Below, in pieces: positions 1 to 64,000 of a DNA stretch of 64,000 nucleotides; within the stretch, counting starts at the first letter, position 1, and every line of letters begins with the position of its first letter. The stretch is from an uncultured Thermoleophilia bacterium (GTDB lineage: Bacteria > Actinomycetota > Thermoleophilia > UBA2241), in assembly GCA_903927755.1 (NCBI GenBank), contig CAIYOD010000032.1, positions 2,391 through 66,390 on the forward strand, given 5' to 3'. The translations under genes and the position numbers were made by a program. The notes beneath the pieces are model-generated. The model had not been told where the DNA came from, made no database searches, and saw nothing but the letters and a program-made list of their open reading frames with translations.

Positions 1-243
1 CGGCTTGACGGCGACGACGCCGAACTCGGTGATGGCCGTCATGATCTCGTCCAGGTGCGTCGCGTCGCGGCCGAAGATGCGCATCATCGCGTGCGAGGGG
101 TCGTCCTTCATGCGCCCGACCTCGAACTTCAGCATCTCGAACTCGCCGTCGAGGTCCATCACCTGATCCATGATGTGCGGCATCATGAGCGAGTCGATGA
201 GGTGGCCCTCGATCTCGACGTCTTCGTATGGCAGGTCGGGCAT
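1..243 (-). CDS. TIGR00300 / LOR-SDH conserved-domain family protein, N-terminal fragment running off the left edge
   Basis: My own minus-strand translation from the ATG at 243 gives MPDLPYEDVEIEGHLIDSLMMPHIMDQVMDLDGEFEMLKFEVGRMKDDPSHAMMRIFGRDATHLDEIM... The IE-x-GH-LIDS and F-x-V/I-G pattern is typical of this family. It is absent from the ORF track because it is open at the window edge. Confidence 0.55.
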   Translation of the reverse strand, partial: MPDLPYEDVEIEGHLIDSLMMPHIMDQVMDLDGEFEMLKFEVGRMKDDPSHAMMRIFGRDATHLDEIMTAITEFGVVAVKP

Positions 244-379
244 GATGCCTCCCGTGGACTCCGGAGCGGTGGCACCAGTCTACCAGTCGTCCCTTGACCT
301 CACCCCGCCGGGTCCCTATCGTCGGCGCACACGGAAGCGGCGCCTGGCGACGCCGATCCATCCGCACCAGGGGGAACAC

Positions 380-2224
380 ATGGCAGCTCGTTCCAGGCCT
401 ACCGGCCTGCTCAGCAAGGCATCGATGGCGCTGATCCTCCTGCTGCTGGTCGCGGCGGTGGTGGGCGTGGCCCAGGCCACCGCGTCCTCCAGCCCCGTGC
501 CCGCCGAGAAGGTCACCTTGCACATCGGAATGGTGCAGGAGCCGGACAACCTGAACCCGTTCATCGGCATCCAGGGCATCGACTACATGTTCTGGCACAT
601 GAACTACGACTTCCTCGTGGGCTTTGACTCGAAGACGCTGGAGCCGCGGCCGGAGCTCGCCACCGAGTGGGCCGTCTCCGACGACGGCAAGGAGTGGACG
701 TTCACCATCCGCGAAGGATCCACGTGGCAGGACGGCACACCCGTGACGGCACGCGACGTCGCCTTCACCTTCAACTACATCGTCGACAACGAACTGCTCA
801 ATCTCTCGACGTACACCAACGGCATCACCGGCGCCGAGGTGATCGACGACACGCACGTCGTGGTCACCACGAGCGCGCCGAAGGCGAACATGCTCCGGAT
901 GGTCGTCCCGATCCTGCCGGAGCACATCTGGAGCAAGGTCAGCGGCAAGGAAGCGACGACCAGCTACCAGAACAAGCCGCCGATCGTCGGCGACGGGCCC
1001 TTCCAGCTCGTGGAGTGGAAGAAGGGCAAGTTCGTGCGTTTCGAGGCGAACCCCACCTACTGGGCCGGCAAGCCCAAGGTCGACGAGGTCGTCTTCCAGC
1101 TCTACACGAACCCCGACACGATGGCGCAGGACCTCAAGCTCGGCACCATCGACGGCGCCGTCGACATCCCCCCGGCCCAGTTCAAGCCGCTGAGCGGCGA
1201 GGACGGCCTCACCATCAGCCAGTCCACCTCGTGGAACTTCATCGAGCTCGCGATGAACTCCTACGACAGCCCGGACTCGAAGGGCAATCCGGTGCTCAAG
1301 GACCAGCAGTTCCGCACCGCGGTCAACTGGGCCGTCGACCGGCAGAAGGTCGTCGACGTCGCCTACCAGCAGTACGCGACGCTCGGATCCTCACTCATCG
1401 TGCCCTACTCCAAGTACCACTGGGAGCCGACGGCCGACCAGGCGTTCACGTACGATCCCGAGAAGGCGAAGCAGATCCTGGACGCCGCCGGCTACAAGGA
1501 CGCCAACGGCGATGGGTTCCGCGAGACCAAGGACGGCAAGAAGCTGGCGCTCCGCTTCTACGCCACCACCGACTCGGTGCAGAACCAGACGGCCGCCAAG
1601 CTCATCGTGGGCTGGCTCAAGGACGTCGGCATCAAGGTGAACCTGCAGGTCATCGACGCCGGCACACTCATCAACTACCAGTACTCCTACACCGGCGACA
1701 CCTACACGCCCGACTGGGACATGTTCATCTGGTACTGGGTGCAGGACGTCGACCCCAACTTCATCGTCGACATCTACACGCCGCAGCAGATCGAGGGCTG
1801 GAACGACTGCCTGTGGACCGACCCCGAGTACACCAAGCTGAACGCGCAGCAGATCACGACGATCGACGAGGCGCAGCGCATCCCGATCGTCCAGCAGATG
1901 CAGCAGATCTTCTACGAGGGCGCCGCCTACGCGATCCTCGCCTACCCGTACCAGCTCGAGGCCTTCAACACCGACAAGTGGCAGGGCTGGGTGCACACCC
2001 CGAGCGAGGCGCCCGACGGGCAGGAAGGCTCCGTGATCTACAGCTACAACAACATCGACACATACCGGTTCGTGGAGCCCAAGGTCGCTGCCGCCGCGGC
2101 CGAGGACGAGCCCCTCGTGAACTGGAAGTGGCTCGCCGTCGGCATGGGCGGCGTGATCGCCCTGATCGTCATCATGTTCGTGCTCACCCGCGTGTTCGGA
2201 AGCGCGCGCCGGGAAGAAGAGTAA
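380..2224 (+). CDS. ABC transporter substrate-binding protein, family 5 (peptide/nickel, DppA/OppA-like), with a C-terminal TM anchor
   Basis: Taken from ORF 170..2224. The likely start is the ATG at 380, after GGGGGA (MAARSRPTGLLSKASMALILLLLVAAVVG is a signal peptide). Family-5 SBP signatures occur throughout (LNPF, EWAVSDDGKEWTFTIREG, ANPTYW). The C-terminus is WKWLAVGMGGVIALIVIMFVLTRVFGSARREEE. Confidence 0.85.
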   Translation: MAARSRPTGLLSKASMALILLLLVAAVVGVAQATASSSPVPAEKVTLHIGMVQEPDNLNPFIGIQGIDYMFWHMNYDFLVGFDSKTLEPRPELATEWAVSDDGKEWTFTIREGSTWQDGTPVTARDVAFTFNYIVDNELLNLSTYTNGITGAEVIDDTHVVVTTSAPKANMLRMVVPILPEHIWSKVSGKEATTSYQNKPPIVGDGPFQLVEWKKGKFVRFEANPTYWAGKPKVDEVVFQLYTNPDTMAQDLKLGTIDGAVDIPPAQFKPLSGEDGLTISQSTSWNFIELAMNSYDSPDSKGNPVLKDQQFRTAVNWAVDRQKVVDVAYQQYATLGSSLIVPYSKYHWEPTADQAFTYDPEKAKQILDAAGYKDANGDGFRETKDGKKLALRFYATTDSVQNQTAAKLIVGWLKDVGIKVNLQVIDAGTLINYQYSYTGDTYTPDWDMFIWYWVQDVDPNFIVDIYTPQQIEGWNDCLWTDPEYTKLNAQQITTIDEAQRIPIVQQMQQIFYEGAAYAILAYPYQLEAFNTDKWQGWVHTPSEAPDGQEGSVIYSYNNIDTYRFVEPKVAAAAAEDEPLVNWKWLAVGMGGVIALIVIMFVLTRVFGSARREEE

Positions 2225-2247
2225 GCCCCGGCGAGACACCGCCCTGC

Positions 2248-2290
2248 GAAGCGGCCGCGGGATCCTCTGACGGGGTCCCGCGGCCGCTTC
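2248..2290 (+). terminator. Perfect 15-bp inverted repeat hairpin downstream of the SBP gene
   Basis: GAAGCGGCCGCGGGA (2248-2262) and TCCCGCGGCCGCTTC (2276-2290) are exact reverse complements with a 13-nt loop. The trailing T-tract is weak. Confidence 0.55.
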
Positions 2291-2349
2291 CGTTGACGGG
2301 TGCTAGCATCGGGAACGGTCGCCGCCCCCCCGAACGCGAAAGGCATCCC

Positions 2350-2739
2350 GTGCCGAGGAAGGTCCTCATCCCGCTCGTGGCCGCCGCGGTCGTCTGCGTC
2401 GCGGTCGTCGCCACAGCAGTCTGGCGACAGGTCGATGCCGGTCCGGCCATCCAGACGAAGGCGCTCGGCGTGTGGCAGGAGCAGACCGCCACACGCCCGG
2501 TCCGCCTCACCGTCAGCGCCGCGGCGGAGCAGTCGGATGCGTCCGGCTACCGGGTGACCTACCCGCACTCGCTCACAGAGGGGTTCCCCGCGAAGTTGGA
2601 CGGGGACAGGATCCTCATGTCGGGCGAGAACACCACGGACGTGGTCTGGGTCATCACCTACGACGAGGGCGCGGACACCCTGCTCGTCACGAGTCCCTCG
2701 ACCGGCGAGCGGCACATCCTGAGGCGCGTCTCGCGCTGA
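2350..2739 (+). CDS. Hypothetical membrane-anchored protein
   Basis: This is the tail of the 667..2739 frame. A GTG at 2350 gives VPRKVLIPLVAAAVVCVAVVATAVW (N-terminal TM helix). GC3 is high and I recognise no family. Confidence 0.45.
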   Translation: MPRKVLIPLVAAAVVCVAVVATAVWRQVDAGPAIQTKALGVWQEQTATRPVRLTVSAAAEQSDASGYRVTYPHSLTEGFPAKLDGDRILMSGENTTDVVWVITYDEGADTLLVTSPSTGERHILRRVSR

Positions 2740-2750
2740 TCCCGGCTCCC

Positions 2751-3629
2751 TCAGTCCTCCCCGTCGAGCGTGAGGAGCGGGCCGTAGAGCTCCGGGCGCC
2801 GGTCGCGGAAGAAGCTCCAGTCCTGCCGCTGGTAGCGCACGGCGTCGAGGTCGACGGTCGCGGTGACCACCTCCTCGCGGTCGCGTGAGGCCTCCGCCAG
2901 CAGGGCGCCCGTCTGCGAGGCGATGAACGACGAGCCGTAGAACCTGATGCTCGCCTCGCCCCCGGGCGCCGACTCGACGCCAATGCGGTTGGACGCGACC
3001 AGCGGCATGGCGTTGGCGACCGCATGGCCGCGCTGCACGGCCTGCCAGGCGTCACAAGAATCGTCGTCCGGCGCCGGCGGGTCGCTCCCGATGGCGGTGG
3101 GATACAGCAGCACCTCCGCGCCCTGCAGCGCCATGCAGCGTGCGCTCTCCGGAAACCACTGGTCCCAGCAGATCCCGACGCCGATGCGCGCGTAGGCCGT
3201 GTCCCACACGCGGAAGCCGGTGTCTCCCGGCGAGAAGTAGTACTTCTCCTGGTAGCCGCCTGAGTCGGGGATGTGGCTCTTGCGGTAGACGCCGAGGAAC
3301 TCGCCGTCGGCGTCGATGATCGCGATGGAGTTGAAGAACGCCTGACCGGCGCGCTCGAAGAAGCTCACCGGGAGCACGACCTCGAGCTCCCCGGCCAGCT
3401 TGCTGAACCGGCCCAACACCGGGTGCCCCTCCGACGGCCCGGCCAGGTCGAAGTGCCGCGTATCCTGCGTGATGGGGAAGTACGGCGTCGCGAAGAGCTC
3501 CTGCAGCAGGACGATCTGTGCGCCTCGCCCGGCCGCTTCGCGGACCAGCCGCTCGGCCGTGTCCAGGTTGGCAGGGATGTCCCAGCTGCAGGCGAACTGC
3601 GCCGCCGCCAGCGTCACTTCACGCGTCAT
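2751..3629 (-). CDS. aguB: N-carbamoylputrescine amidase (carbon-nitrogen hydrolase family)
   Basis: 292 aa. Contains LLQELF, YRKSHIPDSGGYQEKYYFSPGDTGFRVW and GVGICWDQWFPE, with the nitrilase-type Glu-Lys-Cys context characteristic of AguB. Confidence 0.85.
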   Translation of the reverse strand: MTREVTLAAAQFACSWDIPANLDTAERLVREAAGRGAQIVLLQELFATPYFPITQDTRHFDLAGPSEGHPVLGRFSKLAGELEVVLPVSFFERAGQAFFNSIAIIDADGEFLGVYRKSHIPDSGGYQEKYYFSPGDTGFRVWDTAYARIGVGICWDQWFPESARCMALQGAEVLLYPTAIGSDPPAPDDDSCDAWQAVQRGHAVANAMPLVASNRIGVESAPGGEASIRFYGSSFIASQTGALLAEASRDREEVVTATVDLDAVRYQRQDWSFFRDRRPELYGPLLTLDGED

Positions 3630-3726
3630 CGCGACCTCCTCGTCGTCGGTGACAGTCTACCGAGCGGGAGCGGCCGTGGACGGCGCGACAGGAGGAGCCG
3701 GCACTGGAGCCGGGGCGCGGTGCTCG

Positions 3727-5187
3727 TCAGAGGACGGCGCGCACCTCGTCGTTCTCCCACGGCTCGCCGGCCTTGCGCGCCTCGATTGCCGCGAGCACCG
3801 CCTGATGCCGCCGCTTGGTCAGCGGCATCAGCCAGCAGAACACGGCGCCGGGGACGAGCCACACGGCGGCGCCGACCGACATCAGCAGCCGGATGCCCCA
3901 CATGGCCGTCGCGGTCTGCTCCACGTCGGCCTGGTACCCCACCAGCTCGAGCACCAGGCCCGCCAGCCACACCACCAGCGCCGCCGTCGCCGTCTGCGCG
4001 AAGGCGATGACGCCGTAGTACATGCCTTCGCGTCGCTGCCCGGAGAGCAGCTCGTCGACGTCCGTGACGTCGGCGAGCATCGACCAGCCGGTGACCGCCA
4101 CGGCCATGCTGCCGGCGCTGCTCAGGACGATCGCGACCCAGAAGAGCGCGACGTCCTCGGGACCCGGCAGCAGGAACAGCAACTGGATCGCGGCCCAGGT
4201 GAGCGTGAAGACGATGTAGGTGGCGCGCTTGCCGTACCGCTTGCTCATCCAATCCACCAAGGGCAGCCACACCACTCCGGCGAGGAACCAGGTCAGCATC
4301 ACCAGGCTCGCGTAGTCCTCCGAGTACCCCATCCGGTAGACCGCGAAGTAGACCGAGACGGCGCCGATGACGTTGAGCGGCGCCCAGCCCAGCACGTAGG
4401 CCGCGAGCAGAAGCCGGAACGAGCGGTTGCGGAGCGTACCGAGGACGTCGCGCAGCCGCACGCCAGCCGCCTCGCGGTGGTGCTCCCGGCCTCGCGTCGC
4501 ACTCCATGTCCACAGGATCCCGAGCGTGGAGACGGCGCCCATGATGGCCGCGGCCGCAGACCACCCGGCGCGCTCGCTGCCGAGGAGGTCGCCCAGCACG
4601 TCGTTCAGCGCCAGCGGCGCGGCGGCGCCGACGAGGGCGCCGACCTGGGCGAAGAGCGTGCGGAACGTGTTGAGGCTGGTGCGCTCGTCGTAACTGGGCG
4701 TCAGCTCTGCCGCCAGGGCGCCGTAGGGAACGTAGAACAGCGCCATGCAGGTGAAGTAGAAGAGGACGGCCACGACCATGTAGGCCACGGTCCCGGCCGT
4801 GCCGAGTCCCCAGTCGGTGAAGAGCAGCCAGGCGGCGACGCCGTAGGGCAGCGCCGCGGCGATGAGAAACGGGCGGCGCCTCCCCTTCGAGGAGCGCACC
4901 CGGTCCGACCAGACCCCCACGAGCGGCTGGAACACGGCGCTCCAGAGCGTGCCGACCATCATGATGAGACCCGCCGTGGCGGCGCCGATGCCCACCACGT
5001 CCGTGAGGAAGTACAGGAAGAGGGCGTAGAACAGCGTCCAGACCACGGAGTTGGCCCACTCGCCGCCGCCGTAGCCGAGCTTGACGCGCAGCGGCAGGCG
5101 GACGGCCGCCTCCGGCGAGGGAGCCGGCGCCGCGCCCGGCGAAGCAGGCGGGCCGCTCGGCGACGCGGCCGGCGCGCCGGTCGTCAC
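3727..5187 (-). CDS. MFS transporter, glycoside-pentoside-hexuronide (MelB/GPH)-like
   Basis: 486 aa and polytopic. Contains LGYGGGEWANSVVWTLFYALFLYFLTDVVG. Its start lies 1 nt from the stop of the upstream hydrolase gene. Confidence 0.75.
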   Translation of the reverse strand: MTTGAPAASPSGPPASPGAAPAPSPEAAVRLPLRVKLGYGGGEWANSVVWTLFYALFLYFLTDVVGIGAATAGLIMMVGTLWSAVFQPLVGVWSDRVRSSKGRRRPFLIAAALPYGVAAWLLFTDWGLGTAGTVAYMVVAVLFYFTCMALFYVPYGALAAELTPSYDERTSLNTFRTLFAQVGALVGAAAPLALNDVLGDLLGSERAGWSAAAAIMGAVSTLGILWTWSATRGREHHREAAGVRLRDVLGTLRNRSFRLLLAAYVLGWAPLNVIGAVSVYFAVYRMGYSEDYASLVMLTWFLAGVVWLPLVDWMSKRYGKRATYIVFTLTWAAIQLLFLLPGPEDVALFWVAIVLSSAGSMAVAVTGWSMLADVTDVDELLSGQRREGMYYGVIAFAQTATAALVVWLAGLVLELVGYQADVEQTATAMWGIRLLMSVGAAVWLVPGAVFCWLMPLTKRRHQAVLAAIEARKAGEPWENDEVRAVL

Positions 5188-5188
5188 A

Positions 5189-7063
5189 TCAGCCCTCCGC
5201 CGCGATGACCGGCAGGACGACGTGCGAGGGCCGGTCGCGGTCGTGGTACACCGTCTGCACGGCGATGCGCGTCGCGGCGTCGGCGGCGAAAGCGTGACCG
5301 GTGTTGGGGTTGCGGTCCCAGCGGTCGAACTCGGCGCTCGCGACCTCCACGCGCACGCGGTGGCCGGCGGCGAACAGGTAGCCGGTGGCGGCGAGCGATA
5401 CCTCGATGCGGTAGACCTCGCCGGGATCGGCGAGCGCCGGCTCCGCGTCCGAGTCGCGATAGCGCAGCCGGCGGATGCCCTGCTGCAGCAGTTGGACGTA
5501 GCCGTCCGGCCACACGTCGACGAGGCTGACGACGAAGTCGGTGTCGGGCGCCGTGGTCGAGACCCACAGCACGGCGCCGAGCGGCCCGACCACCTCGAGC
5601 GGGGCCGCGAGGACCGGGCCGGTGTACGTCAGCACATCCGGCCTGTCCTCGAGCGGCCGCCGGTCGCCGAGGTGCTTCGCGGCGGCCCACAGGTCGTTGC
5701 CCTCCCACCAGTTCGGAGGGTCGAGCGGGTCGTAGGCGTACCGGTCGGGCGACTCGGCGGCGGGTGGCGCCGGGAGCAGGCGGCCGGAGGACGTCCCCGC
5801 GGCCGGCGGCACGCCGGCGGCGGCCTCCGCCGCCCCATCCGCCGCGGCGGTGCCGTCACCGGAGAGGTAGAACGGCGTGGGCTCGGCGTCGGGCAGCGGC
5901 CACTCGTCCGCCTCGCGCCAGCGGCCGGCGCCGGTGACGTACACACGCACGCGCGGCGTCGCGATGAAGCCGGCCCCGGCGTGGTCACTCGCGCCGGCGC
6001 CGGGGTCGTCCCCGTCGCGCAGCACCGCGTCCATGAACTCGAGCACGCGGTCCCACGAGCGCGGCTCCTCCGGCAGCCGGATGCGCCCCACCGTGCCGCC
6101 GAAGTCGGGAGACGTCTCGTGGTCAGTCGGTCCGAGCGTGAGCCAGCGCGGCCGGCGAGCCGCATCCGCCAGGCCGGCCTCCGCATCCGCCGCCTCCATC
6201 CCCCGCCAGCAGTCGATCGTCGGCGCCACCATGTTGTCGAACCAGCCGCTCCAGAGGAACACCGGGACGTCCACGGCGGCCAGCACGTCACGGAAGTCGT
6301 AGTCGCGCCAGTACTCGTCGCGGCTCGGGCGGGCGATCAGCTCGGTGAAGAGGCGGCTGGGCAGGCCGGCGGCGTCGGCCATCTCCGCCAGCGGCAGGTG
6401 CCGCGTGTCGAAGCGCAGCCAGTTGATGTAGGCGTGGCGCGCCTGGTCGCACGCCCAGAGCGCCGTCGACCCGAGCGCCAGCGCGCCGCCTTCGTAGAGC
6501 AGCGCGTAGACGTCGCAGCCCATGTCGCCCGGCGAGATGCAACGCAGCGCCGGGTGGTGGGAGGCGGCGGCGGCCCACTGCGTGTGGCCGAAGTAGGACT
6601 CGCCCGTCATGCCCACGCGCCCGTCGCACCACGGCTGACGCGCCGTCCACTCGATGGCGTCGTAGCCGTCGTCGATCTCGTGCCGGAAGGGATCCCACTC
6701 GCCCTCGGAGCCGTACTTGCCGCGCACGTCCTGGATGACGCACGCGTAGCCGCGCCGCGCCCAGTAGCGGCCGACCGCCGGCATGTAGGCATAGGGCTCG
6801 CGGATGCCGTAAGGCATGCGGATGAGGACGGCCGGGCACGGGGTGGCGACCGGCCGGCCGTCGTCTCCGGTCGGTAGATACACGTCGGTCGCCAGCGTGA
6901 CGCCGTCACGCATGGGCGTGCGCTCGTCGCCGAGCACGTGCACCCGCGGGTGCCGCTCCGGCGTGGCCGACGGCAGCTCCTTGCGCGGCAGCGTGACCCG
7001 CTTCTGTGCCGCGAGGAGCAGCCGGACGCCGGCCCAGGCGATATCGGCCTTCACATGGCTCAT
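5189..7063 (-). CDS. CocE/NonD family hydrolase (X-Pro dipeptidyl-peptidase S15-like)
   Basis: From ORF 5189..7231. The internal ATG at 7063 (MSHVKADI...) is preferred. Contains MRDGVTLATDVYLP, PYGIREPY, GMTGESYFG (GxSxG nucleophile elbow) and a C-terminal beta-sandwich region. Confidence 0.8.
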   Translation of the reverse strand: MSHVKADIAWAGVRLLLAAQKRVTLPRKELPSATPERHPRVHVLGDERTPMRDGVTLATDVYLPTGDDGRPVATPCPAVLIRMPYGIREPYAYMPAVGRYWARRGYACVIQDVRGKYGSEGEWDPFRHEIDDGYDAIEWTARQPWCDGRVGMTGESYFGHTQWAAAASHHPALRCISPGDMGCDVYALLYEGGALALGSTALWACDQARHAYINWLRFDTRHLPLAEMADAAGLPSRLFTELIARPSRDEYWRDYDFRDVLAAVDVPVFLWSGWFDNMVAPTIDCWRGMEAADAEAGLADAARRPRWLTLGPTDHETSPDFGGTVGRIRLPEEPRSWDRVLEFMDAVLRDGDDPGAGASDHAGAGFIATPRVRVYVTGAGRWREADEWPLPDAEPTPFYLSGDGTAAADGAAEAAAGVPPAAGTSSGRLLPAPPAAESPDRYAYDPLDPPNWWEGNDLWAAAKHLGDRRPLEDRPDVLTYTGPVLAAPLEVVGPLGAVLWVSTTAPDTDFVVSLVDVWPDGYVQLLQQGIRRLRYRDSDAEPALADPGEVYRIEVSLAATGYLFAAGHRVRVEVASAEFDRWDRNPNTGHAFAADAATRIAVQTVYHDRDRPSHVVLPVIAAEG

Positions 7064-7134
7064 GGCGTGACTGTAGCCTTGTGCCGGCTGACGGCAATGG
7101 GAATAATTCCGGTCCTCACACGGAGGCGGGGCGG

Positions 7135-7821
7135 ATGGTGAACGAACCGGGTCCGATGAAGAGAGGTCGCGGCCGCCCGCGCGAGGTCGTCCGCCTCGAG
7201 CCGGGGACGGCCGTACCGCTCGGCACCACACTGGCCGACTACCAGCCGACGTCGCGGGCGATCCTGGCGGCCGCCCGCGACATCATCCTCAAGCTCGGCA
7301 TGCACGCGCTCACGCTGCGCCGGGTGGCGGAAGAGGCCCACGTCGACGTCACCACCGTCACCTACCACTTCGGGACGCGCAGCGGCCTGCTCGAGGCGCT
7401 CGTCTTCGCCGTCTACGCCGAGCCGGTGGCCGCGTTCGCGGCGGAGATCGAGACCTGCGCGACCCCGGACGAGCGCGCGCAAGCGTTCTTCCGCACCCTG
7501 CGCCGCGAGTTCGCGGACGCGCAGGGCGGCACGGTGTACGCGGCCATCCAGGCGGAGGCCTTGCGCGACGACCGCCTCCGCACCCGACTGGCCGCGATCA
7601 ACGCCTGGACCATCCGCGCGTTCGCCGAAGCCGTGTACGGCGACGCGGCGGACGCACTCCTGGCCGACCCTCGCGCGCGCGCAGCGATGCAGTTGCTCGC
7701 GGCCGCCGTGGACGGCATCGAGGCGCACCACCACATCGACCCGGACGGCTACGACTTCGAAGCCGTCCTCGACCTGCTCGAAGAGCTGCTGCCGCTGCCC
7801 CGCGAGGGCGGCAGCGGCTGA
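7135..7821 (+). CDS. TetR/AcrR family transcriptional regulator
   Basis: In the frame of ORF 7006..7821, starting at the ATG at 7135. The helix-turn-helix reads ILAAARDIILKLGMHALTLRRVAEEAHVDVTTVTYHFGTRSGLLEAL. Divergent from the hydrolase-MFS pair. Confidence 0.8.
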   Translation: MVNEPGPMKRGRGRPREVVRLEPGTAVPLGTTLADYQPTSRAILAAARDIILKLGMHALTLRRVAEEAHVDVTTVTYHFGTRSGLLEALVFAVYAEPVAAFAAEIETCATPDERAQAFFRTLRREFADAQGGTVYAAIQAEALRDDRLRTRLAAINAWTIRAFAEAVYGDAADALLADPRARAAMQLLAAAVDGIEAHHHIDPDGYDFEAVLDLLEELLPLPREGGSG

Positions 7822-7894
7822 CTCGCCGCCGCAGCACAGCGGCGCCCGGCCGGCCTGACGACCATCGGGCGCGAGGCCGGGAGGGTGCCGCGTC

Positions 7895-8956
7895 TCAGCG
7901 CAAAAGTGCCCTGGCGATCGGCTGCAGGTCCGGATCGGCCGGCAGGTCGTCGATGCCGATCAGCGCCAGCAGCAGCGCCTTCTGGAAGTGCTTGCGGTTC
8001 TCGGCCTCGTCCAGGACGATCGAGAACGGCGCGTCGAGGATGGCGTCAGTCATCTCCTCGCCGCGGATGGCCGGGAGGCAGTGCATGAACTTCGCTCCCG
8101 GCTTGGTATGTGCCCACAGCTCCTCGTTGACCTGATAGGGCCGGAGGATGCGACGCAACTCGTTCTTCTCGTCCTCCGGCTGCATCCACCACCAGCCGAT
8201 GGTGAACACGATGTCGGCCTGCGCGACGGCCTCGACCGGGTCGTCCGTGAGCGTCAGGGACGCGCCGGATTCGGCGCAGTTGGCGCGCACGAGGGCCTCC
8301 ACCTCCGGCGTCATCTGCTCCTCGGGCGGCGCGGCCATGACCATGCTGCTGCCCAGCTTGGTCATCGTCAGCGCGCCGGACGTCCCCATGGCGTCGGCGC
8401 ACTTTCCCACGACCGCACACGTGAGGCCCTCCACCGTGCCGAAGTGCTCGAGGATGGTCATCGCGTCGGTCATCGTCTGCACCGGGTGGTCGTAGTCGTC
8501 GGTGAGGCCGTTGATGACCGGGACGGTGGCGTACTGGACCAGCTCGGCCAGCGTCGTGTGGTAGGCGGTGCGCGCCATGATCGCGTCGACCAGACGGCTG
8601 ATGACGCGCGCCGTGTCGGCGAGGGACTCGTGGCCGCCCAGGTGGATCTCGCCCGGCCGCAGGAACTGCGAGTGCCCGCCGAGCTCCGTCATGCCGGCCT
8701 CGAAGCTGATGCGCGTGCGCGTGGACGGGTGCTCGAAGATCATCGCCAGCGTGCGGCCTTCGAGGTAGGGCGTGAGCGGCCGGCGCCGGTAGAGGGCCTT
8801 GAGGGCGACGGCCAGGTCCAGCAGCCCCAGGAGCTCCTCACGCGTGAACTCCTGGTCGGTGAAGAAGTTGCGGCCGCGCAGGCCGGCGAAGCCGGGCAGC
8901 GCGGCCGGGTCCACGTCGTACGCGGGAGCAGCGGCGGGGTGGGATGTAGTGGTCAT
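7895..8956 (-). CDS. Carbamoyltransferase of the OTCase/ATCase superfamily, non-canonical second-substrate site
   Basis: 353 aa. Has STRTR, HPVQ and HCLP carbamoyl-phosphate motifs. At the position of the OTCase D-x-x-x-S-M-G loop it reads TIGWWWM. Confidence 0.75.
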   Translation of the reverse strand: MTTTSHPAAAPAYDVDPAALPGFAGLRGRNFFTDQEFTREELLGLLDLAVALKALYRRRPLTPYLEGRTLAMIFEHPSTRTRISFEAGMTELGGHSQFLRPGEIHLGGHESLADTARVISRLVDAIMARTAYHTTLAELVQYATVPVINGLTDDYDHPVQTMTDAMTILEHFGTVEGLTCAVVGKCADAMGTSGALTMTKLGSSMVMAAPPEEQMTPEVEALVRANCAESGASLTLTDDPVEAVAQADIVFTIGWWWMQPEDEKNELRRILRPYQVNEELWAHTKPGAKFMHCLPAIRGEEMTDAILDAPFSIVLDEAENRKHFQKALLLALIGIDDLPADPDLQPIARALLR

Positions 8957-9472
8957 TCCGGTCGTTCCTCCTCTGGGTGCCGGCCCGACTGAAAGGCGGA
9001 CCCGGACTCAACGAACGTATTACTAAATGACCGTTTAATCCCGGCCTGTCAAGCCTTGGGGCGCCGGCGATCTGCTCCCGCGGATGCGCAGACGACTGAG
9101 TGCCACGCGGGCTTCTCGAGCGGGCGTCCACGCGGGCCCTAGACGGATGTTCCAGGCGCCGGTCCGGCAGGCTCCCGGGTCGGTCTCCAGGCCCCCACTT
9201 CGGCCTGGTCGCGGCCCCGTTTCAGCCTTGATTCGGCCTCGGAAGACGCCACGGCGGCGGAGCTCCTCCTGCTGCCCTAGTACGCGGCGTCGCCTGATGA
9301 GGCGATACCTAGTGCTCATGGAGAAGGAGCCTCGCGCCGAGTGAGGTATATACTTGGCGTTTACAAAGGGTCCCTCAGCCTTGGGACCGCCGGATGCGGG
9401 TGGAGCCGCGTTTGTGCCGGCGGGGGGCGATGTGAGGGGCCTTCATAGCCTGGCAGCAGCGGAGGTGCGCTC

Positions 9473-10315
9473 ATGCGCTCTCACCATTGTCGTCCACGGA
9501 CGGCGCTCTCCCGCATCCCATCTTCCGCACGCCATCAGCGCGGCTTCAGTATGGTCGAGCTCCTGGTCACCATCGTCATCGCCGGCATCGTCTTCGCGGC
9601 CATGGTCCCCTTCTTCGCGAACGCTTTCAGCCGTACCTCGGAGGACGAGGTCCGGGTCGACGCGGCCGCCATCGCCCAGGATCGCATCGAGCAGGTGCGT
9701 CTCCTGGCCTACGCGGACATCACGGACGCTAACCTCAACTACTCGCCAAGCCCTGCCGCCAGTCCGTTCGGAGACGGGCGTTTCGGCTCCAGTTACACCC
9801 TCGTCGGCGAGACCAGAGCCTACGGCGTCACCTACGAAGTCGACCCTGCGTCAGATGCCACTGCGGTGCAGAAGCACATCACGGTCAGCGTCGCTCGGCC
9901 GGGATCGAGCTTCGTCACCACAGCGGACACCATCATCAAGAACCCGGCTGAGGGCCGCGAGCTCTCCACGGCCTACCCCAGCCCGTCGGCGTTGCCCAAC
10001 CTGAGCATGACGGTGTGGTTCGACAACTGGACCTACGTGTCGAACCCCGGGGTGTACATGACTCGCATCGACACCAGGCCGACACCGAATGTCACCATGA
10101 CGCCCCCCATCAGCTCGGCCTCGCCGGGCGTCATCTACCAGAAGCCCACGAGCAGCAACCAGCAGTTGGTGTGGAACAATCTCACCGGCGGCCCCAGCTA
10201 CACGTACACGATCTATGTGAACAGCTCGATGGCCGGCTACGTGCTGGCGTGCCCGCCGTTCCGTCTGTGGAAGAGCGGGCGCATCAAGTTCGACACCTAC
10301 CCCGGCGGAGACTGA
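9473..10315 (+). CDS. Prepilin-type N-terminal methylation-domain protein, PilV/GspI-like (cassette 1, gene a)
   Basis: MRSHHCRPRTALSRIPSSARHQRG|FSMVELLVTIVIAGIVFAAMVP. This is a class III signal peptide with Glu5, followed by AQDRIEQVRLL. Confidence 0.8.
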   Translation: MRSHHCRPRTALSRIPSSARHQRGFSMVELLVTIVIAGIVFAAMVPFFANAFSRTSEDEVRVDAAAIAQDRIEQVRLLAYADITDANLNYSPSPAASPFGDGRFGSSYTLVGETRAYGVTYEVDPASDATAVQKHITVSVARPGSSFVTTADTIIKNPAEGRELSTAYPSPSALPNLSMTVWFDNWTYVSNPGVYMTRIDTRPTPNVTMTPPISSASPGVIYQKPTSSNQQLVWNNLTGGPSYTYTIYVNSSMAGYVLACPPFRLWKSGRIKFDTYPGGD

Positions 10316-10325
10316 GGGCGGCGCC

Positions 10326-11066
10326 GTGACGGACCTACGCACTCATCGTCGGCTCGAGCAGACCGGCCTCACCCTCGTGGAGCTGCTCGTCTCGATGATC
10401 ATCCTCAGCATCATCTCGACGATGCTGATCGTGGGATGGGTCAACTTGCAGCGCGCCGCTGCGTTCTCGGTGAGCACCAACAACGCGCGCGGTACCGCTC
10501 GTGACGCGAGCGCGCGCGTCACCAACGAGCTGCGCGGCTGCCAGCCCACGACGCTACCTACGGCTGACGCGACCGCGACCGCCACGCCCGCTCCGCAGCC
10601 TCCGATCACCTCGGCCGGCCCATGGCAGGCAACGTTCTACTCGTCCTTCAACTCACTCGACGAGGGCGACGAGGGCGACGTGGGGAGCGGGCTTGATGCG
10701 CTGCGGCTCACCCAGATCGAATTGGTCCTGGGCGGCGGCGCGCAGAACACGCTGTGGTGGCGCAAGGACACAGACGACGACGGCACGTTCGACCGGTCGA
10801 ACGTGCTCGCCAGAGACGTGGTGAACGAGAGCATCGCCGACCCCTCGAACGGTGGCGGCACGACCTACACGCCGATCTTCCGCTACGCCTATCGCCCCAC
10901 GGCCGGCGCGCCGGTGCAGTGGACCGACAACGCCGACGGAAGCCTGTCGCTGGCGAACGTGGTCGCAGTGCGCATCCGGATCATCGTGGACGCCAACAGC
11001 GGCCGTCCGCCGAGGGCGATCGATGAGACGACGACGGTGCGCCTCCGCAATTCGGCGATGGAATAG
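10326..11066 (+). CDS. Prepilin-type N-terminal methylation-domain protein, PilW/GspJ-like (cassette 1, gene b)
   Basis: GTG start. MTDLRTHRRLEQTG|LTLVELLVSMIILSIISTML. Confidence 0.8.
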   Translation: MTDLRTHRRLEQTGLTLVELLVSMIILSIISTMLIVGWVNLQRAAAFSVSTNNARGTARDASARVTNELRGCQPTTLPTADATATATPAPQPPITSAGPWQATFYSSFNSLDEGDEGDVGSGLDALRLTQIELVLGGGAQNTLWWRKDTDDDGTFDRSNVLARDVVNESIADPSNGGGTTYTPIFRYAYRPTAGAPVQWTDNADGSLSLANVVAVRIRIIVDANSGRPPRAIDETTTVRLRNSAME

Positions 11067-11076
11067 GAGGCAGGAG

Positions 11077-13536
11077 ATGCACAGGCAACGCAGCCAGCAG
11101 GGCTCGGCCCTCATCCTGCTCATCGGCATCACGGCCACGCTCGCCGTCCTGGCGTCGACGCTGGTCTTCGTCATCCAGAACCAGCAGTTCGCCACGGCCC
11201 AGGAGCGCGGGAAGAAGCAGTCGTTCTACGTCTCCGAGGCGGCGCTCGACGCCGTGGTGCAGACGGCCAAGCTCGGCCAGGAGATGTCCACCACGGGCCC
11301 GTGGCTCACCGACACCGAGCTCGACGCGGCCCTTGCCGGCCTCTTCCCCACAGGCACTGATCTGGACTACCTGGTCTACGACAACCAGCCGACCGTGGAC
11401 CACGAGATCCAGTGGGATGCGGGCCGGCCGACAGATGCGGGCAACCCCGACCAGATGGTCTGGGTGGACGTGACGGCCACTCCGCCCGGGGGGAAGACCA
11501 CGCGCGTCCGCGTCCTCGTCCGGCAGACGAGGGTCTCGTTCGCGTCGGCGCTCCCCAAGTCCGTGCTGTTCAGCGACACCGGCATCAAGGTCCTCGACTC
11601 GAGCGACATCTATGCGCTCAAGCCCGACGGCACGCCTGACGATACCGGCGTCCATCAGACCTCCGTCATGGCGGGTGGAACGTGGCGGAGTGGGATGTCC
11701 GCGGAGCTGGGGCGCTTCTACACGCAGACCTCAAGCACCGACCTCGCCGCGCCGACTACGTCAACCCAGTCACTCGGCATCAGGGCCAACGGTTCCGTGG
11801 TGACTGCCCGCTCCTTCAACGACGTGACCTATGGACCCGGGACCGTCGGCTACCTCAGCGACTACTTCGACCAAGCCGCCCAGGCCGATCTTGCCGACGA
11901 ATCCATGGCCGCCGGGACGCCCGCGGCCGCCCCCGTCGCTCCGGCCGCTCCGCCGACACTGACGGCCAGTACGACTCCATCCTTGGCGGCCTCCAGCTTC
12001 ACACCCAGCGGCCTCACGCCCGCCGTCCTGACCTCGAAGAACGCCACCTACAACGCCACCACGAAGACGTACACGTTCAACGACGGTCTCCTGATCACAG
12101 GCGCCAATCTCACGCTCACCGGCGGTGCGCTCACGACCACCCGCTTCGCCAGCGGGACGGTGTTCGACTTCCGCAAGCAGCTCTCGATGCAGAACAACAG
12201 GAACCTTACCGTGACCGGGGAGCTCACCATCAAGGCACCGTCGTTCTACGCCGGCGGGACGGTCTCGTTCACCAACACGACGGGGACCCCCGTCACCGAG
12301 AGCCTCGGGATCGTGCACGCCACGAAGGCCTTCAGCGCCACCGACCGGGTCTCGCTGGAGATGACATCTCTCTACGCGGGCTCGACCGTCACGCTCTCCA
12401 ACACGACGGCAACGCCGGTGACGGCGAGCTTGGGGAACGTTCGCTCGGCGGGGGCGTTCGGCGTCACGGGCCCGATCACACTGACGACCACCGCGCTCAA
12501 CACGCTCTCCACCGCGGCCATCCAGAACACCAACAACAGCATCGCAGTCATCGACAACCTCGGGACGGTGTACGCGGCCGGCGATCTGACCATCTCCGGC
12601 AACCTCGAGACCATCGGAACCTGGCTGTTCGGCGGCGGCACGACGAGCATCTCCGCCATCTCGGGGTCGAGCACGATCAAGACGCACCGGTACGGGCTCG
12701 TGTACTCGAATCGAGCGGACCGGGTGTTCACGCTGTCGGGCAACGTCCAGCTCTACGCCACCGGCACTGTCATCAACGGGGACTTCACGATCAGCGGCGC
12801 CACTGTGGCCGTGAAGAACTGGCTGGGCTCGATCTTCGTCAAGGCGGATCCGGTCAACGACAACGGTGACGTCCTGTGGAGCGGCATGGCATCCGTCACG
12901 TCGAGGAACTACCTCAACGCGACGGCCGCGCCCCTGCCGATGTGGATGGGCGAGTTCTGGCAGCGGACCGGCACCTACAGCGACGAGTATGGGCCCACGT
13001 GGGTGCCCGGCAACTCGGGCCAGAGCATCATCTTCCGAAGCACGGGCGCCTCAACGGTGATGTGTCCGCTGCTGTGCTCCACGGAGGAGACGGCGATCAT
13101 GGACAACATCACCTTCGGGTCCAGAACGCAGCCGATGGTCTGGTACTTCATGTGCGACAACAACGGTATCTACCCGCAGACCTTCTACGTCGGCACCGAT
13201 GGATACGCCACCTCGCCCAGCAACATCAAGTCGGGCATCGAGATCAGATCGCAAGCGTTCACGGGCAAGTTCCACGGTTTGCTGGTCATCAACGAGTCCG
13301 TCCTGCATGTCCGCGGCAACTACCTCACCACGCCCACCATCCAGGGGGCCGTCTTCGCCGGGTGCCCGTACTCTTCGAGCAGCACGCCGTCGATGAGTGA
13401 CATCACGCTCGAGTATGGCGCGAGCGTGGCCTACGACCAGGCCATCATCGACGCGGTCGCGGGTTCGGCGCTCACGACCACCACGACCGTGACACAGATC
13501 GTCCCCGGCTCCTGGCAGCAGCTGCCGGTGAACTGA
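11077..13536 (+). CDS. Large PilX_N/GspK-like pilus-tip protein with beta-solenoid-like repeats (cassette 1, gene c)
   Basis: In the frame of ORF 10852..13536. The ATG at 11077 follows GGAGGCAGGAG. MHRQRSQQGSALILLIGITATLAVLASTLVF has no Glu5. Also has SFYVSEAALD, a 42-aa tandem repeat at 12241-12492, and ends PGSWQQLPVN. Confidence 0.75.
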   Translation: MHRQRSQQGSALILLIGITATLAVLASTLVFVIQNQQFATAQERGKKQSFYVSEAALDAVVQTAKLGQEMSTTGPWLTDTELDAALAGLFPTGTDLDYLVYDNQPTVDHEIQWDAGRPTDAGNPDQMVWVDVTATPPGGKTTRVRVLVRQTRVSFASALPKSVLFSDTGIKVLDSSDIYALKPDGTPDDTGVHQTSVMAGGTWRSGMSAELGRFYTQTSSTDLAAPTTSTQSLGIRANGSVVTARSFNDVTYGPGTVGYLSDYFDQAAQADLADESMAAGTPAAAPVAPAAPPTLTASTTPSLAASSFTPSGLTPAVLTSKNATYNATTKTYTFNDGLLITGANLTLTGGALTTTRFASGTVFDFRKQLSMQNNRNLTVTGELTIKAPSFYAGGTVSFTNTTGTPVTESLGIVHATKAFSATDRVSLEMTSLYAGSTVTLSNTTATPVTASLGNVRSAGAFGVTGPITLTTTALNTLSTAAIQNTNNSIAVIDNLGTVYAAGDLTISGNLETIGTWLFGGGTTSISAISGSSTIKTHRYGLVYSNRADRVFTLSGNVQLYATGTVINGDFTISGATVAVKNWLGSIFVKADPVNDNGDVLWSGMASVTSRNYLNATAAPLPMWMGEFWQRTGTYSDEYGPTWVPGNSGQSIIFRSTGASTVMCPLLCSTEETAIMDNITFGSRTQPMVWYFMCDNNGIYPQTFYVGTDGYATSPSNIKSGIEIRSQAFTGKFHGLLVINESVLHVRGNYLTTPTIQGAVFAGCPYSSSSTPSMSDITLEYGASVAYDQAIIDAVAGSALTTTTTVTQIVPGSWQQLPVN

Positions 13537-13566
13537 GAACGAGCGGGGAAACGCCCCGCAGAAGAA

Positions 13567-13658
13567 GATCCTCACACCTCTCTCTGCCTCCGGAACAGGC
13601 AAACGTGAGGATCCCAGGGGCCCCGGGCTGGTCGCCAGAACCGCCCGGGGCCCCGTCT
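13567..13658 (+). terminator. Conserved double-hairpin intergenic element, copy A (terminator-like)
   Basis: GATCCTCAC...GTGAGGATC stem, then the perfect 12-bp stem GGGGCCCCGGGC/GCCCGGGGCCCC, then GTCTTTTCT. A near-identical copy lies at 16994-17084. Confidence 0.6.
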
Positions 13659-13826
13659 TTTCTCCGCGCCCCTTCCGGCCGGCGTAGACGATTGTTCGAT
13701 GGTCTGCGTAACGATTTGCCTCAATCATTGGTACTAGTTGCCGATAGATGTCGTGTGGAGCAGCGCGGGCGCTGGCACCCCGTGCATTGATAGCTCCCCC
13801 TTCATCGCCGTTGGGAGGAGTGCCAA

Positions 13827-14654
13827 GTGGATAGCCTGGCAGAGAGAGGCCGCGCGCCGTACGCAATCGAGCGCGCGTCACAAACGTCATCCGGCTTCAG
13901 CCTGGTGGAACTGCTCGTCACCGTCGTGCTCGCGGGCATCGTGTTCGCGGCCTTGGTCCCCGTGTTCGTCAGCGCCCAGAAGGCGTCGTCCGGCGACAGG
14001 TCGCGGAACATCGCCACCAACGTCGCCCAGGACAGGATCGAGAAGATCCGCCTGCTCGCGTTCGACCAGATCGTGGACGACGCCTCGCACCTGCGCTCGA
14101 GCAGCTTCGCGGGCGGGCAGTTCGGCAGCACCTACACTCCCGCCGGCTCCACGAAGGCGTACGCGATCGTGTATTCCGTGGAGAACGTCCCCAGTACGGG
14201 AGCCGTGAACTACAAGCGGATCAGCGTGACCGTCTCCTGGACGGCTCCGCCGGCGCCCGTCCAGCCGGTCACGATGTCCACGATCGTGATGAACCCGTCG
14301 GGCACGAGCGCGAGCTCCTCACCATCGCCCTCGCCGAGCGCCAGCCCTTCAGCCTCGCCGAGCCCGTCGCCGACGATGGGGACGTACTCGCTCACCATCC
14401 TCGTCACGAACAGCTACGTGAACCCGCTTGGGGTGACCGTGGTGCGCACGGACGTCACACCAAACACGGCGGCGATACCGGCCCTGCAGGTGCCGACCAC
14501 TACGACTCCCGTGGTCTGGGCCGGTCTCTCACCCGGGACCTACCTCATAACCTGCAACTACTACAAAGGCGGTAACACCAACAACCAGAAGACGCTCACG
14601 CAGACGGTATACATCACGACCACCAACCAGACCTACACCTTCACCCTCCCATGA
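13827..14654 (+). CDS. Prepilin-type protein, PilV/GspI-like (cassette 2, gene a)
   Basis: GTG follows GGGAGGAG. VDSLAERGRAPYAIERASQTSSG|FSLVELLVTVVLAGIVFAALVP. Also has AQDRIEKIRLL, a Pro/Ser linker and a C-terminal beta-sandwich-like module. Confidence 0.8.
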   Translation: MDSLAERGRAPYAIERASQTSSGFSLVELLVTVVLAGIVFAALVPVFVSAQKASSGDRSRNIATNVAQDRIEKIRLLAFDQIVDDASHLRSSSFAGGQFGSTYTPAGSTKAYAIVYSVENVPSTGAVNYKRISVTVSWTAPPAPVQPVTMSTIVMNPSGTSASSSPSPSPSASPSASPSPSPTMGTYSLTILVTNSYVNPLGVTVVRTDVTPNTAAIPALQVPTTTTPVVWAGLSPGTYLITCNYYKGGNTNNQKTLTQTVYITTTNQTYTFTLP

Positions 14655-15343
14655 GCGGTCGCGCACAAAGAGACGCGCGTCAGCGCGGCATCACCCTCAT
14701 CGAGCTGCTTGTCTCCATGATCATCCTCGGCGTCGTGACCACCCTGCTGCTGCTGGGGTGGACGTCGCTGCAGAAGTCCTATGCGCACTCCGTGAAGGGG
14801 AACAACGCGCGCGCGGAGGTCCGGGACGCCATGGCGCGCGTCACCCGCGAGCTTCGCGATGCCCAGCCTGCCGCGCTTACGACGCCGGCGAGCTCGCCGT
14901 TCACGCTCGCAAACCCGATGGAGGTCGACTTCTACTCCGCGTTCAACAGCGCCGGCGTACGTGCCGACGGCACCGGAATCGGTGCGCTGCGGCTCACGCG
15001 GATCTACCTCGACACGAGCGGGACCGCTGCCCAGAAGACCTTGTACTGGCAGCGCGACAGCAACGCGATCGTCGGGTTCGACAGCGCCGACCGCAAGATC
15101 GTGCTGGCGCGCAACATGGTGAACGCCAGCGTTCCGAGCACGGGGTCGCCGACGGCGATCTTCACCTACGGCTATCGCGACGGCTCCGGCAACTTCACGA
15201 CGGCCACGACCATCGCGAGCGCCGACCTGGGCAAGATCATCTCCGTCCAGGTCCGCATGATCGTGGACGCGAACCTCCTGCGCTCGCCGTCGCCCGCGGA
15301 CCTCCAGACCACCGTCCGTCCGCGCAATGCCCCCCAGAAGTGA
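14651..15343 (+). CDS. Prepilin-type protein, PilW/GspJ-like (cassette 2, gene b)
   Basis: ATGA overlap with the upstream gene. MSGRAQRDARQRG|ITLIELLVSMIILGVVTT. RELRDAQP is shared with the cassette 1 and 3 paralogs. Confidence 0.8.
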   Translation: MSGRAQRDARQRGITLIELLVSMIILGVVTTLLLLGWTSLQKSYAHSVKGNNARAEVRDAMARVTRELRDAQPAALTTPASSPFTLANPMEVDFYSAFNSAGVRADGTGIGALRLTRIYLDTSGTAAQKTLYWQRDSNAIVGFDSADRKIVLARNMVNASVPSTGSPTAIFTYGYRDGSGNFTTATTIASADLGKIISVQVRMIVDANLLRSPSPADLQTTVRPRNAPQK

Positions 15344-15345
15344 GG

Positions 15346-16995
15346 ATGAGTACCATGCGGAGACAGACCAGAGAATCGGGAGCGGCCCTCGTCCTGCTCC
15401 TTGGGATCACCGCCACGCTGGCCATCCTCGCCGCGACGGCCGTGTTCGTGCTGGCCAACCAGCAGTCCGCCACGGCCGCGGACAGGACGCGGGGCCAGTC
15501 GTTCAACTACGCCGAGGCCGGACTGGACAGCGCCGTCATGGCCGTGCGGACGACCACCTGGCCGGCCGCCAACGCAGCGTTCGTTGGGGGCACGCTCACG
15601 GCGGCCTACGACGCCACGTTTCCGTCGGGGAGCCGGCCGCCGCTGACGGTCAAGGTGTACGACAACCAGGCCACGATCAACGAGACGATCACCTGGGACC
15701 AGGGCGGGCCGACAGCGGCTTTCGCGCCGGATGGGAGGCTCTGGGTGGAGGCGAGCGTCACCTACAACGGCAAGACGAGCCGCGTGCGGACCATGGTCGG
15801 CCAGGTGAACCTGACGAGCGGCCTCAAGCTGCCGAAGGCCGCGTTCTACACCGACGGCAACATCAGCACGAGCACCGGCGACGTCTTCGCGCTCAACGCA
15901 GCCGGCGCACCCGACACGACCAAAGCAGCGGCAGTATTCGCCCAGGGCAAGTTCACCGGAGGCTGGGGCACCAACCTCTGGCCGTCCGGCAGCAACCCGT
16001 CGCCATCCGGAGCGACGACGCTCGACGTCAAGACCAACGGCACGGTCACCGCGCCGGAGCTCGGCTGGAACAACAAGGCCGGCACCGGCGGTGTCCCGGC
16101 TCTCAGCACGGTCCTCCCGCAGAGCACGATCGACACGCTGGCGGCGCAGGCCAAGCAGGGCACCCCCACGGTGGCGAACCCCAACGGTACCGTGGCAGAC
16201 GCCGCCTTGATCGCCGCGCTTCAGCTGAACCAGGGCAAGACGACCACCCTGGGCTACGATCTGCGGGTCAACGGCGATCTGAACCTCAAGTCGGGGACGG
16301 CGAACTTCCGCTCCCTGTACGTCACCGGCAACCTCACGGTGAGCAGTGCGGGCGCCATGCACGCCACCAGCCTGTTCGTCGGCGGCGCCTTCACCGTGTC
16401 GGGCACGGACAAGACGCAAACGTGCGGCCCCATCTACGTGGGTGGCAACGTCTCGTGGAACAGCAACTCGTCGGTCGAGACCACCGACTACCTGGACGCG
16501 GCGAAGGCGCCGGCGCCGTTGTATGTCGTCGGTAGCTTCACCTCGTCAGCCGGGCCGTTCTATCACAAGCTCGGCCCGACCTACGTCGGCGGGAGCGTGA
16601 CGTTCTCGGGCAACAACGCGCAGGTCCTCTGCCCGCTGTTCGTCGCCGATGGAAAGGTCACCACCAGCGGCAGTTGCACTCTGGGGACCGTGGCGGACCC
16701 GATCCTGCTGCTCGGGCTGAACGACACGGACGGAGCTGCGACCAGCATCGATCTGAACGGCAACGGCATGATCACGGGCCTCATCGTCAACATGGACGGC
16801 GGCGTGAACCTCGGGAACTCGGGGACGCCGTACCTCGTGCGCGGGGCCGTGTTCTCGACCGGCAACATCACGTACACCAACGGCGGCTGCCAGGTGTGCT
16901 ACGACCCGAACGCCCTGGGGAACCTGGATGTCACCGCATCCTCGACCACCACGGCTGTCGAGCCCGGGACGTGGCAGGAGTTGCCCGCGAACTGA
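15346..16995 (+). CDS. PilX_N/GspK-like pilus-tip protein with beta-helix-like repeats (cassette 2, gene c)
   Basis: In the frame of ORF 14758..16995. The start is the ATG at 15346 or 15355. MSTMRRQTRESGAALVLLLGITATLAILAA. Has SFNYAEAGLD, repeated (L/V)(Y/F)V(G/T)G-x-(V/L/F)-(T/S) strands, and ends PGTWQELPAN. Confidence 0.75.
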   Translation: MSTMRRQTRESGAALVLLLGITATLAILAATAVFVLANQQSATAADRTRGQSFNYAEAGLDSAVMAVRTTTWPAANAAFVGGTLTAAYDATFPSGSRPPLTVKVYDNQATINETITWDQGGPTAAFAPDGRLWVEASVTYNGKTSRVRTMVGQVNLTSGLKLPKAAFYTDGNISTSTGDVFALNAAGAPDTTKAAAVFAQGKFTGGWGTNLWPSGSNPSPSGATTLDVKTNGTVTAPELGWNNKAGTGGVPALSTVLPQSTIDTLAAQAKQGTPTVANPNGTVADAALIAALQLNQGKTTTLGYDLRVNGDLNLKSGTANFRSLYVTGNLTVSSAGAMHATSLFVGGAFTVSGTDKTQTCGPIYVGGNVSWNSNSSVETTDYLDAAKAPAPLYVVGSFTSSAGPFYHKLGPTYVGGSVTFSGNNAQVLCPLFVADGKVTTSGSCTLGTVADPILLLGLNDTDGAATSIDLNGNGMITGLIVNMDGGVNLGNSGTPYLVRGAVFSTGNITYTNGGCQVCYDPNALGNLDVTASSTTTAVEPGTWQELPAN

Positions 16996-17084
16996 TCCTC
17001 ACACCTCTCTCTGCCTCCGGAACAGGCAACGTGAGGATCACAGGGGCCCCGGGCCGGTCGCCAGAACCGCCCGGGGCCCCGTCT
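16994..17084 (+). terminator. Conserved double-hairpin intergenic element, copy B
   Basis: About 90 nt, nearly identical to 13567-13658 with the same two stems. It begins at the stop codon of the cassette 2 tip gene. Confidence 0.55.
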
Positions 17085-17360
17085 CGTTCCGGCGTCGCCA
17101 GGACTGGCTACGCGGGCGTCACGCGCTCGCGAACGCGACGGCCATCGCTTCCGTCACCGTCGTAGTAGTGGCACAATGAGTCTGTGGCCTTGTATCTGGC
17201 CCGCGGGAGGCGGGCACGCAGGGTCTCGGCAAGGGCGGGCGAACCACTAGGGACGCCGCCCGGTGGGACAACGGATGAGCACGAGAGGGCTCATGGTTCC
17301 GCGTTCCCCGCCGATACATCGACTAGAGAAACTACCCGTCTATCCGGAGGCAGGGTACCT

Positions 17361-19043
17361 ATGAGCAGGCACTTCTGGCGAGCCTGCAACCGCGGAGCTG
17401 GCTTCAGCCTCGTGGAGTTGCTGGTCACCATCATCATCGCGGCGATCGCGTTCGGCGCCATGGTCCCCGTGTTCGTGCAGGCCGCCAAGTCGGGCAGCCA
17501 AGACAAGGCGCGAGTCGTTGCCCTCAACATGGCGCAGCAGGCGCTCGAGAGCGCCCGCGGCAAGACGTTCGAGCAGGTCGTCTCCGCGACGTGGACGCAG
17601 GACGAAGAAACTGCCTCCGGCTCCAAGACCTTCACTTTGGAGCGGACCGTGGTCGACCAGGAGGCCTCGGGGACCGACTCGCGCATCGTCTCGAAGCAAG
17701 TGAACGTGGAAGTGACGTGGGACAGACCGACCCCCGGGGGGTCGGTCACCGTCAAGACGGTTCTCTATCGGCAGTTCGCCGGTCCGCAGATCGTCGACTT
17801 CACGGTGGCGCCGTGGGATGAGGAAAACGAGTGGATCACAGACTCGACCGTCGAGCTCACGGCCACGATCAGCGCGGTGGATCAGGACTCGATGGCTCCC
17901 ATCACTGTCGGTGGGGTCACTCTCACAGGCTATGTGCAATTCATGATCACGTCGGTGAGCGGCGTCGTCATCCCGACGATCCAGGTGCCGTACAACGCGG
18001 CCCATCCCGCCGACTACAAGGCCACGTGGCTCGTGCCCGGCGGCGACGGGGTCGGCGACGGCTACTGGTCCTTCAAGGCCGTGGCCTTCTCGGCACAGAA
18101 GTACCCCGGCAACTCCTGGGAGTTCGCCAAGCGCGTGGAATCGGGGCCGGCGGCCACCGTGACGAACCTGCTGGCCACGCCGGGGGATACCTGGGTCAGC
18201 CTGACCTGGTCTCCATCTGTCTCCAACGACCTGGCGTACTACGAGGTGTACCGCACGGGTCCGAACGGGCGCGAGCTCATCGCCGGGGGTCCGCCGGCGC
18301 TCGGTGAGGCCGCGTTCCTCGCTACCGGCTTCACAGACTCCGGCCTGACCAAGGATGTCAACTACACGTACGAGGTCTACGCCGTCGACCTCGTCGCCAC
18401 GCCGGGTGGTGTTCCCGCCACGGTCACGACCAGGACCGGCGAGATCCTGGCAGCGCAGCCGGCGCCGGCCACTGGTCTGACGGCCACGTACAGCGGAAGC
18501 ACTGCCGTCCTCACGTGGCTCGCGTCGCCGACCGTCGACGTCGCGGGCTATCGCGTCTACAAGAATGGGGACTCCACGACGTGGGTCGCAACGGTGAGCG
18601 GGCCCTACTGCGATCTTTCGCAGGGCTATGACACCAGCGCGACCTACCAGGTCAAGCCCTACGCAGTAGGCAGCGACCTTGCCCTCACCGCCTTCGCGAC
18701 CCTCGCGGTCGGGCAGGAACTCGAATCCTACGGCGGCATCCTGTGGGCCAAGGTGGAGATCCCCGACGAGCAGTTCTTCACGCTCAAAGTCATGAACAAT
18801 GTGAAGAGTGGCAAGGCGGCCCTCATCACGCTCAAGTACCTTGGTCCAGAGGGCAAGAGCAGCGCGGTCACCATCGGGTCGCAGAGGATCGACTTCAGTA
18901 CGACGGAGTACAAAGCGGAGTGGGAGGAACTGCAGGCAGGTGTCTACCAGTTCAACTGGGAGGCGAACGGCATCAAGTCCGGCTCGCGCCTGGTCACGCT
19001 CACCACCCCGCAGGAGACCTATCTCGAGAAGTGCATCCCATGA
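17361..19043 (+). CDS. Extended prepilin-type protein, PilV-like N-terminus plus Ig/Fn3-like modules (cassette 3, gene a)
   Basis: In the frame of ORF 17184..19043. The ATG at 17361 follows GGAGG. MSRHFWRACNRGAG|FSLVELLVTIIIAAIAFGAMVP. Two Fn3-like segments are present (WVSLTWSPS...YYEVYR...YTYEVYAVD and AVLTWLAS...GYRVYK). Confidence 0.8.
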   Translation: MSRHFWRACNRGAGFSLVELLVTIIIAAIAFGAMVPVFVQAAKSGSQDKARVVALNMAQQALESARGKTFEQVVSATWTQDEETASGSKTFTLERTVVDQEASGTDSRIVSKQVNVEVTWDRPTPGGSVTVKTVLYRQFAGPQIVDFTVAPWDEENEWITDSTVELTATISAVDQDSMAPITVGGVTLTGYVQFMITSVSGVVIPTIQVPYNAAHPADYKATWLVPGGDGVGDGYWSFKAVAFSAQKYPGNSWEFAKRVESGPAATVTNLLATPGDTWVSLTWSPSVSNDLAYYEVYRTGPNGRELIAGGPPALGEAAFLATGFTDSGLTKDVNYTYEVYAVDLVATPGGVPATVTTRTGEILAAQPAPATGLTATYSGSTAVLTWLASPTVDVAGYRVYKNGDSTTWVATVSGPYCDLSQGYDTSATYQVKPYAVGSDLALTAFATLAVGQELESYGGILWAKVEIPDEQFFTLKVMNNVKSGKAALITLKYLGPEGKSSAVTIGSQRIDFSTTEYKAEWEELQAGVYQFNWEANGIKSGSRLVTLTTPQETYLEKCIP

Positions 19044-19711
19044 TTCGAGTCGTCCCAAGGAGCAGGCAGAAGGGAATCACGCTCGTCGAGCTCCTCGTCG
19101 TGATGTCAATCATGCTGGTCCTGAGCACCATGATCATCGGGACTTGGGTGGCGCTGACCAACGCCTACTCATTCACCAGCCGGAGCGACAAACAGCGGGA
19201 CCTGGCGCGTCAGGCGATCGACCGCATGGCCCGCGAGATACGCGATGCGCAGGAACCCCTGGGCAGCACGAGCACGGCCATCAATCGCGCCTACCCCAAT
19301 GAGATCCGCTTCTACTCCACGTTCAATGCCGCGGACGCGTCTACGCCGACGACGGAGCCACGGCTCACGCGCTTCATCTACAAGGTCACCAACGTCGCGA
19401 ATGGCACCGGCGCGGTCTATCGGGAGTTCCCGGGAGCGGACGGCGATTTCGACACCGCGGGCGACAACGTGTCCGAGCGTCTGATCGCGAACGTCTCCAA
19501 CGATGGCGCCGGCGAGGACGTCTTCACGTACTGGTCCTACGACCCGGCCACAGCGGACCTTGAGCCCTCGGTCGGCATGACCACGCTCGCCGACCCGTCT
19601 CGTGTGGTCGAGGTCGGCATCTCGCTCCTCGTCGACCTCAATCCGGGCAAGGCGCCGAACTACATGGATATCAGCACGAAGGTGCAGCCGCGCAATGTGC
19701 GCGAGTTCTGA
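19040..19711 (+). CDS. Prepilin-type protein, PilW/GspJ-like (cassette 3, gene b)
   Basis: ATGA overlap with the upstream gene. MIRVVPRSRQKG|ITLVELLVVMSIMLVLSTM. Contains REIRDAQEP. Confidence 0.8.
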   Translation: MIRVVPRSRQKGITLVELLVVMSIMLVLSTMIIGTWVALTNAYSFTSRSDKQRDLARQAIDRMAREIRDAQEPLGSTSTAINRAYPNEIRFYSTFNAADASTPTTEPRLTRFIYKVTNVANGTGAVYREFPGADGDFDTAGDNVSERLIANVSNDGAGEDVFTYWSYDPATADLEPSVGMTTLADPSRVVEVGISLLVDLNPGKAPNYMDISTKVQPRNVREF

Positions 19712-19727
19712 CGGGAGGGCGAGCGGG

Positions 19728-20894
19728 ATGGACTCACTGAGACGCGAGACCGGAGCTACGCTCGTCCTGGTCGTCGGCGTGATCGCGGCGCTGTCGATCC
19801 TTTCCAGTGCGTTGATCATGCTCGGAATGAACGTCGCGCAGAACACGGGAGCCCAGACCCAAGAGGTCAAGGCGTTCAACGTGGCCGAGGCCGGCCTGGA
19901 TACCGGCCAGGCGACGCTGTGGGCCGCGTGGCCCGGACCGTCCGCGACCGAACCGTCCGTGGATGCGGGGGCCTTCCAGGCACAGTTCCCCTCGTCCACG
20001 TTCCCTGATCCCGCGTCGGGCCCGTTCATCGACGTGCAGTTCTTCGACGACGATGGTGAGCCGCTCCCGACTCCCGGCATCAACAGGGCTGCGCACGTCG
20101 ACCAGAACGACAACGGCATCATGTGGATCGAGTCCACAGGTGCGACCGGCGGCGGGTCCGCCAAGGTGATGGCGTGTGTCCAGAAGGTCTCTCGCGACCT
20201 GCAGATCCGCGACGGCGTCGCGATCTACAGCGAGGGTGACGTCGAGATCAAGGGGACCGGCAACCAGCCCGTCGTCGGCCTCGACCCGCCCGCCACCGCC
20301 GCACAGGTCCTTGCGGGCGGGAACATCGATTTCAACGGGAACTCCGACGTGGAGGGCGGCGTGGGTCTCGAGGAGTACACCGAGGCCACTCTTCAGGACG
20401 TGTTCCCGACCGAGATCCTGCTCAGCATCATCGAGTCCGGCAAGTCGTTCACCAATTGGAGCGCCTATACCTCCTGGAAGAGCGCACACCCGGGCGTGGA
20501 GCCGTTCGCCACCGACCCGCGCATCATCATCATCGAGAACGGCGATGTCGACGCCAAGAGCCTCCCCGACACCGATGTGGATCCCGCGAACACGAAGCTG
20601 GACACGGTGTGGAGCGAGGAGGACCCGGGCATCCTCGTCGTGCTCAACGGGAGCTTCAATCAGACCGGCCAGAAGAAGACCATCTACGGCATCGTGTACG
20701 TTGTGAACGGCATGATCCTCGGGGGCAACGCCGAGATCCACGGTATGGTCGTGGCCAAGGGGTGGGCGAACCTGCACGGCACCCGAGCCGTGGACTACAA
20801 CCCGAACGTCATCGCCAACCTCCAGCGACCACTGACCTTGTCGGTCAAGCTGGTCCCGAACACATGGCGCGAGCTGGACCCTAGCGGCGGCTGA
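19728..20894 (+). CDS. PilX_N/GspK-like pilus-tip protein (cassette 3, gene c)
   Basis: In the frame of ORF 19602..20894, starting at the ATG at 19728. MDSLRRETGATLVLVVGVIAALSILSS. Has AFNVAEAGLD, and the C-terminus HGMVVAKGWANLHG...YNPN...PNTWREL parallels the other two. Confidence 0.75.
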   Translation: MDSLRRETGATLVLVVGVIAALSILSSALIMLGMNVAQNTGAQTQEVKAFNVAEAGLDTGQATLWAAWPGPSATEPSVDAGAFQAQFPSSTFPDPASGPFIDVQFFDDDGEPLPTPGINRAAHVDQNDNGIMWIESTGATGGGSAKVMACVQKVSRDLQIRDGVAIYSEGDVEIKGTGNQPVVGLDPPATAAQVLAGGNIDFNGNSDVEGGVGLEEYTEATLQDVFPTEILLSIIESGKSFTNWSAYTSWKSAHPGVEPFATDPRIIIIENGDVDAKSLPDTDVDPANTKLDTVWSEEDPGILVVLNGSFNQTGQKKTIYGIVYVVNGMILGGNAEIHGMVVAKGWANLHGTRAVDYNPNVIANLQRPLTLSVKLVPNTWRELDPSGG

Positions 20895-21014
20895 AAGTCT
20901 CCCGCCGCGGCTTCTGCCCCCGTTTGAACGGGCCCGCGGTGTCACACTCCGACGCGAAGCAGCCATCCCTTGAGTCGACCCGTCGCCCGCGCGGCATCGT
21001 ATACTGAGCCGCGA

Positions 21015-21089
21015 GGGCGATTAGCTCAGGGGTAGAGCACCTGCCTTACAAGCAGGGAGTCGCTGGTTCGAAACCAGCATCGCCCACCA
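21015..21089 (+). tRNA. tRNA-Val (anticodon TAC), CCA encoded
   Basis: Hand-folded cloverleaf. Acceptor GGGCGAT/ATCGCCC, D stem GCTC/GAGC, anticodon stem CCTGC/GCAGG with loop CTTACAA, T stem GCTGG/CCAGC with loop TTCGAAA. Confidence 0.9.
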
Positions 21090-21176
21090 CTCGCAGTGTG
21101 TCTGTCGTGAGGCCGTGAACCTCGGCCCGCGCTCCGCCGTCATCCAGGGGACGGCGCTCACGAGAGGAGTCAGGCG

Positions 21177-21689
21177 ATGAAGACGATCCGTGCGAACCGC
21201 GAGACCCCGAGTGTGGACACCCCTCTGCCCCGCCTGCGTCCGGTGGCGCTCCTGGCCGTCATGCTGCTCGCCCTGGCGGTCGCCGCAGCGGTCGTCGTGG
21301 GCTGCGGCTCGAGCGCCGACGGCGACGGCCAGCCCTCTCTGGAAGGCACGTCCTGGGAGCTCACCGGCTGGTCCATCAGCAGTCAGGATCCCAACGACTT
21401 CACCATCACCGCTGAGTTCAACGACGGCCGCATGGGCGGCACGTCCGCGGTCAACCAGTACGGCGGTCCGTACACGGCCGGCGACGACGGCTCGTTCTCC
21501 GTCGGCGAGTTCGCGAGCACCATGATGGCCGGCCCCGAACCGGACATGCGGGCCGAGCAGAACTACCTGACGCTGCTCGCCGAGGCCAAGAACTACGCGG
21601 TCGACGGCAAGACGCTGACGCTCTCCGATGCGAATGGGAACCAGTCGCTCATCTTCACGGCTGCGACCGCGGCCTCGCCGAGTGAGTGA
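21177..21689 (+). CDS. META-domain (HslJ-like) lipoprotein
   Basis: The signal peptide has lipobox VVGC. LEGTSWELTGW, MGGTSAVNQYGGPY and YLTLLAEAKNYAVDGKTLTL are typical of the META domain. Confidence 0.75.
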   Translation: MKTIRANRETPSVDTPLPRLRPVALLAVMLLALAVAAAVVVGCGSSADGDGQPSLEGTSWELTGWSISSQDPNDFTITAEFNDGRMGGTSAVNQYGGPYTAGDDGSFSVGEFASTMMAGPEPDMRAEQNYLTLLAEAKNYAVDGKTLTLSDANGNQSLIFTAATAASPSE

Positions 21690-21738
21690 GGTCTCGGCCG
21701 GTGGTCCCGGTCGGAGCCCTCTGAGGTAGGGTACGCGC

Positions 21739-22506
21739 ATGACCGGACCAGCGGAGGAGACGAACACCTCACGATCTGGCGGCGGCGATGCGCTCGAGGC
21801 GGCAGCCGCGCGCGAGCGGCAGTCGCACGTCCGGCACGAGTTGCGCGCTCCACTCGCCGTGATGTACCCGCTGCTCTCGCTGCTGCTGGACGGAGGAGCG
21901 GGCGAACTCAGCCCCCAACAGCGCGACTACCTCGAAGTGCTCGAGCGCAATGTGACTCGGATGGAGGCGCTCATCACCGGCGTCGCCGACAGCGGCTGGG
22001 CGGACTGCTCGCTCGCGCCGGCCATCCCTGGCGAAGTGATCCTTGGCGACATCGCCGAAGAGGTCGTCGCGTTCCGCGCCATGGATGATCGCGCTGGGCC
22101 GCCGATCGTGGTCGACGCAGGGCCGCCGCCCACTCCCCGGGCGTGGGCGGACCATGACGACGTGCGCCAGATCGTCACTGACCTCGTGCGCAACGCCGTG
22201 ACGTACACGCCGAGCGACGGAAGCGTGACCGTGCGCATCACCGCCGGCGTGGACGCGGACACGGTGACGCTGGAGGTTGCCGACACAGGCCCGGGCATCC
22301 CTCCGGAGGAGTTGGGCCGGGCCTTCGACTTCGGCTTCCGCGGCGAGCTGTCCCGGAGCCTGCGGACACCCGGGCTCGGCGCCGGTCTCTGGGTCTGCCG
22401 GCAACTGGCGGCACGCAACGGCGGCTCGATCACGCTCGCGAGCCCTCCTAGCTTCGGCGTCACCGTTACGGTCGTGCTGCCCGCCGCACCCGCGATCGTG
22501 TGTTGA
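21739..22506 (+). CDS. Soluble histidine kinase (HisKA + HATPase_c), no adjacent response regulator
   Basis: H-box SHVRHELRAPLAVM, N-box DLVRNAVTYT, G-boxes DTGPGIPPEE and GLGAGLWVCRQLA. No TM segments. Confidence 0.8.
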   Translation: MTGPAEETNTSRSGGGDALEAAAARERQSHVRHELRAPLAVMYPLLSLLLDGGAGELSPQQRDYLEVLERNVTRMEALITGVADSGWADCSLAPAIPGEVILGDIAEEVVAFRAMDDRAGPPIVVDAGPPPTPRAWADHDDVRQIVTDLVRNAVTYTPSDGSVTVRITAGVDADTVTLEVADTGPGIPPEELGRAFDFGFRGELSRSLRTPGLGAGLWVCRQLAARNGGSITLASPPSFGVTVTVVLPAAPAIVC

Positions 22507-22672
22507 CAAAGCGCCACCGTCACCACCGACGACATCGCGGAATTCTCCGCAGTCACGGCACGGGGCGTCCAGCCGGTGCGGTCAGTGCGAAGAAGCCCGC
22601 TTGATTGACAGCTCGTGCACATAACTGCATTCTAAAAGCAGTTTTGTACTCCCAGCGGAAGCGAGGTCGCTC

Positions 22673-23947
22673 ATGCCCTCCGGGTACATCCAGCGCAGCA
22701 TACAGCCCGTACTCGAGACCGCCGCCTCCCAGTTCCCGGCCGTGGTCCTCACCGGCCCTCGGCAGTCCGGCAAGACGACCGTGCTGAGGCGCCTGTTCGG
22801 CGAGCGCTATGAGTACGTGTCGATGGAGGCGCTCGATACGCGCGCGCTGGCAGCGGAGGACCCGCGCGCCTTTCTGCGCCTGCACAAGCCGCCGGTGATC
22901 CTGGATGAGGTGCAGCAGGCTCCGGGCCTGTTGCCCTACATCCAGGAGCTGATCGAGGAGCGACGTGAGCACAACGGGCAGTTCATCCTCAGCGGCTCGC
23001 AGAACCTGCTGCTCCTGCGGCAAGTGAGCGAGTCGCTGGCCGGTCGCGCGGCGATCCTCAAGCTGTTGCCGCTGTCTCTGCGCGAGTGGTGCGGCGAGCC
23101 ACGGCGGCCGCTGCCGTGGCGAGCTGCGCCGGGCGGCCAGACCGACTCACGGCCCGCGGCGGCCTGCGCTGAGCTCCTCTCCCGTCCCGATGGTCTTTGG
23201 CAGTCGCTCTTCCGCGGTCTGTACCCCGGCCTCAGCGCCTCGCCCGCCCCCGACTGGCTGCGCTGGCAGCAGAGCTACATCGAGACGTATCTGGAGCGCG
23301 ATGTGCGCACCGTGCGCCAGGTCGGCGACCTCATGACCTTTCAGTCGTTTCTGCGGCTGCTGGCCGCGCGCAGCGGGCAGATCCTGAACATGACCGGCAT
23401 CGCTACCGAGCTGGGTCTCACGCTCAACACCGTCAAGGCTTGGATCTCAGTGCTGCTGACGTCCTATCAGATCATCGTCCTGGAGCCCTACCACGCCAAT
23501 CTGGGGAAGCGCCTCGTCAAGCGACCCAAGGTGTACTTCACCGATACGGGCACATTGTGCTACCTGGTGGGTCTGCGCGACCCGCTGCACGCCATGCAGG
23601 GGCCCATGGCCGGCGCCATCATGGAGACGGCCGTGGTGGCCGAGCTGACCAAGGCCTATCTGCACGGCGGCGACGAGCCGCGCCTCGCCTTCTGGCGCAC
23701 CTCGCGCGGCTCAGAGGTCGACATCATCGTCGAGGACCAGCTTCGTCTGTACCCGATCGAAGTCAAAGCGAGCGCCACCCAGCGGCCAGAGATGGCGCGC
23801 GGCATCGCGGAGTTTGCCCGCACGCTCGCCGCCACCAGGGCGGAGGGCGTGCGGCCATCGCCGCAACCGGGCTACGTCGTGTACGCGGGAGATCGAGCCG
23901 TGCCGCTCGGCGACGGAGTCACAGGGCTGCCGCTGGGGTCGCTGTAG
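22673..23947 (+). CDS. AAA-family ATPase with DUF4143-type C-terminal domain
   Basis: Walker A VVLTGPRQSGKTT and Walker B VILDEVQ. The architecture is typical of the AAA_14/DUF4143 family. Confidence 0.75.
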   Translation: MPSGYIQRSIQPVLETAASQFPAVVLTGPRQSGKTTVLRRLFGERYEYVSMEALDTRALAAEDPRAFLRLHKPPVILDEVQQAPGLLPYIQELIEERREHNGQFILSGSQNLLLLRQVSESLAGRAAILKLLPLSLREWCGEPRRPLPWRAAPGGQTDSRPAAACAELLSRPDGLWQSLFRGLYPGLSASPAPDWLRWQQSYIETYLERDVRTVRQVGDLMTFQSFLRLLAARSGQILNMTGIATELGLTLNTVKAWISVLLTSYQIIVLEPYHANLGKRLVKRPKVYFTDTGTLCYLVGLRDPLHAMQGPMAGAIMETAVVAELTKAYLHGGDEPRLAFWRTSRGSEVDIIVEDQLRLYPIEVKASATQRPEMARGIAEFARTLAATRAEGVRPSPQPGYVVYAGDRAVPLGDGVTGLPLGSL

Positions 23948-23986
23948 GCATGGTAGAGTGAGCGCACTCGTCCCCGGCGAGGGCCC

Positions 23987-25180
23987 GTGCCGACGACAGT
24001 GGAGGGAGACCTGGCAGCCAGCACGTCAGTCGAGCGCGCGCCGCGCACGCTCTTCGTCACCAATGACTTCCCACCGCGCATCGGCGGCGCCCAGTCGTAC
24101 TACTGGGGCGTCATCCGCACACTTGATCCCTCTGAGGTCGCGATCCTGGCTCCGGCGCACATCGACGCCGCCGCGTTCGACGCGACCCATCCCTACACCG
24201 TGGTCCGCGCGTCTTCGTCGGTCCTCTGGCCGACCAATGCGATGCTGCACACGGTGGAGCAGATGGCCGAGCGCGAAGGAGCGGAGCTCATCCAGCTCGG
24301 CCATCCACTGCCCGCCGGCCTTCTGGGCCCTCGGCTCCGCCAGCGGCGTGGCCTGCCCTACGTCGTCTTCCTCGGCGGCGCCGAGGTCACGCTGCCCGGC
24401 GTGGTGCCGGGCGTCAACAACCTGCTGAATCACGTGCTCGGCAATGCGTCCATGCTGCTCACCGTGAGCGAGTACACCGCCGAGGCCGCACGCAAGCAGA
24501 CCGGCGGCAAGGTGCCCGCGGAGGTTCTGCGGCCGCCACTGTTGGTGGAGGAATTCGCGCCGGCCGCCGACGAGGAGGCCGCGTGTCTGCGCGAGCGGCT
24601 GGGCATCGACGGGCAGATCGTGGTCTGTGTCGGCCGCCTGGTCCCGCGCAAGGGTCAGGACAAGCTCATCGACGCGCTGGCCCTGCTGCGCAGCGAGTTC
24701 CCTCATCTGCACCTCGTGCTGATCGGCGAGGGCCGTCTCGCGACCGGGCTGTACGACCGTGCGCAGAAGCGGGGTGTGGGAGAACGCGTCCATCTCACCG
24801 GCGCGCTCGCCGACAAGGCGATGAAGGAATGGCTGCAAGCCGCCGATGTCTTCGCCTCGCCGTGCCGCAGCCGCTGGGCCGGCTTGGAGGTTGAGGGCTT
24901 CGGCATCGTGTTCGCCGAGGCCGCGCTCGCCGGCCTGCCGGTCATCGCCGGCGACTCGGGCGGCGCACCCGAGGCCGTCGTCCAGGGCGACACCGGCCTC
25001 GTTGTCGACGGTCACTCGGTCCAGCAGGTCGCCGCGGCGCTCGCGTCGATCCTGCGTCGTACGCCGGAGCAGCGCCGCGTGATGGGCGCCAAGGGACGGG
25101 AACTCGCGCTGGCGCGACACACGCCGGCGGTCGTCGGCGAGCGCTACCGCGAGCTGTTGCGCCGGGCGGCCGCTCGATGA
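23987..25180 (+). CDS. Glycosyltransferase family 4 (PimB-like mannosyltransferase)
   Basis: LFVTNDFPPRIGGAQSYYW N-terminus and a C-terminal EGFGIVFAEAALAGLPVIAGDSGG (E-x7-E region). GTG start. Confidence 0.75.
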   Translation: MPTTVEGDLAASTSVERAPRTLFVTNDFPPRIGGAQSYYWGVIRTLDPSEVAILAPAHIDAAAFDATHPYTVVRASSSVLWPTNAMLHTVEQMAEREGAELIQLGHPLPAGLLGPRLRQRRGLPYVVFLGGAEVTLPGVVPGVNNLLNHVLGNASMLLTVSEYTAEAARKQTGGKVPAEVLRPPLLVEEFAPAADEEAACLRERLGIDGQIVVCVGRLVPRKGQDKLIDALALLRSEFPHLHLVLIGEGRLATGLYDRAQKRGVGERVHLTGALADKAMKEWLQAADVFASPCRSRWAGLEVEGFGIVFAEAALAGLPVIAGDSGGAPEAVVQGDTGLVVDGHSVQQVAAALASILRRTPEQRRVMGAKGRELALARHTPAVVGERYRELLRRAAAR

Positions 25181-25806
25181 GCGGCCGTCGCGACCGGCGC
25201 CACGGCGCGCTACACCTGCTGGCGGGACTCGCCGGGGGCTTCGCCGCCGGGACCATCCCGACCGGGGAGCTCGTCACTCGCGCGCTCACCGGTCGGAAGC
25301 TCAGCGACCTTGGCGACGGCAAGGCAGGCTCCTCCAACGTGGCCCGGAGCGTCGGCTGGAAGGCCGGCGCGCTCGTGCTCGCGCTCGACGCGCTCAAGGC
25401 GTACGCGCCGGCGACCCTGGCGCGGGTGAACGGCGCCGGCAACAACGAAGTGGCCGCGATCGGCGTCTCGGCGATGTGCGGGCACATCGCCGTCGTCAAG
25501 GGTCGCGGCGCCGCGTCGGCCCTCGGCGCCGCGTTCGCCATGGACCCCGCGATGATGGCCATCGGCTGCGTGCCGCTCGTCGGCGGCAGCGTGCTGCACC
25601 ACCACGCCGAGGCGGTGACGGTGACGGCGCTCTCGCTGCCGGTCATCAGCCTCGCACTCCACCGCAGTCCCCGCCGCGCGCTCGGGCCGCTGCTGCTCAT
25701 CACCGTGCTCTTCGCGGCGCGCCTTCGCGGCTCGCCCGGCGCGTCGCTTCCCGACTCCCCCGAGGTCCTCCGGAACCGGTTCCTGCTAGACAGGGACGAG
25801 CGCTGA
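25177..25806 (+). CDS. plsY: Glycerol-3-phosphate acyltransferase PlsY family
   Basis: GDGKAGSSNVARSVGWKAG, LDALKAY and GHIAVVKG motifs. Polytopic, 209 aa. The match is more divergent than a typical PlsY. Confidence 0.6.
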   Translation: MSGRRDRRHGALHLLAGLAGGFAAGTIPTGELVTRALTGRKLSDLGDGKAGSSNVARSVGWKAGALVLALDALKAYAPATLARVNGAGNNEVAAIGVSAMCGHIAVVKGRGAASALGAAFAMDPAMMAIGCVPLVGGSVLHHHAEAVTVTALSLPVISLALHRSPRRALGPLLLITVLFAARLRGSPGASLPDSPEVLRNRFLLDRDER

Positions 25807-25819
25807 ACGGGGGCGCCGC

Positions 25820-27091
25820 GTGCGCGTAGGCCTGGTCTCTCCGTACTCCTGGACCGTCCCCGGCGGCGTGAACCACCACGTCGAGCATCTCGCGGACGAG
25901 CTCGAGGAGCGCGGCCACGAGACCTGGATCATCGCGCCGGTCGGCGCAGTGACGCCGGCGCGCCGGCATGTGGACAGCCGCCGGCAGATGATGGCCGAGC
26001 GGTTCATCCCGATGGGCTCGGCCATGCCGCTCCCCAGCAACGGCTCGGTCGCCTACGTGAACTTCTCGCCGCAGGTCTTCGCGCGCATGGACCGCGCCGT
26101 CCGCTACAGCCGCTTCGACGTGCTGCACGTCCACGAGCCCTGCACGCCGATGGTGTCGGGCATGGCCGTGCTGATGGCGACGTGTCCGGTGGTCGGCACC
26201 TTCCACGCGGCGCTGGACGAGTCCCGCGGCTACGACGACCTGAAGCCCCTCGTGGGGATGGTGATGCGGCGCATCGATGTGCGCGTCGCCGTGAGCGAGG
26301 CTGCGCGCGCGTTCCCGCAGAGCCGGTTCCCTGGGCCGTACCGGATCATCCCCAACGGGATCCCGGTGGAGACCTACGCCCCGGCCGTCGGGGCGCCCAA
26401 GGTGCGCGGGCGGATCCTGTTCGTGGGCCGTGCCGAGCGCCGCAAGGGACTTGGCGTGCTGCTCCAGGCGTTCACGCTTCTGCGCCGCCGCGCGCCCCAC
26501 GCGACGCTGGTCGTCGCGGGCGCCTCGCGCCGGCAGATGCTCGAGACCGACCGCAACGGCACCGGACTGCCCGTCGACCTGGCCGGCGTGGAGGCACTGG
26601 GCTGGGTCGCCGACGAAGAGAAGGTCGCCCAGCTGGCGGCGGCGGAGATCGTCTGCGCGCCGTCGCTGGCGGCCGAGAGCTTCGGCATCGTGCTGGCCGA
26701 GGCGATGGCCGCCGGTGTTCCCGTTGTCGCCTCGGACCTGCCGGGCTACCGCGCCGTACTGCGCGACGGACAGGCCGGACGGCTCACGCCGCCCGGCGAC
26801 CCCGTCGCGCTCGCCGGCGCGCTGTACGACCTCCTGCAGGACGAGGAGGAGCGGCGGCGCCTCGCGGCCGCGGGCAGCGCCGCCGCCGCCGAGCTCTCCT
26901 GGAGTCGCGTCACCGACAGCGTCGAGGAAGCCTACGCGGATGCCCTTGCGGCGCCGCGCGTGCGCGGCCAGCACGGCCTTCCGGGCAGGCCATGGTTTGG
27001 CCGCGCGGTGCTGGACTACGCCTCGTGGGCCGCGCAGAGCGGCTACTCGTACCGGCGCGCTCGCAAGCGCGACGGCGCCGCCTTCGTCTGA
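25820..27091 (+). CDS. pimA: Glycosyltransferase family 4, phosphatidylinositol mannosyltransferase PimA-like
   Basis: MRVGLVSPYSWTVPGGVNHHVEHLADELEERGHE closely resembles the actinobacterial PimA N-terminus. Also has ESFGIVLAEAMAAGVPVVASDLPGY. Confidence 0.75.
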   Translation: MRVGLVSPYSWTVPGGVNHHVEHLADELEERGHETWIIAPVGAVTPARRHVDSRRQMMAERFIPMGSAMPLPSNGSVAYVNFSPQVFARMDRAVRYSRFDVLHVHEPCTPMVSGMAVLMATCPVVGTFHAALDESRGYDDLKPLVGMVMRRIDVRVAVSEAARAFPQSRFPGPYRIIPNGIPVETYAPAVGAPKVRGRILFVGRAERRKGLGVLLQAFTLLRRRAPHATLVVAGASRRQMLETDRNGTGLPVDLAGVEALGWVADEEKVAQLAAAEIVCAPSLAAESFGIVLAEAMAAGVPVVASDLPGYRAVLRDGQAGRLTPPGDPVALAGALYDLLQDEEERRRLAAAGSAAAAELSWSRVTDSVEEAYADALAAPRVRGQHGLPGRPWFGRAVLDYASWAAQSGYSYRRARKRDGAAFV

Positions 27092-27257
27092 CGTCCGGGC
27101 CGCCTCAGTCGGACGTCCCGACGCCTCCATCTGACGTCCCCGGCGCCTTGCGGATGCCGCCCCCGCCGGTTTTGCCGCGCCGCGAGCCGTATGCTAGACT
27201 CCGCATTCGCTGCATCGTGGCCGGTTGCTCCGTCACCGGCCGTCAGCGTTCTTTCGC

Positions 27258-27336
27258 GGGGGCGTAGCTCAGTTTGGTTTAGAGCGCCGGCCTGTCACGC
27301 CGGAGGTCGCGGGTTCGAGCCCCGTCGCTCCCGCCA
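27258..27336 (+). tRNA. tRNA-Asp (anticodon GTC), CCA encoded
   Basis: Hand-folded. Acceptor GGGGGCG/CGCTCCC (one G-U pair), anticodon stem CCGGC/GCCGG with loop CTGTCAC, T loop TTCGAGC. Confidence 0.88.
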
Positions 27337-27343
27337 CTTCTTC

Positions 27344-28642
27344 TCAGTCTGCCTGCCGCAGGTCCAGCACGCGGCGTGCGCCGGCCGTCTTCTCGTTGGC
27401 CCCCGGCTCGACCAGTGTGACCCGGGCGCGCAGGCCGAGCTCCGCCTGCATCCGCTCGGCGACCTTGCGCTGGAAGCGCACCATGTCGCCCATGACGTCC
27501 GAGAACAGATCCTCGTCCACCTCCACGCGCACCTCGAGGTCGTCGAGGTTCTTCTTGCGGTCGACGACGATGAGGTAGTGCGGTCGCACGCCCTCGGTGC
27601 GCGCCAGCAGGTCCTCGATCTGGCTGGGGTACACGTTGACCCCGCGGATGATGAGCATGTCGTCGGTGCGCTGCCGCACCTTGCTCATGCGCACCAGCGT
27701 GCGCCCGCACTCGCAGCGGGACGGGTCGAGCCTCGTGAGGTCCCGGGTGCGATAGCGGAAGACCGGGAAGGCCTCCTTGGTGAGCGTGGTGATGACCAAC
27801 TCGCCCTGCTCGCCGTACTCGAGGGGTTCCTCGGTCTCGGGGTCGATGACCTCGAGGAGCAGATGGTCCTCGGCGACGTGCAGGCCGCAGTCGCAGTCGC
27901 ACTCGCCGGCGATCCCGGGGCCGAGCACCTTGGAGAGGCCGTAGTTGTCCATGGCGCGGAGGCCGAGCCTCGACTCGATCTCGGCCTTCATGGCGTCCGT
28001 GCAGGGCTCGCTCCCGAAGAGGCCGAGCCGCAGCTTGAGAGACGCGAGGTCCACGCCGAGCTCCTCGGCCTGCTCCGCGAGGAACAGGGCATAGGACGGC
28101 GTGGACACCAGGACCGTCGCGCCGAAGGTCTGCAGTATGGCGACGTGGCGGTCCGACTGTTCGGCGCCGGCCGGGATGATGGTCGCGCCGAGGCGCTCCA
28201 TGCCGTAGTGCATGCCCCAGCCGCTGGTGGACATGCCGTAGGGGAAGGCCATGAGGACGAGGTCGCCGCGGTGCACGCCCGCGGCGGCGGCGACCCGGGC
28301 GGTCATCTCCGTCCAGGTGTTGATGTCGCCGCGCGAGTAGCCGAGGACGACCGGCTGGCCGCTCTCGCTCGTCGACGAGTGGACGCGGACGACCTCCTCG
28401 AGCGGCAGGGCAAACCCGCCGAACGGAGAAACCGCTCCCAGCGCACGTTCGTCGGCGAAGGGCAGCCGCCGCAGGTCGTCCAGGGACTTGATGTCGCGTG
28501 GCCGCACGCCGCGCTCCTCCAGCTGGGCGCGCCAGTAGGGGATGCGCTCGTACGCCCACGAGGTCGTCATCTGGAGCCGGCGCAGCTGCAGGGCGTGCAG
28601 CGCCGCCCGGTCCATGCATTCGTACTCGGGGTTCCAGATCAT
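27344..28642 (-). CDS. Phenylacetate-CoA ligase family (PaaK-like adenylate-forming enzyme), copy 1
   Basis: From ORF 27344..28660. The ATG at 28642 makes an ATGA overlap with livF. MIWNPEYECMDRAALHALQLRRLQ, DDLRRLPFADE and SSTSESGQP are present. Confidence 0.8.
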   Translation of the reverse strand: MIWNPEYECMDRAALHALQLRRLQMTTSWAYERIPYWRAQLEERGVRPRDIKSLDDLRRLPFADERALGAVSPFGGFALPLEEVVRVHSSTSESGQPVVLGYSRGDINTWTEMTARVAAAAGVHRGDLVLMAFPYGMSTSGWGMHYGMERLGATIIPAGAEQSDRHVAILQTFGATVLVSTPSYALFLAEQAEELGVDLASLKLRLGLFGSEPCTDAMKAEIESRLGLRAMDNYGLSKVLGPGIAGECDCDCGLHVAEDHLLLEVIDPETEEPLEYGEQGELVITTLTKEAFPVFRYRTRDLTRLDPSRCECGRTLVRMSKVRQRTDDMLIIRGVNVYPSQIEDLLARTEGVRPHYLIVVDRKKNLDDLEVRVEVDEDLFSDVMGDMVRFQRKVAERMQAELGLRARVTLVEPGANEKTAGARRVLDLRQAD

Positions 28643-29385
28643 GAGCCCTCCTGGTGCCATGCGCCAAGGTAGATGGTCCGCACCGATTCGTCGGCTAGCA
28701 GGTCCGCGGCAGGTCCTTCGAGGACCACCCGGCCGGTCCGCATGACCGAGCCGCGGTCCGCGTGTCGCAGGGCCAGCCGCGCGTCCTGCTCCACGAGCAG
28801 GATGGTCACGCCCTGCGCGCGCAGCTCATCCAGCGCCGAGAAGATCTCGGCGATGACCAGCGGCGCGAGGCCGAGCGACGGTTCGTCGAGCAGCAGCAGC
28901 CGCGGCTCCGACATGAGCGCGCGGCCGACGGCGAGCATCTGCTGCTCGCCGCCCGAGAGCGTCTCGGCCGGCTGGTCCGCCCGCTCCTCGAGTACCGGGA
29001 AGAGCTCGTTGACGCGCGCCAGGGCGCGGGTGGTCACGGCGCGACGCTCGCGCCCGGCGCCGTACGCGCCGAGCTCGAGGTTGTCGCGTACGGTCATCGG
29101 GCCGAACAGGAGCCTGCCCTCGGGCACGAGCGCCAGGCCCTTACGCACGAGGCGCTCGGGCCGCGGCGTGGCCACGCGAGCGCCGCGATAGGCGATCGTC
29201 CCCGAGCGGACGGGGACGAGGCCGACGATCGTCTTGAGCAGGGTCGACTTGCCCGCGCCGTTGGCGCCGATGACGGCGACCAGCTCGCCCTCACCGACGG
29301 TGAGGTCGATGTCGTGCAGCACCTCGGCGTGGCCGTAGCCGGCCCTGACCGAGGCGAGCTCGAGCAGCGGAGTAGCCTCAGACAT
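28639..29385 (-). CDS. livF: Branched-chain-amino-acid-type ABC transporter ATP-binding protein (LivF-like)
   Basis: Walker A GANGAGKST, signature LSGGEQQML, Walker B LLLLDEPS. Confidence 0.85.
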   Translation of the reverse strand: MSEATPLLELASVRAGYGHAEVLHDIDLTVGEGELVAVIGANGAGKSTLLKTIVGLVPVRSGTIAYRGARVATPRPERLVRKGLALVPEGRLLFGPMTVRDNLELGAYGAGRERRAVTTRALARVNELFPVLEERADQPAETLSGGEQQMLAVGRALMSEPRLLLLDEPSLGLAPLVIAEIFSALDELRAQGVTILLVEQDARLALRHADRGSVMRTGRVVLEGPAADLLADESVRTIYLGAWHQEGS

Positions 29386-30151
29386 CGTCGTCCACCTCGC
29401 CGCCGAGGTAGGCGGCGATGACCGCCGGATCCTTCTGGATCATGCGCGGCGGTCCCTCCGCGATCTTGGCGCCGCGGTCGAGCACGACGATCTCGTCGGA
29501 CACCTCCATGACGAGGCCCATGTCGTGCTCGACGATCACCACGGTGATGCCTGAGTCGCGCACGCGGAACAGCGTCTGGACGAGCTCCCGCGTCTCGGTC
29601 GCGTTGAGGCCCGCGGCGGGCTCGTCGAGCAGCAGCAGCCGCGGGCGCGTCGCGAGCGCCCGGGCGATCTCGACGAGGCGGCGGATGCCGGCGGGGAGGT
29701 CGGCGGCCGGCACATCGATCCACTCTTCGATGCCGATCAGGCGCAGCAGGCGGCTGGCGTCCTCGCGCGCCTCCCGATCCTCGGCGACGGCATTGGGCAG
29801 CCGCAGCATCGCCGTCGTGAATCCACGGCGCTGGCGCGCCTGGCTGCCGACCATGACGTTCTCGCCGGCCGTCATCTCCTCGAAGAGCTGCGTGTTCTGG
29901 AACGTCCGCGCGAGGCCCACCCGCACCACCTCGCGCGGCTTGCGCCCGACGAGCTCCTCGCCCTCAAAGACGACGGATCCCTCGTCGGGCCGGTCGAACC
30001 CCGTCAGCGCGTTGAACAGCGTGGACTTGCCGGCCCCGTTGGGGCCGATCAGCGCCTTGACGGTCCCTTCGTAGACGTCGAACGAGACGTCGTCCACCGC
30101 TGTGAGCCCGCCGAAGCGGCGCGTGACGTTGCGCACCTGCAGGAGCGTCAC
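29378..30151 (-). CDS. livG: Branched-chain-amino-acid-type ABC transporter ATP-binding protein (LivG-like)
   Basis: The 501-aa ORF is N-terminally over-extended. The GTG at 30151 (VTLLQVRNVTRRFGG) overlaps the livM stop. GPNGAGKST and LLLLDEPAAG are present. Confidence 0.85.
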   Translation of the reverse strand: MTLLQVRNVTRRFGGLTAVDDVSFDVYEGTVKALIGPNGAGKSTLFNALTGFDRPDEGSVVFEGEELVGRKPREVVRVGLARTFQNTQLFEEMTAGENVMVGSQARQRRGFTTAMLRLPNAVAEDREAREDASRLLRLIGIEEWIDVPAADLPAGIRRLVEIARALATRPRLLLLDEPAAGLNATETRELVQTLFRVRDSGITVVIVEHDMGLVMEVSDEIVVLDRGAKIAEGPPRMIQKDPAVIAAYLGGEVDDDV

Positions 30152-31128
30152 GACGCCTCGTTCCCTGCGCTCCGCCGCTTCCAGAGCCCGGCGAGGCCGC
30201 GCGGCGCGAAGATCACGATGAGGACGATGGCCAGGCCGTAGATGTCCTCCTGGTACGACTGGATGGTCTGCGCCGTCTCCCGCGGCAGGCCGGGGATCAG
30301 CGCGTCCGAGTACTGCACCAGCGTGAGCGCGACGGCGGCCAGGATAGGCCCAGCCAGCGAGCTCGTGCCGCCGACGATGGTCATGGCGATGAACGTGATG
30401 GAGGCGGTGAGCGTGAACAAGCTTGGCGAGATGAACCCGACCACGCCGGCGTAGAGCGCGCCGGCGAGCCCCGCCATGAGCGCGCTCACCACGAACGTAC
30501 GGACCTTGACGCCCACGATGTCGACGCCGCACGCCTGCGCGCCCAACTCGCTGCCGTGGAGGGCGCGCATCGCCCGCCCGGGGCGCAGCGACGTGATGTT
30601 GTGCGCCACCAGCACGGCGATGCCCACGGCGCCCCAGACGAGCCAGTACAGGGACGAGGCCGAGCGGAACTCCACCGGACCGATGGACGGGAACGGGATG
30701 CCGCTGAATCCGTCCACGCCGCCGGTGATGGGCTCGGCCTGGATGAACGCCAAGGACATGAGGAGCCCGAATCCAAGGGTGGCCATCGCCAGGTAGTAGC
30801 CCTTGAGCCGAAGGCTGGGGATGGCCAGGATGAGGCCGCCGAGAGCCGCCACGACGCCGGCGGCCACAAAGCCGAGCAGCCATGGCCAGCCGAGCTCCAC
30901 GGTGCAGTAGGCGCTGGTGTAGGCGCCGAGCCCCATGAAGGCGGCGTGCCCCAGCGAGACCTGCCCGGCGTAGCCGAACAGCAGCGCCAGGCCGACCACC
31001 ACCAGCGCGTTGATGCCGCAGAACGTGAAGACCTTGAGCAGGAACCGGTCGCTGACCGCGAGCGGCACGATGAGCGCGAGCGCTACGGCGATGAGGGGCG
31101 CGAGCGCCCTGAGCGTGCGTGCGTTCAT
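30148..31128 (-). CDS. livM: ABC transporter permease (LivM-like)
   Basis: 326 aa and polytopic. GQVSLGHAAFMGLGAYT is typical of LivM. Confidence 0.85.
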   Translation of the reverse strand: MNARTLRALAPLIAVALALIVPLAVSDRFLLKVFTFCGINALVVVGLALLFGYAGQVSLGHAAFMGLGAYTSAYCTVELGWPWLLGFVAAGVVAALGGLILAIPSLRLKGYYLAMATLGFGLLMSLAFIQAEPITGGVDGFSGIPFPSIGPVEFRSASSLYWLVWGAVGIAVLVAHNITSLRPGRAMRALHGSELGAQACGVDIVGVKVRTFVVSALMAGLAGALYAGVVGFISPSLFTLTASITFIAMTIVGGTSSLAGPILAAVALTLVQYSDALIPGLPRETAQTIQSYQEDIYGLAIVLIVIFAPRGLAGLWKRRSAGNEAS

Positions 31129-32000
31129 CAGACTTTGACGCGCCCCGCCTTGGCCAGCAGGCCCTGGGGCGCCACGAAGAGGACGACGAGCAGCACCACG
31201 AGGGCCACGCCGTCCTTGTACGCGGGGTCGAAGTAGCCGGCGGCGAAGCTCTCGAGGAGGCCGAGCAGCAGACCGCCGGCCACGGCGGTGATGGGATTGC
31301 CGATGCCGCCGAGGATCGCGGCGGCGAAGCCCTTCACGCCGATTGCCGCACCGACGCCGAAGGCCGTCTGCGTGAGCGGCGCCACGGCCACACCGGCCAG
31401 GGCGCCGAGGCCGGCCGCCAGTGCGAACGCCACGGTGACCATCATGCCGGCGTTGATGCCGACGAGCCGGGCGGCGTCACGCCGGATGGCCGTGGCGCGC
31501 ATGGCCCGGCCGAACGCCGTCTTCCGGTAAAGCAGCGCCAGCGCCACGACGGCCAAGGCCGTGAGGCCCCAGATCCACAGCGTCTGCAGTTCCACGGCCA
31601 CGCCGAACGCCTTGAGCGAGGCGCCCTCCGTGAAGGGCGCGAGCGCCCGTTCGTCGGGCCCGAAGAAGTGCAACGCCAGCTGTCTGAGCACCACGGCGCC
31701 ACCGATGGTGACCATGATGATGCGCAGGGGGCTGTCGCCGGCGATCGGACGCACGGCGAGCAACTCGAAGGCCGCGCCGATGGCGGCGGTGGCGGCGATG
31801 GCCGCCACCGCCGCCACGGGCAACGGCATGCCCAGGTCGGTGAACGAGACGCACAGCATGCCGCCGAGCATGAAGAACTCGCCCTGGGCGAAGTTGATCG
31901 CCCCGGTGGCGGCGTACACGATCGTGAAGCCGAGCGCGATGAGCGCGTAGATCGAACCGTTCTTGAGACCCGCGACGAGGAACTGCAGGAACTCGCTCAC
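31128..32000 (-). CDS. livH: ABC transporter permease (LivH-like)
   Basis: 290 aa. NGSIYALIALGFTIVYAATGAINFAQGEF is typical of LivH. Confidence 0.85.
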   Translation of the reverse strand: MSEFLQFLVAGLKNGSIYALIALGFTIVYAATGAINFAQGEFFMLGGMLCVSFTDLGMPLPVAAVAAIAATAAIGAAFELLAVRPIAGDSPLRIIMVTIGGAVVLRQLALHFFGPDERALAPFTEGASLKAFGVAVELQTLWIWGLTALAVVALALLYRKTAFGRAMRATAIRRDAARLVGINAGMMVTVAFALAAGLGALAGVAVAPLTQTAFGVGAAIGVKGFAAAILGGIGNPITAVAGGLLLGLLESFAAGYFDPAYKDGVALVVLLVVLFVAPQGLLAKAGRVKV

Positions 32001-32031
32001 ACCACGCGCCTCGCGCCGGACTTCGCTGGGG

Positions 32032-33237
32032 TCACTGGACCGGAGTGAACTTGCCCCCGGAGATCTCGTACATCTGCAGGTCGTCCACGGTGAGGCCGTT
32101 GTGGTCCTCGGCGGTCATGTTGTAGGTGCCGTCGATGCCGACCCAGCCGGTCGTGGCCTGGATCTGCTCGAGCAGGGCCTCGGGCGTGAGGTCGCCCTCC
32201 ACGCGCTTGGCGGCCTCGACCACCAGGTACAGGGCGTCGTACGCGTAGCCCGGGAACATGCCCGGCTTCTCGCCGTAGGCCTGCTCGTAGCTGCTGATGA
32301 AGTCGTCGGCGACCGCGCGGGCCTCGCTGCCCTCAGGGTACAGCGACGGGTCGAGCACCTTGCCGGCGGCGAGCTTGACGCCCTCGGCCGCCTCGCCGGC
32401 GCCGTCGATGAACTCCTGGCGGGCGATGCCGTGGCTGCCGTAGATGGGCAGTTCGATGCCGAGATCCCTGGCGTTCTTGGCGATGATCGCGGCCTCCGAG
32501 CCGGCCGTCCACATGACGATGGCCTCGGCGTCGGAGTTCTTGATCTTGGTGAGCTGCGCGGTCATGTCGGTGTCGCCGGGGTTGAGCGTCTCGTCGGCGA
32601 CGATCTCCACGCCTGCCTTGGGAGCGGCCTCCTTGAAGACGGCCTGGCCGTCCTTGCCGAACCCGCCGCTGTCGGTGATGAGGCCGATCTTGGTGATGCC
32701 CTGGCCCTTGAGGTAGTCGAGCGTGAACGGCACGACGATGGTGTTGGACCACGGGGTGGCGAACACCAGCGGGTCGACCGGGTTGGTGATGACGGTGCCG
32801 CCGGCCATGGAGACCTGCGGGATGCCGGCGCGCTGGATGTCGCCGCGCATGGCCATCGTCTGGCCGGTACCCGTGGCGCCGATGATGGCCACGACGTTCT
32901 CCTGCTCGATGAGCCTGCTGGCCGCCGCGACCGCCTGGGCCTCGTCGGTCGCGTCGTCCTCGATGATCACCTCGACGGGTCGGCCGTTGATGCCGCCCGC
33001 GTCGTTGATCTTCTTGACCTCCATCTCGATGAGGTTCTTCTCGGGCTCGCCGAGGCCGGCGTAGGTGCCGGTCAGCGAGAGAATCGCGCCGATCTTGATG
33101 GGCTCGCCGGAGGCGGCGCCCGTCGAGTCGCCCGACGGCTCGGAACCGCTGTCGCCGCAGCCGGCGATGGCCAGAAGCGCCGTCAGCAGCACCACGAGCA
33201 GGACGGCCGACGGCCATCCGAAGGTCCTTCCGCGCAT
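32032..33237 (-). CDS. ABC transporter substrate-binding lipoprotein (LivJ/K family, type I periplasmic binding fold)
   Basis: From ORF 32032..33390. The ATG at 33237 gives MRGRTFGWPSAVLLVVLLTALLAIAGC (lipobox). IKIGAILSLTGTYAGLG is present. Confidence 0.85.
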   Translation of the reverse strand: MRGRTFGWPSAVLLVVLLTALLAIAGCGDSGSEPSGDSTGAASGEPIKIGAILSLTGTYAGLGEPEKNLIEMEVKKINDAGGINGRPVEVIIEDDATDEAQAVAAASRLIEQENVVAIIGATGTGQTMAMRGDIQRAGIPQVSMAGGTVITNPVDPLVFATPWSNTIVVPFTLDYLKGQGITKIGLITDSGGFGKDGQAVFKEAAPKAGVEIVADETLNPGDTDMTAQLTKIKNSDAEAIVMWTAGSEAAIIAKNARDLGIELPIYGSHGIARQEFIDGAGEAAEGVKLAAGKVLDPSLYPEGSEARAVADDFISSYEQAYGEKPGMFPGYAYDALYLVVEAAKRVEGDLTPEALLEQIQATTGWVGIDGTYNMTAEDHNGLTVDDLQMYEISGGKFTPVQ

Positions 33238-33495
33238 CACGTCTTCCCCCTGGGTCGGTGTGCGCGCCCCGGCGGCGCGGTCACGCGCTCCCCGGGGCGC
33301 TGTCATGTCACGTGCACTCCGCGCGTGTCGCGGGCAGGGCGAGCGACGGCACGCGGACCTCATCCCGGCAAGAGCCGATCCATATGCCACGAAAGAGGTT
33401 CGCGCATGATAGCACGCGCGGGCGGGGAATCGAGGGCCGGGGGCATCGGGCGGCGGAGGCCGATCTCGATGCTCGGGCAGCGTCCTTGCGCGCGG

Positions 33496-33738
33496 TCAGA
33501 GCGGGTCGAGCAGCGTGGGGTCGCGCAGCTCGGCGACGCCGAGTTCCGTAGCCCGCCACGGGCCGTCGGGGAGCACGGCCGGGTCGGTGATGAGCATGGT
33601 GGATCCATCTCTCGGGTCGGCGCGCAGCCCGTAGCCGAGGTGCCACAGGTACTCCACGCGGTCGTCGGCGACGCAGCGCGCCTCGAACCCTCGAGCGGTC
33701 ACTTCGCTACGCGTGAAACTCTCCAGTCGGTCTGTCAT
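33496..33738 (-). CDS. Hypothetical small protein (80 aa)
   Basis: Intergenic position and high GC3 codon usage. No recognisable family. Confidence 0.4.
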   Translation of the reverse strand: MTDRLESFTRSEVTARGFEARCVADDRVEYLWHLGYGLRADPRDGSTMLITDPAVLPDGPWRATELGVAELRDPTLLDPL

Positions 33739-33927
33739 GCGTCGGTCACTCCCGGGTCGCGGGCCGGGCGCCGGGGATTCTCGGCGCTCCTCTCCCTAAG
33801 AGGTCGGCCCGCGACGGCTTCTCCTTGAGGGGGACATTGGCCCATGTCCCCGCGTTACCAGGTCCCGTCTAGTAGGGACGACCCGATGCGCGGCAGCCGT
33901 CGGCGCCGGATGCCCGGCAGGTGGCGC

Positions 33928-35553
<1,626 letters not shown>

Positions 35554-35703
35554 GGGCCCTCCGTTTTTCCGGCGCTCAGTCTATCGCGCCGGATCGGGGA
35601 GAGGGTACGACGAAAGGCGAAGGCGGCGATCCGATGAATCAGACCGCCGCCTTCGCTGGAGCGCCGCCAGACCCTCGCCCGGCGGGCATGCTCGTGCCGG
35701 TGG

Positions 35704-37227
35704 TCAGCCCAGAGGGCCCACCTCGGCCTCGACCGCATCGAGGATCTCGCCCGACGCGACCAGCGCGGCCATCGCGTTGTGGTCCGGATAGAGCGGCCTG
35801 TCGATGTCGAGGTGCTCGACGTGCTTGCGGATCACGGCCTTGGCGGCGCGCACGCCCTTGCCCGGCGTGAAGTCGCGGAAGTCGAGCGCCTGCGCCGCGG
35901 CCATGAACTCGATGCCGAGCACGCCGTGGGCGTTGTCCAGGATCTGGCGGTTCTTGAGGGCCGTGTTCATGCCCATCGAGACGAAGTCCTCCTGGTCCGC
36001 CGCGGCGGGGATGCTCATCGTGCTCGCCGGCGCCGAAAGGATGCGCTGCTCGGTGATGAGCATGTCGGCGGTGTACTGGCTGAGCATCAGGCCGCTGTAG
36101 AAGCCGGGATTCGGCGTCAGGAAGTCCGGCAGGCCCTGGCTCGTCGCCGGGTTCTCAAGACGGTTCAGGCGCCGCTCACTGAGCACGCTGACCATGGTGA
36201 TGGCCTGGCCGATCATCTCCATGGGGAGGCTGACAGGCGTGCCCTGGAAGTTCGCGCCGGTGAGCGTGAGCTTGTCCTCAGGCACGAAGATCGGGTTGTC
36301 GCCGACGCCGTTCAGCTCGATCTCCACCTGGCTCTTCGCCCACTTGAGGGCGTCGTGGGCGGCGCCGATGACCTGCGGCGTCGAGCGCATCGAGTAGGCG
36401 TCCTGTACCTTGGTCTTGATCTTGCCCGTGGCGAGGTCGCTCTCGCCGATGCACGCCCGGATGGCGGCGGCGCTGCGCACGGCGCCGGAGAAGCCGCGCA
36501 GTTCGTGCAGTTTGCTGTTGTACGGCTTGAGGTTGGCGAGCAGCGCTTCGAGGCTCATCGACGCGGCGATCTCGGCCTGGCGCAGCCAGCGGTCGGCGTC
36601 GTAGCACAGAAGGGCGCTCATGCCGGTGAGGACGTTGGAGCCGTTGATGGTGGCGAGGCCGTCGCGCGCCTCCAGCCCGGGGACCGGGATGCCGGCGCGC
36701 TCGAGCGCCTCGCGGCTGGGCATCCGCTCGCCCAGATAGAAGGAGTCGCCTTCGCCCATCATGACGAGCGCCATCTGGGCCATTGGGGCGAGGTCGCCGC
36801 AGGCGCCTACCGAGCCCTTGGAGCTCATCACCGGGGTCACTCCCTTGTTGAGAAGAGCGACCAGGGTCTGCGTGATCTCCGGGCGGTTGCCTGAGTTGCC
36901 ATGGGCGTGGACGTTGACCCTTGCGGCCATGGCGGCGCGCACGACCTCGACGGGAGCAGGCTCGCCGATGCCGGCGGCGTGGTTGTAGACCAGGTAGCGC
37001 TGGAACTGCTGCACCTGGTCGTCGTCGAGCACGATCTCGCTGAACTCGCCGATGCCCGTGTTGGTCCCGTACATGATCTCGCGTGCCGTGATCTTCTCCT
37101 CGAGCATGGCGCGGCAGACCTTGATGCGCTCGAGCGCCGCCGGGTCGAGCTCGACCGCCTCGCCGTCACGGGCGATGCGCACGAGCTTCTCGACGGTCAG
37201 GGACGCGCCGTCCAGGGTGATGGTCAC
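35704..37227 (-). CDS. Aromatic amino acid ammonia-lyase family (histidine ammonia-lyase-like), Ala-Cys-Gly triad
   Basis: The 714-aa ORF is over-extended. The GTG at 37227 follows AGGAGAAACACCC (VTITLDGASL...). YGTNTGIG, GSVGACGDLAP (residues 142-144 are A-C-G), NGSN and QEDFVSMG are present. Confidence 0.85.
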   Translation of the reverse strand: MTITLDGASLTVEKLVRIARDGEAVELDPAALERIKVCRAMLEEKITAREIMYGTNTGIGEFSEIVLDDDQVQQFQRYLVYNHAAGIGEPAPVEVVRAAMAARVNVHAHGNSGNRPEITQTLVALLNKGVTPVMSSKGSVGACGDLAPMAQMALVMMGEGDSFYLGERMPSREALERAGIPVPGLEARDGLATINGSNVLTGMSALLCYDADRWLRQAEIAASMSLEALLANLKPYNSKLHELRGFSGAVRSAAAIRACIGESDLATGKIKTKVQDAYSMRSTPQVIGAAHDALKWAKSQVEIELNGVGDNPIFVPEDKLTLTGANFQGTPVSLPMEMIGQAITMVSVLSERRLNRLENPATSQGLPDFLTPNPGFYSGLMLSQYTADMLITEQRILSAPASTMSIPAAADQEDFVSMGMNTALKNRQILDNAHGVLGIEFMAAAQALDFRDFTPGKGVRAAKAVIRKHVEHLDIDRPLYPDHNAMAALVASGEILDAVEAEVGPLG

Positions 37228-37435
37228 GGGTGTTTCTCCTCTCGCGGGCACGAAGCGCCACAGCTTGCGGCCCGAAGGCCGCGGGCGGCGCCGCAACTGG
37301 CTCTCGCGCGACTGTAGGGCAGGGTCAGGCGGATGCCCAGACGCGGAGGGGGATGTCCGGGATTCCGGACGCAAATGGGCGCGAGACGGCTGTGCCGTCG
37401 CGCCTTTCCGGACGGCCTCGAGCCGGTCGGACGGC

Positions 37436-38314
37436 CTAGGCGCGCACGCGCTGAGCGATCTCGCGGCCGACGGCCTCGACCATCCGCTGCGCGCGCACGA
37501 TGCCGAACTCCTCGACGCGCCAGCTTGGCGCGGTGATGCCGACGGCGGCGTCGTCGACGGGGAGGTCGATGGCGCAGACGATGGAGGTGACGCCGGTCTC
37601 GACCGCGTCCTTGGCGACGTGGGACGTGGTGCGGTCGTCGAAGGCGGCGCCGGTCGCCGTGCCCGCCAGCGGCACGCGGCGACCCACCCAGCCGCTGTGG
37701 CGCAGCGCGTAAGAGCTCTCGACCTGGTCGACGTAGATGGCGTGATCGCCGTCGAGCACGATGAGGTTGGCCGTCTCGCTGGTCGCGTCGCGCAGCCGCA
37801 CGAGGTGCGCGCGCGCCGCGATGCGCAGCCGGTCGACCCAGCCGACACGTGAGGCCAGGCTGACCAACTCGAGGCCGAGAGAGTAGGCGCCGTCCGGGTC
37901 GGCGTGCAGCAGGTCGCTCTCCACGAGATACGGCAGGATGCGGGTGACAGCCACCCGCGACATGCCGGCGCCGGTGGCGATCTGCTGGACGGTCAGGCCG
38001 CGCGACGACGTGGCGAACGCGCGCAGAACAGCGAGTCCGTGGGCGAAGAGCGGTGCGTCGGCGCTGAGCTCGAACGCCGCCGAGCCGAGCGACCAGGCGC
38101 GCTCGTCGGCGCGGTACGTGACGAAGCGCCGGTCCTTGAGCAGGTTGAGCAGCCCGTAGGTACTCGAGCGCGGGATGTGGCACGACGAGGCGATGATGCT
38201 CGCCGGCGCCGGGCTGGTGCGGCGGCCCAGGAACTCGAGCACGTCCAGCACGCGGGCCGCCCCCCAGGTCGTGCCTTCTTCCTCTGGCCTGTGCTCCTTG
38301 GGCATCGCGATCAC
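37436..38314 (-). CDS. IclR family transcriptional regulator
   Basis: N-terminal winged HTH (VLDVLEFLGRRTSPAPASIIASSCHIPRSSTYGLLNLLKDRRFV) plus a C-terminal IclR effector domain. Divergent from the mttB-like operon. Confidence 0.85.
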   Translation of the reverse strand: MIAMPKEHRPEEEGTTWGAARVLDVLEFLGRRTSPAPASIIASSCHIPRSSTYGLLNLLKDRRFVTYRADERAWSLGSAAFELSADAPLFAHGLAVLRAFATSSRGLTVQQIATGAGMSRVAVTRILPYLVESDLLHADPDGAYSLGLELVSLASRVGWVDRLRIAARAHLVRLRDATSETANLIVLDGDHAIYVDQVESSYALRHSGWVGRRVPLAGTATGAAFDDRTTSHVAKDAVETGVTSIVCAIDLPVDDAAVGITAPSWRVEEFGIVRAQRMVEAVGREIAQRVRA

Positions 38315-38452
38315 CTCCGTGATAATCCAGCATAACGGCCATCTCGACGCACGACAACGAAAACGAGTACAGAACTCTGGACATCGGCGGCGGGGTCTTG
38401 CAGCCGGGGCGAGGCGGCGTCAGGGTGGAGCGCGCGAGACTCTCACAGACCA

Positions 38453-39946
38453 TTGGAGGAGCCGACAGTGCCCACCTCACCAGTTGACGGACGGCGTCCC
38501 GGCCGTCTCACGTATCTCAGCGACGCCGACAAGACGGCCATCTACGAGGCCGCGCTCGAGATCATCGGGTCCATCGGCATGCGCGTCCTGCACCCCGAAG
38601 CCCTCGACTTGCTGCGCGCGGCGGGCGCCGAGATCGTCGAGCCGGATCTCGTGAAGATCCCGCGCGAGCTCGTGGAGAAGGCGCGAAGCACGGCTCCGGC
38701 GGTCATCGAGGTCTTCGACCGTGCCGGCGAGCACGCCATGTCCCTCGGCCGTCACAACAGCTACTTCGGGACCGGCTCGGACCTCATGAGCACCTACGAC
38801 CTCGAGACCGGCGAGCACCGCCCGAGCGGCATCGCCGACGTCGCCCGGGCCGCCCGGCTCTGCGACGCGCTGCCCAACATCGACTTCGTCATGTCGTGCG
38901 CGCACCCGAACGACATCGAGCCGCAGCGCTCGTACCTGGAGAGCTTCAAGGCGATGGTCGCCAACACGACCAAGCCGATGGTCATGACCTCCGAGCACGG
39001 TGGCGACCTGGCCGTGATGTGCGCGATCGCCGAGGCGCTGCGCGGTGGGCCGGAAGAGCTGGCCGCCAAGCCGTACTTCACCATGTACCTCGAGCCGGTG
39101 AGCCCACTGAGCCACCCGGTCGAGAGCATCGACAAGCTGCTCTTCTGCGCCGACCACGGCATCCCGGCGATCTACTCGCCGGCGCCACTGGCGGGCGGCA
39201 CGGCGCCGATCACGGTGGCCGGCCATACCTGCCAGGGCGTGGCCGAATCCCTCTTCGGGCTCGTCATCCACCAGCTGCGCAAGCCGGGCGCGCCGTTCCT
39301 GTTCGGGATCGGCCCGGCGGTGCTCGACATGGCCACCTCGCAGAGCTCGTACAACGCGCCCGAATACCTGATGACGTTCCTGTGCCAGATCGAGATGGCG
39401 CGCTGGCTCGATCTGCCCAACTGGGGCTACGGCGGCACATCTGACTCACAGGTCGTGGATGCGCAGGCCGGCATGGAGATCGCCGAGCTGGCATTCCTGT
39501 GCCTCGCCGCAGGGTCCAACCTCAACCACGACGTGGGCTATCTCGACTTCGGCCTCACGGCCTCACTCGAGCTCATCGTCATCGTGGACGAGTACATCGC
39601 CATGAACCGCAAGCTCTTCGCCGGCGTCGAGGTGACGCCGCAGACGCTGGCCGTCGACGTGGTCCGCGACGTCGGCCCCGGCGGCGACTTCCTCGCCCAC
39701 CGCCACACCGCCAAGAACGTGCGCAAGGCGCAGTGGCGCCCGACGATCATCAACCGTCAGGGCCACGTGCGCTGGGCCGAAGAAGGCGGGCTCGACCTCA
39801 AGGAGAAAGCCCGCCTCAAGGCTCTCGGGCTGCTCAAGACGCATGAGCCCGCGCCGCTGTCGGCAGAGCTGGCGGCGCGCATCGACGCGCTGGTCGCTGC
39901 GTTCACGCCCGGCGACGCCACAGCGTCCGCCGGGGCGGAGGGCTGA
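38453..39946 (+). CDS. MttB-superfamily methyltransferase (non-pyrrolysine), paralog 1
   Basis: LSDADKTAIYEAALEIIGSIGMRVLHPEALDLLRAAGAEI, GTSDSQVVDAQAG and GPGGDFLAHRHT are present. The ORF is uninterrupted with no in-frame TAG. The exact start is uncertain. Confidence 0.85.
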   Translation: MEEPTVPTSPVDGRRPGRLTYLSDADKTAIYEAALEIIGSIGMRVLHPEALDLLRAAGAEIVEPDLVKIPRELVEKARSTAPAVIEVFDRAGEHAMSLGRHNSYFGTGSDLMSTYDLETGEHRPSGIADVARAARLCDALPNIDFVMSCAHPNDIEPQRSYLESFKAMVANTTKPMVMTSEHGGDLAVMCAIAEALRGGPEELAAKPYFTMYLEPVSPLSHPVESIDKLLFCADHGIPAIYSPAPLAGGTAPITVAGHTCQGVAESLFGLVIHQLRKPGAPFLFGIGPAVLDMATSQSSYNAPEYLMTFLCQIEMARWLDLPNWGYGGTSDSQVVDAQAGMEIAELAFLCLAAGSNLNHDVGYLDFGLTASLELIVIVDEYIAMNRKLFAGVEVTPQTLAVDVVRDVGPGGDFLAHRHTAKNVRKAQWRPTIINRQGHVRWAEEGGLDLKEKARLKALGLLKTHEPAPLSAELAARIDALVAAFTPGDATASAGAEG

Positions 39947-39949
39947 GCC

Positions 39950-41374
39950 GTGGGCGCCCGCCTCTCGTACCTCTCGGACGACGACAAGACGGCCATCTAC
40001 GAGGCCGCGCTCGAGATCATGAGCACCATCGGCCAGCGGGTGCATCACCCGGAGGCGCTGGAGCTTCTGCGTGCGGCCGGCGCCGAGATCGTCGAGCCCG
40101 ATCTCGTCAAGATCCCACGCGAGCTCGTGGAGAAGGCGCGGCGTACGGCGCCGGCGGTCATCGAGGTCTACGACCGCGCCGGCGAGCACGCCATGTCGCT
40201 CGGCCGCACCAACTCGTACTTCGGCAACGGCTCGGCGGTCACCGGCGTCTACGACGTGGAGACCGGCGAGCACCGGCCCACCGTCCTCGCCGACGGCGAG
40301 ATGGCGGCGCGCCTCTGCGACGCCCTCCCGCAGGTCGACTTCGTCATGGCGTACGCGCATCCGGGCGACTTCGACCCGCACGTCGCGCTGCTCCAGAGCT
40401 TCCGTGCGATGGTCAAGAACACGTCCAAGCCGCTGTGCGCGGTCGCGGAGAACAAGCGCGATCTCGCGGCGATGACGGAGATCGCAGCGGCCGTGCGCGG
40501 CGGCGGCGCCGAGCTCGCCGCCAAGCCGTATTTCGTCCTCTACCTCGAGCCGACAAGCGCCCTGAGTCACCCAGTCGACAGCCTCGACAAGCTGCTCGTC
40601 TGCGCCGACCATGGCATTCCCGCGATCTACTCGCCGGCGCCGCTCGCCGGCGGGACGGCGCCCATCACCATCGCCGGGCAGATCGCCCAGGGCACCGCCG
40701 AGTCGCTGCTCGGTCTTGTCATCCACCAGCTGCGCAACCCCGGCGCGCCGTTCCTCTACGGCGTCGGCCCCGCCGTCCTCGACATGGCGACCTCGCAGAG
40801 CTCGTACAACGCGCCCGAGTACCTCATGGGCTACGTCTGCGCGGTCGAGCTGGCGCGCTGGCTGGACCTGCCCAACTGGGGCTACGCCGGCACCACCGAC
40901 GCACAGGTGATCGACGCACAGGCGGGCATGGAGGCGGCCGAGTTGACCTTCCTCAGCATGGTCATCGGGTCCAACCTGAACCACGATCTCGGCTACCTCG
41001 ACTTCGGCATGACCGGGTCGCTGGAGCTGATCGTGCTGGCGGACGAGTTCCTCGCGCTGAACCGCAAGCTGGTCGCCGGCGTCGAGGTGACGCCGGAGAC
41101 GCTGGCCGTCGACGTGGTCCGCGACGTCGGTCCCGGCGGCGACTTCCTCGCCCACCGCCACACGGCCAAGAACGTGCGCAAGGCGCAGTGGCGGCCGACG
41201 ATCATCAACCGCCAGGGTCACGTCCGCTGGGCCGAAGAGGGCGGGCTCGACCTCAAGGAGAAAGCCCGCCTCAAGGCTCTCAGGCTGCTCGAGACGCATG
41301 AGCCCGCGCCGCTGTCGGCAGAGCTGGCGGCGCGCATCGACGCGCTGGTCGACGGGTTCACACCGGAGGGCTGA
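39950..41374 (+). CDS. MttB-superfamily methyltransferase (non-pyrrolysine), paralog 2
   Basis: GTG start 3 nt after the paralog 1 stop. Close paralog of the previous gene, with near-identical N- and C-terminal segments. Confidence 0.85.
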   Translation: MGARLSYLSDDDKTAIYEAALEIMSTIGQRVHHPEALELLRAAGAEIVEPDLVKIPRELVEKARRTAPAVIEVYDRAGEHAMSLGRTNSYFGNGSAVTGVYDVETGEHRPTVLADGEMAARLCDALPQVDFVMAYAHPGDFDPHVALLQSFRAMVKNTSKPLCAVAENKRDLAAMTEIAAAVRGGGAELAAKPYFVLYLEPTSALSHPVDSLDKLLVCADHGIPAIYSPAPLAGGTAPITIAGQIAQGTAESLLGLVIHQLRNPGAPFLYGVGPAVLDMATSQSSYNAPEYLMGYVCAVELARWLDLPNWGYAGTTDAQVIDAQAGMEAAELTFLSMVIGSNLNHDLGYLDFGMTGSLELIVLADEFLALNRKLVAGVEVTPETLAVDVVRDVGPGGDFLAHRHTAKNVRKAQWRPTIINRQGHVRWAEEGGLDLKEKARLKALRLLETHEPAPLSAELAARIDALVDGFTPEG

Positions 41375-41376
41375 CG

Positions 41377-42777
41377 ATGAACCTCGGCGCCGAGCTGCCG
41401 CAGGCGGCCTCGATCGCCGCCGTCCACGAGAGCGCACTGCGCGTGCTCGAGCGGACCGGCGTCCTCGTCCAGGACGACGAGGCCGTCGAGGTGCTCCGCT
41501 CCCGCGGAGCACGCTGCGACGGCCGCCGCGTCTTTCTGGACGAGGATCTGGTGCAGCGCGCTCTCTCGACCGCGCCGTCCTCGTTCGTGCTCGCCGGCCG
41601 CAGGCCCGAGCTCGGCCTGCCACTCGGCGGCGTCGACGGCCGGGTCTTCGGCTCCGGCTCCGGCGCCGCCTACATGCTGGAGGGCCTCACGATGCGGCCA
41701 GGCACCCTGGCCGATCTGGAGAACACGGCCAAGCTCGGCCACCAGCTGCCGGCCATCGATCTCAACAGCGACTGCATGGAGCCGCTCGACCTGCCCGAGG
41801 CCGTCCGCACTCGCCGCGGCACGCACGCTCGCCTCGTGGCGAGCGACAAGGCCATCGAGTGGGTCGCTTCGGTCGACGAGGACGTCGACGAGGGCGAACG
41901 CATCAACGAGATCCTCTTCGGCGCGGAGTGGCACTCCCGTCCGCGTGCCCTGATCGTGCTCAACACCACCGCGCCGCTGCAAATCTCCGGCGAGACGGCG
42001 CGGATCCTGCTCCGTTGGGCCCGTCTGGGGCAGCCCGTGTGCATGACTTCGTGTGTCATGGGCGGCACCACCGGCCCGGCGACGATCGCCGGAGTGCTCG
42101 CCGTACAGCACGCGGAGGTGCTCGCAACGGTCGTGCTCGGACAGGCGACCCGCGAGGGCTCGCCGTTCGTCTACGGCGGCCTGCCGGTGATGGCATCGCT
42201 GCGCACCGGAGCCGCCCAGTTCGGTGTGCCCGAGTTCTCGCGGCTGGCAGTCGCGACCGCGCAGCTGGCGCACCTGTGTGGCCTGCCGGTACGGGCCGGT
42301 GCGGCTGCCACTGACGCCCATGCCGTAGACGGACGCGCGATGGCCGAGTCTGCGGCGGGCCTCTCGGCCGCCGTGTTCGCCGGCGCTCACTTCCTCTTCC
42401 AGGCCGCCGGCATGCTGAGCTCGTTCAACGCGCTCTCGCTGGAGAAGTACGTGCTCGACGCCGACCTGATCACCGCGCTGCGAGCGGCGGTAGACCCCGT
42501 CCGCGCCGGCGAGGACGACCTCGCCGAAGACGTCGTCGACGCGGTCGGCCCCGGCGGCGGCTACCTTGCGCAGGCGCACACGCGCCGCCACGCGCGCGAC
42601 TGCCAGCGCCCGGGCCGGCAGCAGCCCGAGCCCTTCGCGCGCTGGGCAGCGGAGGGCGGCGAGGACGCAGTCGCCGTCGCCGCCCGCCGCGTCCAGGAGC
42701 TCCTGGACGCGCACCAGCCGCCCGATGACCTCGACGCCGTCACGCGGCGGCAGCTAGACCAGTACTGCCTGGCCTGA
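41377..42777 (+). CDS. MttB-superfamily methyltransferase (non-pyrrolysine), divergent paralog 3
   Basis: AAVHESALRVLERTGVLVQDDEAVEVLRSRGA and GPGGGYLAQAHT are present. It has the same fold-family hallmarks and a continuous ORF. Confidence 0.8.
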   Translation: MNLGAELPQAASIAAVHESALRVLERTGVLVQDDEAVEVLRSRGARCDGRRVFLDEDLVQRALSTAPSSFVLAGRRPELGLPLGGVDGRVFGSGSGAAYMLEGLTMRPGTLADLENTAKLGHQLPAIDLNSDCMEPLDLPEAVRTRRGTHARLVASDKAIEWVASVDEDVDEGERINEILFGAEWHSRPRALIVLNTTAPLQISGETARILLRWARLGQPVCMTSCVMGGTTGPATIAGVLAVQHAEVLATVVLGQATREGSPFVYGGLPVMASLRTGAAQFGVPEFSRLAVATAQLAHLCGLPVRAGAAATDAHAVDGRAMAESAAGLSAAVFAGAHFLFQAAGMLSSFNALSLEKYVLDADLITALRAAVDPVRAGEDDLAEDVVDAVGPGGGYLAQAHTRRHARDCQRPGRQQPEPFARWAAEGGEDAVAVAARRVQELLDAHQPPDDLDAVTRRQLDQYCLA

Positions 42778-42989
42778 CGGCCGCGGTGCTACCGGCAGGG
42801 CATCGGGCAGCCGGCTGCCGGCGGACCGGTGCGAAGATCCGGACGGCGCGGCAACTGGATCACGAAACGCTCCGGTATCCGAGACTGCGACGTCGCTGCC
42901 TTGTCCGCGGCGTGGCGCCCCACAGATAGTGCCTGTTGCGGACTCCGGGTCGCCGACCCGGTCCGAACCACAGCTTCAGGAGTGACAGC

Positions 42990-44096
42990 ATGAAGACTCC
43001 ACTTCGTCTGACAGTGTGCGGCGCCGGGGGTGCCGGCCTGGCGATAGCCGCGGACAGCGCCCTCAAGGGCATCGGCGTCACGCTGTTCGAATTGCCGCAA
43101 CTCGCGGACAAGCTCGAGACGCCGCGAGCGCGGGGCGGGATCGAGGTCACGGCCGACTCGGAGACGACCGCCGGCGAGACCGGCTTCGCCCGCCTCGCCG
43201 GCGTCACCGACGACGCGGCGGAGGCCGTCGCCGACGCCGACGTGGTCATGATCACGGTGCCGGCGATGTACCACGATGTCTTCATGGACGCCGTGGCGCC
43301 GCACCTCACGGACGGCCAGATCGTGCTGTTCAACACCGGCTACTGGTCGGCCCTGCGCCAGACGCGGCGGCTCGGCGCCGCGCTCCCCGACGTCACGCTC
43401 GCCGAGTCGAACATCATGCCGTACATCTGCCAGCCGCGCGGCGACGCCATCCACATCGGTCGCTTCAAGCGGCACTTCTGCGTCGCCGCGTTCCCCGGCG
43501 AGCGCAGCGCCGCCACGTACGACGTCCTGCGTCACATCTACGCGCAGTACGACCCCGCGGCGACGGTCCTCGACACCAACATCGCCGCGGCCGGCAACCC
43601 GCCGATCCACGTGACCCTCACCATCCCCATCGCCGGCCTCTACTTCGACCGGTACATGGGCGGCAAGTTCTACCAGGACACGACCATCCCCGGCGCCCGG
43701 CTGGTCACGGCGTTCGACGCCGAGCGTGAGCGGCTCGCCGCGCATCTCGGATCGGAGTCGTTCGAGGACCAGGTGAGCTTCGACCGGCGGTCGTATCTCT
43801 ACGAGGGCGACGATCTCGTCCAGATGCTCCGCTCGTCGCCGCACGCGGACTGGTTCGCGACGGCGGCATATCTGGAACAGGTGGGCAGCGAGGACATCAT
43901 CTACTCGTACGTGCCGATGGTGCGGCTCGGCGAGGCGCTGGGCATAGACCTTCCGGTGACCCGCGCGATGGTGGAGGTGATGGGCGTGATGCTGCAGCGC
44001 GACTACTGGGCCGAGGGCGTGAGCCTCGCCGCACTCGGGCTGGACGGCCTCGACCTGGAGGGCGTCCGGCGGTTCGTGACCACGGGCCGGCGCTGA
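42990..44096 (+). CDS. NAD(P)-dependent opine (octopine/nopaline) dehydrogenase family protein
   Basis: In the frame of ORF 42936..44096, starting at the ATG at 42990. Rossmann motif LTVCGAGGAGLAIAADSA. The C-terminal region has NPPIHV and the typical length. Confidence 0.7.
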   Translation: MKTPLRLTVCGAGGAGLAIAADSALKGIGVTLFELPQLADKLETPRARGGIEVTADSETTAGETGFARLAGVTDDAAEAVADADVVMITVPAMYHDVFMDAVAPHLTDGQIVLFNTGYWSALRQTRRLGAALPDVTLAESNIMPYICQPRGDAIHIGRFKRHFCVAAFPGERSAATYDVLRHIYAQYDPAATVLDTNIAAAGNPPIHVTLTIPIAGLYFDRYMGGKFYQDTTIPGARLVTAFDAERERLAAHLGSESFEDQVSFDRRSYLYEGDDLVQMLRSSPHADWFATAAYLEQVGSEDIIYSYVPMVRLGEALGIDLPVTRAMVEVMGVMLQRDYWAEGVSLAALGLDGLDLEGVRRFVTTGRR

Positions 44097-44106
44097 GGGA
44101 GCACGC

Positions 44107-45528
44107 ATGACGGTGCTGCTGACCGGACGGGACCTGACGCCGGCGGACGTCGTCGCGGTCGCGCGCGCGGGCGCGCCCGCCGCGCTCGCCGAGGCGGCGC
44201 TCGACGCCATGCTCGAGGCGAACGCGCTGGCCGAACTGACCTTCGAGCGCGGCCTGCCGACCTACGGGCTCACCACGGGCCTCGGCGCCCAGAAACGCAC
44301 CTCGCTGCGCCGAGACGACGGAGGGTTCAGCTGGCGGCAGATCGCGGAGAGCCGCGTGGGGCAAGGGCCGGCGGCGCCGCGCGAAGCCGTGCGCGCCGCG
44401 ATGCTCGTGCTCGCCAACCAGTTCGCCGGGGCGAGCACGTGTGTGCGCCCGGTGCTCGCCGACGAGCTCGTCCGGGCGCTCAACGACGACCGGATCCCGG
44501 AGGTCCGGCTGCTCGGGTCGCTCGGTGCCTCCGACCTCGCGCCGATGGCCGACATCGCGCACGGCGTCTTCGCCGGGATGGAGCTGGCCCCCGGCGAAGG
44601 GCTGGCGCTGATCAACACGAGCGCGTTCGGCACCGGCCTGGCGACGCTCGCGCTGGTCGACGCTGCGCGCCTTCTCGACGCCGCCGACGTGGCCGGCGCC
44701 CTGGCGCTCGAGGGCTTCGCCGCCAACCTGTCGGCGCTGGACCCCGTGATCGAGCACGCGCGCCCCGACCCGGTGCTCGCGCGCACCCTCGAGCGCTTCC
44801 GGCTCCTGCTCGAAGGCAGCTACCTCTGGCAGGAGGGGGCTGCGCGGAACCTGCAGGACCCGCTCACCTTCCGCAGCACAGCGCCCATCCAGGCGGCCGC
44901 CCGCGCCGGGTTGGAGCACGCCCTGGCGCTCCTCGGCCGCGAGCTGAACTCGGCTCAGGGCAACCCGCTCGTCTCCGCCTCCGCCGGCCGGATCCTGTCC
45001 ACCGGCGTCTACGAGGTGCTCGGCCTCGCCGCCGTGCTCGACTACGCGCGCATCCTCCTGGCGTCGGTCCTGAGCGCGGCCAGCGAGCGCGCCGTCAAGC
45101 TGCTCGACACGCCGTGGTCTGGTCTTCCCACCGGCCTCCTGCCGGGAGACGGTCCCGACCTCGGGCTGAGCATCCACGCGATCGCCGCCCAGGCGCTGGC
45201 CGCCGAGGCGAGCCTGCTCGCCCAGCCGGTGTCGTTCACGGTCTTGAGCACCGCCGGCGCCGAAGGCATCGAGGACCGGGCGACGCTGCTGCCGCTCTCG
45301 GCCCGACGCCTGGCCGAGGTGGTCGAACTGGGCGAGGGCGTGATCGCGGTGGAGCTCCTCGTCGCCGCGCAGGCCGTGGATACGCGCGGCTCCTCGCCGC
45401 TCGGGACTGGCACAGGTGCGGCGCATGCGAGGATCCGCGAAGTGGTCCCCGCGACGGGCCCCGGCGCCGCGCCGCCGGTGGACGTCGGCCCGGTGCGCGC
45501 GCTCATCCGTGCCGGCCTCATCACGTGA
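44107..45528 (+). CDS. Aromatic amino acid lyase family protein lacking the MIO glycine (HAL-like, probably MIO-less)
   Basis: YGLTTGLG is conserved, but the triad region reads GSLGAS-DLAPM (A141-S142-D143) instead of GSVGASGDLAP. 473 aa. Confidence 0.75.
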   Translation: MTVLLTGRDLTPADVVAVARAGAPAALAEAALDAMLEANALAELTFERGLPTYGLTTGLGAQKRTSLRRDDGGFSWRQIAESRVGQGPAAPREAVRAAMLVLANQFAGASTCVRPVLADELVRALNDDRIPEVRLLGSLGASDLAPMADIAHGVFAGMELAPGEGLALINTSAFGTGLATLALVDAARLLDAADVAGALALEGFAANLSALDPVIEHARPDPVLARTLERFRLLLEGSYLWQEGAARNLQDPLTFRSTAPIQAAARAGLEHALALLGRELNSAQGNPLVSASAGRILSTGVYEVLGLAAVLDYARILLASVLSAASERAVKLLDTPWSGLPTGLLPGDGPDLGLSIHAIAAQALAAEASLLAQPVSFTVLSTAGAEGIEDRATLLPLSARRLAEVVELGEGVIAVELLVAAQAVDTRGSSPLGTGTGAAHARIREVVPATGPGAAPPVDVGPVRALIRAGLIT

Positions 45529-45641
45529 TCCGGCCGTGACCCGTCGCCGGCGCGCGAGATCCCGACCATGCCGACGGCGCCGGCGCAAGGACAGAATGAT
45601 GGTTCGCGCGCCCCTGGGCGCGCCGCGATGAAGGAGCGACC

Positions 45642-46280
45642 ATGGGAACGTTGACCGACCTCACTGTCGATGGTTTTGCCGGAGCCGTCGCGTCCGACGC
45701 GCCGGCCCCCGGCGGCGGCAGCGCCGCCGCCCTGGCCGGCGCGGTCGCGGCAGGCCTCGTCGCGATGGTCTGCCGCCTCAGCATCGGCAGGGACGACATC
45801 GCCGCGACGAGCGAGGAGCTGTCCCGGACGCTCGAGCGCTGCGAGGTGCTGCGCCTGCGCTTCGTCGAGCTGGTCGACGAGGACACTTCCGCCTTCGACG
45901 CGGTCATGGACGCGATTCGCATGCCGAAGGCGGACGATGCCCAGCGCGCGGCGCGGTCGGCTGCGCTGGCGCAGGCCACCCTGAACGCGGCCGCGGTACC
46001 GCTGGAGACCCTGACGGCGGCGCGAGAGACGCTCGACCTGGCCGCGCCCCTCGCCGGCCGCTCCAACTCCGGCGCCGCGAGCGACCTGGGCGTCGGCGTC
46101 CACCTCGCGCACACGGCCGCGGAGGGCGCCCTGCTCAACGTGGCCATCAACCTGGCGTCGCTCCCGGCGAGCGCGGACGCCGACCGCCTGAGCCGCGAGA
46201 GCCGCGCGGCGATCGCCGCGGCGCGCGCCTCCGCGACGGCGACGTCGGAGGTCATCGCGGCCGGTCTCGGCCTGGCCTGA
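45642..46280 (+). CDS. Cyclodeaminase/cyclohydrolase family protein (FTCD C-terminal / FchA-like)
   Basis: FAGAVASDAPAPGGGSAAALAGAVAAGLVAMV, DTSAFDAVMDA and NLGVGVHLA-type helices are diagnostic of the FTCD_C family. Confidence 0.8.
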   Translation: MGTLTDLTVDGFAGAVASDAPAPGGGSAAALAGAVAAGLVAMVCRLSIGRDDIAATSEELSRTLERCEVLRLRFVELVDEDTSAFDAVMDAIRMPKADDAQRAARSAALAQATLNAAAVPLETLTAARETLDLAAPLAGRSNSGAASDLGVGVHLAHTAAEGALLNVAINLASLPASADADRLSRESRAAIAAARASATATSEVIAAGLGLA

Positions 46281-46398
46281 GCCGCGTCGCGCGGCTGCGT
46301 TCCCATCCATGTCCCGAGACTTACGGCGCATCGGCTTGCACGCTCATACCCCCCCTGCGTATCGTGAGGCGGCTACTCCACGTCGGCGGAGGACCCTG

Positions 46399-48261
46399 AT
46401 GGACACCCACTTGATGCTCGGCAACGAAGCTGTCGCCCGCGGGGCCTGGGAGGCCGGCGTGCAGGTCGCCGCGGCGTATCCCGGGACGCCCAGCACGGAG
46501 ATCGTCACCAACCTGGCCCGCTACGACGGCGTCTACGCCGAGTGGTCCACCAACGAGAAGGTAGCCTACGAGGTGGCCTTCGGCGCCGCGATGGGCGGCG
46601 TCCGCGCCCTGACGGCGATGAAGAGCGCAGGCGGCAGCGTCGCCGCCGACCCGCTGATCAGCTCCGTCTACACGGGCGTCAACGGGGGGCTCGTCGTGTG
46701 CCTCGCCGGCGACCCCGGCATGGCCAGCGGCATGACCGAGCAGGACGACCGCTACTTCGGCCGCATCAGCAGCATGCCGATGCTGGAGCCGGCCGACAGC
46801 CAGGAGTGCTACGAATACGCCAAGCGCGCGTTCGCGATGAGCGAGGAGTTCGACGTGCCGGTCATGGTGCGCCTGAGCATCCAGACGGCGCACCAGAAGA
46901 GCATCGTCCGCTTCGACGGCGAGATCGCCGGCGAAGGGGACGGCCCGGCCGGCCTGACCCGGCCGGCGCCCGAGCGCCGGCCGCCGGACCGCAAGACCGA
47001 GAAGTACTGCCTGCTGCCCAAGTTCTCGCGGCCGCTGCACCGCAGCCTGCTCGAGCGCGTGGAGCGTCTGCGGGTGTTCGCCGAGGCCAGCGCGGCCTCG
47101 GGCGACCTGGCCCAGGTCGTGCCCGCCGCCGGCCCGGTGCCGCTGCAGGGCGGCGGGACGGCGAGAATCGGCGTGGTCTCCGCCGGGGCGGCGTACCTCA
47201 GCGCCAGAGAGGCGCTGCCCGGCGCCGCCTTCCTCAAGCTCGGCATGATCCACCCGCTGCCGCTCGACGCCATCCGAGCCTTCGCACAGACGGTCGACCG
47301 GCTGTTCGTCGTCGAGGAGCTCGAGCCGTATCTGGAGGAGCAGATCCTCGCGGCTGGGATCCTCTGCGAGGGCAAGCAGTGGTTCCCACAGTGGGGCGAG
47401 CTCACGGCCGTGCGGGTGGGCCGGGGTTTCTCCGCCGCCGGCCTCGACCTCCCGCGCTGGGCGGAGGAGAAGGCCGCGGAAGACGGCTCCGTCATCCCGC
47501 GGCCCCCCGTGCTCTGCACCGGCTGCCCGCACCGCGGCATGGCCACGGCGATGAAGAAGCTCAACCTCGACGTGCACGGCGACATCGGCTGCTACGACCT
47601 CACGACCCTGCCACCGGTCAGCCACATGCACTCCGCCGTCGAGATGGGCGCCAGCATCCCGATGGAGCAGGGCTTCATGCGCGCCGGCGGCAGCGAGACC
47701 GGATCGCTCGCCGTCATCGGCGACTCGACGTTCCTGCACTCGGGCCTCACCGGATTGCTGAACGCCGTGCACCAGCGCACCGACCTGACGCTGCTCATCC
47801 AGGACAACAGCATCACGGCGATGACCGGTGGCCAGACCAATCCCGGCAACGAGCGTACGCTGGCCGGGGTCGAGACCAAGCCTGTCGACATCGCCGGCAT
47901 CTGCAAGGCGCTCGGGGTGGAGCAGATCGAGATCGTCGACCCGTACGACTACGAGGCGTGTCTCGCGGCGCTCAAGGCCGGGCTGGCCTACGAGGGCCCG
48001 GCCGTCATCATCACCAACCGCCCCTGCATGCTCTTCCCGCGCAAGATCGGCGGCGAGGAGGCCTTCACGGTGGACGAGGACGTGTGCAACGCCTGCCAGC
48101 AGTGCATGAAGCTCGGCTGCCCGTCGCTCTCGCACACCGAGGCCGAGCACAAGGGCCGCCACAAGGTGAAGATCGACGAGGAGACCTGCACCGGCTGCTC
48201 GCTGTGCGAGCAGCTCTGCAAGCCCGGAGCCATCTCGAAGGCGAAGGCAGGTGTGGCATGA
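46399..48261 (+). CDS. iorA: Indolepyruvate:ferredoxin oxidoreductase subunit alpha
   Basis: In the frame of ORF 46309..48261, starting at the ATG at 46399 (MDTHLMLGNEAVARGAWEAG...YPGTPSTEI). Has a TPP region and a C-terminal CNACQQCMKLGCP / CTGCSLCEQLCKP dicluster. Confidence 0.88.
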   Translation: MDTHLMLGNEAVARGAWEAGVQVAAAYPGTPSTEIVTNLARYDGVYAEWSTNEKVAYEVAFGAAMGGVRALTAMKSAGGSVAADPLISSVYTGVNGGLVVCLAGDPGMASGMTEQDDRYFGRISSMPMLEPADSQECYEYAKRAFAMSEEFDVPVMVRLSIQTAHQKSIVRFDGEIAGEGDGPAGLTRPAPERRPPDRKTEKYCLLPKFSRPLHRSLLERVERLRVFAEASAASGDLAQVVPAAGPVPLQGGGTARIGVVSAGAAYLSAREALPGAAFLKLGMIHPLPLDAIRAFAQTVDRLFVVEELEPYLEEQILAAGILCEGKQWFPQWGELTAVRVGRGFSAAGLDLPRWAEEKAAEDGSVIPRPPVLCTGCPHRGMATAMKKLNLDVHGDIGCYDLTTLPPVSHMHSAVEMGASIPMEQGFMRAGGSETGSLAVIGDSTFLHSGLTGLLNAVHQRTDLTLLIQDNSITAMTGGQTNPGNERTLAGVETKPVDIAGICKALGVEQIEIVDPYDYEACLAALKAGLAYEGPAVIITNRPCMLFPRKIGGEEAFTVDEDVCNACQQCMKLGCPSLSHTEAEHKGRHKVKIDEETCTGCSLCEQLCKPGAISKAKAGVA

Positions 48262-48863
48262 GCACCGACCACTATCACGGCGGCGTGGTCGACGACATCA
48301 TGGTCGTCGGCGTCGGCGGCCAGGGCGTGATCGTGGCCGCCGCGGTCATCGCCGACACGGCGATGCTGCACGGCGGCCTCGACGTCAAGCTCTCGGAGAC
48401 CCGCGGCATGAGCCAGCGCGGCGGCAGCGTGAACTCGCACATCCGCATCGGCGAGACCGTCGTCGCGCCGAGCATCAGCCCGGGCGAGGTCGACTACCTG
48501 CTGGCGTTCGAGTCGGCCGAGGGGCTGCGCACGGCGCCGTCCCTCGTCCCCGGCGGCGTCGCGATCATCAACACGCAGCAGATCGTGCCGCCGCTCGCCT
48601 CGCAGGGCGACATGAGCTACCCGTTCGACGCGGCCGAGCGCATGGCGCTGGGCGACCGGCGCGTGACCGTCGTAGACGGCAACGGCATCGCCCTGGAGGT
48701 CGGCGAGCTCAAGGTGGCCGGCATCGTCCTGGTCGGCGCGCTCTCCACGCACCTGCCGTTCGACGTCGAGACCTGGCAGGCGGCGATCGTGCGCAACGTG
48801 CCGCCCAAGTGGAAGGACCTCAACTTCGCCGCTTTCGCGGCCGGACGTGAGGTCGGGGCATGA
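48258..48863 (+). CDS. iorB: Indolepyruvate:ferredoxin oxidoreductase subunit beta
   Basis: ATGA overlap with iorA. MVVGVGGQGVIVAAAVIADTAM, SETRGMSQRGGSV. 201 aa. Confidence 0.85.
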   Translation: MSTDHYHGGVVDDIMVVGVGGQGVIVAAAVIADTAMLHGGLDVKLSETRGMSQRGGSVNSHIRIGETVVAPSISPGEVDYLLAFESAEGLRTAPSLVPGGVAIINTQQIVPPLASQGDMSYPFDAAERMALGDRRVTVVDGNGIALEVGELKVAGIVLVGALSTHLPFDVETWQAAIVRNVPPKWKDLNFAAFAAGREVGA

Positions 48864-50233
48864 GCACCACTTGTCCGGGCGGCGCGGCCGCCGGCTCTCA
48901 CGCCGTGGCCGACGACGAGCGCGAGTACTTCGACCCGGTCAACGAGACGCTGGAGCCCGAGGACCTGCAGGAGCTCCAGCTCGAGCGCCTGCAGACCGTC
49001 GTCGCCCACTCGTACGCGAACAGCGACGCCTACCGCGCGCTCTGCGACGGGGCCGGCGTCGCGCCCGCGGACATCAAGTCCCTGGACGACCTCCGCCGGC
49101 TCCCGTTCGTCGACAAGGTCACGCTCCGCGACTACTACCCGGACAAGCTGCGCACCTGCGGCCTCGACAACATCATCGAGGTCCACAGCACGTCCGGCAC
49201 GACCGGCAAGCCCACGCCGATCTGGGTGTCTCGCAAGGACATGGACCTCTGGCTGGAGCGCAACGCGCGGACCATGTGGATGATCGGCCTCCGCCCGGGC
49301 GACCTCCTGCAGAACATGTTCGGCTACGGCCTGCCGACCAGCATCGGGCTGCAATACGGCGCCCAGCACGCCGGCATCGGCGTGGTGCCCGCCGGCATCG
49401 GCCGCCAGGAGCTGCTCATCGACTTGATGGTCGACCTCGGCGTCACCGCTATCTGCACCACGCCGTCCTACGGGCTCTACCTCGCCGAGAAGGCACTCGA
49501 GCGCGGCATCGACCTCAGCAGGGACACCAGGCTGCGCATCGGCCTGTTCGGCGCCGAGCCGTGGCCGGAGACCGGCCGCGAGCGCCTTGCCGCCGCGATG
49601 GGCGTCGACGTCTTCAACGAGTACGGAATGGGTGAGTTCCTCGGACCGGGCATGGCCGCGGAGTGTCCGGTCAAGCAGGGCATGCACGTCTGGTCGGACC
49701 ACATCTACGTGGAGTGCATCGACCCTGTGACGCTCGAGCCGGTCGCCGATGGCGCCCCCGGCGAGCTCGTCTGGACCTCGCTCACCAGCGACTCCACGGC
49801 GATGATCCGCTACCGCAGCCACGACATCAGCTCGCTCACCTACGAGCCCTGCGCCTGCGGCCGCAGCCATCCGCGCATCGGCCGCATCACCGGGCGCAGC
49901 GACGACGCCGTGTCCGTCGGCGGCCTCGTCGTGTTCCCCAGCCAGATCGAAGAGGTGCTGCTGAAGTACGACGAGTTCGGCAGCAACTTCTGCATGGTCA
50001 TCGACAACGTGAACAACCTCGACCGGCTGACGCTGCAGGTCGAGGTCCGCGGGCTCGACGAGATGAGCGACGACGCCCAGGCCAGGCTGTCGAAGGGCAT
50101 CGTGACGGGCGTCAAGACCAGCGTCGGCGTGACGCCGAAGATCGAGCTGCATGCACCGTACGCGCTGCCGCGCGACACGAGCGGCCAGGGCAAGACCGCC
50201 TGCCATCGCGTCGACGACCGTAGGAGCTGCTGA
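48860..50233 (+). CDS. Phenylacetate-CoA ligase family (PaaK-like), copy 2
   Basis: ATGA overlap with iorB. LQLERLQTVVAHSY, LDDLRRLPFVDK and HSTSGTTGKPT are present. Confidence 0.85.
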   Translation: MSTTCPGGAAAGSHAVADDEREYFDPVNETLEPEDLQELQLERLQTVVAHSYANSDAYRALCDGAGVAPADIKSLDDLRRLPFVDKVTLRDYYPDKLRTCGLDNIIEVHSTSGTTGKPTPIWVSRKDMDLWLERNARTMWMIGLRPGDLLQNMFGYGLPTSIGLQYGAQHAGIGVVPAGIGRQELLIDLMVDLGVTAICTTPSYGLYLAEKALERGIDLSRDTRLRIGLFGAEPWPETGRERLAAAMGVDVFNEYGMGEFLGPGMAAECPVKQGMHVWSDHIYVECIDPVTLEPVADGAPGELVWTSLTSDSTAMIRYRSHDISSLTYEPCACGRSHPRIGRITGRSDDAVSVGGLVVFPSQIEEVLLKYDEFGSNFCMVIDNVNNLDRLTLQVEVRGLDEMSDDAQARLSKGIVTGVKTSVGVTPKIELHAPYALPRDTSGQGKTACHRVDDRRSC

Positions 50234-50288
50234 CGGCGCGGTTGTCGACGACGCTTGCCGGCTTCCTCAAGGACGCCGGCGTCGCCCA

Positions 50289-50927
50289 GTGGGGCGTGCC
50301 GCGTGCCCGGACGAGCCGTGGCCGTTCGCGCCGCACCTGCCACGCGCCATGTCCATCGGCGCCGCCCTCCGACCCGAGATCATCGGCCCGGTCCAGGAGG
50401 GCCCGACCGCGCCTCACTACGCGGAGTACAAACGGGTGAACGTCGCCCTGCGGGCCGCCGCACAGAGTCTCGCAGCCCTTCTCGGCGAGCACGGCGCGAC
50501 GGCCGAGCCGCTCGAGCCCACGGTCGGCTACAAGTCCGGCAGGGACATGACCGCCGCTGGCCTCTTCGCCCACAAGACGGCGGCGACGCAGGCCGGACTC
50601 GGCTGGATCGGCAAGACGGCGATCTTCGTGTCGCCGCGGCTGGGGCCCTCGGTGCGCCTCGCGACCGTGTTCACGGACACGAACCTGCCGGCCGCCGAGC
50701 CGATCAGCGAGGGCAGGTGCGCCGGGTGCCGGCGGTGCGTCGACGCCTGCCCCGCCGGCGCCGGGCGCGACGTGCGCTGGCGGGCGGGCATGCCCCGCGA
50801 GGAACTCCTCGACGTCGTCGCGTGTCTGCGAGAGACCGAGGCCAACGATGGCGCCGCCGGAGGCCTATGCGGCGTGTGCGTCGCGGTCTGCCCGTTCGGG
50901 CGGCGGCTGCTGCGCGACCGAGGCTGA
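50289..50927 (+). CDS. 4Fe-4S dicluster protein, epoxyqueuosine-reductase (QueG)-like; N-terminus possibly frameshifted
   Basis: The frame of ORF 50151..50927 has AGLGWIGKTAIFVSPRLGPSVRLATVFTD, CAGCRRCVDACP and CGVCVAVCPFG. A family-like N-terminal segment (LAGFLKDAGVAQWGV) sits in another frame from the TTG at 50242. Confidence 0.6.
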   Translation: MGRAACPDEPWPFAPHLPRAMSIGAALRPEIIGPVQEGPTAPHYAEYKRVNVALRAAAQSLAALLGEHGATAEPLEPTVGYKSGRDMTAAGLFAHKTAATQAGLGWIGKTAIFVSPRLGPSVRLATVFTDTNLPAAEPISEGRCAGCRRCVDACPAGAGRDVRWRAGMPREELLDVVACLRETEANDGAAGGLCGVCVAVCPFGRRLLRDRG

Positions 50928-51090
50928 CCGGGCCGGATCCAACACCGCTCCCGCCCGCGATCGAGTAGACGACCGGCACAGCTGCTGACTGCGCCCTCAA
51001 TGACGGCGCTGTTCGGCATTCTCGAGGACGCCGGAGTGTGGCGGCCAGACCGGAAGAGGTCGCCGCAGCTCTCCAGCGCACGGAGATCGA

Positions 51091-51843
51091 TCAGCGCCGG
51101 AGTGCGGCCTCCATCATCGCTTTGACCGCGTCGACGTGAGCGCCCATCGCGGTGGACGCTGCCGCTGAATCCTTGAGTCGGATCGCCCTCGCGATGCTCG
51201 CGTGGTCGCGGCTGATCTCGTCCAGACGATGCTGCCGAAGTGCCAGGTCGACCGGGAGGAAGAGCTTCCCGCGCGCCTCCGCCATGACCGCAGCCAGCTC
51301 CCGGCTGTGCGCCGCCGCAGCGACGGCGTCATGAAAAGCGGCATTCCAGCGCAGCACACCCTTGTGCGTCTCAGAGAGCATCGCGTTGGCGGCGTCGATC
51401 GCTGACATGTCCTCATCCGTGCGTCTCTCGGCGGCCAGCCACGCGATCCGAGTCTCGACCGTCGCTCTGAGTTCGAAGATGCCGTCGACGTCGTCCGCGT
51501 GTCGAAACGCCCACGCTGCCCAGCAGCCACCGAGTGTCTCAATGTCGCTCACTCGAGAGCCTGCCTGCGCTCCGCGACCGGTGACCACATATCCCAGGCT
51601 CTGAAGTGACCTGAGCGCCAGGCGCAGCGTGACCGGCGAGATTCCCAATGTGGCCGCCAGTTCGCGACTTGGAGGCAGCCGGTCGCCTGGGGCAAGCTCC
51701 CCCGAGAAGATGAGCGAACGCACGAACGCAGCGGCATGATCCGCCGCCGTAGGCACGTTGAGTGTGGTGGCGTCAGCCCTCGCGTCGAACCCTTTCTGAT
51801 CGTCTTCCACGCCGGCTCTCATTCCTTCGCTCGGGTGTCGCAT
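51091..51843 (-). CDS. GntR family transcriptional regulator (FadR/FCD subfamily)
   Basis: LAPGDRLPPSRELAATLGISPVTLRLALRSLQSLGYVVTGRGAQAGSRV winged HTH plus a helical FCD-type C-terminal domain. The start is uncertain. Confidence 0.8.
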   Translation of the reverse strand: MRHPSEGMRAGVEDDQKGFDARADATTLNVPTAADHAAAFVRSLIFSGELAPGDRLPPSRELAATLGISPVTLRLALRSLQSLGYVVTGRGAQAGSRVSDIETLGGCWAAWAFRHADDVDGIFELRATVETRIAWLAAERRTDEDMSAIDAANAMLSETHKGVLRWNAAFHDAVAAAAHSRELAAVMAEARGKLFLPVDLALRQHRLDEISRDHASIARAIRLKDSAAASTAMGAHVDAVKAMMEAALRR

Positions 51844-51984
51844 CGTGACACGGCCTGACGCCTGAGGGCGCCTTGACCACGTAGAGATAATGAGCTAGTT
51901 TCTATCTCATTAGCGCATGAGCATTATGCTGCACGTCTCAGTCTACGCCCGTGCGGCTTGGCTCGGGAACGGGGAGGACACACA

Positions 51985-53160
51985 TTGGGCACCGTGCTAG
52001 CCACCGGCAACCAGGCAGCGGGACAGGTCCTGGCCATGGCGGGTGAGGCCAATAGATCTGCGCGCGGGTGCGGCGGCGGCGCCTATCCGATCACCCCGCA
52101 GACCGAGATCGCTGAATACCTGACCGGGCACCAGTTCGCGAAGGGCAGCTTCGTCACGGCGGAGTCGGAGCATAGTGCGATGGCGGTCTGCATCGGCGCC
52201 TCGGTCATGGGTGCGCGTTCGTTCACGGCCAGCTCCTCGAATGGCCTTCTCTACATGACCGAGAACGTGTTCGCCGCCGGATACTGCCGGCTGCCGTTGG
52301 TCATGGTGGTGTGCAATCGGACCATCGGACCACCTTGGAACATCTGGGTCGACCAGGGCGATAGCCTCGCCATGCGCGATTCTGCCTGGCTGCAGTTCTA
52401 CTGCGAGTCCCACCAGGACCTGGTGGACACGATTCTGCTGTCATTTCGCGTCGCCGAGGACGAGCGCGTACTCCTGCCCGCGATGGTCGCGCAGGATGGT
52501 TTCCTGATCTCTCATACCGCGATGCGGGTCGACATACCTGAGCAGGGGGAGGTCGACCGCTACTTGCCCGCCCTCCGGCTCCCCCAGCGACTCCGCCCCG
52601 ACCACCCGGTGCTCTACGGCAGCATCACGCTTCCTCGCGAGACGGAGAACCACCGTCGCGATCTGGAGGCGGCGATGGCCCAAGTGCCCATCGTCCTCGC
52701 CGAGGCAATCGATGAGTTCGAGTCGGTCTTCGGCCGTCGCCCTCACGGCGCGTTCTCCGCCGAACAAACTGCGGACGCAGACGCCGTGTTGGTCGCCAGT
52801 AGCACGATGTCGCGCACGGCACGACGTGTCGTCGAGAGGCGGCGCGCGCGAGGCGAGAAGATCGGCCTGGTCGGGGCCAAGCTCTTCAGACCGTTTCTGC
52901 GGCCCGAGCTGGTCGGGGCGATAGGCTCGGCGAAGCGGGTGGCGGTACTTGACCGCAACCTTTCGCCTGGGTCTGGCGGCATCTTCTGGAACGAGGTCGC
53001 TGTCAGCCTGCGTCAGCGCGCCGACGTAGTGCTCCAGGGCTACCTGATGGGCCTCGGCGGCGGCGACGTCACCGACGGGCATGTCGAGGCCGCGCTAGAT
53101 GACCTGCTCGGTCTGGCCGAGTCCGGAGAGCCCGTCTTCTTTCCGGCGAGGGTGGCATGA
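51985..53160 (+). CDS. 2-oxoacid:ferredoxin oxidoreductase subunit alpha (POR/VOR type)
   Basis: In the frame of ORF 51958..53160. The TTG at 51985 follows GGGGAGGA. GNQAAGQVLAMAG...GGGAYPITPQTEI is typical of the alpha subunit. Confidence 0.85.
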   Translation: MGTVLATGNQAAGQVLAMAGEANRSARGCGGGAYPITPQTEIAEYLTGHQFAKGSFVTAESEHSAMAVCIGASVMGARSFTASSSNGLLYMTENVFAAGYCRLPLVMVVCNRTIGPPWNIWVDQGDSLAMRDSAWLQFYCESHQDLVDTILLSFRVAEDERVLLPAMVAQDGFLISHTAMRVDIPEQGEVDRYLPALRLPQRLRPDHPVLYGSITLPRETENHRRDLEAAMAQVPIVLAEAIDEFESVFGRRPHGAFSAEQTADADAVLVASSTMSRTARRVVERRRARGEKIGLVGAKLFRPFLRPELVGAIGSAKRVAVLDRNLSPGSGGIFWNEVAVSLRQRADVVLQGYLMGLGGGDVTDGHVEAALDDLLGLAESGEPVFFPARVA

Positions 53161-54101
53161 ACGCGCACGTGGCCGACGGGCTCCTCCGGGCGGGCAACGC
53201 CAACTGTGCGGGCTGCGGCATGACCCTGGGTCTGCGGTGGTTCGGCGAGGCGCTGGCCGGAACGACGCCACTGCTGGCGATCCCGCCATGCTGCGCGACG
53301 GTCACATCGGGGCTCTTCCCGACCACCGCGTACCACGCTCCCGGTATCGCCACCACCTTCGCCAGCTCGGCTGCTGTGGGCAGCGGGATGAGCCGTGTCC
53401 TCCGCCAGAACAACGAGGACCAGCCGGTGGTCTGCTGGACGGGCGACGGCGGTACCTACGACATCGGCATGGCGACTCTCTCGGCGGCTGCCGAGCGCAA
53501 CGAGGACGTCATCTACGTCTGCTACGACAACGAGATCTATGGAAACACCGGTGGCCAGCGCAGCAGCGCAACGCCCATGGGCGCAAAGACCACGACGTCG
53601 GCCCGCGGCAAGGTGGAGCGCAAGAAGGACATCATGGCGATCATGGCCGCGCACAGGGTGCCCTACGCGGCGTCTCTCTCCCTGGCTCACCATGACGACT
53701 TCGTGCGCAAGGTGAAGCTCGCTCTCGGGCTCGGTGGGTTCCGCTTCCTCTTGATGCTGTCCCCCTGTCCCGCCGGGTGGAAGTGCCAGCCCGACGAGAG
53801 TGTTGCCCTCGTACGGATGGCGGTCGGCTGCGGCATCTATCCCGTCTTCGAGGTCTTCGACGGCGTGCGCTACCGCGTCAATGTGAGGCCGGACGGCACG
53901 CCCCTCGAGGACTACCTCGCGCGGCAGAAGCGGTTCAAGTCGGAGGGGCTGGATGTGGACTTCCTGCAGGCGGACGTCTCGGCAAGGTGGACCCAGCTGC
54001 GGGCCCTGGAGGAAGCGTCCCCAGCCGAGGACGAGGAGTGTGCGACGCTGGACGACGTGCAGACACCGGCCGTGGCTGTCAGTTGTGAGGTGCGCTCATG
54101 A
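53157..54101 (+). CDS. 2-oxoacid:ferredoxin oxidoreductase subunit beta (TPP-binding)
   Basis: CAGCGMTLGLR, GDGGTYDIGMATLSAAAERNEDVIYVCYDNEIYGNTGGQ (TPP motif). ATGA overlap with the alpha subunit. Confidence 0.88.
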   Translation: MNAHVADGLLRAGNANCAGCGMTLGLRWFGEALAGTTPLLAIPPCCATVTSGLFPTTAYHAPGIATTFASSAAVGSGMSRVLRQNNEDQPVVCWTGDGGTYDIGMATLSAAAERNEDVIYVCYDNEIYGNTGGQRSSATPMGAKTTTSARGKVERKKDIMAIMAAHRVPYAASLSLAHHDDFVRKVKLALGLGGFRFLLMLSPCPAGWKCQPDESVALVRMAVGCGIYPVFEVFDGVRYRVNVRPDGTPLEDYLARQKRFKSEGLDVDFLQADVSARWTQLRALEEASPAEDEECATLDDVQTPAVAVSCEVRS

Positions 54102-55045
54102 GTGAGTCGACGCGCATCGCATTCAGGGACGGCTCCTTCGTTCCCTACGCCGACCTGGCCGTAGGATTCGGGACGCATGCGCTTCACTACGGCACGAGCG
54201 TCTTCGAGGGCCTGCGCGCGTACTGGGACGCTGACGCAGATGAGCTGTTCTTGTTCCGGCCCCGGGAGCACTTCGAGCGGCTTCGCGGCTCGGCCCGGTT
54301 CTTCGGCATGACGCCGCCGTATTCCGCGGAGGAACTGTGCCGGCTCACGACGGAGTTGCTCGCCCGCAACGAGCTGCGAGAGGACGCCTACGTACGCCCC
54401 GTCCTCTACAAGGGCGGCGATGGCATCGGCCTCTGGCGGAGCGACCTGCCGGACTGCTTCGCCATCTTCGCTGTGCCCATGGGCAAGTACATCGGCGACG
54501 GCGGGATCCGCTGTTGCGTGAGTTCCTGGAGGCGGCCGCACGGCAACTCGGCTCCCGCACGCGCCAAGATCGGAGGCATGTACGCGGCGATGGCGCTCGC
54601 GCGCCACGAGGCTCTCGAGAAGGGCTTCGACGAGGCGATACTGCTCAGCGCCGACGGCCGCGTGGCCGAAGGTTCGGCCGAGAACATCTTCCTTGTCATC
54701 GACGGCCAACTGGTGACGCCGTCCCTCGGGAACGACGTGCTCGCCGGCATCACCCGTGCCAGCGTCATCGACCTAGCCGCGGCAGAGCTCGGATTGACCG
54801 TGGTCGAGCGCGACGTGAACCAGAGCGAGCTCACCTTCGCCGACGAGGTGTTCCTCTGCGGCACGGCCGCCGAGATCACGCCTGTCGTGGAGATCGACCA
54901 CCGCGTCGTGGGTGATGGCAGCGTTGGTCCGATAACGGGAGCGCTGGCACGCGTCTACGACGCCGTGGCGCATGGCACGCGGAGCGAGTACCTGAGCTGG
55001 TGCCGTCCGGTGTACGCGCAGACTCTCGAGGGAGCCGCCCGATGA
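54098..55045 (+). CDS. ilvE: Branched-chain amino acid aminotransferase (fold-type IV)
   Basis: HALHYGTSVFEGLRAY, AKIGGMYAAMALA, EGSAENIFLV, GITR and GTAAEITPV are present. Confidence 0.88.
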   Translation: MSESTRIAFRDGSFVPYADLAVGFGTHALHYGTSVFEGLRAYWDADADELFLFRPREHFERLRGSARFFGMTPPYSAEELCRLTTELLARNELREDAYVRPVLYKGGDGIGLWRSDLPDCFAIFAVPMGKYIGDGGIRCCVSSWRRPHGNSAPARAKIGGMYAAMALARHEALEKGFDEAILLSADGRVAEGSAENIFLVIDGQLVTPSLGNDVLAGITRASVIDLAAAELGLTVVERDVNQSELTFADEVFLCGTAAEITPVVEIDHRVVGDGSVGPITGALARVYDAVAHGTRSEYLSWCRPVYAQTLEGAAR

Positions 55046-57273
55046 TCGAACTCGTCATTCATGGCCGCGGCGGCCGGGGCGGAGTCACCCTGGCCAAGCT
55101 GATTGCGGGCGCCTACTTCGGGCTCGGCCAGCACGCTCAGGCATTCGGTGTCTACGGCGCCGAGCGCACCGGAGCTCCGGTGCAGGCGTTCGTGCGCATC
55201 GATGACTGCGAGATCACGGTCCACAACGCCATCACGGCCCCCGATCACCTCATCATTCTCGAGCCGTCGCTTGTCGCACCCGAACTCGCCGCGACCATGA
55301 GCCCAGAAGGCTGGATCATCGTCAACACCCCGCAATCGGCACGGGATCTGGCCAAGTTCCTGCCGGGGCGCAACGTCGCCACCGTGGACGCGAACGCGAT
55401 CGCGGTGGCAAAGCATCTCGGCTCCGCGGCGCTACCGATCGTCAACACGACGATGCTCGGTGCGATCGCGCGCGTGCTGGGTATCGAGTTCGCGGCCGTG
55501 GAGGCGGCGCTGACCGGGGCGGGCTTCGTCGGCGGCAACCTGGTCGCGGCCCAAGAGGCCTACGCACGAGTCATCACCGAAACCGAACCAGGAACTGCAG
55601 TGACCATCCGCCTTCCCGTGCTGCCTCCACCGGTCGGCTTCCTCGATGCGCGAGTCGGGAGCATGCCCACGACGCGCACGGGCGCCTGGGCGTCTCGGCG
55701 CCCACATGCCCACGAGCTCAGGCCACTCTGCAGTGAAGGCTGCCCGGCGGGCAACGACGTGCGCGGATTCCTCCAGGCCGCGTCTGCAGGGGACTACGAC
55801 CGCGCGCTGGCGATCATTCTCGACACGTCGCCGTTCCCCGGCACTTGCGGCCGCGTCTGCCCCGCCCCTTGCATGAGCGCCTGCAACCGGAAAGAGCTCG
55901 ACGACGCGGTCGATGTGCGCGACATCGAGCGCGCCGTCGCCGACCGCGGCCTGTGGCCTGCGGCCTCTGCGGCCGATGGGCGTCCCTCAGTCGCCATCGT
56001 GGGTTCGGGCCCCGCCGGTCTGTCCGCCGCCTACCACCTGGCGAGGCTCGGCCATCCCGTGACCGTCTTCGAGGCGGGCGACGAGGCGGGTGGCGTGCTG
56101 CGCACCGGCATCCCGGAGTACCGCTTGCCGCGAAGCGTGCTCGACAGCGAGATCGAGTTCATCACAGCCCACGGCGTTGACATCCGGCTCGGTCGGATCA
56201 TCGACCGCGCGGCGCTCGAGGACTTGAGCCGCGACTACGCGGCCGTCTTTGTCGCCACGGGACTGCAGGAGCGCCGCTCGTTGGAGCTTCATGGTGACTC
56301 GTCCGGCATCGTGGGTCAGAGCCTGGAGTTCCTGGCTGCGGCCCGAGATGGTGGCCCCGACCTCACGGGCCAGACGATCGCGGTCGTCGGTGGTGGCAAT
56401 ACTGCCATCGACGCGGCTCGCACTGCCCTGCGGCTCGGCGCCGATGAAGTGCGGGTCGCGTATCGGCGCACCCGCGCCGAGATGCCGGCCATCGCCGAGG
56501 AGATCGAAGAGGCCGCCGAAGAAGGCGTGCTCTTCGAGGAGTTGCTGTCGCCGGTGGGGTTTGTGTCCGGCGACGGTGGTCCGCGGCTCGTCTGCCGCCG
56601 GATGCGCCTCGCGGGGCCTGATGAGAGCGGTCGCCCGCGGCCCGTGCCGACCAACGGCGGAGACGCCGTTCGTGAGCTTCGTTGCGACCGCCTGTTGCTG
56701 GCGCTTGGGCAGGGGAGCGACCTCTCGATCCTGCCGGATGGGGCAGCGGCAGGTCCTTTGCCGGTGACGCTGGGAGACACGGGCGGATCGGTCTTCCTCG
56801 GTGGCGACCTGGTCGGCGGCGAAGGCACGGTGACCGCGGCGATCGGCAGCGGACGTCGCGCCGCGCTCGCGATCCATGAGGCTCTGGCCGAGGGATCGGA
56901 CCCAGTGAGCGCCGACGGGGCGCATGGCGACGCCGCGCTTGCGGGCGCGGAGGTCATGCATCTGCACTCGTTCTCACCGGTCTCTCGGGAGGCCGTATCG
57001 CTGCTGCCCGCGGAGGCCCGGCGCACGACGTTCGCCGAAGTGCGACAGGGGCTGACCGGCGCCCCGGGCCACGACGCGGCGCAGGCCGAGGCCGGGCGCT
57101 GCCTGGCCTGCGGCATGTGCACCGGCTGCGACACGTGCGTCGTCTACTGCCCCGAGGGCGTGCTTCACCGCGCAGACGGGCAGCCGCCCGACTTCGACTA
57201 CGAGTACTGCAAGGGCTGCGGGTTGTGCGTCGCGGAGTGCCCGCGCGGCGTGGTCTTCACTGAAGCGATTTAG
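55042..57273 (+). CDS. Fusion protein: oxidoreductase gamma subunit + GltD-like NAD(P)H flavoprotein + delta-type 2x[4Fe-4S] ferredoxin
   Basis: The ATG at 55042 overlaps the ilvE stop. N-terminus IHGRGGRGGVTLAKLIAGA...GAERTGAPV (gamma). Middle CPAGNDVRGFL...CGRVCPAPCMSAC, VAIVGSGPAGLSAAYHL and IAVVGGGNTAIDAARTA (GltD-like). C-terminus CLACGMCTGCDTCVVYCP / CKGCGLCVAECP (delta). Confidence 0.8.
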   Translation: MIELVIHGRGGRGGVTLAKLIAGAYFGLGQHAQAFGVYGAERTGAPVQAFVRIDDCEITVHNAITAPDHLIILEPSLVAPELAATMSPEGWIIVNTPQSARDLAKFLPGRNVATVDANAIAVAKHLGSAALPIVNTTMLGAIARVLGIEFAAVEAALTGAGFVGGNLVAAQEAYARVITETEPGTAVTIRLPVLPPPVGFLDARVGSMPTTRTGAWASRRPHAHELRPLCSEGCPAGNDVRGFLQAASAGDYDRALAIILDTSPFPGTCGRVCPAPCMSACNRKELDDAVDVRDIERAVADRGLWPAASAADGRPSVAIVGSGPAGLSAAYHLARLGHPVTVFEAGDEAGGVLRTGIPEYRLPRSVLDSEIEFITAHGVDIRLGRIIDRAALEDLSRDYAAVFVATGLQERRSLELHGDSSGIVGQSLEFLAAARDGGPDLTGQTIAVVGGGNTAIDAARTALRLGADEVRVAYRRTRAEMPAIAEEIEEAAEEGVLFEELLSPVGFVSGDGGPRLVCRRMRLAGPDESGRPRPVPTNGGDAVRELRCDRLLLALGQGSDLSILPDGAAAGPLPVTLGDTGGSVFLGGDLVGGEGTVTAAIGSGRRAALAIHEALAEGSDPVSADGAHGDAALAGAEVMHLHSFSPVSREAVSLLPAEARRTTFAEVRQGLTGAPGHDAAQAEAGRCLACGMCTGCDTCVVYCPEGVLHRADGQPPDFDYEYCKGCGLCVAECPRGVVFTEAI

Positions 57274-57318
57274 AGCGCCCGGTACTCACGACCTCCGGAC
57301 CAGAAGGAGAAGACCGAT

Positions 57319-58647
57319 ATGGACTGGCGAGAGCACTACAAGCGTTGCTTGCGTTCGTCGGAAGAGGCGGTGAGCGTCATCAAGTCCGGCGACCGCATCG
57401 TCTCCGCACATGCCTGCAGCGAGCCGATCGACCTCTACGACGCGCTGGTCGCGCGCGCGCCCGAGCTGCGCGACGTGGAAGTCGTGCACCTCGTGCCCAT
57501 GGGCAAGGGTGAGTATGCCCGGCCGGAGTACGCCGGGAGCTTCCGCCACAACTCCGTGTTCGTCGGCGCCCCCACGCGAGAGGCAGTCTGCGACGGCCGC
57601 GCCGACTTCACGCCGTGCCACTTTCACGAGACTCCGGCTCTCTTTACCGAGGGCTACCTGCCGCCCGACGTCGCGCTCGTACATCTGTCGCCGCCCGACA
57701 GGCACGGCTGGTGCTCGTTTGGTCTGTCGGTCGACTACACCAAACCGGCGGCGCTGGCGGCCAGGAAGATCGTCGCCCAGGTCAATCCGAACATGCCGCG
57801 CACGCACGGCGACACCTTCATCCACGTCACGCGGCTCGATGCGATCGTGGAGAGCTCGACGCCCCTTCTTGAGTTGCCGGCGCCGAGGATCGGCGCTGTG
57901 GCAGAGGCCATCGGGCGGAACATCTCCGAGCTGGTCAGGGATGGCGACTGCCTTCAGGTCGGGATTGGCGCGATTCCCGAGGCCGTCCTTCGCTTTCTGC
58001 ATGACAAGAAGGACCTCGGCATCCACTCGGAGATGTTCAGCGACGGGGTCGTCGACCTCTACGAGGAGGGTGTAGTCACCAACTCGCGCAAGACCATCCA
58101 TCGCGACCGGCTCGTCGCCACCTTCCTCATGGGCTCGCGGCGCCTCTATGACTTCGTCGACGACAACCCGGTAGTGAGCATGTTTCCCGTGAGCTACACC
58201 AACAACCCCTACGTCATCGCCCAGAACGACAACGTGGTGTCCATCAACTCAGCGCTGCAGGTAGACCTGATGGGACAGGTCGTGGCCGATACCATGGGCC
58301 CCCGGCAGTACACAGGCGTCGGTGGCCAGGTCGACTTCGTCCGCGGCGCCGCGGCCAGCAAGGGTGGACGGGCGATCATCGCTCTGCCGTCGACCGCGAA
58401 GTGCGGTACGGTCAGCCGGATCGTCGCCAAGATCAGTGATGGCGCCGCGGTCACCACCATGCGCGCCGACGTGGACTACGTGGTCACCGAGCACGGCGTG
58501 GCGCATCTCAAGGGCAAGACCTTGCGGGAGCGTCGTCGCGAACTGCTCGCCATCGCCCAGCCCGAGTTCAGAGGTCTGATCGAGGAGGACTACGGCGCAC
58601 TGTGCAGTGCAGAGACGGCGCCGTCTCCGGCCTCGGCTGGTGGCTGA
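57319..58647 (+). CDS. Acetyl-CoA hydrolase/transferase family (4-hydroxybutyrate / butyryl-CoA:acetate CoA-transferase-like)
   Basis: 442 aa. IKSGDRIVSAHACSEP, LQVGIGAIPEAV, HSEMFSDG and VGGQVDFVRGA are present. Confidence 0.82.
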   Translation: MDWREHYKRCLRSSEEAVSVIKSGDRIVSAHACSEPIDLYDALVARAPELRDVEVVHLVPMGKGEYARPEYAGSFRHNSVFVGAPTREAVCDGRADFTPCHFHETPALFTEGYLPPDVALVHLSPPDRHGWCSFGLSVDYTKPAALAARKIVAQVNPNMPRTHGDTFIHVTRLDAIVESSTPLLELPAPRIGAVAEAIGRNISELVRDGDCLQVGIGAIPEAVLRFLHDKKDLGIHSEMFSDGVVDLYEEGVVTNSRKTIHRDRLVATFLMGSRRLYDFVDDNPVVSMFPVSYTNNPYVIAQNDNVVSINSALQVDLMGQVVADTMGPRQYTGVGGQVDFVRGAAASKGGRAIIALPSTAKCGTVSRIVAKISDGAAVTTMRADVDYVVTEHGVAHLKGKTLRERRRELLAIAQPEFRGLIEEDYGALCSAETAPSPASAGG

Positions 58648-58743
58648 CGCGGGCATCGCCACGGCACGGCCAGAAGCTGTCAGAGTAGTCGCCGTCTAGG
58701 CCGAATCCAGCAGCTCCTGCATCAAGGCTAGGAGGAAAAGCCG

Positions 58744-60279
58744 ATGCCCAGGTACGAAGTCGAGTTCCGACGCTCGATCGATGATCCGGAGGCGTTCTGG
58801 GCGACGAGAGCGTCGGCCGTGGACTGGGATGAGCCTTGGCGGCAGGTGCTCGATCCCGAGGCCAAGCCGGGTCCGCGATGGTTCGTCGGTGGGCGACTCA
58901 ACACCTGCTTCAATTGCGTCGATCGCCATGTGCTGGCGGGGCACGGTGACCGGACGGCGGTGTTCCATGAGAGCCCACGTGCCGGGGTGTCGGCAGCGAT
59001 CACCTACGCCGAATTGCTCGACCGCGTAGCACGAGTTGCCGGGGGACTTCAGTCTCTCGGTGTCGCCAAGGGCGATCACGTGCTGATCTACATGCCCATG
59101 ATCCCTGAGACGGTCATCGCGATGCTCGCCTGTGCGCGTCTCGGCGCGGTGCACTCGCTGGCCTTCGGCGGCTGTGCCTCGGAGGAGCTGGCAGCGCGTA
59201 TCGACGGCTTTCGACCCAAGGTCGTGCTCTGGGGGGCCTGCGGCGTCGAGCCCAGCCGAATCGTCGAGTACCAGCCCCTGCTCGAGCGCGCGCTGCAACT
59301 CGCCCAGTGGCAGGTGGAGTCGACGGTCGTGAGACAGCGTCTCCAGGCGCGCGCCCCGTTGAAGGAAGGCCGCGATCACTGCTGGATACAGCTCGAACGG
59401 TCCTCGCCACCGGTCCCGTGCACTTCAGTAGAGGCAACGGACCCGCTCTACATCATGTACACGGCTGGAACGACCGGGAAGCCCAAGGGCGTGATCCGCG
59501 ACAACGGCGGCCATGCGGTCGCACTGACCTGGTCGATGAAGGCCGTGTACGACATCGGGCCCGGCGACGTGTTCTGGGCCGTCTCGGATACGGGATGGCA
59601 GCCCGGCCACAGCTACGGCGCATACGCGCCTCTCCTGACGGGCGCGTCGACCGTCGTCTTCGAGGGCCAGCCGATCGGGACCCCTGACGCAGGGGTCTAC
59701 TGGGAGGTCATCGAGCGCCTCGGGATCAAGGCGATTCTGGCCGCCCCGACGACGGTCCGGGCGATTCGAGAGGAAGACTCCAAGGGCTCCCTCGCGGAAG
59801 GCCACGATCTGAGCTCCCTCGAGGCGGTCTTCATGGCCGGTGAGCGGCTCGACGCCGCGACAGACGACTGGACGCGTGACCTCCTCGGAGTCCCGGTGGT
59901 CGGCCAGTACTGGCAGACCGAGACCGGCTGGCCCGTCTGCTGCATCTGCAGAGGCATCGAGAAACTCCCAACGCGCTCGGGTTCAGTCAATCGGTGCGTC
60001 CCCGGGTACGAAGTGGTGGCCTTGGACGCCCAAGGTCAACCGCTCCGACCGGGGCTGGAGGGCGCTCTCGCGGTTCGTCTGCCGTTGCCGCCGGGTGCCC
60101 TTCCGACGCTCTGGCGGGACGACGAGGAGTTCGTGCGCGCCTACCTCGTTCCGTATCCCGGTTACTACTGCACGGGAGACGCTGGCTGGATCGACTCCGA
60201 CGGGTACGTGTTCGTCAGCGACCGCCTCAACGATGTTGTCAGGGCAGCAGGGTACAGTCGGCGGTCCGAAGCTTCTTGA
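58744..60279 (+). CDS. Acyl-CoA synthetase (PrpE/Acs-like), C-terminally truncated
   Basis: DPEAFW, YTAGTTGKPKGV, WQTETG and YYCTGDAGWIDSDGYVFV are present. Homology decays in the hinge (DRLNDVVRAAGYSRRSEAS*) and the C-terminal subdomain is missing. Confidence 0.7.
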   Translation: MPRYEVEFRRSIDDPEAFWATRASAVDWDEPWRQVLDPEAKPGPRWFVGGRLNTCFNCVDRHVLAGHGDRTAVFHESPRAGVSAAITYAELLDRVARVAGGLQSLGVAKGDHVLIYMPMIPETVIAMLACARLGAVHSLAFGGCASEELAARIDGFRPKVVLWGACGVEPSRIVEYQPLLERALQLAQWQVESTVVRQRLQARAPLKEGRDHCWIQLERSSPPVPCTSVEATDPLYIMYTAGTTGKPKGVIRDNGGHAVALTWSMKAVYDIGPGDVFWAVSDTGWQPGHSYGAYAPLLTGASTVVFEGQPIGTPDAGVYWEVIERLGIKAILAAPTTVRAIREEDSKGSLAEGHDLSSLEAVFMAGERLDAATDDWTRDLLGVPVVGQYWQTETGWPVCCICRGIEKLPTRSGSVNRCVPGYEVVALDAQGQPLRPGLEGALAVRLPLPPGALPTLWRDDEEFVRAYLVPYPGYYCTGDAGWIDSDGYVFVSDRLNDVVRAAGYSRRSEAS

Positions 60280-60416
60280 ACTCGACCGGACTGTGGACGA
60301 GGTCAGCAAGAGGCGGGCGTCGCGTAGGGTGGCGTTGGCCGCCTCATGCGGCTTGAGCACGCCAGGCTTCCCAAGCGCTGACGCTGCTGGAGCAGGCTCG
60401 TCATCCGCGACACAGT

Positions 60417-61907
60417 GTGAAACGAAGCGAGAGCTCGCGTCACACGAAGGGCATTGAGGTCACTTCCACTATCGTGGAGTCTTCTACCGATGAGAGCCAG
60501 CATCACGCTCACCCACGTCTGCTTGGCGGCCACTGCTCTTCAGGAGGACGGACACTGACGCCGATCACATTCCGCGATTTGGACCGGCTGACTGGTCATG
60601 GCCGCCACGAGTTGCGTCGCGACGCGCTGGCGATCGCCGCCGTGGGCCTCACGGCGGCCGATCCGGTGTCGGCCTTCATGCGCTCGATCACCCTCGAGGG
60701 CAACGTCCTGAGGGCCGGCTGCGAGGCCTTCGACCTCTCCGGCCGCGATGTGTTCGTGGTCGGGGCCGGAAAGGCGACGATCGGCATCGCCGCCGCGCTC
60801 GATGGACTGCTCGGCTCGCGCATCCGCGATGGGGCGGTGGCGGTCAAGCACGGACAGGCGCGGCCGCTGGACCACATCGAGGTCCTTGAAGCCGCGCACC
60901 CCGTGCCCGACGAGGGGAGTGCTGCCGCTGGAGACCGGCTCCTGGCCATCGCCGACATGACCCGGCCCGGCGATCTGCTGATCGCCGTGTTCACGGGCGG
61001 CAGTTCGGCCCTCGCGGTGGCGCCGGCCGACGGGCTCACCTTGGCCGATAAGGTCGCAACCGGCCGGGTTCTCCTCGCCTCAGGCGCCGACATCGTCAGC
61101 ATGAACAATGTACGCAAGCACATGTCGCGGCTGAAGGGCGGACGACTTGGGGCGGCTTGCCGCTGCACCATCCTCAATCTCAGCGTCTCGGACGTGGTCG
61201 GTGATCCGCCGCACGTCTTCACGAACCCCACCGTCCCGGATCCCTCCACCTTTGCCGATGCGCACGAGGCGTGCGACCGCTTCGGCCTTTGGGAAGAGCT
61301 GCCTGCGCCGGTCGCGGCCCACCTGCGTCGTGCAGACCCGGCGGCCGAAACGGTGCGGGAACTCCCCGATGTCCACACCCGCGTGCTTGCGACGTCGGCC
61401 ACGATGTGCTCGGCAACGCTCGCCGCCGCACTCGAGCTCGGCTACGTGTCCGAGCTGTTGACGCTCGAGCTCGAGGGCGACAGCGCCGCTGCGGGACGCC
61501 TGCTCGCCCGCTCGGCTCGCAGGCTCGGACCCGGCCGCGCTCTCGTCGCAGGCGGCGAGACCGTCGTTGCGCTCGGTCCGGCCGGACACGGCCTCGGCGG
61601 CCCGAGCCAGGAGGCCGCAGTGGCCGCGGCCATCGAGCTCGCCGGCGGCGGCCCGGCCTGTGCCCTGTGCCTCGATTCGGACGGTAGCGACGGCCCCACC
61701 GATGCCGCGGGCGGCATCGTCGACGACTTGACGGTCGCCGAGCTGGCTACTCAGGGTGTCGACCCTGTGACCGCTCTTGCGGGACACGCCACCTACGACC
61801 TGCTTGCGGCCACTGGCAACCTCCTGGTGACGGGCCCCACCGGCACCAACGTCAACGACCTGCGCCTCATACTCACTGGCCGACCTGAGCGGTCGAGAAG
61901 GGCGTAG
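60417..61907 (+). CDS. Glycerate 2-kinase / hydroxypyruvate reductase family (DUF4147 + MOFRL)
   Basis: VFVVGAGKATIGIAAAL, HPVPDEGS, TGGSSAL and a C-terminal GGETVV...DSDGSDGPTD...TGPTGTNVNDL are present. The coordinates give the maximal ORF. The true start is probably near 60555-60580, after AGGAGGA at 60542. Confidence 0.75.
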   Translation: MKRSESSRHTKGIEVTSTIVESSTDESQHHAHPRLLGGHCSSGGRTLTPITFRDLDRLTGHGRHELRRDALAIAAVGLTAADPVSAFMRSITLEGNVLRAGCEAFDLSGRDVFVVGAGKATIGIAAALDGLLGSRIRDGAVAVKHGQARPLDHIEVLEAAHPVPDEGSAAAGDRLLAIADMTRPGDLLIAVFTGGSSALAVAPADGLTLADKVATGRVLLASGADIVSMNNVRKHMSRLKGGRLGAACRCTILNLSVSDVVGDPPHVFTNPTVPDPSTFADAHEACDRFGLWEELPAPVAAHLRRADPAAETVRELPDVHTRVLATSATMCSATLAAALELGYVSELLTLELEGDSAAAGRLLARSARRLGPGRALVAGGETVVALGPAGHGLGGPSQEAAVAAAIELAGGGPACALCLDSDGSDGPTDAAGGIVDDLTVAELATQGVDPVTALAGHATYDLLAATGNLLVTGPTGTNVNDLRLILTGRPERSRRA

Positions 61908-62008
61908 ACTCCGGCCGAGCGAGCTTCGGCGGTGACCGGGGCTCCTGCCGGTGGTAGGCAGGCTTGCTTTGGCGTTCATCCGGGATGCCCCTGAATGTGG
62001 AGACGAAC

Positions 62009-62866
62009 ATGTTCGACGGCTTCGAGATCGCGATGATCGAGACGAGCACCGGGGTGATAAGGGCCCGCTCTGCGGGCGACGGCCCTCCGCTCCTGCTCTT
62101 GCACGGCCATCCGGAGACGCACGTCATGTGGCACAAGGTCGCCCCGCTGCTGGCCCGGGAGTTCACCGTCGTCGCCAGCGACCTGACCGGTTACGGGAAG
62201 AGCTGCAAGCCCGAGGCGGCCGCCGACCACAGCCCCTACACGAAACGGGCTATGGCTGCGACGCAGATCGAGGTCATGCGGAGTCTGGGCCACGAGCAGT
62301 TCCTCGTGGCCGGTCACGATCGTGGAGCGCGCGTCGGGTATCGCATGGCCCTCGACCACCCAGAGCGCGTGCGAAAGCTTGCGGTGCTCGACATCGTGCC
62401 GACAAGCGAGGCCTTCGATCGCGCGGACCACGCGTTTGGGATGGCGTATTGGCACTGGTTCTTCCTGTCTCAGCCGTACCCGTTCCCGGAGCAGGTGCTG
62501 GAGGCCGATCCGCGTGCCTTCTACGCCCGGCTGATGGCCGACTACATCTCCGACGAAGCGCGGGCGGATTACTTCCAGGCGCTGGAAGACCCCGCTACGA
62601 TCCACGCGATCTGCGAGGACTACCGCGCAGCTGAGACCACGGACTGCGCGTTGGACCGCGCCGACCGCGGGGCGCGGTCGATCGGCTGCCCGCTCCTGGT
62701 CCTCTGGGGTGAGCGAGGACACCTGCAGTCGCTGTATGACGTGCTGGCGATCTGGAGCGACTGGGCCGACGATGTGCGCGGACGGGCGCTACCCTGTGGG
62801 CATCACCTGCCGGAAGAGGCGCCCGACGAGACCTATGGCGCTCTCTTGTCCTTCTTCGGCGCCTGA
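62009..62866 (+). CDS. Alpha/beta hydrolase, haloacetate dehalogenase / epoxide hydrolase-like
   Basis: In the frame of ORF 61964..62866, starting at MFDGFE. LLLLHGHPETHVMW, DLTGYGKS, GHDRGARVGYRMALDHPERV (Asp nucleophile context) and C-terminal GHHLPEE are present. Confidence 0.78.
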   Translation: MFDGFEIAMIETSTGVIRARSAGDGPPLLLLHGHPETHVMWHKVAPLLAREFTVVASDLTGYGKSCKPEAAADHSPYTKRAMAATQIEVMRSLGHEQFLVAGHDRGARVGYRMALDHPERVRKLAVLDIVPTSEAFDRADHAFGMAYWHWFFLSQPYPFPEQVLEADPRAFYARLMADYISDEARADYFQALEDPATIHAICEDYRAAETTDCALDRADRGARSIGCPLLVLWGERGHLQSLYDVLAIWSDWADDVRGRALPCGHHLPEEAPDETYGALLSFFGA

Positions 62867-62869
62867 GAC

Positions 62870-63994
62870 TCAGCCGACCGTCAACTCGTCCAGAGCATCG
62901 CGGTCGAGGTCGAGTCCGAGTCCCGGACCGGCCGGGACGTCGACGAGCCCATCGTGCGCGATGGGATAGCCGCCGACGAAGATCTCCCTGAGAGGATTGG
63001 GCACGATCATGTACTCGATGGGGTTGAGTGTAGGCGAGGCCGCGCTGATGTGAAGGGCTGCCAGCTGGGACACACCGCCGGACAGCCCGGTGTGCGGAGC
63101 CAGGGCGAGGTTCGCGGCGTAGGTCAGTGTCGACGCCTGCCATGCGCCCGTTACTCCTCCGCAGCGACCCACGTCAGGCTGGATGATGTCGATGAGCCGG
63201 CGTTCGATGAGCTCGCGGAAGCCGAAGACGGAGAACACGGTCTCGCCGGCGGCGAGTGGGACCGAGGTCGCCGCATGCACACGCTCGTAGCCTGCAAGAT
63301 CGTCCGGCGGGACAGGCTCCTCGAAGAACCCGACGTCGCAGTTTTCCAGTCCGCGGGCCACACGGATGGCCGAAGCGGCGTCGTAGGCGCCGTTCGCGTC
63401 CACGTACAGATCGATGTCCTGCCCGACCGCGTCGCGCACGGCCGCAACGGCTCTGACATCGGCCCGTGTGCCGCCTTGTTCCTGACGACGACCGATCTTC
63501 ATCTTGAGCGCAGTGAAGCCGCGAGCCACCTGTTCCTCTGCCTGCGTCCGGACAGCCTCGTCATCCGCCATCGCCAGCGCCGACGCATAGCACGGCAGCT
63601 GCCGCCGGCCCTCGCCATGGAGCAGCTCCCAGATCGGCTTGCCCTCGTGTCTGCCCACCAGGTCCCACAGGGCTGTGTCGACGCCGCTGACCGCCTCCAT
63701 CACGACCCCCGTGCTGTGGCCCCAGCGGCGCAGGCGGTCGAGCATGGCCACCCAGAGATGCCCTATCTTCCGCGGGTCCTCGCCGATCACGACGGGTGTG
63801 AGAAGTGATTCCACTGCTGCCCGTGCCATCTCCGGGGCGCGACGCACGATGGCCTCGCCGTAGCCGACGAGGCCGTCGTCGCTCTCCACCTCGACCAACA
63901 CGCAGGAGTACGCGGAGTAGTCGCCGATCGAGAAGGAGAATCCGTCGCCGACATCGGCCGAGAGCACGCGCGCACGTACCTTGGCTATCCTCAT
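62870..63994 (-). CDS. Enolase superfamily enzyme (mandelate racemase / muconate lactonizing family, dehydratase-like)
   Basis: 374 aa. Has the N-terminal capping domain GYGEA. TALKMKIG, DANGAY, FFEEP and IIQPDV supply the metal-ligand motifs. Confidence 0.82.
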   Translation of the reverse strand: MRIAKVRARVLSADVGDGFSFSIGDYSAYSCVLVEVESDDGLVGYGEAIVRRAPEMARAAVESLLTPVVIGEDPRKIGHLWVAMLDRLRRWGHSTGVVMEAVSGVDTALWDLVGRHEGKPIWELLHGEGRRQLPCYASALAMADDEAVRTQAEEQVARGFTALKMKIGRRQEQGGTRADVRAVAAVRDAVGQDIDLYVDANGAYDAASAIRVARGLENCDVGFFEEPVPPDDLAGYERVHAATSVPLAAGETVFSVFGFRELIERRLIDIIQPDVGRCGGVTGAWQASTLTYAANLALAPHTGLSGGVSQLAALHISAASPTLNPIEYMIVPNPLREIFVGGYPIAHDGLVDVPAGPGLGLDLDRDALDELTVG

Positions 63995-64000
63995 TGGGAA

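What the first reader, a model, noticed from the sequence alone, without database searches (positions are those of the whole stretch)
9473..20894. Three tandem paralogous minor-pilin (tip-complex) triplets with no pilus machinery in the window
Nine consecutive same-strand genes form three homologous triplets at 9473-13536, 13827-16995 and 17361-20894. Each triplet has three members:
- (a) A prepilin with G|FS(M/L)VELLVT and a PilV-like AQ..(I/L)E helix.
- (b) A prepilin with G|(L/I)TL(V/I)ELLV and a shared E(L/I)RD(A/C)Q(E)P block, PilW/GspJ-like.
- (c) A large protein with an uncleaved PilX_N/GspK-like hydrophobic N-terminus lacking Glu5, an (S/A)F(Y/N).(S/A)EA(A/G)LD block, and a shared C-terminal P.(S/T)W(Q/R)(Q/E)L.
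This small/medium/large arrangement, with Glu5 missing only in the largest member, matches the 1:1:1 tip or priming complexes known as GspI-J-K and PilV-W-X. The 64 kb window contains no major pilin, extension or retraction ATPase, platform protein, alignment complex, secretin or prepilin peptidase. I do not know of a described triplicated, machinery-detached cassette of complete tip complexes. It suggests interchangeable tips with different adhesin or receptor specificity for one filament encoded elsewhere. The gene c sizes fall as 819, 549 and 388 aa.
Basis: partly seen in the sequence, partly recalled or inferred. Interest (0 to 1): 0.8.

Follow-up and report, generated by a model that had tools for sequence, protein, structure and literature searches.

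The report
Three tandem type IV pilus tip-gene sets
An uncultured Thermoleophilia actinobacterium carries three old, diverged copies in a row of a three-gene set that most likely builds the starter and tip piece of a type IV pilus; having several such sets is known in other bacteria, but this conserved tandem array, its shared promoter type and a conserved RNA element between the sets have not, to my knowledge, been described.

Summary
Nine co-oriented genes form three paralogous a-b-c trios (26-46% identity within each class). Six carry prepilin signal motifs above the Pfam cutoff. The three large c proteins lack Glu5. The 64 kb window holds no pilus machinery.

Structure models place b with GspJ/XcpW. 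They show c as a pilin-like protein with a beta-solenoid, whose closest solved structure is Thermus ComZ. Only a's N-terminal helix is classifiable.

The same ordered array (type 1, 2, 3) recurs in several other Thermoleophilia metagenome-assembled genomes (MAGs). Orthologues are closer than paralogues, so the triplication is old and maintained. Some genomes carry one or two cassettes, and one holds a deletion scar.

Each cassette has its own conserved sigma-28/WhiG-like promoter motif. Cassettes 1 and 2 each end in a ~92-nt structured element that is about 90% conserved between species. Its invariant loop is complementary to the ribosome-binding site of cassette 3.

Multiple machinery-detached minor-pilin sets are already described (three in Myxococcus xanthus, two in cyanobacteria with solenoid PilX). 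This is therefore a new variant of a known kind, not a new category. Whether a pilus machine exists elsewhere in the genome could not be tested.

The parts
9315..9343 (+). Promoter-like motif of cassette 1: CTCATG-N15-GCCGAGTG, a degenerate sigma-28/WhiG-type -35/-10
   Evidence: The architecture CTCATG-N15-nCCGAnTA is conserved upstream of type-1 a genes in L006, L012 and L013, with a CTAATG variant in L005 (L006, L012 and L013 also matched by the pattern count).
9473..10315 (+). a1: prepilin (G|FSMVE, Glu5). Small pilin module, then a linker and an Ig-like C-terminal domain. 280 aa.
   Evidence: N_methyl 31.6 bits against a cutoff of 21.2. PilV TIGR02523 matches only the N-terminal helix (24.9 bits, cutoff 52.2). 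36% identical to a2. Family alignment.
10326..11066 (+). b1: prepilin (G|LTLVE, Glu5), GspJ/PilW-class by homology to b2. 246 aa.
   Evidence: N_methyl 25.1 bits. 46% identical to b2. Falls in the type-I clade of the b tree.
11077..13536 (+). c1: large tip-pilin-like protein. Hydrophobic N-terminus without Glu5, extended beta-solenoid, conserved C-terminal PGSWQQL strand. 819 aa.
   Evidence: 29% identical to c2 over the full length. Alignment shows extra solenoid rungs. Weak GspK N-terminal match at 15 bits.
13567..13658 (+). Inter-cassette element, copy 1: a stem-loop with the invariant loop CUCUCUGCCUCCGGAACAGGCA, then a GC-rich terminator hairpin and a U-rich tail
   Evidence: 97% identical to copy 2. 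88-93% identical across species. Compensatory pairs in the terminator stem. No Rfam match.
13720..13747 (+). Promoter-like motif of cassette 2: CTCAAT-N14-GCCGATAG, equivalent to TCAA-N15-GCCGATAG in the consensus register (sigma-28/WhiG type)
   Evidence: This is the only match in the window to TAAA-N14-17-GCCGATAA with 2 or fewer mismatches. It is conserved upstream of type-2 a genes in L001, L005, L006, L007 and L013.
13757..13800 (+). Conserved 5'-leader hairpin of cassette 2, followed by a CUCCCCC tract that can pair with the a2 Shine-Dalgarno sequence
   Evidence: RNAalifold on six species gives 15 pairs, mostly invariant, with no compensatory change.
13827..14654 (+). a2: prepilin (G|FSLVE). 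Pilin module, then a Pro/Ser-rich linker and an Ig-like C-terminal domain. 275 aa, GTG start.
   Evidence: N_methyl 23.9 bits. Orthologues are 59-81% identical across the MAGs. The start aligns with ATG in the relatives.
14651..15343 (+). b2: GspJ/XcpW-like minor pilin. 230 aa. Its start overlaps the a2 stop by 4 nt.
   Evidence: AF2 model pLDDT 81.7. Foldseek matches 5bw0 XcpW at E 3.9e-5, prob 1.0, TM 0.58, and 3cfi EpsJ at E 6e-4.
15346..16995 (+). c2: ComZ-like tip pilin. N-terminal helix without Glu5, beta-sheet, beta-solenoid, and a C-terminal strand that returns. 549 aa.
   Evidence: AF2 model pLDDT 88.4, pTM 0.74. Foldseek best hit is 6qvi ComZ, E 9.6e-4, prob 0.96, TM 0.25, followed by ice-binding solenoids. 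PilX_N 19.5 bits, below the 25.5 cutoff.
16994..17084 (+). Inter-cassette element, copy 2. It begins at the c2 stop codon.
   Evidence: (MFE -58.2 kcal/mol, z -4.7).
17290..17317 (+). Promoter-like motif of cassette 3: CTCATG-N14-GCCGATAC
   Evidence: Conserved upstream of type-3 a genes in L005, L006, L007, L012, L013, L014, L015, L016 and L039, even where the spacer sequence differs.
17344..17353 (+). a3 ribosome-binding region CCGGAGGCAG, the exact complement of the invariant loop 10-mer of the inter-cassette element
   Evidence: Present at the a3 RBS in all 9 element-bearing arrays and absent from the element-less L014-L016. Duplex energy -30.9 kcal/mol, z -4.3, reached by 0 of 300 shuffles.
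17361..19043 (+). a3: modular prepilin (G|FSLVE) with two fn3 domains and a further C-terminal domain. 560 aa.
   Evidence: N_methyl 23.7 bits and fn3 34.6 bits in 2 stretches. Pilin module 33-35% identical to a1 and a2.
19040..19711 (+). b3: prepilin (G|ITLVE), GspJ/PilW-class by homology. 223 aa. Its start overlaps the a3 stop by 4 nt.
   Evidence: N_methyl 30.9 bits. 31-34% identical to b1 and b2. Type-III clade of the b tree.
19728..20894 (+). c3: the shortest c paralogue (388 aa). Same N-terminal module and C-terminal PNTWREL strand, with a shorter middle region.
   Evidence: blastp to c2 gives E 1e-13 and 2e-6, and to c1 gives 2e-8. No Pfam or NCBIfam hit. Orthologues of 386-400 aa in L005, L006, L012-L016.
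21015..21089 (+). tRNA-Val(TAC), the conserved downstream anchor of the array. It is not part of the system.
   Evidence: ARAGORN and Rfam. The flank is conserved in L005, L006, L012 and L013.

Best explanation
The locus encodes three alternative core minor-pilin modules for a type IV filament machine that is encoded elsewhere in the genome.

Inferred mechanism within each module:
- a is a modular pilin with Glu5 and an extra Ig or fn3 domain.
- b is a GspJ/PilW-class pilin with Glu5.
- c is a GspK/PilX/ComZ-class pilin without Glu5 that carries a beta-solenoid.
- The three genes are co-translated from tightly packed or overlapping genes. A prepilin peptidase is inferred to process a and b, and probably c.
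- Their N-terminal helices would associate in the membrane into a heterotrimer. This trimer would prime filament polymerisation and end up at the filament tip.
- The c solenoid, with the a add-on domain, would form the distal cap that binds the ligand.

The three cassette types have distinct, conserved architectures: c is about 800, 550 or 390 aa, and a carries an Ig-like domain or two fn3 domains. They have been kept as separate orthologous lineages across Thermoleophilia species. They therefore most likely give the pilus three different tip specificities, or prime different filament types.

Each cassette is its own transcription unit. It has a sigma-28/WhiG-type promoter, and cassettes 1 and 2 end in a conserved terminator-containing element. 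The loop of that element can pair with the cassette-3 ribosome-binding site, which suggests cross-talk or insulation between cassettes.

Shown: gene content, paralogy, pilin signals, folds of b2 and c2, conservation of the array, conserved motifs.
Inferred: assembly into a trimer, tip location, dependence on a distant machine, sigma-factor identity, RNA pairing.
For: - Six N_methyl domains are above cutoff, and the Glu5 pattern is E/E/none.
- The b2 model matches the GspJ-class structures XcpW and EpsJ, which were solved in complexes with the GspI-class partner.
- The c2 model is a pilin helix and sheet with an inserted solenoid and a returning C-terminal strand. Its best PDB hit is ComZ, and the next hits are ice-binding solenoids. 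The ComZ paper reports the same pair of resemblances: a GspK-like pilin domain and an FfIBP-like solenoid inserted before the last strand (PMC6561018).
- Gene spacing is -4 to +16 nt within cassettes and 290-365 nt between them.
- The same ordered three-cassette array occurs in L005, L006, L012, L013 and L017-L020. In the b-protein tree, the b orthologues of each type form a separate clade.
- Cassette number varies from 1 to 3, and L007 holds a deletion scar of cassette 1.
- 19 of 20 matches to the promoter pattern in 721 kb (both strands counted) lie just upstream of an a gene.
- In the sister class Rubrobacteria, type IV pilus genes are driven by WhiG promoters (TAAA/GCCGATAA) under RsiG-c-di-GMP control (PMC8325347). 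In relatives a GAF-GGDEF gene lies close upstream of the array, separated from it by a UPF0182 gene.
- Precedents for several sets serving one machine: M. xanthus (PMC7541494) and cyanobacteria (10.64898/2026.02.12.705559).
Against: - No pilus ATPase, platform protein, peptidase or major pilin was seen in the window or in any 10-kb flank of related loci. I could not search any whole genome, so the existence of a machine is assumed.
- No curated PilV, PilW, GspI/J/K or PilX model reaches its cutoff.
- The ComZ match has a low TM-score (0.25), and there is no sequence-level link.
- Protein a was not modelled.
- No fourth (FimU/GspH-class) minor pilin and no PilY1 are present.
- Co-folding of the trio was not possible with the tools available.
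- The promoter pattern was derived from the same sequences it was counted on.
Confidence: 0.68

Rival explanations
1. Each cassette primes its own, morphologically distinct filament made from a different major pilin on the shared machine. This is the 'distinct pilus' model proposed for cyanobacteria. It contrasts with putting different tips on one filament type.
For: - The cyanobacterial preprint shows two core sets with solenoid PilX priming two filament types.
- The three cassette types here have conserved, very different c sizes.
Against: - No major pilin genes are linked to any cassette.
- M. xanthus uses three sets with one major pilin.
- Nothing here discriminates between the two models.
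Confidence: 0.3
2. At least one cassette builds a short competence or secretion pseudopilus, as in Thermus PilA1-3/ComZ or T2SS GspIJK. The solenoid protein would act as a DNA or substrate receptor rather than a surface adhesin.
For: - The closest solved structure to c2 is the DNA-binding competence pilin ComZ (PMC6561018).
- b2 matches T2SS pseudopilins best.
Against: - The fold match is architectural only (TM 0.25, 13% identity).
- No comEA/comEC or T2SS genes lie nearby.
- Thermoleophilia are actinobacteria and presumably lack the outer membrane a T2SS would cross (general knowledge).
Confidence: 0.15
3. The three cassettes are functionally redundant back-ups, or drifting duplicates without distinct roles.
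For: - Cassette number varies between genomes and one deletion scar exists.
- In M. xanthus two clusters are individually sufficient.
Against: - Paralogues are only 26-46% identical, yet each type is kept with a type-specific architecture across species.
- The promoters and the inter-cassette element are conserved.
- All nine ORFs in the window are intact.
Confidence: 0.1
4. The proteins are membrane-anchored surface adhesins that use a pilin-like N-terminal helix only as an anchor and are never assembled into a filament.
For: - No machinery is seen nearby.
- The a and c proteins carry adhesin-type domains: fn3, Ig-like, and a solenoid.
Against: - The complete class-III signal with Gly-1 and Glu5 is conserved in all a and b orthologues.
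- The GspJ fold of b and the strict trio organisation are hallmarks of assembly-competent minor pilins.
Confidence: 0.05

Closest known systems
Myxococcus xanthus minor-pilin/PilY1 clusters 1-3 (Treuner-Lange et al. 2020, PMC7541494)
   Same: Three complete paralogous priming/tip sets in one genome. They lie apart from the machine genes and serve a single T4aP machine. The largest pilin (PilX) lacks Glu5.
   Different: In M. xanthus the clusters are dispersed. Each has four minor pilins plus PilY1, and the organism is diderm. Here the sets are tandem trios with no FimU-class pilin and no PilY1. The c protein carries its own solenoid. The host is an actinobacterium.
Cyanobacterial Com and EPS core minor-pilin sets with beta-solenoid PilX (Schuergers et al. 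2026 preprint, 10.64898/2026.02.12.705559)
   Same: - Multiple core sets per genome.
- The PilX-class member has a beta-solenoid inserted before the last strand, and no PilY1 is present.
- The sets are transcribed separately and linked to second-messenger control.
   Different: The cyanobacterial sets have four members (FimT, PilW, PilV, PilX), number two rather than three, and are not tandem. There is no detectable sequence similarity to the c family here.
Thermus thermophilus pilA1-pilA2-pilA3-comZ competence pilin locus; ComZ structure 6QVI (PMC6561018)
   Same: ComZ is the best structural match for c2: a GspK-like pilin module plus a large solenoid, proposed as a tip cap bound to a neighbouring minor pilin.
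   Different: - TM-score is only 0.25 and identity 13%.
- The Thermus locus is single-copy and adjacent to the major pilin pilA4.
- DNA binding is untested here.
T2SS GspI-GspJ-GspK / XcpV-W-X pseudopilus tip complex (PDB 3CI0, 5BW0, 3CFI)
   Same: Small/medium/large trio. Glu5 is absent only in the largest member. The b2 fold matches GspJ-class chains.
   Different: - a is much larger than GspI and is modular.
- c has a solenoid instead of the GspK helical insert.
- No T2SS genes are present.
- No curated Gsp model reaches its cutoff.
WhiG/RsiG-c-di-GMP-controlled type IV pilus cluster of Rubrobacter (Schumacher et al. 2021, PMC8325347)
   Same: Rubrobacteria are the sister class. Their pilus genes have flagellar-type (TAAA / GCCGATAA) promoters, and diguanylate cyclase genes are linked to the pilus genes.
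   Different: In Rubrobacter the promoters sit in a complete pil gene cluster. Here the -35 is CTCA(A/T)G, only minor-pilin cassettes are seen, and no whiG or rsiG lies in the window.
Verru_Chthon cassettes (NCBIfam TIGR02596-TIGR02600; recalled from memory of the family descriptions)
   Same: Many repeated cassettes of prepilin-type proteins scattered away from any machine.
   Different: These are four-gene cassettes in Verrucomicrobiota. Only the N-terminal helix of b matches protein C, at 20-23 bits against a cutoff of 256. The proteins here are not members.

Membership tests
Type IV pilin / pseudopilin superfamily (class III signal peptide) | Short basic leader ending in Gly, then a hydrophobic helix with Glu at +5; Pfam N_methyl at or above the gathering score | tested here: met
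   All six a and b proteins score 23.7-32.7 bits against a cutoff of 21.2. The motifs were read directly. They are conserved in all orthologues.
Type IV pilin / pseudopilin superfamily (class III signal peptide) | Cleavage and N-methylation by a prepilin peptidase (PilD/A24) | not testable with these tools
   No A24 peptidase is in the window.
GspJ / PilW class minor pilin (protein b) | GspJ-type fold: N-terminal helix plus two beta-sheets | tested here: met
   The b2 model (pLDDT 81.7) matches 5bw0_A/G (XcpW) and 3cfi_B (EpsJ) at prob 1.00 and TM 0.55-0.58 normalised by target length. There are no other hits with E below 0.3.
GspJ / PilW class minor pilin (protein b) | Curated profile match (Pfam PilW PF16074, TIGR01711 gspJ) at or above the cutoff | tested here: not met
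   PilW scores 12.3 bits against 26, in b1 only. No gspJ hit was found in b1-b3.
GspK / PilX / ComZ class tip pilin (protein c) | Hydrophobic pilin-type N-terminus lacking Glu5 | tested here: met
   Position +5 is Leu in c1, c2 and c3. Gly-1 is nearly invariant in 63 homologues.
GspK / PilX / ComZ class tip pilin (protein c) | Curated profile match (PilX_N PF14341, T2SS_GspK NF037980) at or above the cutoff | tested here: not met
   - c2: PilX_N 19.5 bits against 25.5, and GspK 25 bits against 130.
- c1: GspK 15 bits.
- c3: nothing.
- 20 of 63 family members give sub-threshold PilX_N hits.
GspK / PilX / ComZ class tip pilin (protein c) | Pilin fold interrupted by a large inserted domain, a beta-solenoid in ComZ and cyanobacterial PilX | tested here: inconclusive
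   The c2 model (pLDDT 88.4) shows helix 11-69, a beta-sheet, a solenoid at about 299-520 and terminal strands 530-546. ComZ is the only PDB hit with E at or below 1e-3 (prob 0.96), but TM is 0.25. There is no sequence-level link.
GspI / PilV class minor pilin (protein a) | Curated profile match (TIGR02523 PilV, TIGR01707 GspI) or a GspI-type fold | tested here: inconclusive
   PilV scores 22-26 bits against a cutoff of 52.2, and the match covers only the N-terminal 60-80 residues. GspI scores 12-13.5 bits against 44. The PDB profile search hits only pilin helices and fn3.
Heterotrimeric priming/tip complex (GspIJK-like) | The three proteins form a 1:1:1 complex through their N-terminal helices and globular contacts | not testable with these tools
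   No multimer prediction was available. The only indirect evidence is the strict a-b-c order, overlapping or 2-16 nt gene junctions, and co-inheritance of trios.
Multiple minor-pilin sets serving one T4aP machine (M. xanthus / cyanobacterial type) | Two or more complete paralogous core sets in one genome | tested here: met
   Three sets are present here. The array is conserved in L005, L006, L012 and L013.
Multiple minor-pilin sets serving one T4aP machine (M. xanthus / cyanobacterial type) | Each set contains four core minor pilins, including a FimU/FimT/GspH-class member (plus PilY1 in M. xanthus) | tested here: not met
   Each cassette has only three genes, and the window has six class-III signals in total. 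No PilY1-like gene was found.
Multiple minor-pilin sets serving one T4aP machine (M. xanthus / cyanobacterial type) | A single machine (PilB/C/M/N/O/T, PilD) and a major pilin encoded elsewhere | not testable with these tools
   None is in the window or in the 10-kb flanks of more than 12 related loci. Whole genomes could not be searched.
Sigma-28 / WhiG (flagellar-type) promoter | -35 TAAA and -10 GCCGATAA with about 15-nt spacing and 2 or fewer mismatches (the criterion of PMC8325347) | tested here: inconclusive
   - Cassette 2 meets the criterion (TCAA-N15-GCCGATAG).
- Cassette 3 has 3 mismatches and cassette 1 has more.
- The variant CTCA(A/T)G-N13-15-(G)CCGA(n)TA is conserved across species and almost exclusive to cassette starts, at 19 of 20 matches.
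- No transcription start data exist, and no sigma factor gene was seen.

The most novel reading that the evidence does not exclude
The ~92-nt element that ends cassettes 1 and 2 may be a previously undescribed regulatory RNA. It would be a 3'-UTR or read-through element, possibly released as a small RNA.

Its invariant loop (CUCUCUGCCUCCGG) would base-pair with the ribosome-binding site of the first gene of cassette 3. Transcription of the upstream cassettes would then silence or insulate translation of the third. That would impose a hierarchy on which pilus tip complex a cell makes.

Together with three sigma-28/WhiG-type promoters, this would be a built-in RNA-based tip-selection circuit in a tandem minor-pilin array.
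Probability: 0.2. Interest if true: 0.75.

Novelty: new variant of a known kind. Interest (0 to 1): 0.5.

Why it matters
- **Pili in an unstudied group.** Type IV pili in actinobacteria are barely studied, and Thermoleophilia are almost entirely uncultured. The locus shows that a clade of them maintains three distinct, anciently diverged tip/priming modules in one array. This extends the 'several minor-pilin sets, one machine' principle from Myxococcus and cyanobacteria to a deep actinobacterial lineage.
- **A minimal module.** It does so in a three-gene form with a solenoid-bearing PilX/ComZ-type cap and no PilY1.
- **A compact test system.** The tandem layout, the shared alternative-sigma promoter type and the highly conserved inter-cassette RNA element make it a small system for testing how cells choose among pilus tips.
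- **Annotation.** It gives a framework for a family of about 300 to 1,300 cluster representatives that currently has no curated model.

Tried and rejected
- **Exact-sequence look-up failed.** Look-ups of c2 and of its 546-aa database twin found no indexed contig, so the source contig could not be extended.
- **Genome-collection scans were limited.** The single-protein scan found nothing. Only the closer c2-orthologue alignment worked. Both genome scans are now used, so no machinery search in genomes was possible.
- **Literature.** A search for pili in Thermoleophilia returned only the WhiG/RsiG paper.
- **Rfam.** At E up to 1, the locus gave only the tRNA.
- **Standard promoter and terminator scan.** The sigma-70 and terminator scan was uninformative in this 67% GC DNA.
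- **PDB profile searches.** Sequence-profile searches with the a, b and c families hit only generic pilin N-terminal helices and fn3. There is therefore no sequence-level link to GspI/J/K, PilV/W/X or ComZ.
- **Metagenome scan with the element core.** I hoped it would lead to other regulon members such as the major pilin or machinery. It returned 91 stretches, but only 7 full copies, all at cassette junctions or the syntenic flank.
- **Duplex folding on long windows.** GC-rich sequence gave non-discriminating energies. The analysis was redone with the loop only and shuffled controls.
- **Genomic island or recent duplication considered and rejected.** The array sits next to the same tRNA-Val and META gene in distant relatives. 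Paralogues are far more diverged than orthologues.
- **a as the major pilin, considered unlikely.** a is 275-560 aa and modular. It is translationally coupled to b. It is present in three diverged versions.

Full report
**1.

- a1 9473-10315, b1 10326-11066, c1 11077-13536
- a2 13827-14654, b2 14651-15343, c2 15346-16995
- a3 17361-19043, b3 19040-19711, c3 19728-20894

Within a cassette the genes overlap by 4 nt or are 2-16 nt apart. Between cassettes there are 290 and 365 nt.

All-against-all blastp shows three paralogous classes:
- a-a 33-36% identity
- b-b 31-46%
- c-c 26-29% (E-values 2e-8 to 3e-49)

The quoted sequence blocks are present. One deviation: b1 reads ELRGCQP.

Pfam N_methyl is above its gathering score in all six a and b proteins. 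Glu5 is present in a and b and is Leu in c1-c3.

A six-frame regex scan finds exactly six class-III signal motifs in the 64 kb, namely these genes. No further pilin, major or minor, is therefore in the window.

Pfam scans of 39 other predicted genes found only:
- transporters and amino-acid/one-carbon metabolism (three MttB paralogues, aromatic amino acid (histidine) ammonia-lyase family genes (Lyase_aromatic) and a formiminotransferase-cyclodeaminase (FTCD_C) gene, 2-oxoacid:ferredoxin oxidoreductases)
- glycosyltransferases
- regulators

There is no pilus ATPase, platform protein, A24 peptidase, PilMNO or secretin.

**2. Where it comes from**

Homologues of c2 and b2 come from metagenome-assembled genomes labelled Thermoleophilia or Actinomycetota. 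An identical protein sits on a 140.5-kb contig, but that contig is not indexed for retrieval.

The c family is small. A profile search of 1.84 billion cluster representatives finds 302 proteins at E<=1e-10 and 1305 at E<=1e-3. No member reaches a curated Pfam cutoff, except for a few that carry DUF7305.

**3. What the proteins are**

Profile libraries recognise only the N-terminal helix. The sub-threshold hits are PilV, GspG/H/I and ComGE for a and b, and PilX_N or GspK for c1 and c2. Nothing is found for c3. PDB sequence-profile searches behave the same way.

Structure prediction was more informative.
- **b2** (53-sequence alignment, pLDDT 81.7) matches only three PDB chains with E below 1e-3. 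All three are GspJ-class minor pseudopilins solved in complex with their GspI partner: XcpW in 5BW0 and EpsJ in 3CFI (prob 1.00, TM 0.55-0.58 on the target).
- **c2** (63 sequences, pLDDT 88.4, pTM 0.74) has these parts in order:
  - a 59-residue N-terminal helix
  - a beta-sheet
  - a helical segment
  - a long beta-solenoid (about residues 299-520)
  - terminal strands carrying the conserved PGTWQEL motif
- Its only PDB hit at E<=1e-3 is the Thermus thermophilus competence pilin ComZ (6QVI, prob 0.96). Ice-binding-protein solenoids follow.
- The ComZ paper describes exactly that pair of resemblances. ComZ has a GspK-like pilin domain with an FfIBP-like solenoid inserted before the last strand, and it is argued to be a tip cap that binds a neighbouring minor pilin (PMC6561018).
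- The global TM-score is low (0.25), so I treat this as shared architecture, not proven homology.

Its alignment shows:
- a ~130-residue pilin module
- then a Pro/Ser/Thr-rich linker and an Ig-like domain in types 1 and 2
- or two fn3 domains plus more in type 3 (fn3 34.6 bits)

So a is a modular pilin rather than a small GspI/PilV.

**4. The array is old and conserved**

A tblastn of the nine proteins against 16 related loci, with further contexts, shows the following.
- The same ordered array (type 1, type 2, type 3) occurs in several distinct Thermoleophilia MAG species: L005/L018, L006, L012/L019 and L013.
- Other genomes carry one cassette. It is type 2 in L001-L003 and L008-L011, and type 1-like in L004 and L115.
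- Others carry two cassettes (L014, L015, L047).
- Cross-genome orthologues of types 1 and 2 (roughly 40-76% identical to the window proteins; the L005 type-1 cassette is an outlier near 41%) are closer than within-genome paralogues. Type 3 is much more divergent at 30-37%.
- A neighbour-joining tree of b proteins resolves three clades by type, not by genome.
- Type-specific sizes are conserved: c is about 770-870, 545-555 and 386-400 aa.
- L007 retains the start of a1 fused to the end of c1. This is a deletion scar of cassette 1.

The flank is conserved. tRNA-Val, a META-domain gene, a histidine kinase and glycosyltransferases lie downstream. In relatives a GAF-GGDEF protein and UPF0182 lie upstream.

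The window has a different upstream flank. It also lacks the response regulator that follows the kinase in relatives.

In none of these contexts is pilus machinery within 10 kb.

**5. Regulation signals**

*Promoter motif.* Upstream of a2 lies the window's only match to the flagellar/WhiG promoter consensus as used for Rubrobacter (TAAA-N15-GCCGATAA, 2 or fewer mismatches; PMC8325347).

Alignment across species shows a conserved CTCA(A/T)G-N14-15-GCCGATA(G/C) upstream of type-2 and type-3 a genes. It holds even in distant loci whose spacers are unrelated. A weaker CTCATG-N15-nCCGAnTA lies upstream of type 1.

A combined pattern gives 20 matches in 721 kb (both strands counted). Nineteen are directly upstream of an a gene. 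The pattern was derived from these sequences, so this shows specificity, not an independent test.

In Rubrobacter, WhiG under RsiG-c-di-GMP control drives the type IV pilus cluster. The GGDEF neighbour in relatives fits the same theme. The common promoter type argues for co-regulation rather than alternation at the level of transcription initiation.

*Inter-cassette element.* Right after c1 and right after c2 lies a ~92-nt element (13567-13658 and 16994-17084).
- The two copies are 97% identical, although the flanking genes are about 30% identical at the protein level.
- It folds into a stem-loop plus a GC-rich terminator hairpin with a U-rich tail (z -4.7).
- Three terminator pairs show compensatory changes among 19 copies.
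- It is 88-93% identical between species whose cassette-2 DNA is 72-74% identical and whose cassette 3 is not alignable at the DNA level. That is comparable to the neighbouring tRNA flank.
- It occurs exactly twice per three-cassette array and nowhere else in the loci.
- A metagenome-wide scan with its 19-nt core recovered seven full copies, all at cassette junctions or the syntenic flank.
- Rfam has no match.

The invariant loop 10-mer CUGCCUCCGG is the exact complement of CCGGAGGCAG in the Shine-Dalgarno region of a3 (17344-17353).
- That 10-mer is at the a3 ribosome-binding site in all nine element-bearing arrays.
- It is absent from type-3 genes of genomes without the element.
- Loop-versus-RBS duplex energy is -30.9 kcal/mol for a3 (z -4.3, reached by 0 of 300 shuffles).
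- The duplex is not significant for seven of the other eight genes. c1 is intermediate.

This suggests the element masks the a3 ribosome-binding site. It could act in read-through transcripts (insulation) or in trans (hierarchy). Both partners are invariant, so there is no covariation support. The co-occurrence is also confounded with phylogeny.

**6. Interpretation**

The most economical reading is three alternative core minor-pilin modules of the GspI-J-K / PilV-W-X / PilA-ComZ kind. Each would be a priming complex that ends up as the filament tip, for a type IV filament machine encoded elsewhere.

The type-specific, conserved solenoid lengths in c and add-on domains in a point to different ligand specificities, or to different filament types.

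- Curated family membership is not met for any of the nine proteins. The placement rests on fold (b), architecture (c), signal-peptide logic and gene organisation.
- The concept is not new. M. xanthus has three minor-pilin/PilY1 clusters working with one major pilin and one machine (PMC7541494). Cyanobacteria have two core sets whose PilX carries a ComZ-like solenoid proposed to replace PilY1 (preprint).
- The existence of a machine could not be checked.

The features that appear new, to my knowledge, are:
- the tandem, order-conserved triple array
- the minimal three-gene form
- the actinobacterial (Thermoleophilia) host
- the common sigma-28-like promoters
- the array-specific RNA element

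**7. Verdict**

I classify it as a new variant of a known kind, of moderate interest (0.5).

The most novel open possibility is RNA-mediated cross-regulation between cassettes. I give it about a 0.2 probability.

Noticed in passing
window 13567-13658 and 16994-17084 (+): A ~92-nt double-hairpin element lies directly after c1 and after c2. The two copies are 97% identical to each other and 88-93% identical across species. It is specific to the array and absent from Rfam. Its invariant loop is complementary to the a3 ribosome-binding site at 17344-17353.
   Followed up: yes
window 13757-13800 (+), with L005, L006, L007, L012 and L013 equivalents: The 5' leader of cassette 2 holds a conserved hairpin (GGAGC...GCGGG/CCCGC...GCUCC). 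It is followed by CUCCCCC, which can pair with the a2 Shine-Dalgarno sequence GGGAGG. No compensatory changes were seen in six sequences.
   Followed up: partly
L007:7627-8184: In the MAG AS06rmzACSIP_445 the type-1 promoter and the start of a1 are joined to the 3' end of c1 and the element. This is a deletion scar showing loss of cassette 1.
   Followed up: partly
window 21015-21089 (+): tRNA-Val(TAC) lies 120 nt after c3. The tRNA and the META-domain gene flank are conserved next to the array in distant relatives. The upstream flank differs: OTCase, TetR and an S15 peptidase here, against GAF-GGDEF and UPF0182 in relatives.
   Followed up: partly
window 21739-23947 (+): The histidine kinase downstream of the array is followed here by a DUF4143/AAA_14 ATPase. 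In L004, L018 and L019 a response regulator follows the kinase instead.
   Followed up: no
window 38336-42777 (+): Three tandem MttB-family (trimethylamine methyltransferase-like) paralogues. The first two share DNA segments of 82-98% identity (repeat families D1, D3 and D4).
   Followed up: no
window 9000-21000: The cassette region has lower GC (0.64-0.68) and lower third-position GC (0.84-0.88) than the flanking genes (0.70-0.73 and 0.90-0.95).
   Followed up: no
L012/L019/L020 cassette 1 and L018/L020 cassette 3: Several cassette genes are split into fragments in some long-read MAG contigs, while near-identical contigs carry them intact (compare L017 with L018). These are either assembly frameshifts or real pseudogenisation.
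   Followed up: no
L112-L114 (JGI/ENA contigs): A more distant a-b-c trio: 558-aa fn3 pilin, 212-aa pilin, and a 457-aa c protein with faint DUF7305. It sits next to a HicA/HicB toxin-antitoxin pair, is followed by an unannotated 412-454-aa protein, and is again without machinery.
   Followed up: no
window 11047-11076 (c1 ribosome-binding region): The c1 Shine-Dalgarno region GGAGGCAGGAG is also partly complementary to the element loop (duplex -25.3 kcal/mol, z -2.5).
   Followed up: partly

What the first reader, a model, noticed from the sequence alone, without database searches (positions are those of the whole stretch)
35704..50233. IclR-linked locus combining three MttB-family methyltransferases, two HAL-family lyases, an opine dehydrogenase, a folate cyclodeaminase and iorAB-paaK: candidate pathway for an N-methylated aromatic amino acid or betaine
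The gene order is HAL-like(ACG) <- IclR <-> MttB1-MttB2-MttB3-opine DH-HAL-like(no MIO Gly)-FTCD_C-IorA-IorB-PaaK, mostly translationally coupled. Non-Pyl MttB proteins are known as demethylases of quaternary amines such as glycine betaine, proline betaine, carnitine and gamma-butyrobetaine. An FTCD_C/FchA-type enzyme fits oxidation of the C1 unit on tetrahydrofolate. An MIO-less HAL homolog is the known solution for eliminating trimethylamine from a histidine betaine (ergothionase). Opine dehydrogenases act on secondary-amine amino acids. IorAB and PaaK process arylpyruvates and arylacetates.
My hypothesis is stepwise demethylation and/or amine elimination of a methylated histidine or tryptophan derivative such as hercynine, ergothioneine, hypaphorine or N-methyl amino acids. 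This would feed urocanate/arylpyruvate and C1-THF pools. To my knowledge this combination has not been described as a pathway.
No corrinoid protein, corrinoid:THF methyltransferase or reductive activase is encoded in the window, although characterised MttB systems need them. hutU and hutI are also absent.
Basis: partly seen in the sequence, partly recalled or inferred. Interest (0 to 1): 0.8.

Follow-up and report, generated by a model that had tools for sequence, protein, structure and literature searches.

The report
Candidate methylated-histidine breakdown gene cluster
An uncultured soil actinobacterium (class Thermoleophilia) carries a conserved gene cluster that most likely breaks down histidine carrying methyl or other groups on its amino nitrogen, joining enzyme families not reported together before, but no substrate has been tested.

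Summary
The cluster reads HAL1 (Ala-Cys-Gly) <- IclR <-> MttB1-MttB2-MttB3 | opine-DH-like - HAL2 | FTCD_C | IorA-IorB-PaaK-like - ferredoxin-like.

The same string occurs in at least three further species-level Thermoleophilia genomes. Those genomes add a NikA-like binding protein, a TIM-barrel gene, a Mo-hydroxylase, a fourth MttB and a canonical urocanase.

HAL2 belongs to a large, uncharacterised clade of lyases that lack the MIO cofactor. Ergothionase sits in a sister subclade. HAL2 lacks the ergothionase lysine, and its orthologue in one relative sits next to a true hutU.

MIO-less relatives recur next to three methyltransferase families: MttB, Bhmt/MtgE-like and core-MetE-like. The opine-DH family recurs next to MttB, HAL1 and IorAB in other lineages.

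Best reading (about 0.45): a catabolic island for N-alpha-substituted histidines such as hercynine. No corrinoid protein is encoded in the window, but that has a published precedent. Substrates and step order are inferred only.

Ergothioneine is unlikely. Tryptophan or tyrosine betaines remain possible. I found no paper that links MttB with hercynine or ergothioneine.

The parts
35704..37227 (-). HAL1: a histidine-ammonia-lyase-like enzyme with a MIO-forming triad, Ala-Cys-Gly in place of Ala-Ser-Gly. It lies downstream of iclR on the same strand.
   Evidence: Lyase_aromatic at 527 bits. NCBIfam PRK09367 scores 523.1 against a cutoff of 524, and hutH scores 499 against 539. The sequence shows YGTNTGIG, NH(83), GACGD, QDAYSMR and DQEDF. 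Orthologues in L009 and L010 also carry ACG. An 81% identical orthologue with ASG sits next to the opine-DH in L091.
37436..38314 (-). IclR-family regulator with two tandem HTH_IclR domains followed by IclR_C. It is divergent from the mttB genes.
   Evidence: Pfam gives HTH_IclR in two stretches plus IclR_C. The same architecture is found in L003 and L004.
38315..38452 (.). Divergent promoter/operator region. It holds a block of about 70 nt that is almost invariant in five genomes, including the near-palindrome GTACAGAACTCTGGAC at 38367-38382, a candidate IclR operator.
   Evidence: Alignment of W, L004, L007, L009 and L010. The palindrome is unique in the window at 0 mismatches. One sigma70-like match lies at 38299-38326. 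The operator role is an inference.
38453..39946 (+). MttB1: MttB-superfamily methyltransferase without pyrrolysine.
   Evidence: PF06253 at 284 bits. There is no in-frame stop, and Thr sits at the Pyl position. The MtgB pocket positions Y97/R312/H348/F356 read S/W/H/G. Orthologues occur in L004, L007, L009 and L010.
39950..41374 (+). MttB2: a tandem paralogue of MttB1, starting 3 bp after the mttB1 stop.
   Evidence: 79% identical to MttB1, with the same pocket residues. It forms a separate orthologous clade in four relatives.
41377..42777 (+). MttB3: a member of the MtgB-related clade, starting 2 bp after the mttB2 stop.
   Evidence: PF06253 at 336 bits. The best PDB match is glycine betaine methyltransferase 9yce/2qne at 2.4e-76. 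The pocket reads S/R/Q/F, so two of the four MtgB residues are changed. It is 32% identical to MttB2.
42778..42989 (.). 212-bp gap containing a GC-rich hairpin at 42800-42832. Relatives carry SBP5 and AP_endonuc_2 genes at this position.
   Evidence: No terminator was called by the scan.
42990..44096 (+). Opine-dehydrogenase-family NAD(P) oxidoreductase (OpDH).
   Evidence: PF02317 at 40.7 bits. It matches CENDH 1bg6 at 1e-24. It is adjacent to HAL2 in 11 loci. Homologues sit next to MttB (L088, L090), HAL1 (L091) and IorAB (L087).
44107..45528 (+). HAL2: a MIO-less lyase of the HAL family and a candidate N-alkylamine (trimethylamine) lyase. It starts 10 bp after the OpDH stop.
   Evidence: The loop is GAS-D with no Gly. 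QDPLTFR shows HAL Tyr280 replaced by Leu, as in ergothionase. Tyr53, Gln, Arg, Asn and Glu414 are kept. The ergothionase Lys384 position is Ile/Ala, and the HAL His83 position is Ser followed by Arg. It falls in the MIO-less clade of the NJ tree. The AF2 model has pLDDT 87, and its top Foldseek hit is ergothionase 6s7j at 6e-27 with TM 0.92.
45642..46280 (+). FTCD_C-domain protein: either a formimino-THF cyclodeaminase or a methenyl-THF cyclohydrolase.
   Evidence: PF04961 at 186 bits. FchA scores 152 bits against a cutoff of 275, so the subtype is unresolved. A GAAGGAG ribosome-binding site precedes the start. FTCD_C recurs near HAL2 orthologues in L011 and, fused to LarA_N, in L020.
46399..48261 (+). 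IorA-like 2-oxoacid:ferredoxin oxidoreductase alpha subunit. The ORF is open from 46309, but 46399 is the likely start.
   Evidence: IOR_alpha scores 574 bits against a cutoff of 651, with the match starting at ORF residue 34. The ribosome-binding site and ATG are at 46399.
48258..48863 (+). IorB-like subunit, overlapping the iorA stop by 4 bp.
   Evidence: POR at 119 bits. IOR beta scores 206 bits against a cutoff of 237.
48860..50233 (+). PaaK-like aryl/acyl-CoA ligase, overlapping the iorB stop by 4 bp.
   Evidence: PaaK models score 365-370 bits against cutoffs of 646-700. AMP-binding and AMP-binding_C_2 domains are present.
50289..50927 (+). Ferredoxin-like 4Fe-4S protein. The same family follows paaK in L004.
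   Evidence: Fer4_16 at 5e-9. Family 121 is shared with L004.

Best explanation
The locus is an IclR-controlled catabolic island of an uncultured Thermoleophilia bacterium. Its likely substrates are histidines substituted on the alpha-nitrogen, with hercynine (histidine betaine) and its partly methylated forms the leading candidates.

Inferred working model:
1. The three non-Pyl MttB enzymes transfer a methyl group from a quaternary N to a corrinoid protein encoded elsewhere, and from there to tetrahydrofolate.
2. HAL2 has no MIO cofactor and eliminates the already good (methylated) amine leaving group to give urocanate.
3. HAL1 deaminates free histidine.
4. The opine-DH-family enzyme oxidises the remaining N-alkyl amino acid at C-alpha, giving an arylpyruvate (imidazolepyruvate) plus a methylated amine.
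5. IorAB and the PaaK-like ligase process that 2-oxoacid through its CoA ester.
6. FTCD_C handles formimino- or methenyl-THF.

Shown: the family memberships, the loss of MIO, the conservation of the gene string, and the recurrent linkages. Inferred: every substrate, the order of steps, and co-regulation.
For: 1. The string HAL1<IclR<>MttBx3>...OpDH>HAL2>...IorA>IorB>PaaK>Fer4 recurs in L004, L007, L009 and L010. L007, L009 and L010 are different GTDB species. The three MttBs form three orthologous clades.

2. HAL2 shares several derived characters with ergothionase. These are the one-residue-shorter MIO-less loop, QDPL[ST]FR and xIED. It falls inside a monophyletic MIO-less clade, and its top structural match is 6s7j. 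All characterised MIO-less members act on histidine betaines (bioRxiv 10.1101/2025.08.13.670108; 10.64898/2026.04.22.720169).

3. Histidine link:
- The HAL2 orthologue in L003 (67% identical) lies directly after a hutU equivalog scoring 951 bits against a cutoff of 375. That equivalog follows MttB and a corrinoid protein.
- Downstream in L003 are Fdx-OFOR, SucCD-like, arginase-family and aminotransferase genes.
- Urocanases 86-87% identical to the L003 one occur in the L004, L009 and L015 strings.
- L015 carries a HutI-like gene.
- L091 carries HAL1, OpDH, Amidohydro_1 and FTCD_N.
- FTCD_C recurs in W, L011 and L020.

4. N-methyl link. MIO-less relatives sit next to MttB in 23 of 86 loci, and in 12 of 18 close relatives. 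In about 40 Gaiellales loci they sit next to Meth_synt_2, S-methyl_trans (Bhmt/MtgE-like), DAO and Fae genes.

5. OpDH link. OpDH homologues pair with other cluster families in divergent lineages:
- L090 (GC 48%) has MttB-OpDH-MttB-OpDH in alternation.
- L088 has MttB next to OpDH.
- A spirochaete locus, L087, has IorAB with OpDH.

6. A missing corrinoid protein has a precedent. Many MttB paralogues can share one core MtgC (PMC12478193).
Against: - No substrate was tested for any enzyme.
- The window has no hutU, hutI, FTCD_N, corrinoid protein, MT2 or RamA.
- HAL2 has Ser-Arg where HAL, HBTL and ergothionase have the imidazole-binding His83.
- HAL1 is only 39% identical to the HutH of a canonical hutU-hutH-hutI cluster and scores just below the hutH cutoffs.
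- A lyase that releases TMA and demethylases that need the intact betaine are partly redundant. No known non-Pyl MttB uses TMA or tertiary amines.
- No OpDH-family enzyme is known to act on N-methyl or N,N-dimethyl amino acids.
- The modules reshuffle among relatives, and gaps of 212, 113 and 118 bp allow separate transcripts.
- MttB genes may be numerous in these genomes, so some adjacency could be chance. I could not measure the background frequency.
- The closely related loci are not independent observations.
Confidence: 0.45

Rival explanations
1. The region is a mosaic rather than a pathway. It would be an amino-acid and amine catabolic island made of independent modules that are neighbours by drift. 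The modules would be a betaine-demethylating MttB set with a histidase, an opine/N-alkyl-amino-acid module (OpDH-HAL2), a C1-folate enzyme, and a general arylpyruvate module (IorAB-PaaK).
For: The modules occur separately:
- HAL2 orthologues occur without MttB or OpDH in L012, L023 and L026, and in L006/L022 for more distant relatives.
- OpDH occurs with IorAB but without HAL2 or MttB in L087, and without any of these families in L089.
- Relatives insert SBP5, AP_endonuc_2, a Mo-hydroxylase and MttB4 where W has gaps or FTCD_C.

Intergenic gaps of 212, 113 and 118 bp are present. No shared operator upstream of OpDH reached significance. The window also holds a second PaaK-like gene and further OFOR genes.
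Against: The whole string keeps its order and strand in at least four species. Pairwise links recur in unrelated arrangements and lineages. These links are HAL2 with a methyltransferase, OpDH with MttB, OpDH with HAL1 or HAL2, and OpDH with IorAB. That pattern is hard to explain by drift alone.
Confidence: 0.22
2. The substrates are aromatic betaines other than histidine, such as hypaphorine (tryptophan betaine) or tyrosine/phenylalanine betaine. HAL2 would give indoleacrylate or coumarate, and OpDH with IorAB-PaaK would process indolepyruvate or phenylpyruvate.
For: The IorAB and PaaK families are named for indolepyruvate and phenylacetate. HAL2 lacks the imidazole-binding His83 and has Ser-Arg instead. 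That position is a known substrate-selectivity switch in TAL and PAL; this point rests on my recall of Watts 2006 and Louie 2006.
Against: - IorA, IorB and PaaK all score below their equivalog cutoffs.
- The Ser-Arg form of HAL2 sits directly next to a canonical hutU in L003 and near one in L009 and L015.
- The Glu414 equivalent is kept.
- HAL1, HutI-like, FTCD_N and FTCD_C in relatives all point to histidine.
- No MIO-less lyase for a non-histidine betaine is described in the papers I read.
Confidence: 0.12
3. The core module degrades N-alpha-carboxyalkyl histidines. Candidates are opines such as histopine, or staphylopine/pseudopaline-type metallophores. A NikA/CntA-like binding protein would import the compound and OpDH would split it. 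HAL1 or HAL2 would then act on the histidine part. The MttBs would be accessory.
For: The block SBP5-AP_endonuc_2-OpDH-HAL2 is conserved in L004, L007, L009 and L010, and in a variant order in L017. The SBP5 is most similar to the nickel binding protein NikA (177 bits) and also matches the staphylopine binding protein CntA (90 bits). OpDH is related to CENDH. HAL1 is adjacent to OpDH in L091.
Against: W itself has lost SBP5 and AP_endonuc_2 but keeps the rest of the string. The SBP5 scores are far below the cutoffs of 600 and 800. This reading does not explain why OpDH alternates with MttB in L090, or why MIO-less lyases sit next to three methyltransferase families. Elimination of a secondary amine without MIO has no precedent.
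Confidence: 0.1
4. HAL2 is an ergothionase and the locus degrades ergothioneine.
For: Ergothionase 6s7j is the top structural match. HAL2 shares the MIO-less loop length and the QDPL[ST]FR motif with it.
Against: - The Lys384 position, reported as essential for thiolate binding in ergothionase, is Ile/Ala in HAL2 and throughout its clade.
- Ergothionase sits in a separate, Lys-bearing subclade.
- The hydratase next to the L003 orthologue scores 697 against a cutoff of 930 for thiourocanate hydratase, but 951 against 375 for hutU.
- No desulfhydrase or hydantoinase genes are present in the window.
Confidence: 0.04

Closest known systems
MIO-less trimethylammonia-lyases: ergothionase (T. denticola, PDB 6s7j), histidine betaine TMA-lyase Swoo_3913, and the N-pi-methyl-hercynine lyase SO_3299
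   Same: HAL2 has the same fold (TM 0.92 to 6s7j). It has no Ala-Ser-Gly and a loop shortened by one residue. HAL Tyr280 is replaced by Leu. The catalytic Tyr, the carboxylate-binding Gln/Arg/Asn and the Glu414 equivalent are all kept. It falls in the same MIO-less clade in the tree.
   Different: HAL2 is only 24% identical to 6s7j. It lacks Lys384 and has Ser-Arg at the His83 site. It is cytoplasmic, with no leader peptide. It is not linked to a flavocytochrome reductase or to the aerobic ergothioneine pathway genes. Instead it sits with MttB, OpDH and ferredoxin-dependent 2-oxoacid oxidoreductases. Its substrate is unknown.
Corrinoid-dependent quaternary-amine methyltransferase systems of the MttB superfamily: MtgB/MtgC/MtgA of Desulfitobacterium, MtpB/MtcB/MtyB of Eubacterium limosum, and MtgBCDE of Ruegeria pomeroyi
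   Same: The three proteins have full-length PF06253 domains without pyrrolysine. MttB3 is closest to MtgB (2.4e-76). As in R. pomeroyi and E. limosum, there are several MttB paralogues with no dedicated corrinoid gene beside them (PMC12478193).
   Different: The glycine-betaine pocket residues Y97/R312/H348/F356 are not conserved. No MtgC, MtgA/D or RamA lies in the 64 kb window. The three genes are in tandem and linked to HAL-family lyases and an opine-DH, which none of the papers I read reports.
Histidine utilisation (Hut) pathway, formiminotransferase variant: HutH, HutU, HutI, FTCD_N and FTCD_C
   Same: The window has a HutH-like HAL1 and an FTCD_C protein. Relatives add a canonical hutU, a HutI-like amidohydrolase and FTCD_N in the same neighbourhoods.
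   Different: In the window, hutU, hutI and FTCD_N are absent. HAL1 carries Ala-Cys-Gly and is only 39% identical to a HutH from a canonical cluster. The second lyase has no MIO.
Opine dehydrogenases: CENDH of Arthrobacter (1bg6), octopine dehydrogenase, and CntM
   Same: The Octopine_DH helical domain and a Rossmann domain are present. The alignment to 1bg6 covers the full length (residues 8-362) at 1e-24.
   Different: Identity is low, and the Pfam score of 40.7 bits is only just above the cutoff of 30. The genomic partners are MttB, HAL-family lyases and IorAB rather than opine permease/oxidase or metallophore genes. No activity is known.
IorAB-PaaK arylpyruvate/arylacetate module of anaerobes and archaea
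   Same: The alpha and beta subunits and the ligase have the same domain make-up, and their genes overlap by 4 bp at each junction.
   Different: All three score below the NCBIfam equivalog cutoffs, so specificity is open. Here they follow a lyase, a dehydrogenase and a folate enzyme.

Membership tests
MIO-less trimethylammonia-lyases (ergothionase / histidine betaine lyase group) | Aromatic-amino-acid-lyase fold (PF00221) | tested here: met
   PF00221 at 301 bits. The AF2 model has pLDDT 87, and Foldseek gives TM 0.92 to 6s7j.
MIO-less trimethylammonia-lyases (ergothionase / histidine betaine lyase group) | No Ala-Ser-Gly triad, so no MIO cofactor | tested here: met
   The loop reads GSLGAS-DLAPM. 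The Gly is absent in all full-length sequences among the 120 closest relatives and in about 70 representative clusters.
MIO-less trimethylammonia-lyases (ergothionase / histidine betaine lyase group) | Catalytic Tyr (beta-proton acceptor) and carboxylate-binding Gln/Arg/Asn | tested here: met
   YGLTTGLG, QDPLTFR and GNPL are invariant in alignment A1.
MIO-less trimethylammonia-lyases (ergothionase / histidine betaine lyase group) | Imidazole-binding His (HAL His83) and Glu (HAL Glu414) | tested here: inconclusive
   The Glu is kept (GIEDR). The His83 column is Ser, followed by Arg. Close orthologues have Ser-His, and more distant ones have His-Arg or His-Leu.
Ergothionase (subfamily) | Lys384 of the T. 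denticola enzyme, which binds the thiolate | tested here: not met
   The aligned position is Ile/Ala. Lys-bearing sequences form a separate subclade together with 6s7j.
MIO-less trimethylammonia-lyases (ergothionase / histidine betaine lyase group) | Release of trimethylamine and an enoate from an N-alpha-trimethyl amino acid | not testable with these tools
   This needs an enzyme assay.
MttB superfamily, non-Pyl quaternary-amine:corrinoid methyltransferases | Full-length PF06253 TIM-barrel domain without an in-frame UAG | tested here: met
   Scores are 284, 278 and 336 bits, covering profile positions 30-493 of 500. The ORFs are uninterrupted. The Pyl column holds Thr, Thr and Ala.
MtgB (glycine betaine methyltransferase) | Substrate-binding residues Y97, R312, H348 and F356 (PMC13080624) | tested here: not met
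   MttB1 and MttB2 read S/W/H/G. MttB3 reads S/R/Q/F.
MttB superfamily, non-Pyl quaternary-amine:corrinoid methyltransferases | A cognate corrinoid protein, a methylcorrinoid:THF methyltransferase and a reductive activase | tested here: not met
   None is present in the 64 kb window. A corrinoid protein lies beside MttB only in L003, and a URO-D-like gene only in L015, L024 and L028. The rest of the genome could not be searched.
Opine dehydrogenase family (PF02317) | Octopine_DH helical domain plus an N-terminal NAD(P) Rossmann domain | tested here: met
   PF02317 scores 40.7 bits against a cutoff of 30. The alignment to 1bg6 covers the full length at 1e-24.
Opine dehydrogenase family (PF02317) | NAD(P)-dependent cleavage or formation of an N-(carboxyalkyl) amino acid | not testable with these tools
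   This needs an enzyme assay.
Hut pathway (histidine utilisation) | HutH equivalog | tested here: inconclusive
   HAL1 scores 499 against the TIGR01225 cutoff of 539, and 523.1 against the PRK09367 cutoff of 524. All HAL active-site residues are present, but the MIO triad is Ala-Cys-Gly.
Hut pathway (histidine utilisation) | hutU, hutI and a formiminoglutamate-processing enzyme in the same locus | tested here: not met
   They are absent from the window. They are present in relatives' loci.
Indolepyruvate:ferredoxin oxidoreductase with phenylacetate-CoA ligase | Equivalog-level match to IorA, IorB and PaaK | tested here: not met
   IorA scores 574 against a cutoff of 651. IorB scores 206 against 237. 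PaaK scores 365-370 against 646-700. The domain architectures match.
Methenyl-THF cyclohydrolase FchA / formimino-THF cyclodeaminase | FTCD_C domain; FchA equivalog score | tested here: inconclusive
   PF04961 scores 186 bits, so the domain is present. FchA scores 152 against a cutoff of 275, which is not met. The two activities cannot be told apart by sequence here.

The most novel reading that the evidence does not exclude
The three pyrrolysine-free MttB paralogues, working with a corrinoid protein encoded elsewhere, strip all three N-alpha-methyl groups from hercynine. The product is free histidine for the co-conserved histidase HAL1. This would be the first corrinoid-dependent demethylation of tertiary and secondary amines without pyrrolysine.

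A related variant is also not excluded. In it, the opine-DH-family enzyme takes the N,N-dimethyl amino acid left by MttB and converts it to the 2-oxoacid plus dimethylamine. That would be a new demethylase-dehydrogenase route for amino-acid betaines, running in parallel to the MIO-less lyase.
Probability: 0.1. Interest if true: 0.85.

Novelty: new variant of a known kind. Interest (0 to 1): 0.6.

Why it matters
- Most members of the MttB superfamily have no known substrate. The known substrates (glycine betaine, proline betaine, carnitine, gamma-butyrobetaine, choline derivatives) matter for methane and trimethylamine budgets.
- MIO-less HAL homologues have only been characterised since 2019, and only for three histidine betaines.
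- This locus and its relatives give a concrete, testable lead. A relative of the MIO-less lyase is found in 547 species-level genomes, and the closest 80 are mostly Thermoleophilia, Gaiellales and other Actinomycetota from metagenomes.
- The lead is that hercynine-type compounds, which fungi and actinobacteria produce widely, are substrates for orphan MttBs, for a new clade of MIO-less lyases and for an orphan opine-DH clade.
- If confirmed, it would add a soil sink for histidine betaines. It could also add a source or sink of methylated amines, and a new partnership between lyase and corrinoid chemistry.

Tried and rejected
- **Rest of the genome.** I tried to search the source contig for corrinoid or hut genes by looking up window-edge proteins. 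Both look-ups failed, because no gene with exactly that product was on record.
- **Promoters and terminators.** The scan of 35500-51200 gave one weak promoter match and no terminators. That is uninformative in 70% GC DNA.
- **Riboswitches.** An Rfam scan for cobalamin, THF or SAM riboswitches found only two tRNAs.
- **Shared IclR operator.** Relatives have a GTCC-N-GGAC palindrome upstream of SBP5. W has only a degenerate copy upstream of OpDH, and the pattern search gave no more than chance. I therefore make no claim about co-regulation.
- **First automatic gene call.** It mis-merged ORFs, missing IclR and IorB, and I replaced it with a log-odds start picker.
- **Clustering artefact.** Single-linkage clustering wrongly merged a 367-aa Meth_synt_2 protein into the HAL family. 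I corrected this by motif and Pfam checks.
- **Rejected readings.** Ergothionase is rejected because Lys384 is absent and the neighbouring hydratase is hutU rather than thiourocanate hydratase. MtgB identity is rejected for all three MttBs because the pocket residues differ. Pyl-type MttB is rejected because there is no UAG.

Full report
**1. What is in the sequence**

The window has about 70% GC, and real genes stand out by GC3 of 0.85-0.95. Between 35704 and 50927 I find these genes.

On the minus strand:
- iclR at 38314-37436.
- After a 208-bp gap, HAL1 at 37227-35704.

On the plus strand, divergent from iclR:

| Gene | Coordinates |
|---|---|
| mttB1 | 38453-39946 |
| mttB2 | 39950-41374 |
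| mttB3 | 41377-42777 |
| opine-DH-like gene (OpDH) | 42990-44096 |
| HAL2 | 44107-45528 |
| FTCD_C | 45642-46280 |
| iorA | likely 46399-48261 |
| iorB | 48258-48863 |
| paaK-like | 48860-50233 |
| ferredoxin-like gene | 50289-50927 |

Family assignments come from Pfam and NCBIfam. The intergenic distances are 3, 2, 212, 10, 113 and 118 bp, then overlaps of 4 and 4 bp, then 55 bp. The string could therefore be one transcript or as many as four. Simple promoter and terminator scans do not decide this.

The window holds no corrinoid protein, urocanase, HutI-like, URO-D-like or FTCD_N gene. It also holds no riboswitch.

**2. The two HAL homologues**

HAL1 has every HAL active-site residue, but its MIO triad is Ala-Cys-Gly. 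It scores just below the hutH cutoffs: 523.1 against 524, and 499 against 539.

HAL2 is 30% identical to HAL1. Its features are:
- The loop reads GSLGAS-DLAPM. The Gly that must cyclise to form MIO is missing, and the loop is one residue shorter. Ergothionase 6s7j has the same loop length (GEGD).
- It has QDPLTFR, so HAL Tyr280 is Leu, as in ergothionase.
- It has an xIED motif in place of NQED.
- It keeps the catalytic Tyr, the carboxylate-binding Gln/Arg/Asn and the Glu414 equivalent.

An exhaustive search of cluster representatives showed that about 70 clusters at 33-67% identity share all these characters. In a neighbour-joining tree they form one clade set against the MIO-bearing HALs. 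Ergothionase lies in a subclade that carries its thiolate-binding Lys384. HAL2 lies in a Lys-less subclade.

An AlphaFold model (pLDDT 87) matches ergothionase best, at 6e-27 and TM 0.92. HALs follow narrowly at 1e-24.

Two preprints show that MIO-less enzymes without that Lys cleave trimethylamine from hercynine or from N-pi-methyl-hercynine. They also state that MIO-less lyases need a trimethylammonium group (10.1101/2025.08.13.670108; 10.64898/2026.04.22.720169).

HAL2 therefore passes the family-level tests and fails the ergothionase-specific one. The caveat is that the imidazole-binding His83 column holds Ser followed by Arg. Close orthologues have Ser-His.

**3. The three MttBs**

All three are full-length and free of pyrrolysine. 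The Pyl column holds Thr, Thr and Ala.
- MttB1 and MttB2 are 79% identical tandem duplicates with the same pocket residues.
- MttB3 is 32% identical to them and falls in an MtgB-related clade.
- The four residues that bind glycine betaine in MtgB are Y97, R312, H348 and F356 (PMC13080624). Here they read S/W/H/G in MttB1 and MttB2, and S/R/Q/F in MttB3. None of the three is an MtgB.

Each has its own orthologue in L004, L007, L009 and L010. Those genomes carry a fourth MttB clade after HAL2.

The missing corrinoid partner is not a strong objection. In Ruegeria pomeroyi and Eubacterium limosum, many MttB paralogues share a single core corrinoid subunit. In R. pomeroyi the Bhmt-like protein is a module (MtgE) of that enzyme (PMC12478193). 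Among 87 loci, only L003 has corrinoid proteins beside its MttBs.

**4. Conservation in relatives**

The exact HAL2 protein is on record in NCBI, JGI and ENA. Sources that name its close relatives place them in Thermoleophilia or Actinomycetes MAGs. A pattern scan of one genome per GTDB species found 547 genomes with a MIO-less relative, and I fetched 80 loci. I called genes and clustered the proteins myself.

*Close relatives.* In the closest group (HAL2 at 72-79% identity) the string is:

HAL1 < IclR <> MttB x3 > SBP5 > AP_endonuc_2 > OpDH > HAL2 > Mo-hydroxylase > (MttB4 <) IorA > IorB > PaaK > Fer4 > urocanase

This holds in L004, L007, L009 and L010, within the limits of each locus. Compared with these, W lacks SBP5, the TIM-barrel gene, the Mo-hydroxylase, MttB4 and urocanase, and it has FTCD_C after HAL2.
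- FTCD_C also occurs after PaaK in L011, and fused to a LarA_N domain 5 kb from HAL2 in L020.
- OpDH and HAL2 are adjacent in 11 loci.
- The iclR-mttB1 intergenic region contains a block of about 70 nt that is almost invariant in five genomes. It includes the near-palindrome GTACAGAACTCTGGAC, a candidate operator.

*L003.* Here HAL2 is 67% identical, and the order is:

IclR - MttB - corrinoid protein - hutU - HAL2 - ferredoxin - OFOR(abc) - SucCD-like - arginase-family - aminotransferase

That hutU scores 951 bits on the hutU equivalog model, against a cutoff of 375. It scores below the cutoffs of the thiourocanate and S-methyl-thiourocanate hydratase models. Urocanases in L004, L009 and L015 are 86-87% identical to it. 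L015 adds hutU - Fdx - OFOR - HutH(ASG) - HutI-like a few kb from HAL2.

*Gaiellales loci.* In about 40 loci with relatives around 52% identical, the MIO-less gene is flanked by a core-MetE-like Meth_synt_2 gene, a Bhmt/MtgE-like S-methyl_trans gene and a sarcosine-oxidase-like DAO. Fae, CDO_I-like, Amidohydro_2 and SBP5-ABC transporter genes also occur, and MttB is sometimes present.

This lyase clade therefore recurs beside three unrelated methyltransferase families and beside formaldehyde-handling genes.

**5. The opine-DH family**

The window's protein aligns over its full length with CENDH (1bg6) at 1e-24. Homologues at 50-60% identity occur in other lineages:
- A Spirochaetaceae genome has IorA - IorB - SBP5 - ABC - PrpD - AcnX - OpDH.
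- A 48% GC, sigma54-bearing contig (L090) has SBP5 - MttB - OpDH - MttB - OpDH - AFOR.
- L088 has MttB genes directly upstream of OpDH.
- L091 has MttB - AP_endonuc_2 - MttB - Mo-hydroxylase - HAL1(ASG, 81% identical to W HAL1) - OpDH - OCD - ... - Amidohydro_1 - FTCD_N.
- A planctomycete homologue at 43% identity has none of these neighbours.

OpDH is therefore linked in different arrangements to MttB, to HAL1 or HAL2, and to ferredoxin-dependent 2-oxoacid or aldehyde oxidoreductases.

**6. Interpretation**

The facts that need explaining are these:
- A lyase clade whose characterised members need a quaternary histidine betaine.
- Its repeated linkage to methyl-transfer and formaldehyde enzymes.
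- Its linkage to canonical hutU, hutI and FTCD genes, and to a histidase-like HAL1.
- The linkage of the OpDH clade to MttB and to 2-oxoacid oxidoreductases.

The simplest account is catabolism of N-alpha-substituted histidines, above all hercynine. I propose the following roles. All of them are inferred.
- The MttBs harvest a methyl group through a shared corrinoid protein into the folate pool.
- HAL2 eliminates the methylated amine to give urocanate.
- HAL1 handles free histidine.
- OpDH oxidises the N-alkyl amino acid that remains, giving imidazolepyruvate plus a methylated amine.
- IorAB and the PaaK-like ligase take the 2-oxoacid on.
- FTCD_C serves the formimino- or methenyl-THF step.

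I put this at about 0.45.

Weak points:
- A lyase that releases TMA and demethylases that need the intact betaine are partly redundant.
- No OpDH is known to use N-methyl amino acids.
- His83 is replaced in HAL2.
- The Hut genes are missing from the window itself.
- The close relatives are not independent observations.
- The background density of MttB genes in these genomes is unknown.

Rivals:
- A mosaic of independent modules (0.22).
- Non-histidine aromatic betaines (0.12).
- Carboxyalkyl-histidine opines or metallophores (0.10).
- Ergothioneine (0.04).

**7. Novelty**

Full-text searches found no paper that mentions MttB together with ergothioneine. A wider search pairing MttB with hercynine, histidine betaine, hypaphorine or ergothionase listed none that involves MttB. 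I found no description of an OpDH-MttB or MIO-less-lyase-MttB cluster.

Every component belongs to a known family, so I class this as a new variant of known kinds of system, not a new category. Its value is as a specific, cheap-to-test lead for orphan MttBs, an orphan MIO-less lyase clade and an orphan opine-DH clade in abundant, uncultured soil Actinomycetota.

Noticed in passing
window 37436-38314 (-): The IclR regulator has two tandem HTH_IclR domains (residues 19-67 and about 94-145) ahead of a single IclR_C domain. The same doubled architecture appears in the IclR genes of L003 and L004.
   Followed up: partly
window 35704-37227 (-): HAL1 carries Ala-Cys-Gly where MIO enzymes have Ala-Ser-Gly. 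The Cys is conserved in L009 and L010, while an 81% identical orthologue in L091 has Ala-Ser-Gly. HAL1 is only 39% identical to the HutH of a canonical hutU-hutH-hutI cluster in L015.
   Followed up: partly
L029-L086 (about 40 Gaiellales/Actinomycetota loci), e.g. L049:8322-11000: These loci share a conserved block. It reads MFS > ATP-grasp < core-MetE-like (Meth_synt_2) > MIO-less HAL (loop GQAD/GQGD) > Bhmt/MtgE-like or GFO oxidoreductase > nucleoside hydrolase > SBP5 ABC transporter. DAO, Fae, CDO_I-like and Amidohydro_2 genes are often nearby. This looks like a second, different pathway for N-methylated compounds built around the same lyase clade.
   Followed up: partly
L090:6740-15674: A 48% GC contig with a sigma54 activator carries SBP5 - MttB - OpDH - MttB - OpDH - AFOR. 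The genes alternate and are closely packed; the first OpDH overlaps the following MttB by 4 bp. The arrangement suggests that MttB and the opine-DH-family enzyme act as a functional pair.
   Followed up: partly
window 55000-57273 (+): A single ORF fuses a POR-gamma domain to a GltD/dihydropyrimidine-DH-like Fer4_20 plus Pyr_redox_2 module and a C-terminal 2x[4Fe-4S] domain. It lies after OFOR alpha and beta genes and a class IV aminotransferase. It may be a pyridine-nucleotide-linked 2-oxoacid oxidoreductase.
   Followed up: no
window 9473-19043 (+): This is a run of genes at lower GC (64-67%). Two carry type IV pilin-like N_methyl motifs, and several large ORFs (up to about 890 aa) have no Pfam match. 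It may be a pilus or pseudopilus locus.
   Followed up: no
window 27344-33390 (-): A second PaaK-like ligase gene sits at the end of a LivKHMGF-type ABC transporter operon. This arrangement is separate from the iorAB-paaK set.
   Followed up: no
L020:16112-18085: A 657-aa protein fuses a LarA_N (lactate racemase-like) domain to an FTCD_C domain. It lies 5 kb from a HAL2 orthologue, two MttB genes and a urocanase.
   Followed up: no
L008, L015, L019, L024, L028 (e.g. L028:2597-4648): A DMSO-reductase-family molybdopterin oxidoreductase sits inside the SBP5 ABC transporter operon next to HAL2. In L024 and L028 it comes with Fer4_11 and Pyr_redox_2 genes. In L015, L024 and L028 a URO-D-like (MT2-type) gene is also present.
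   Followed up: no
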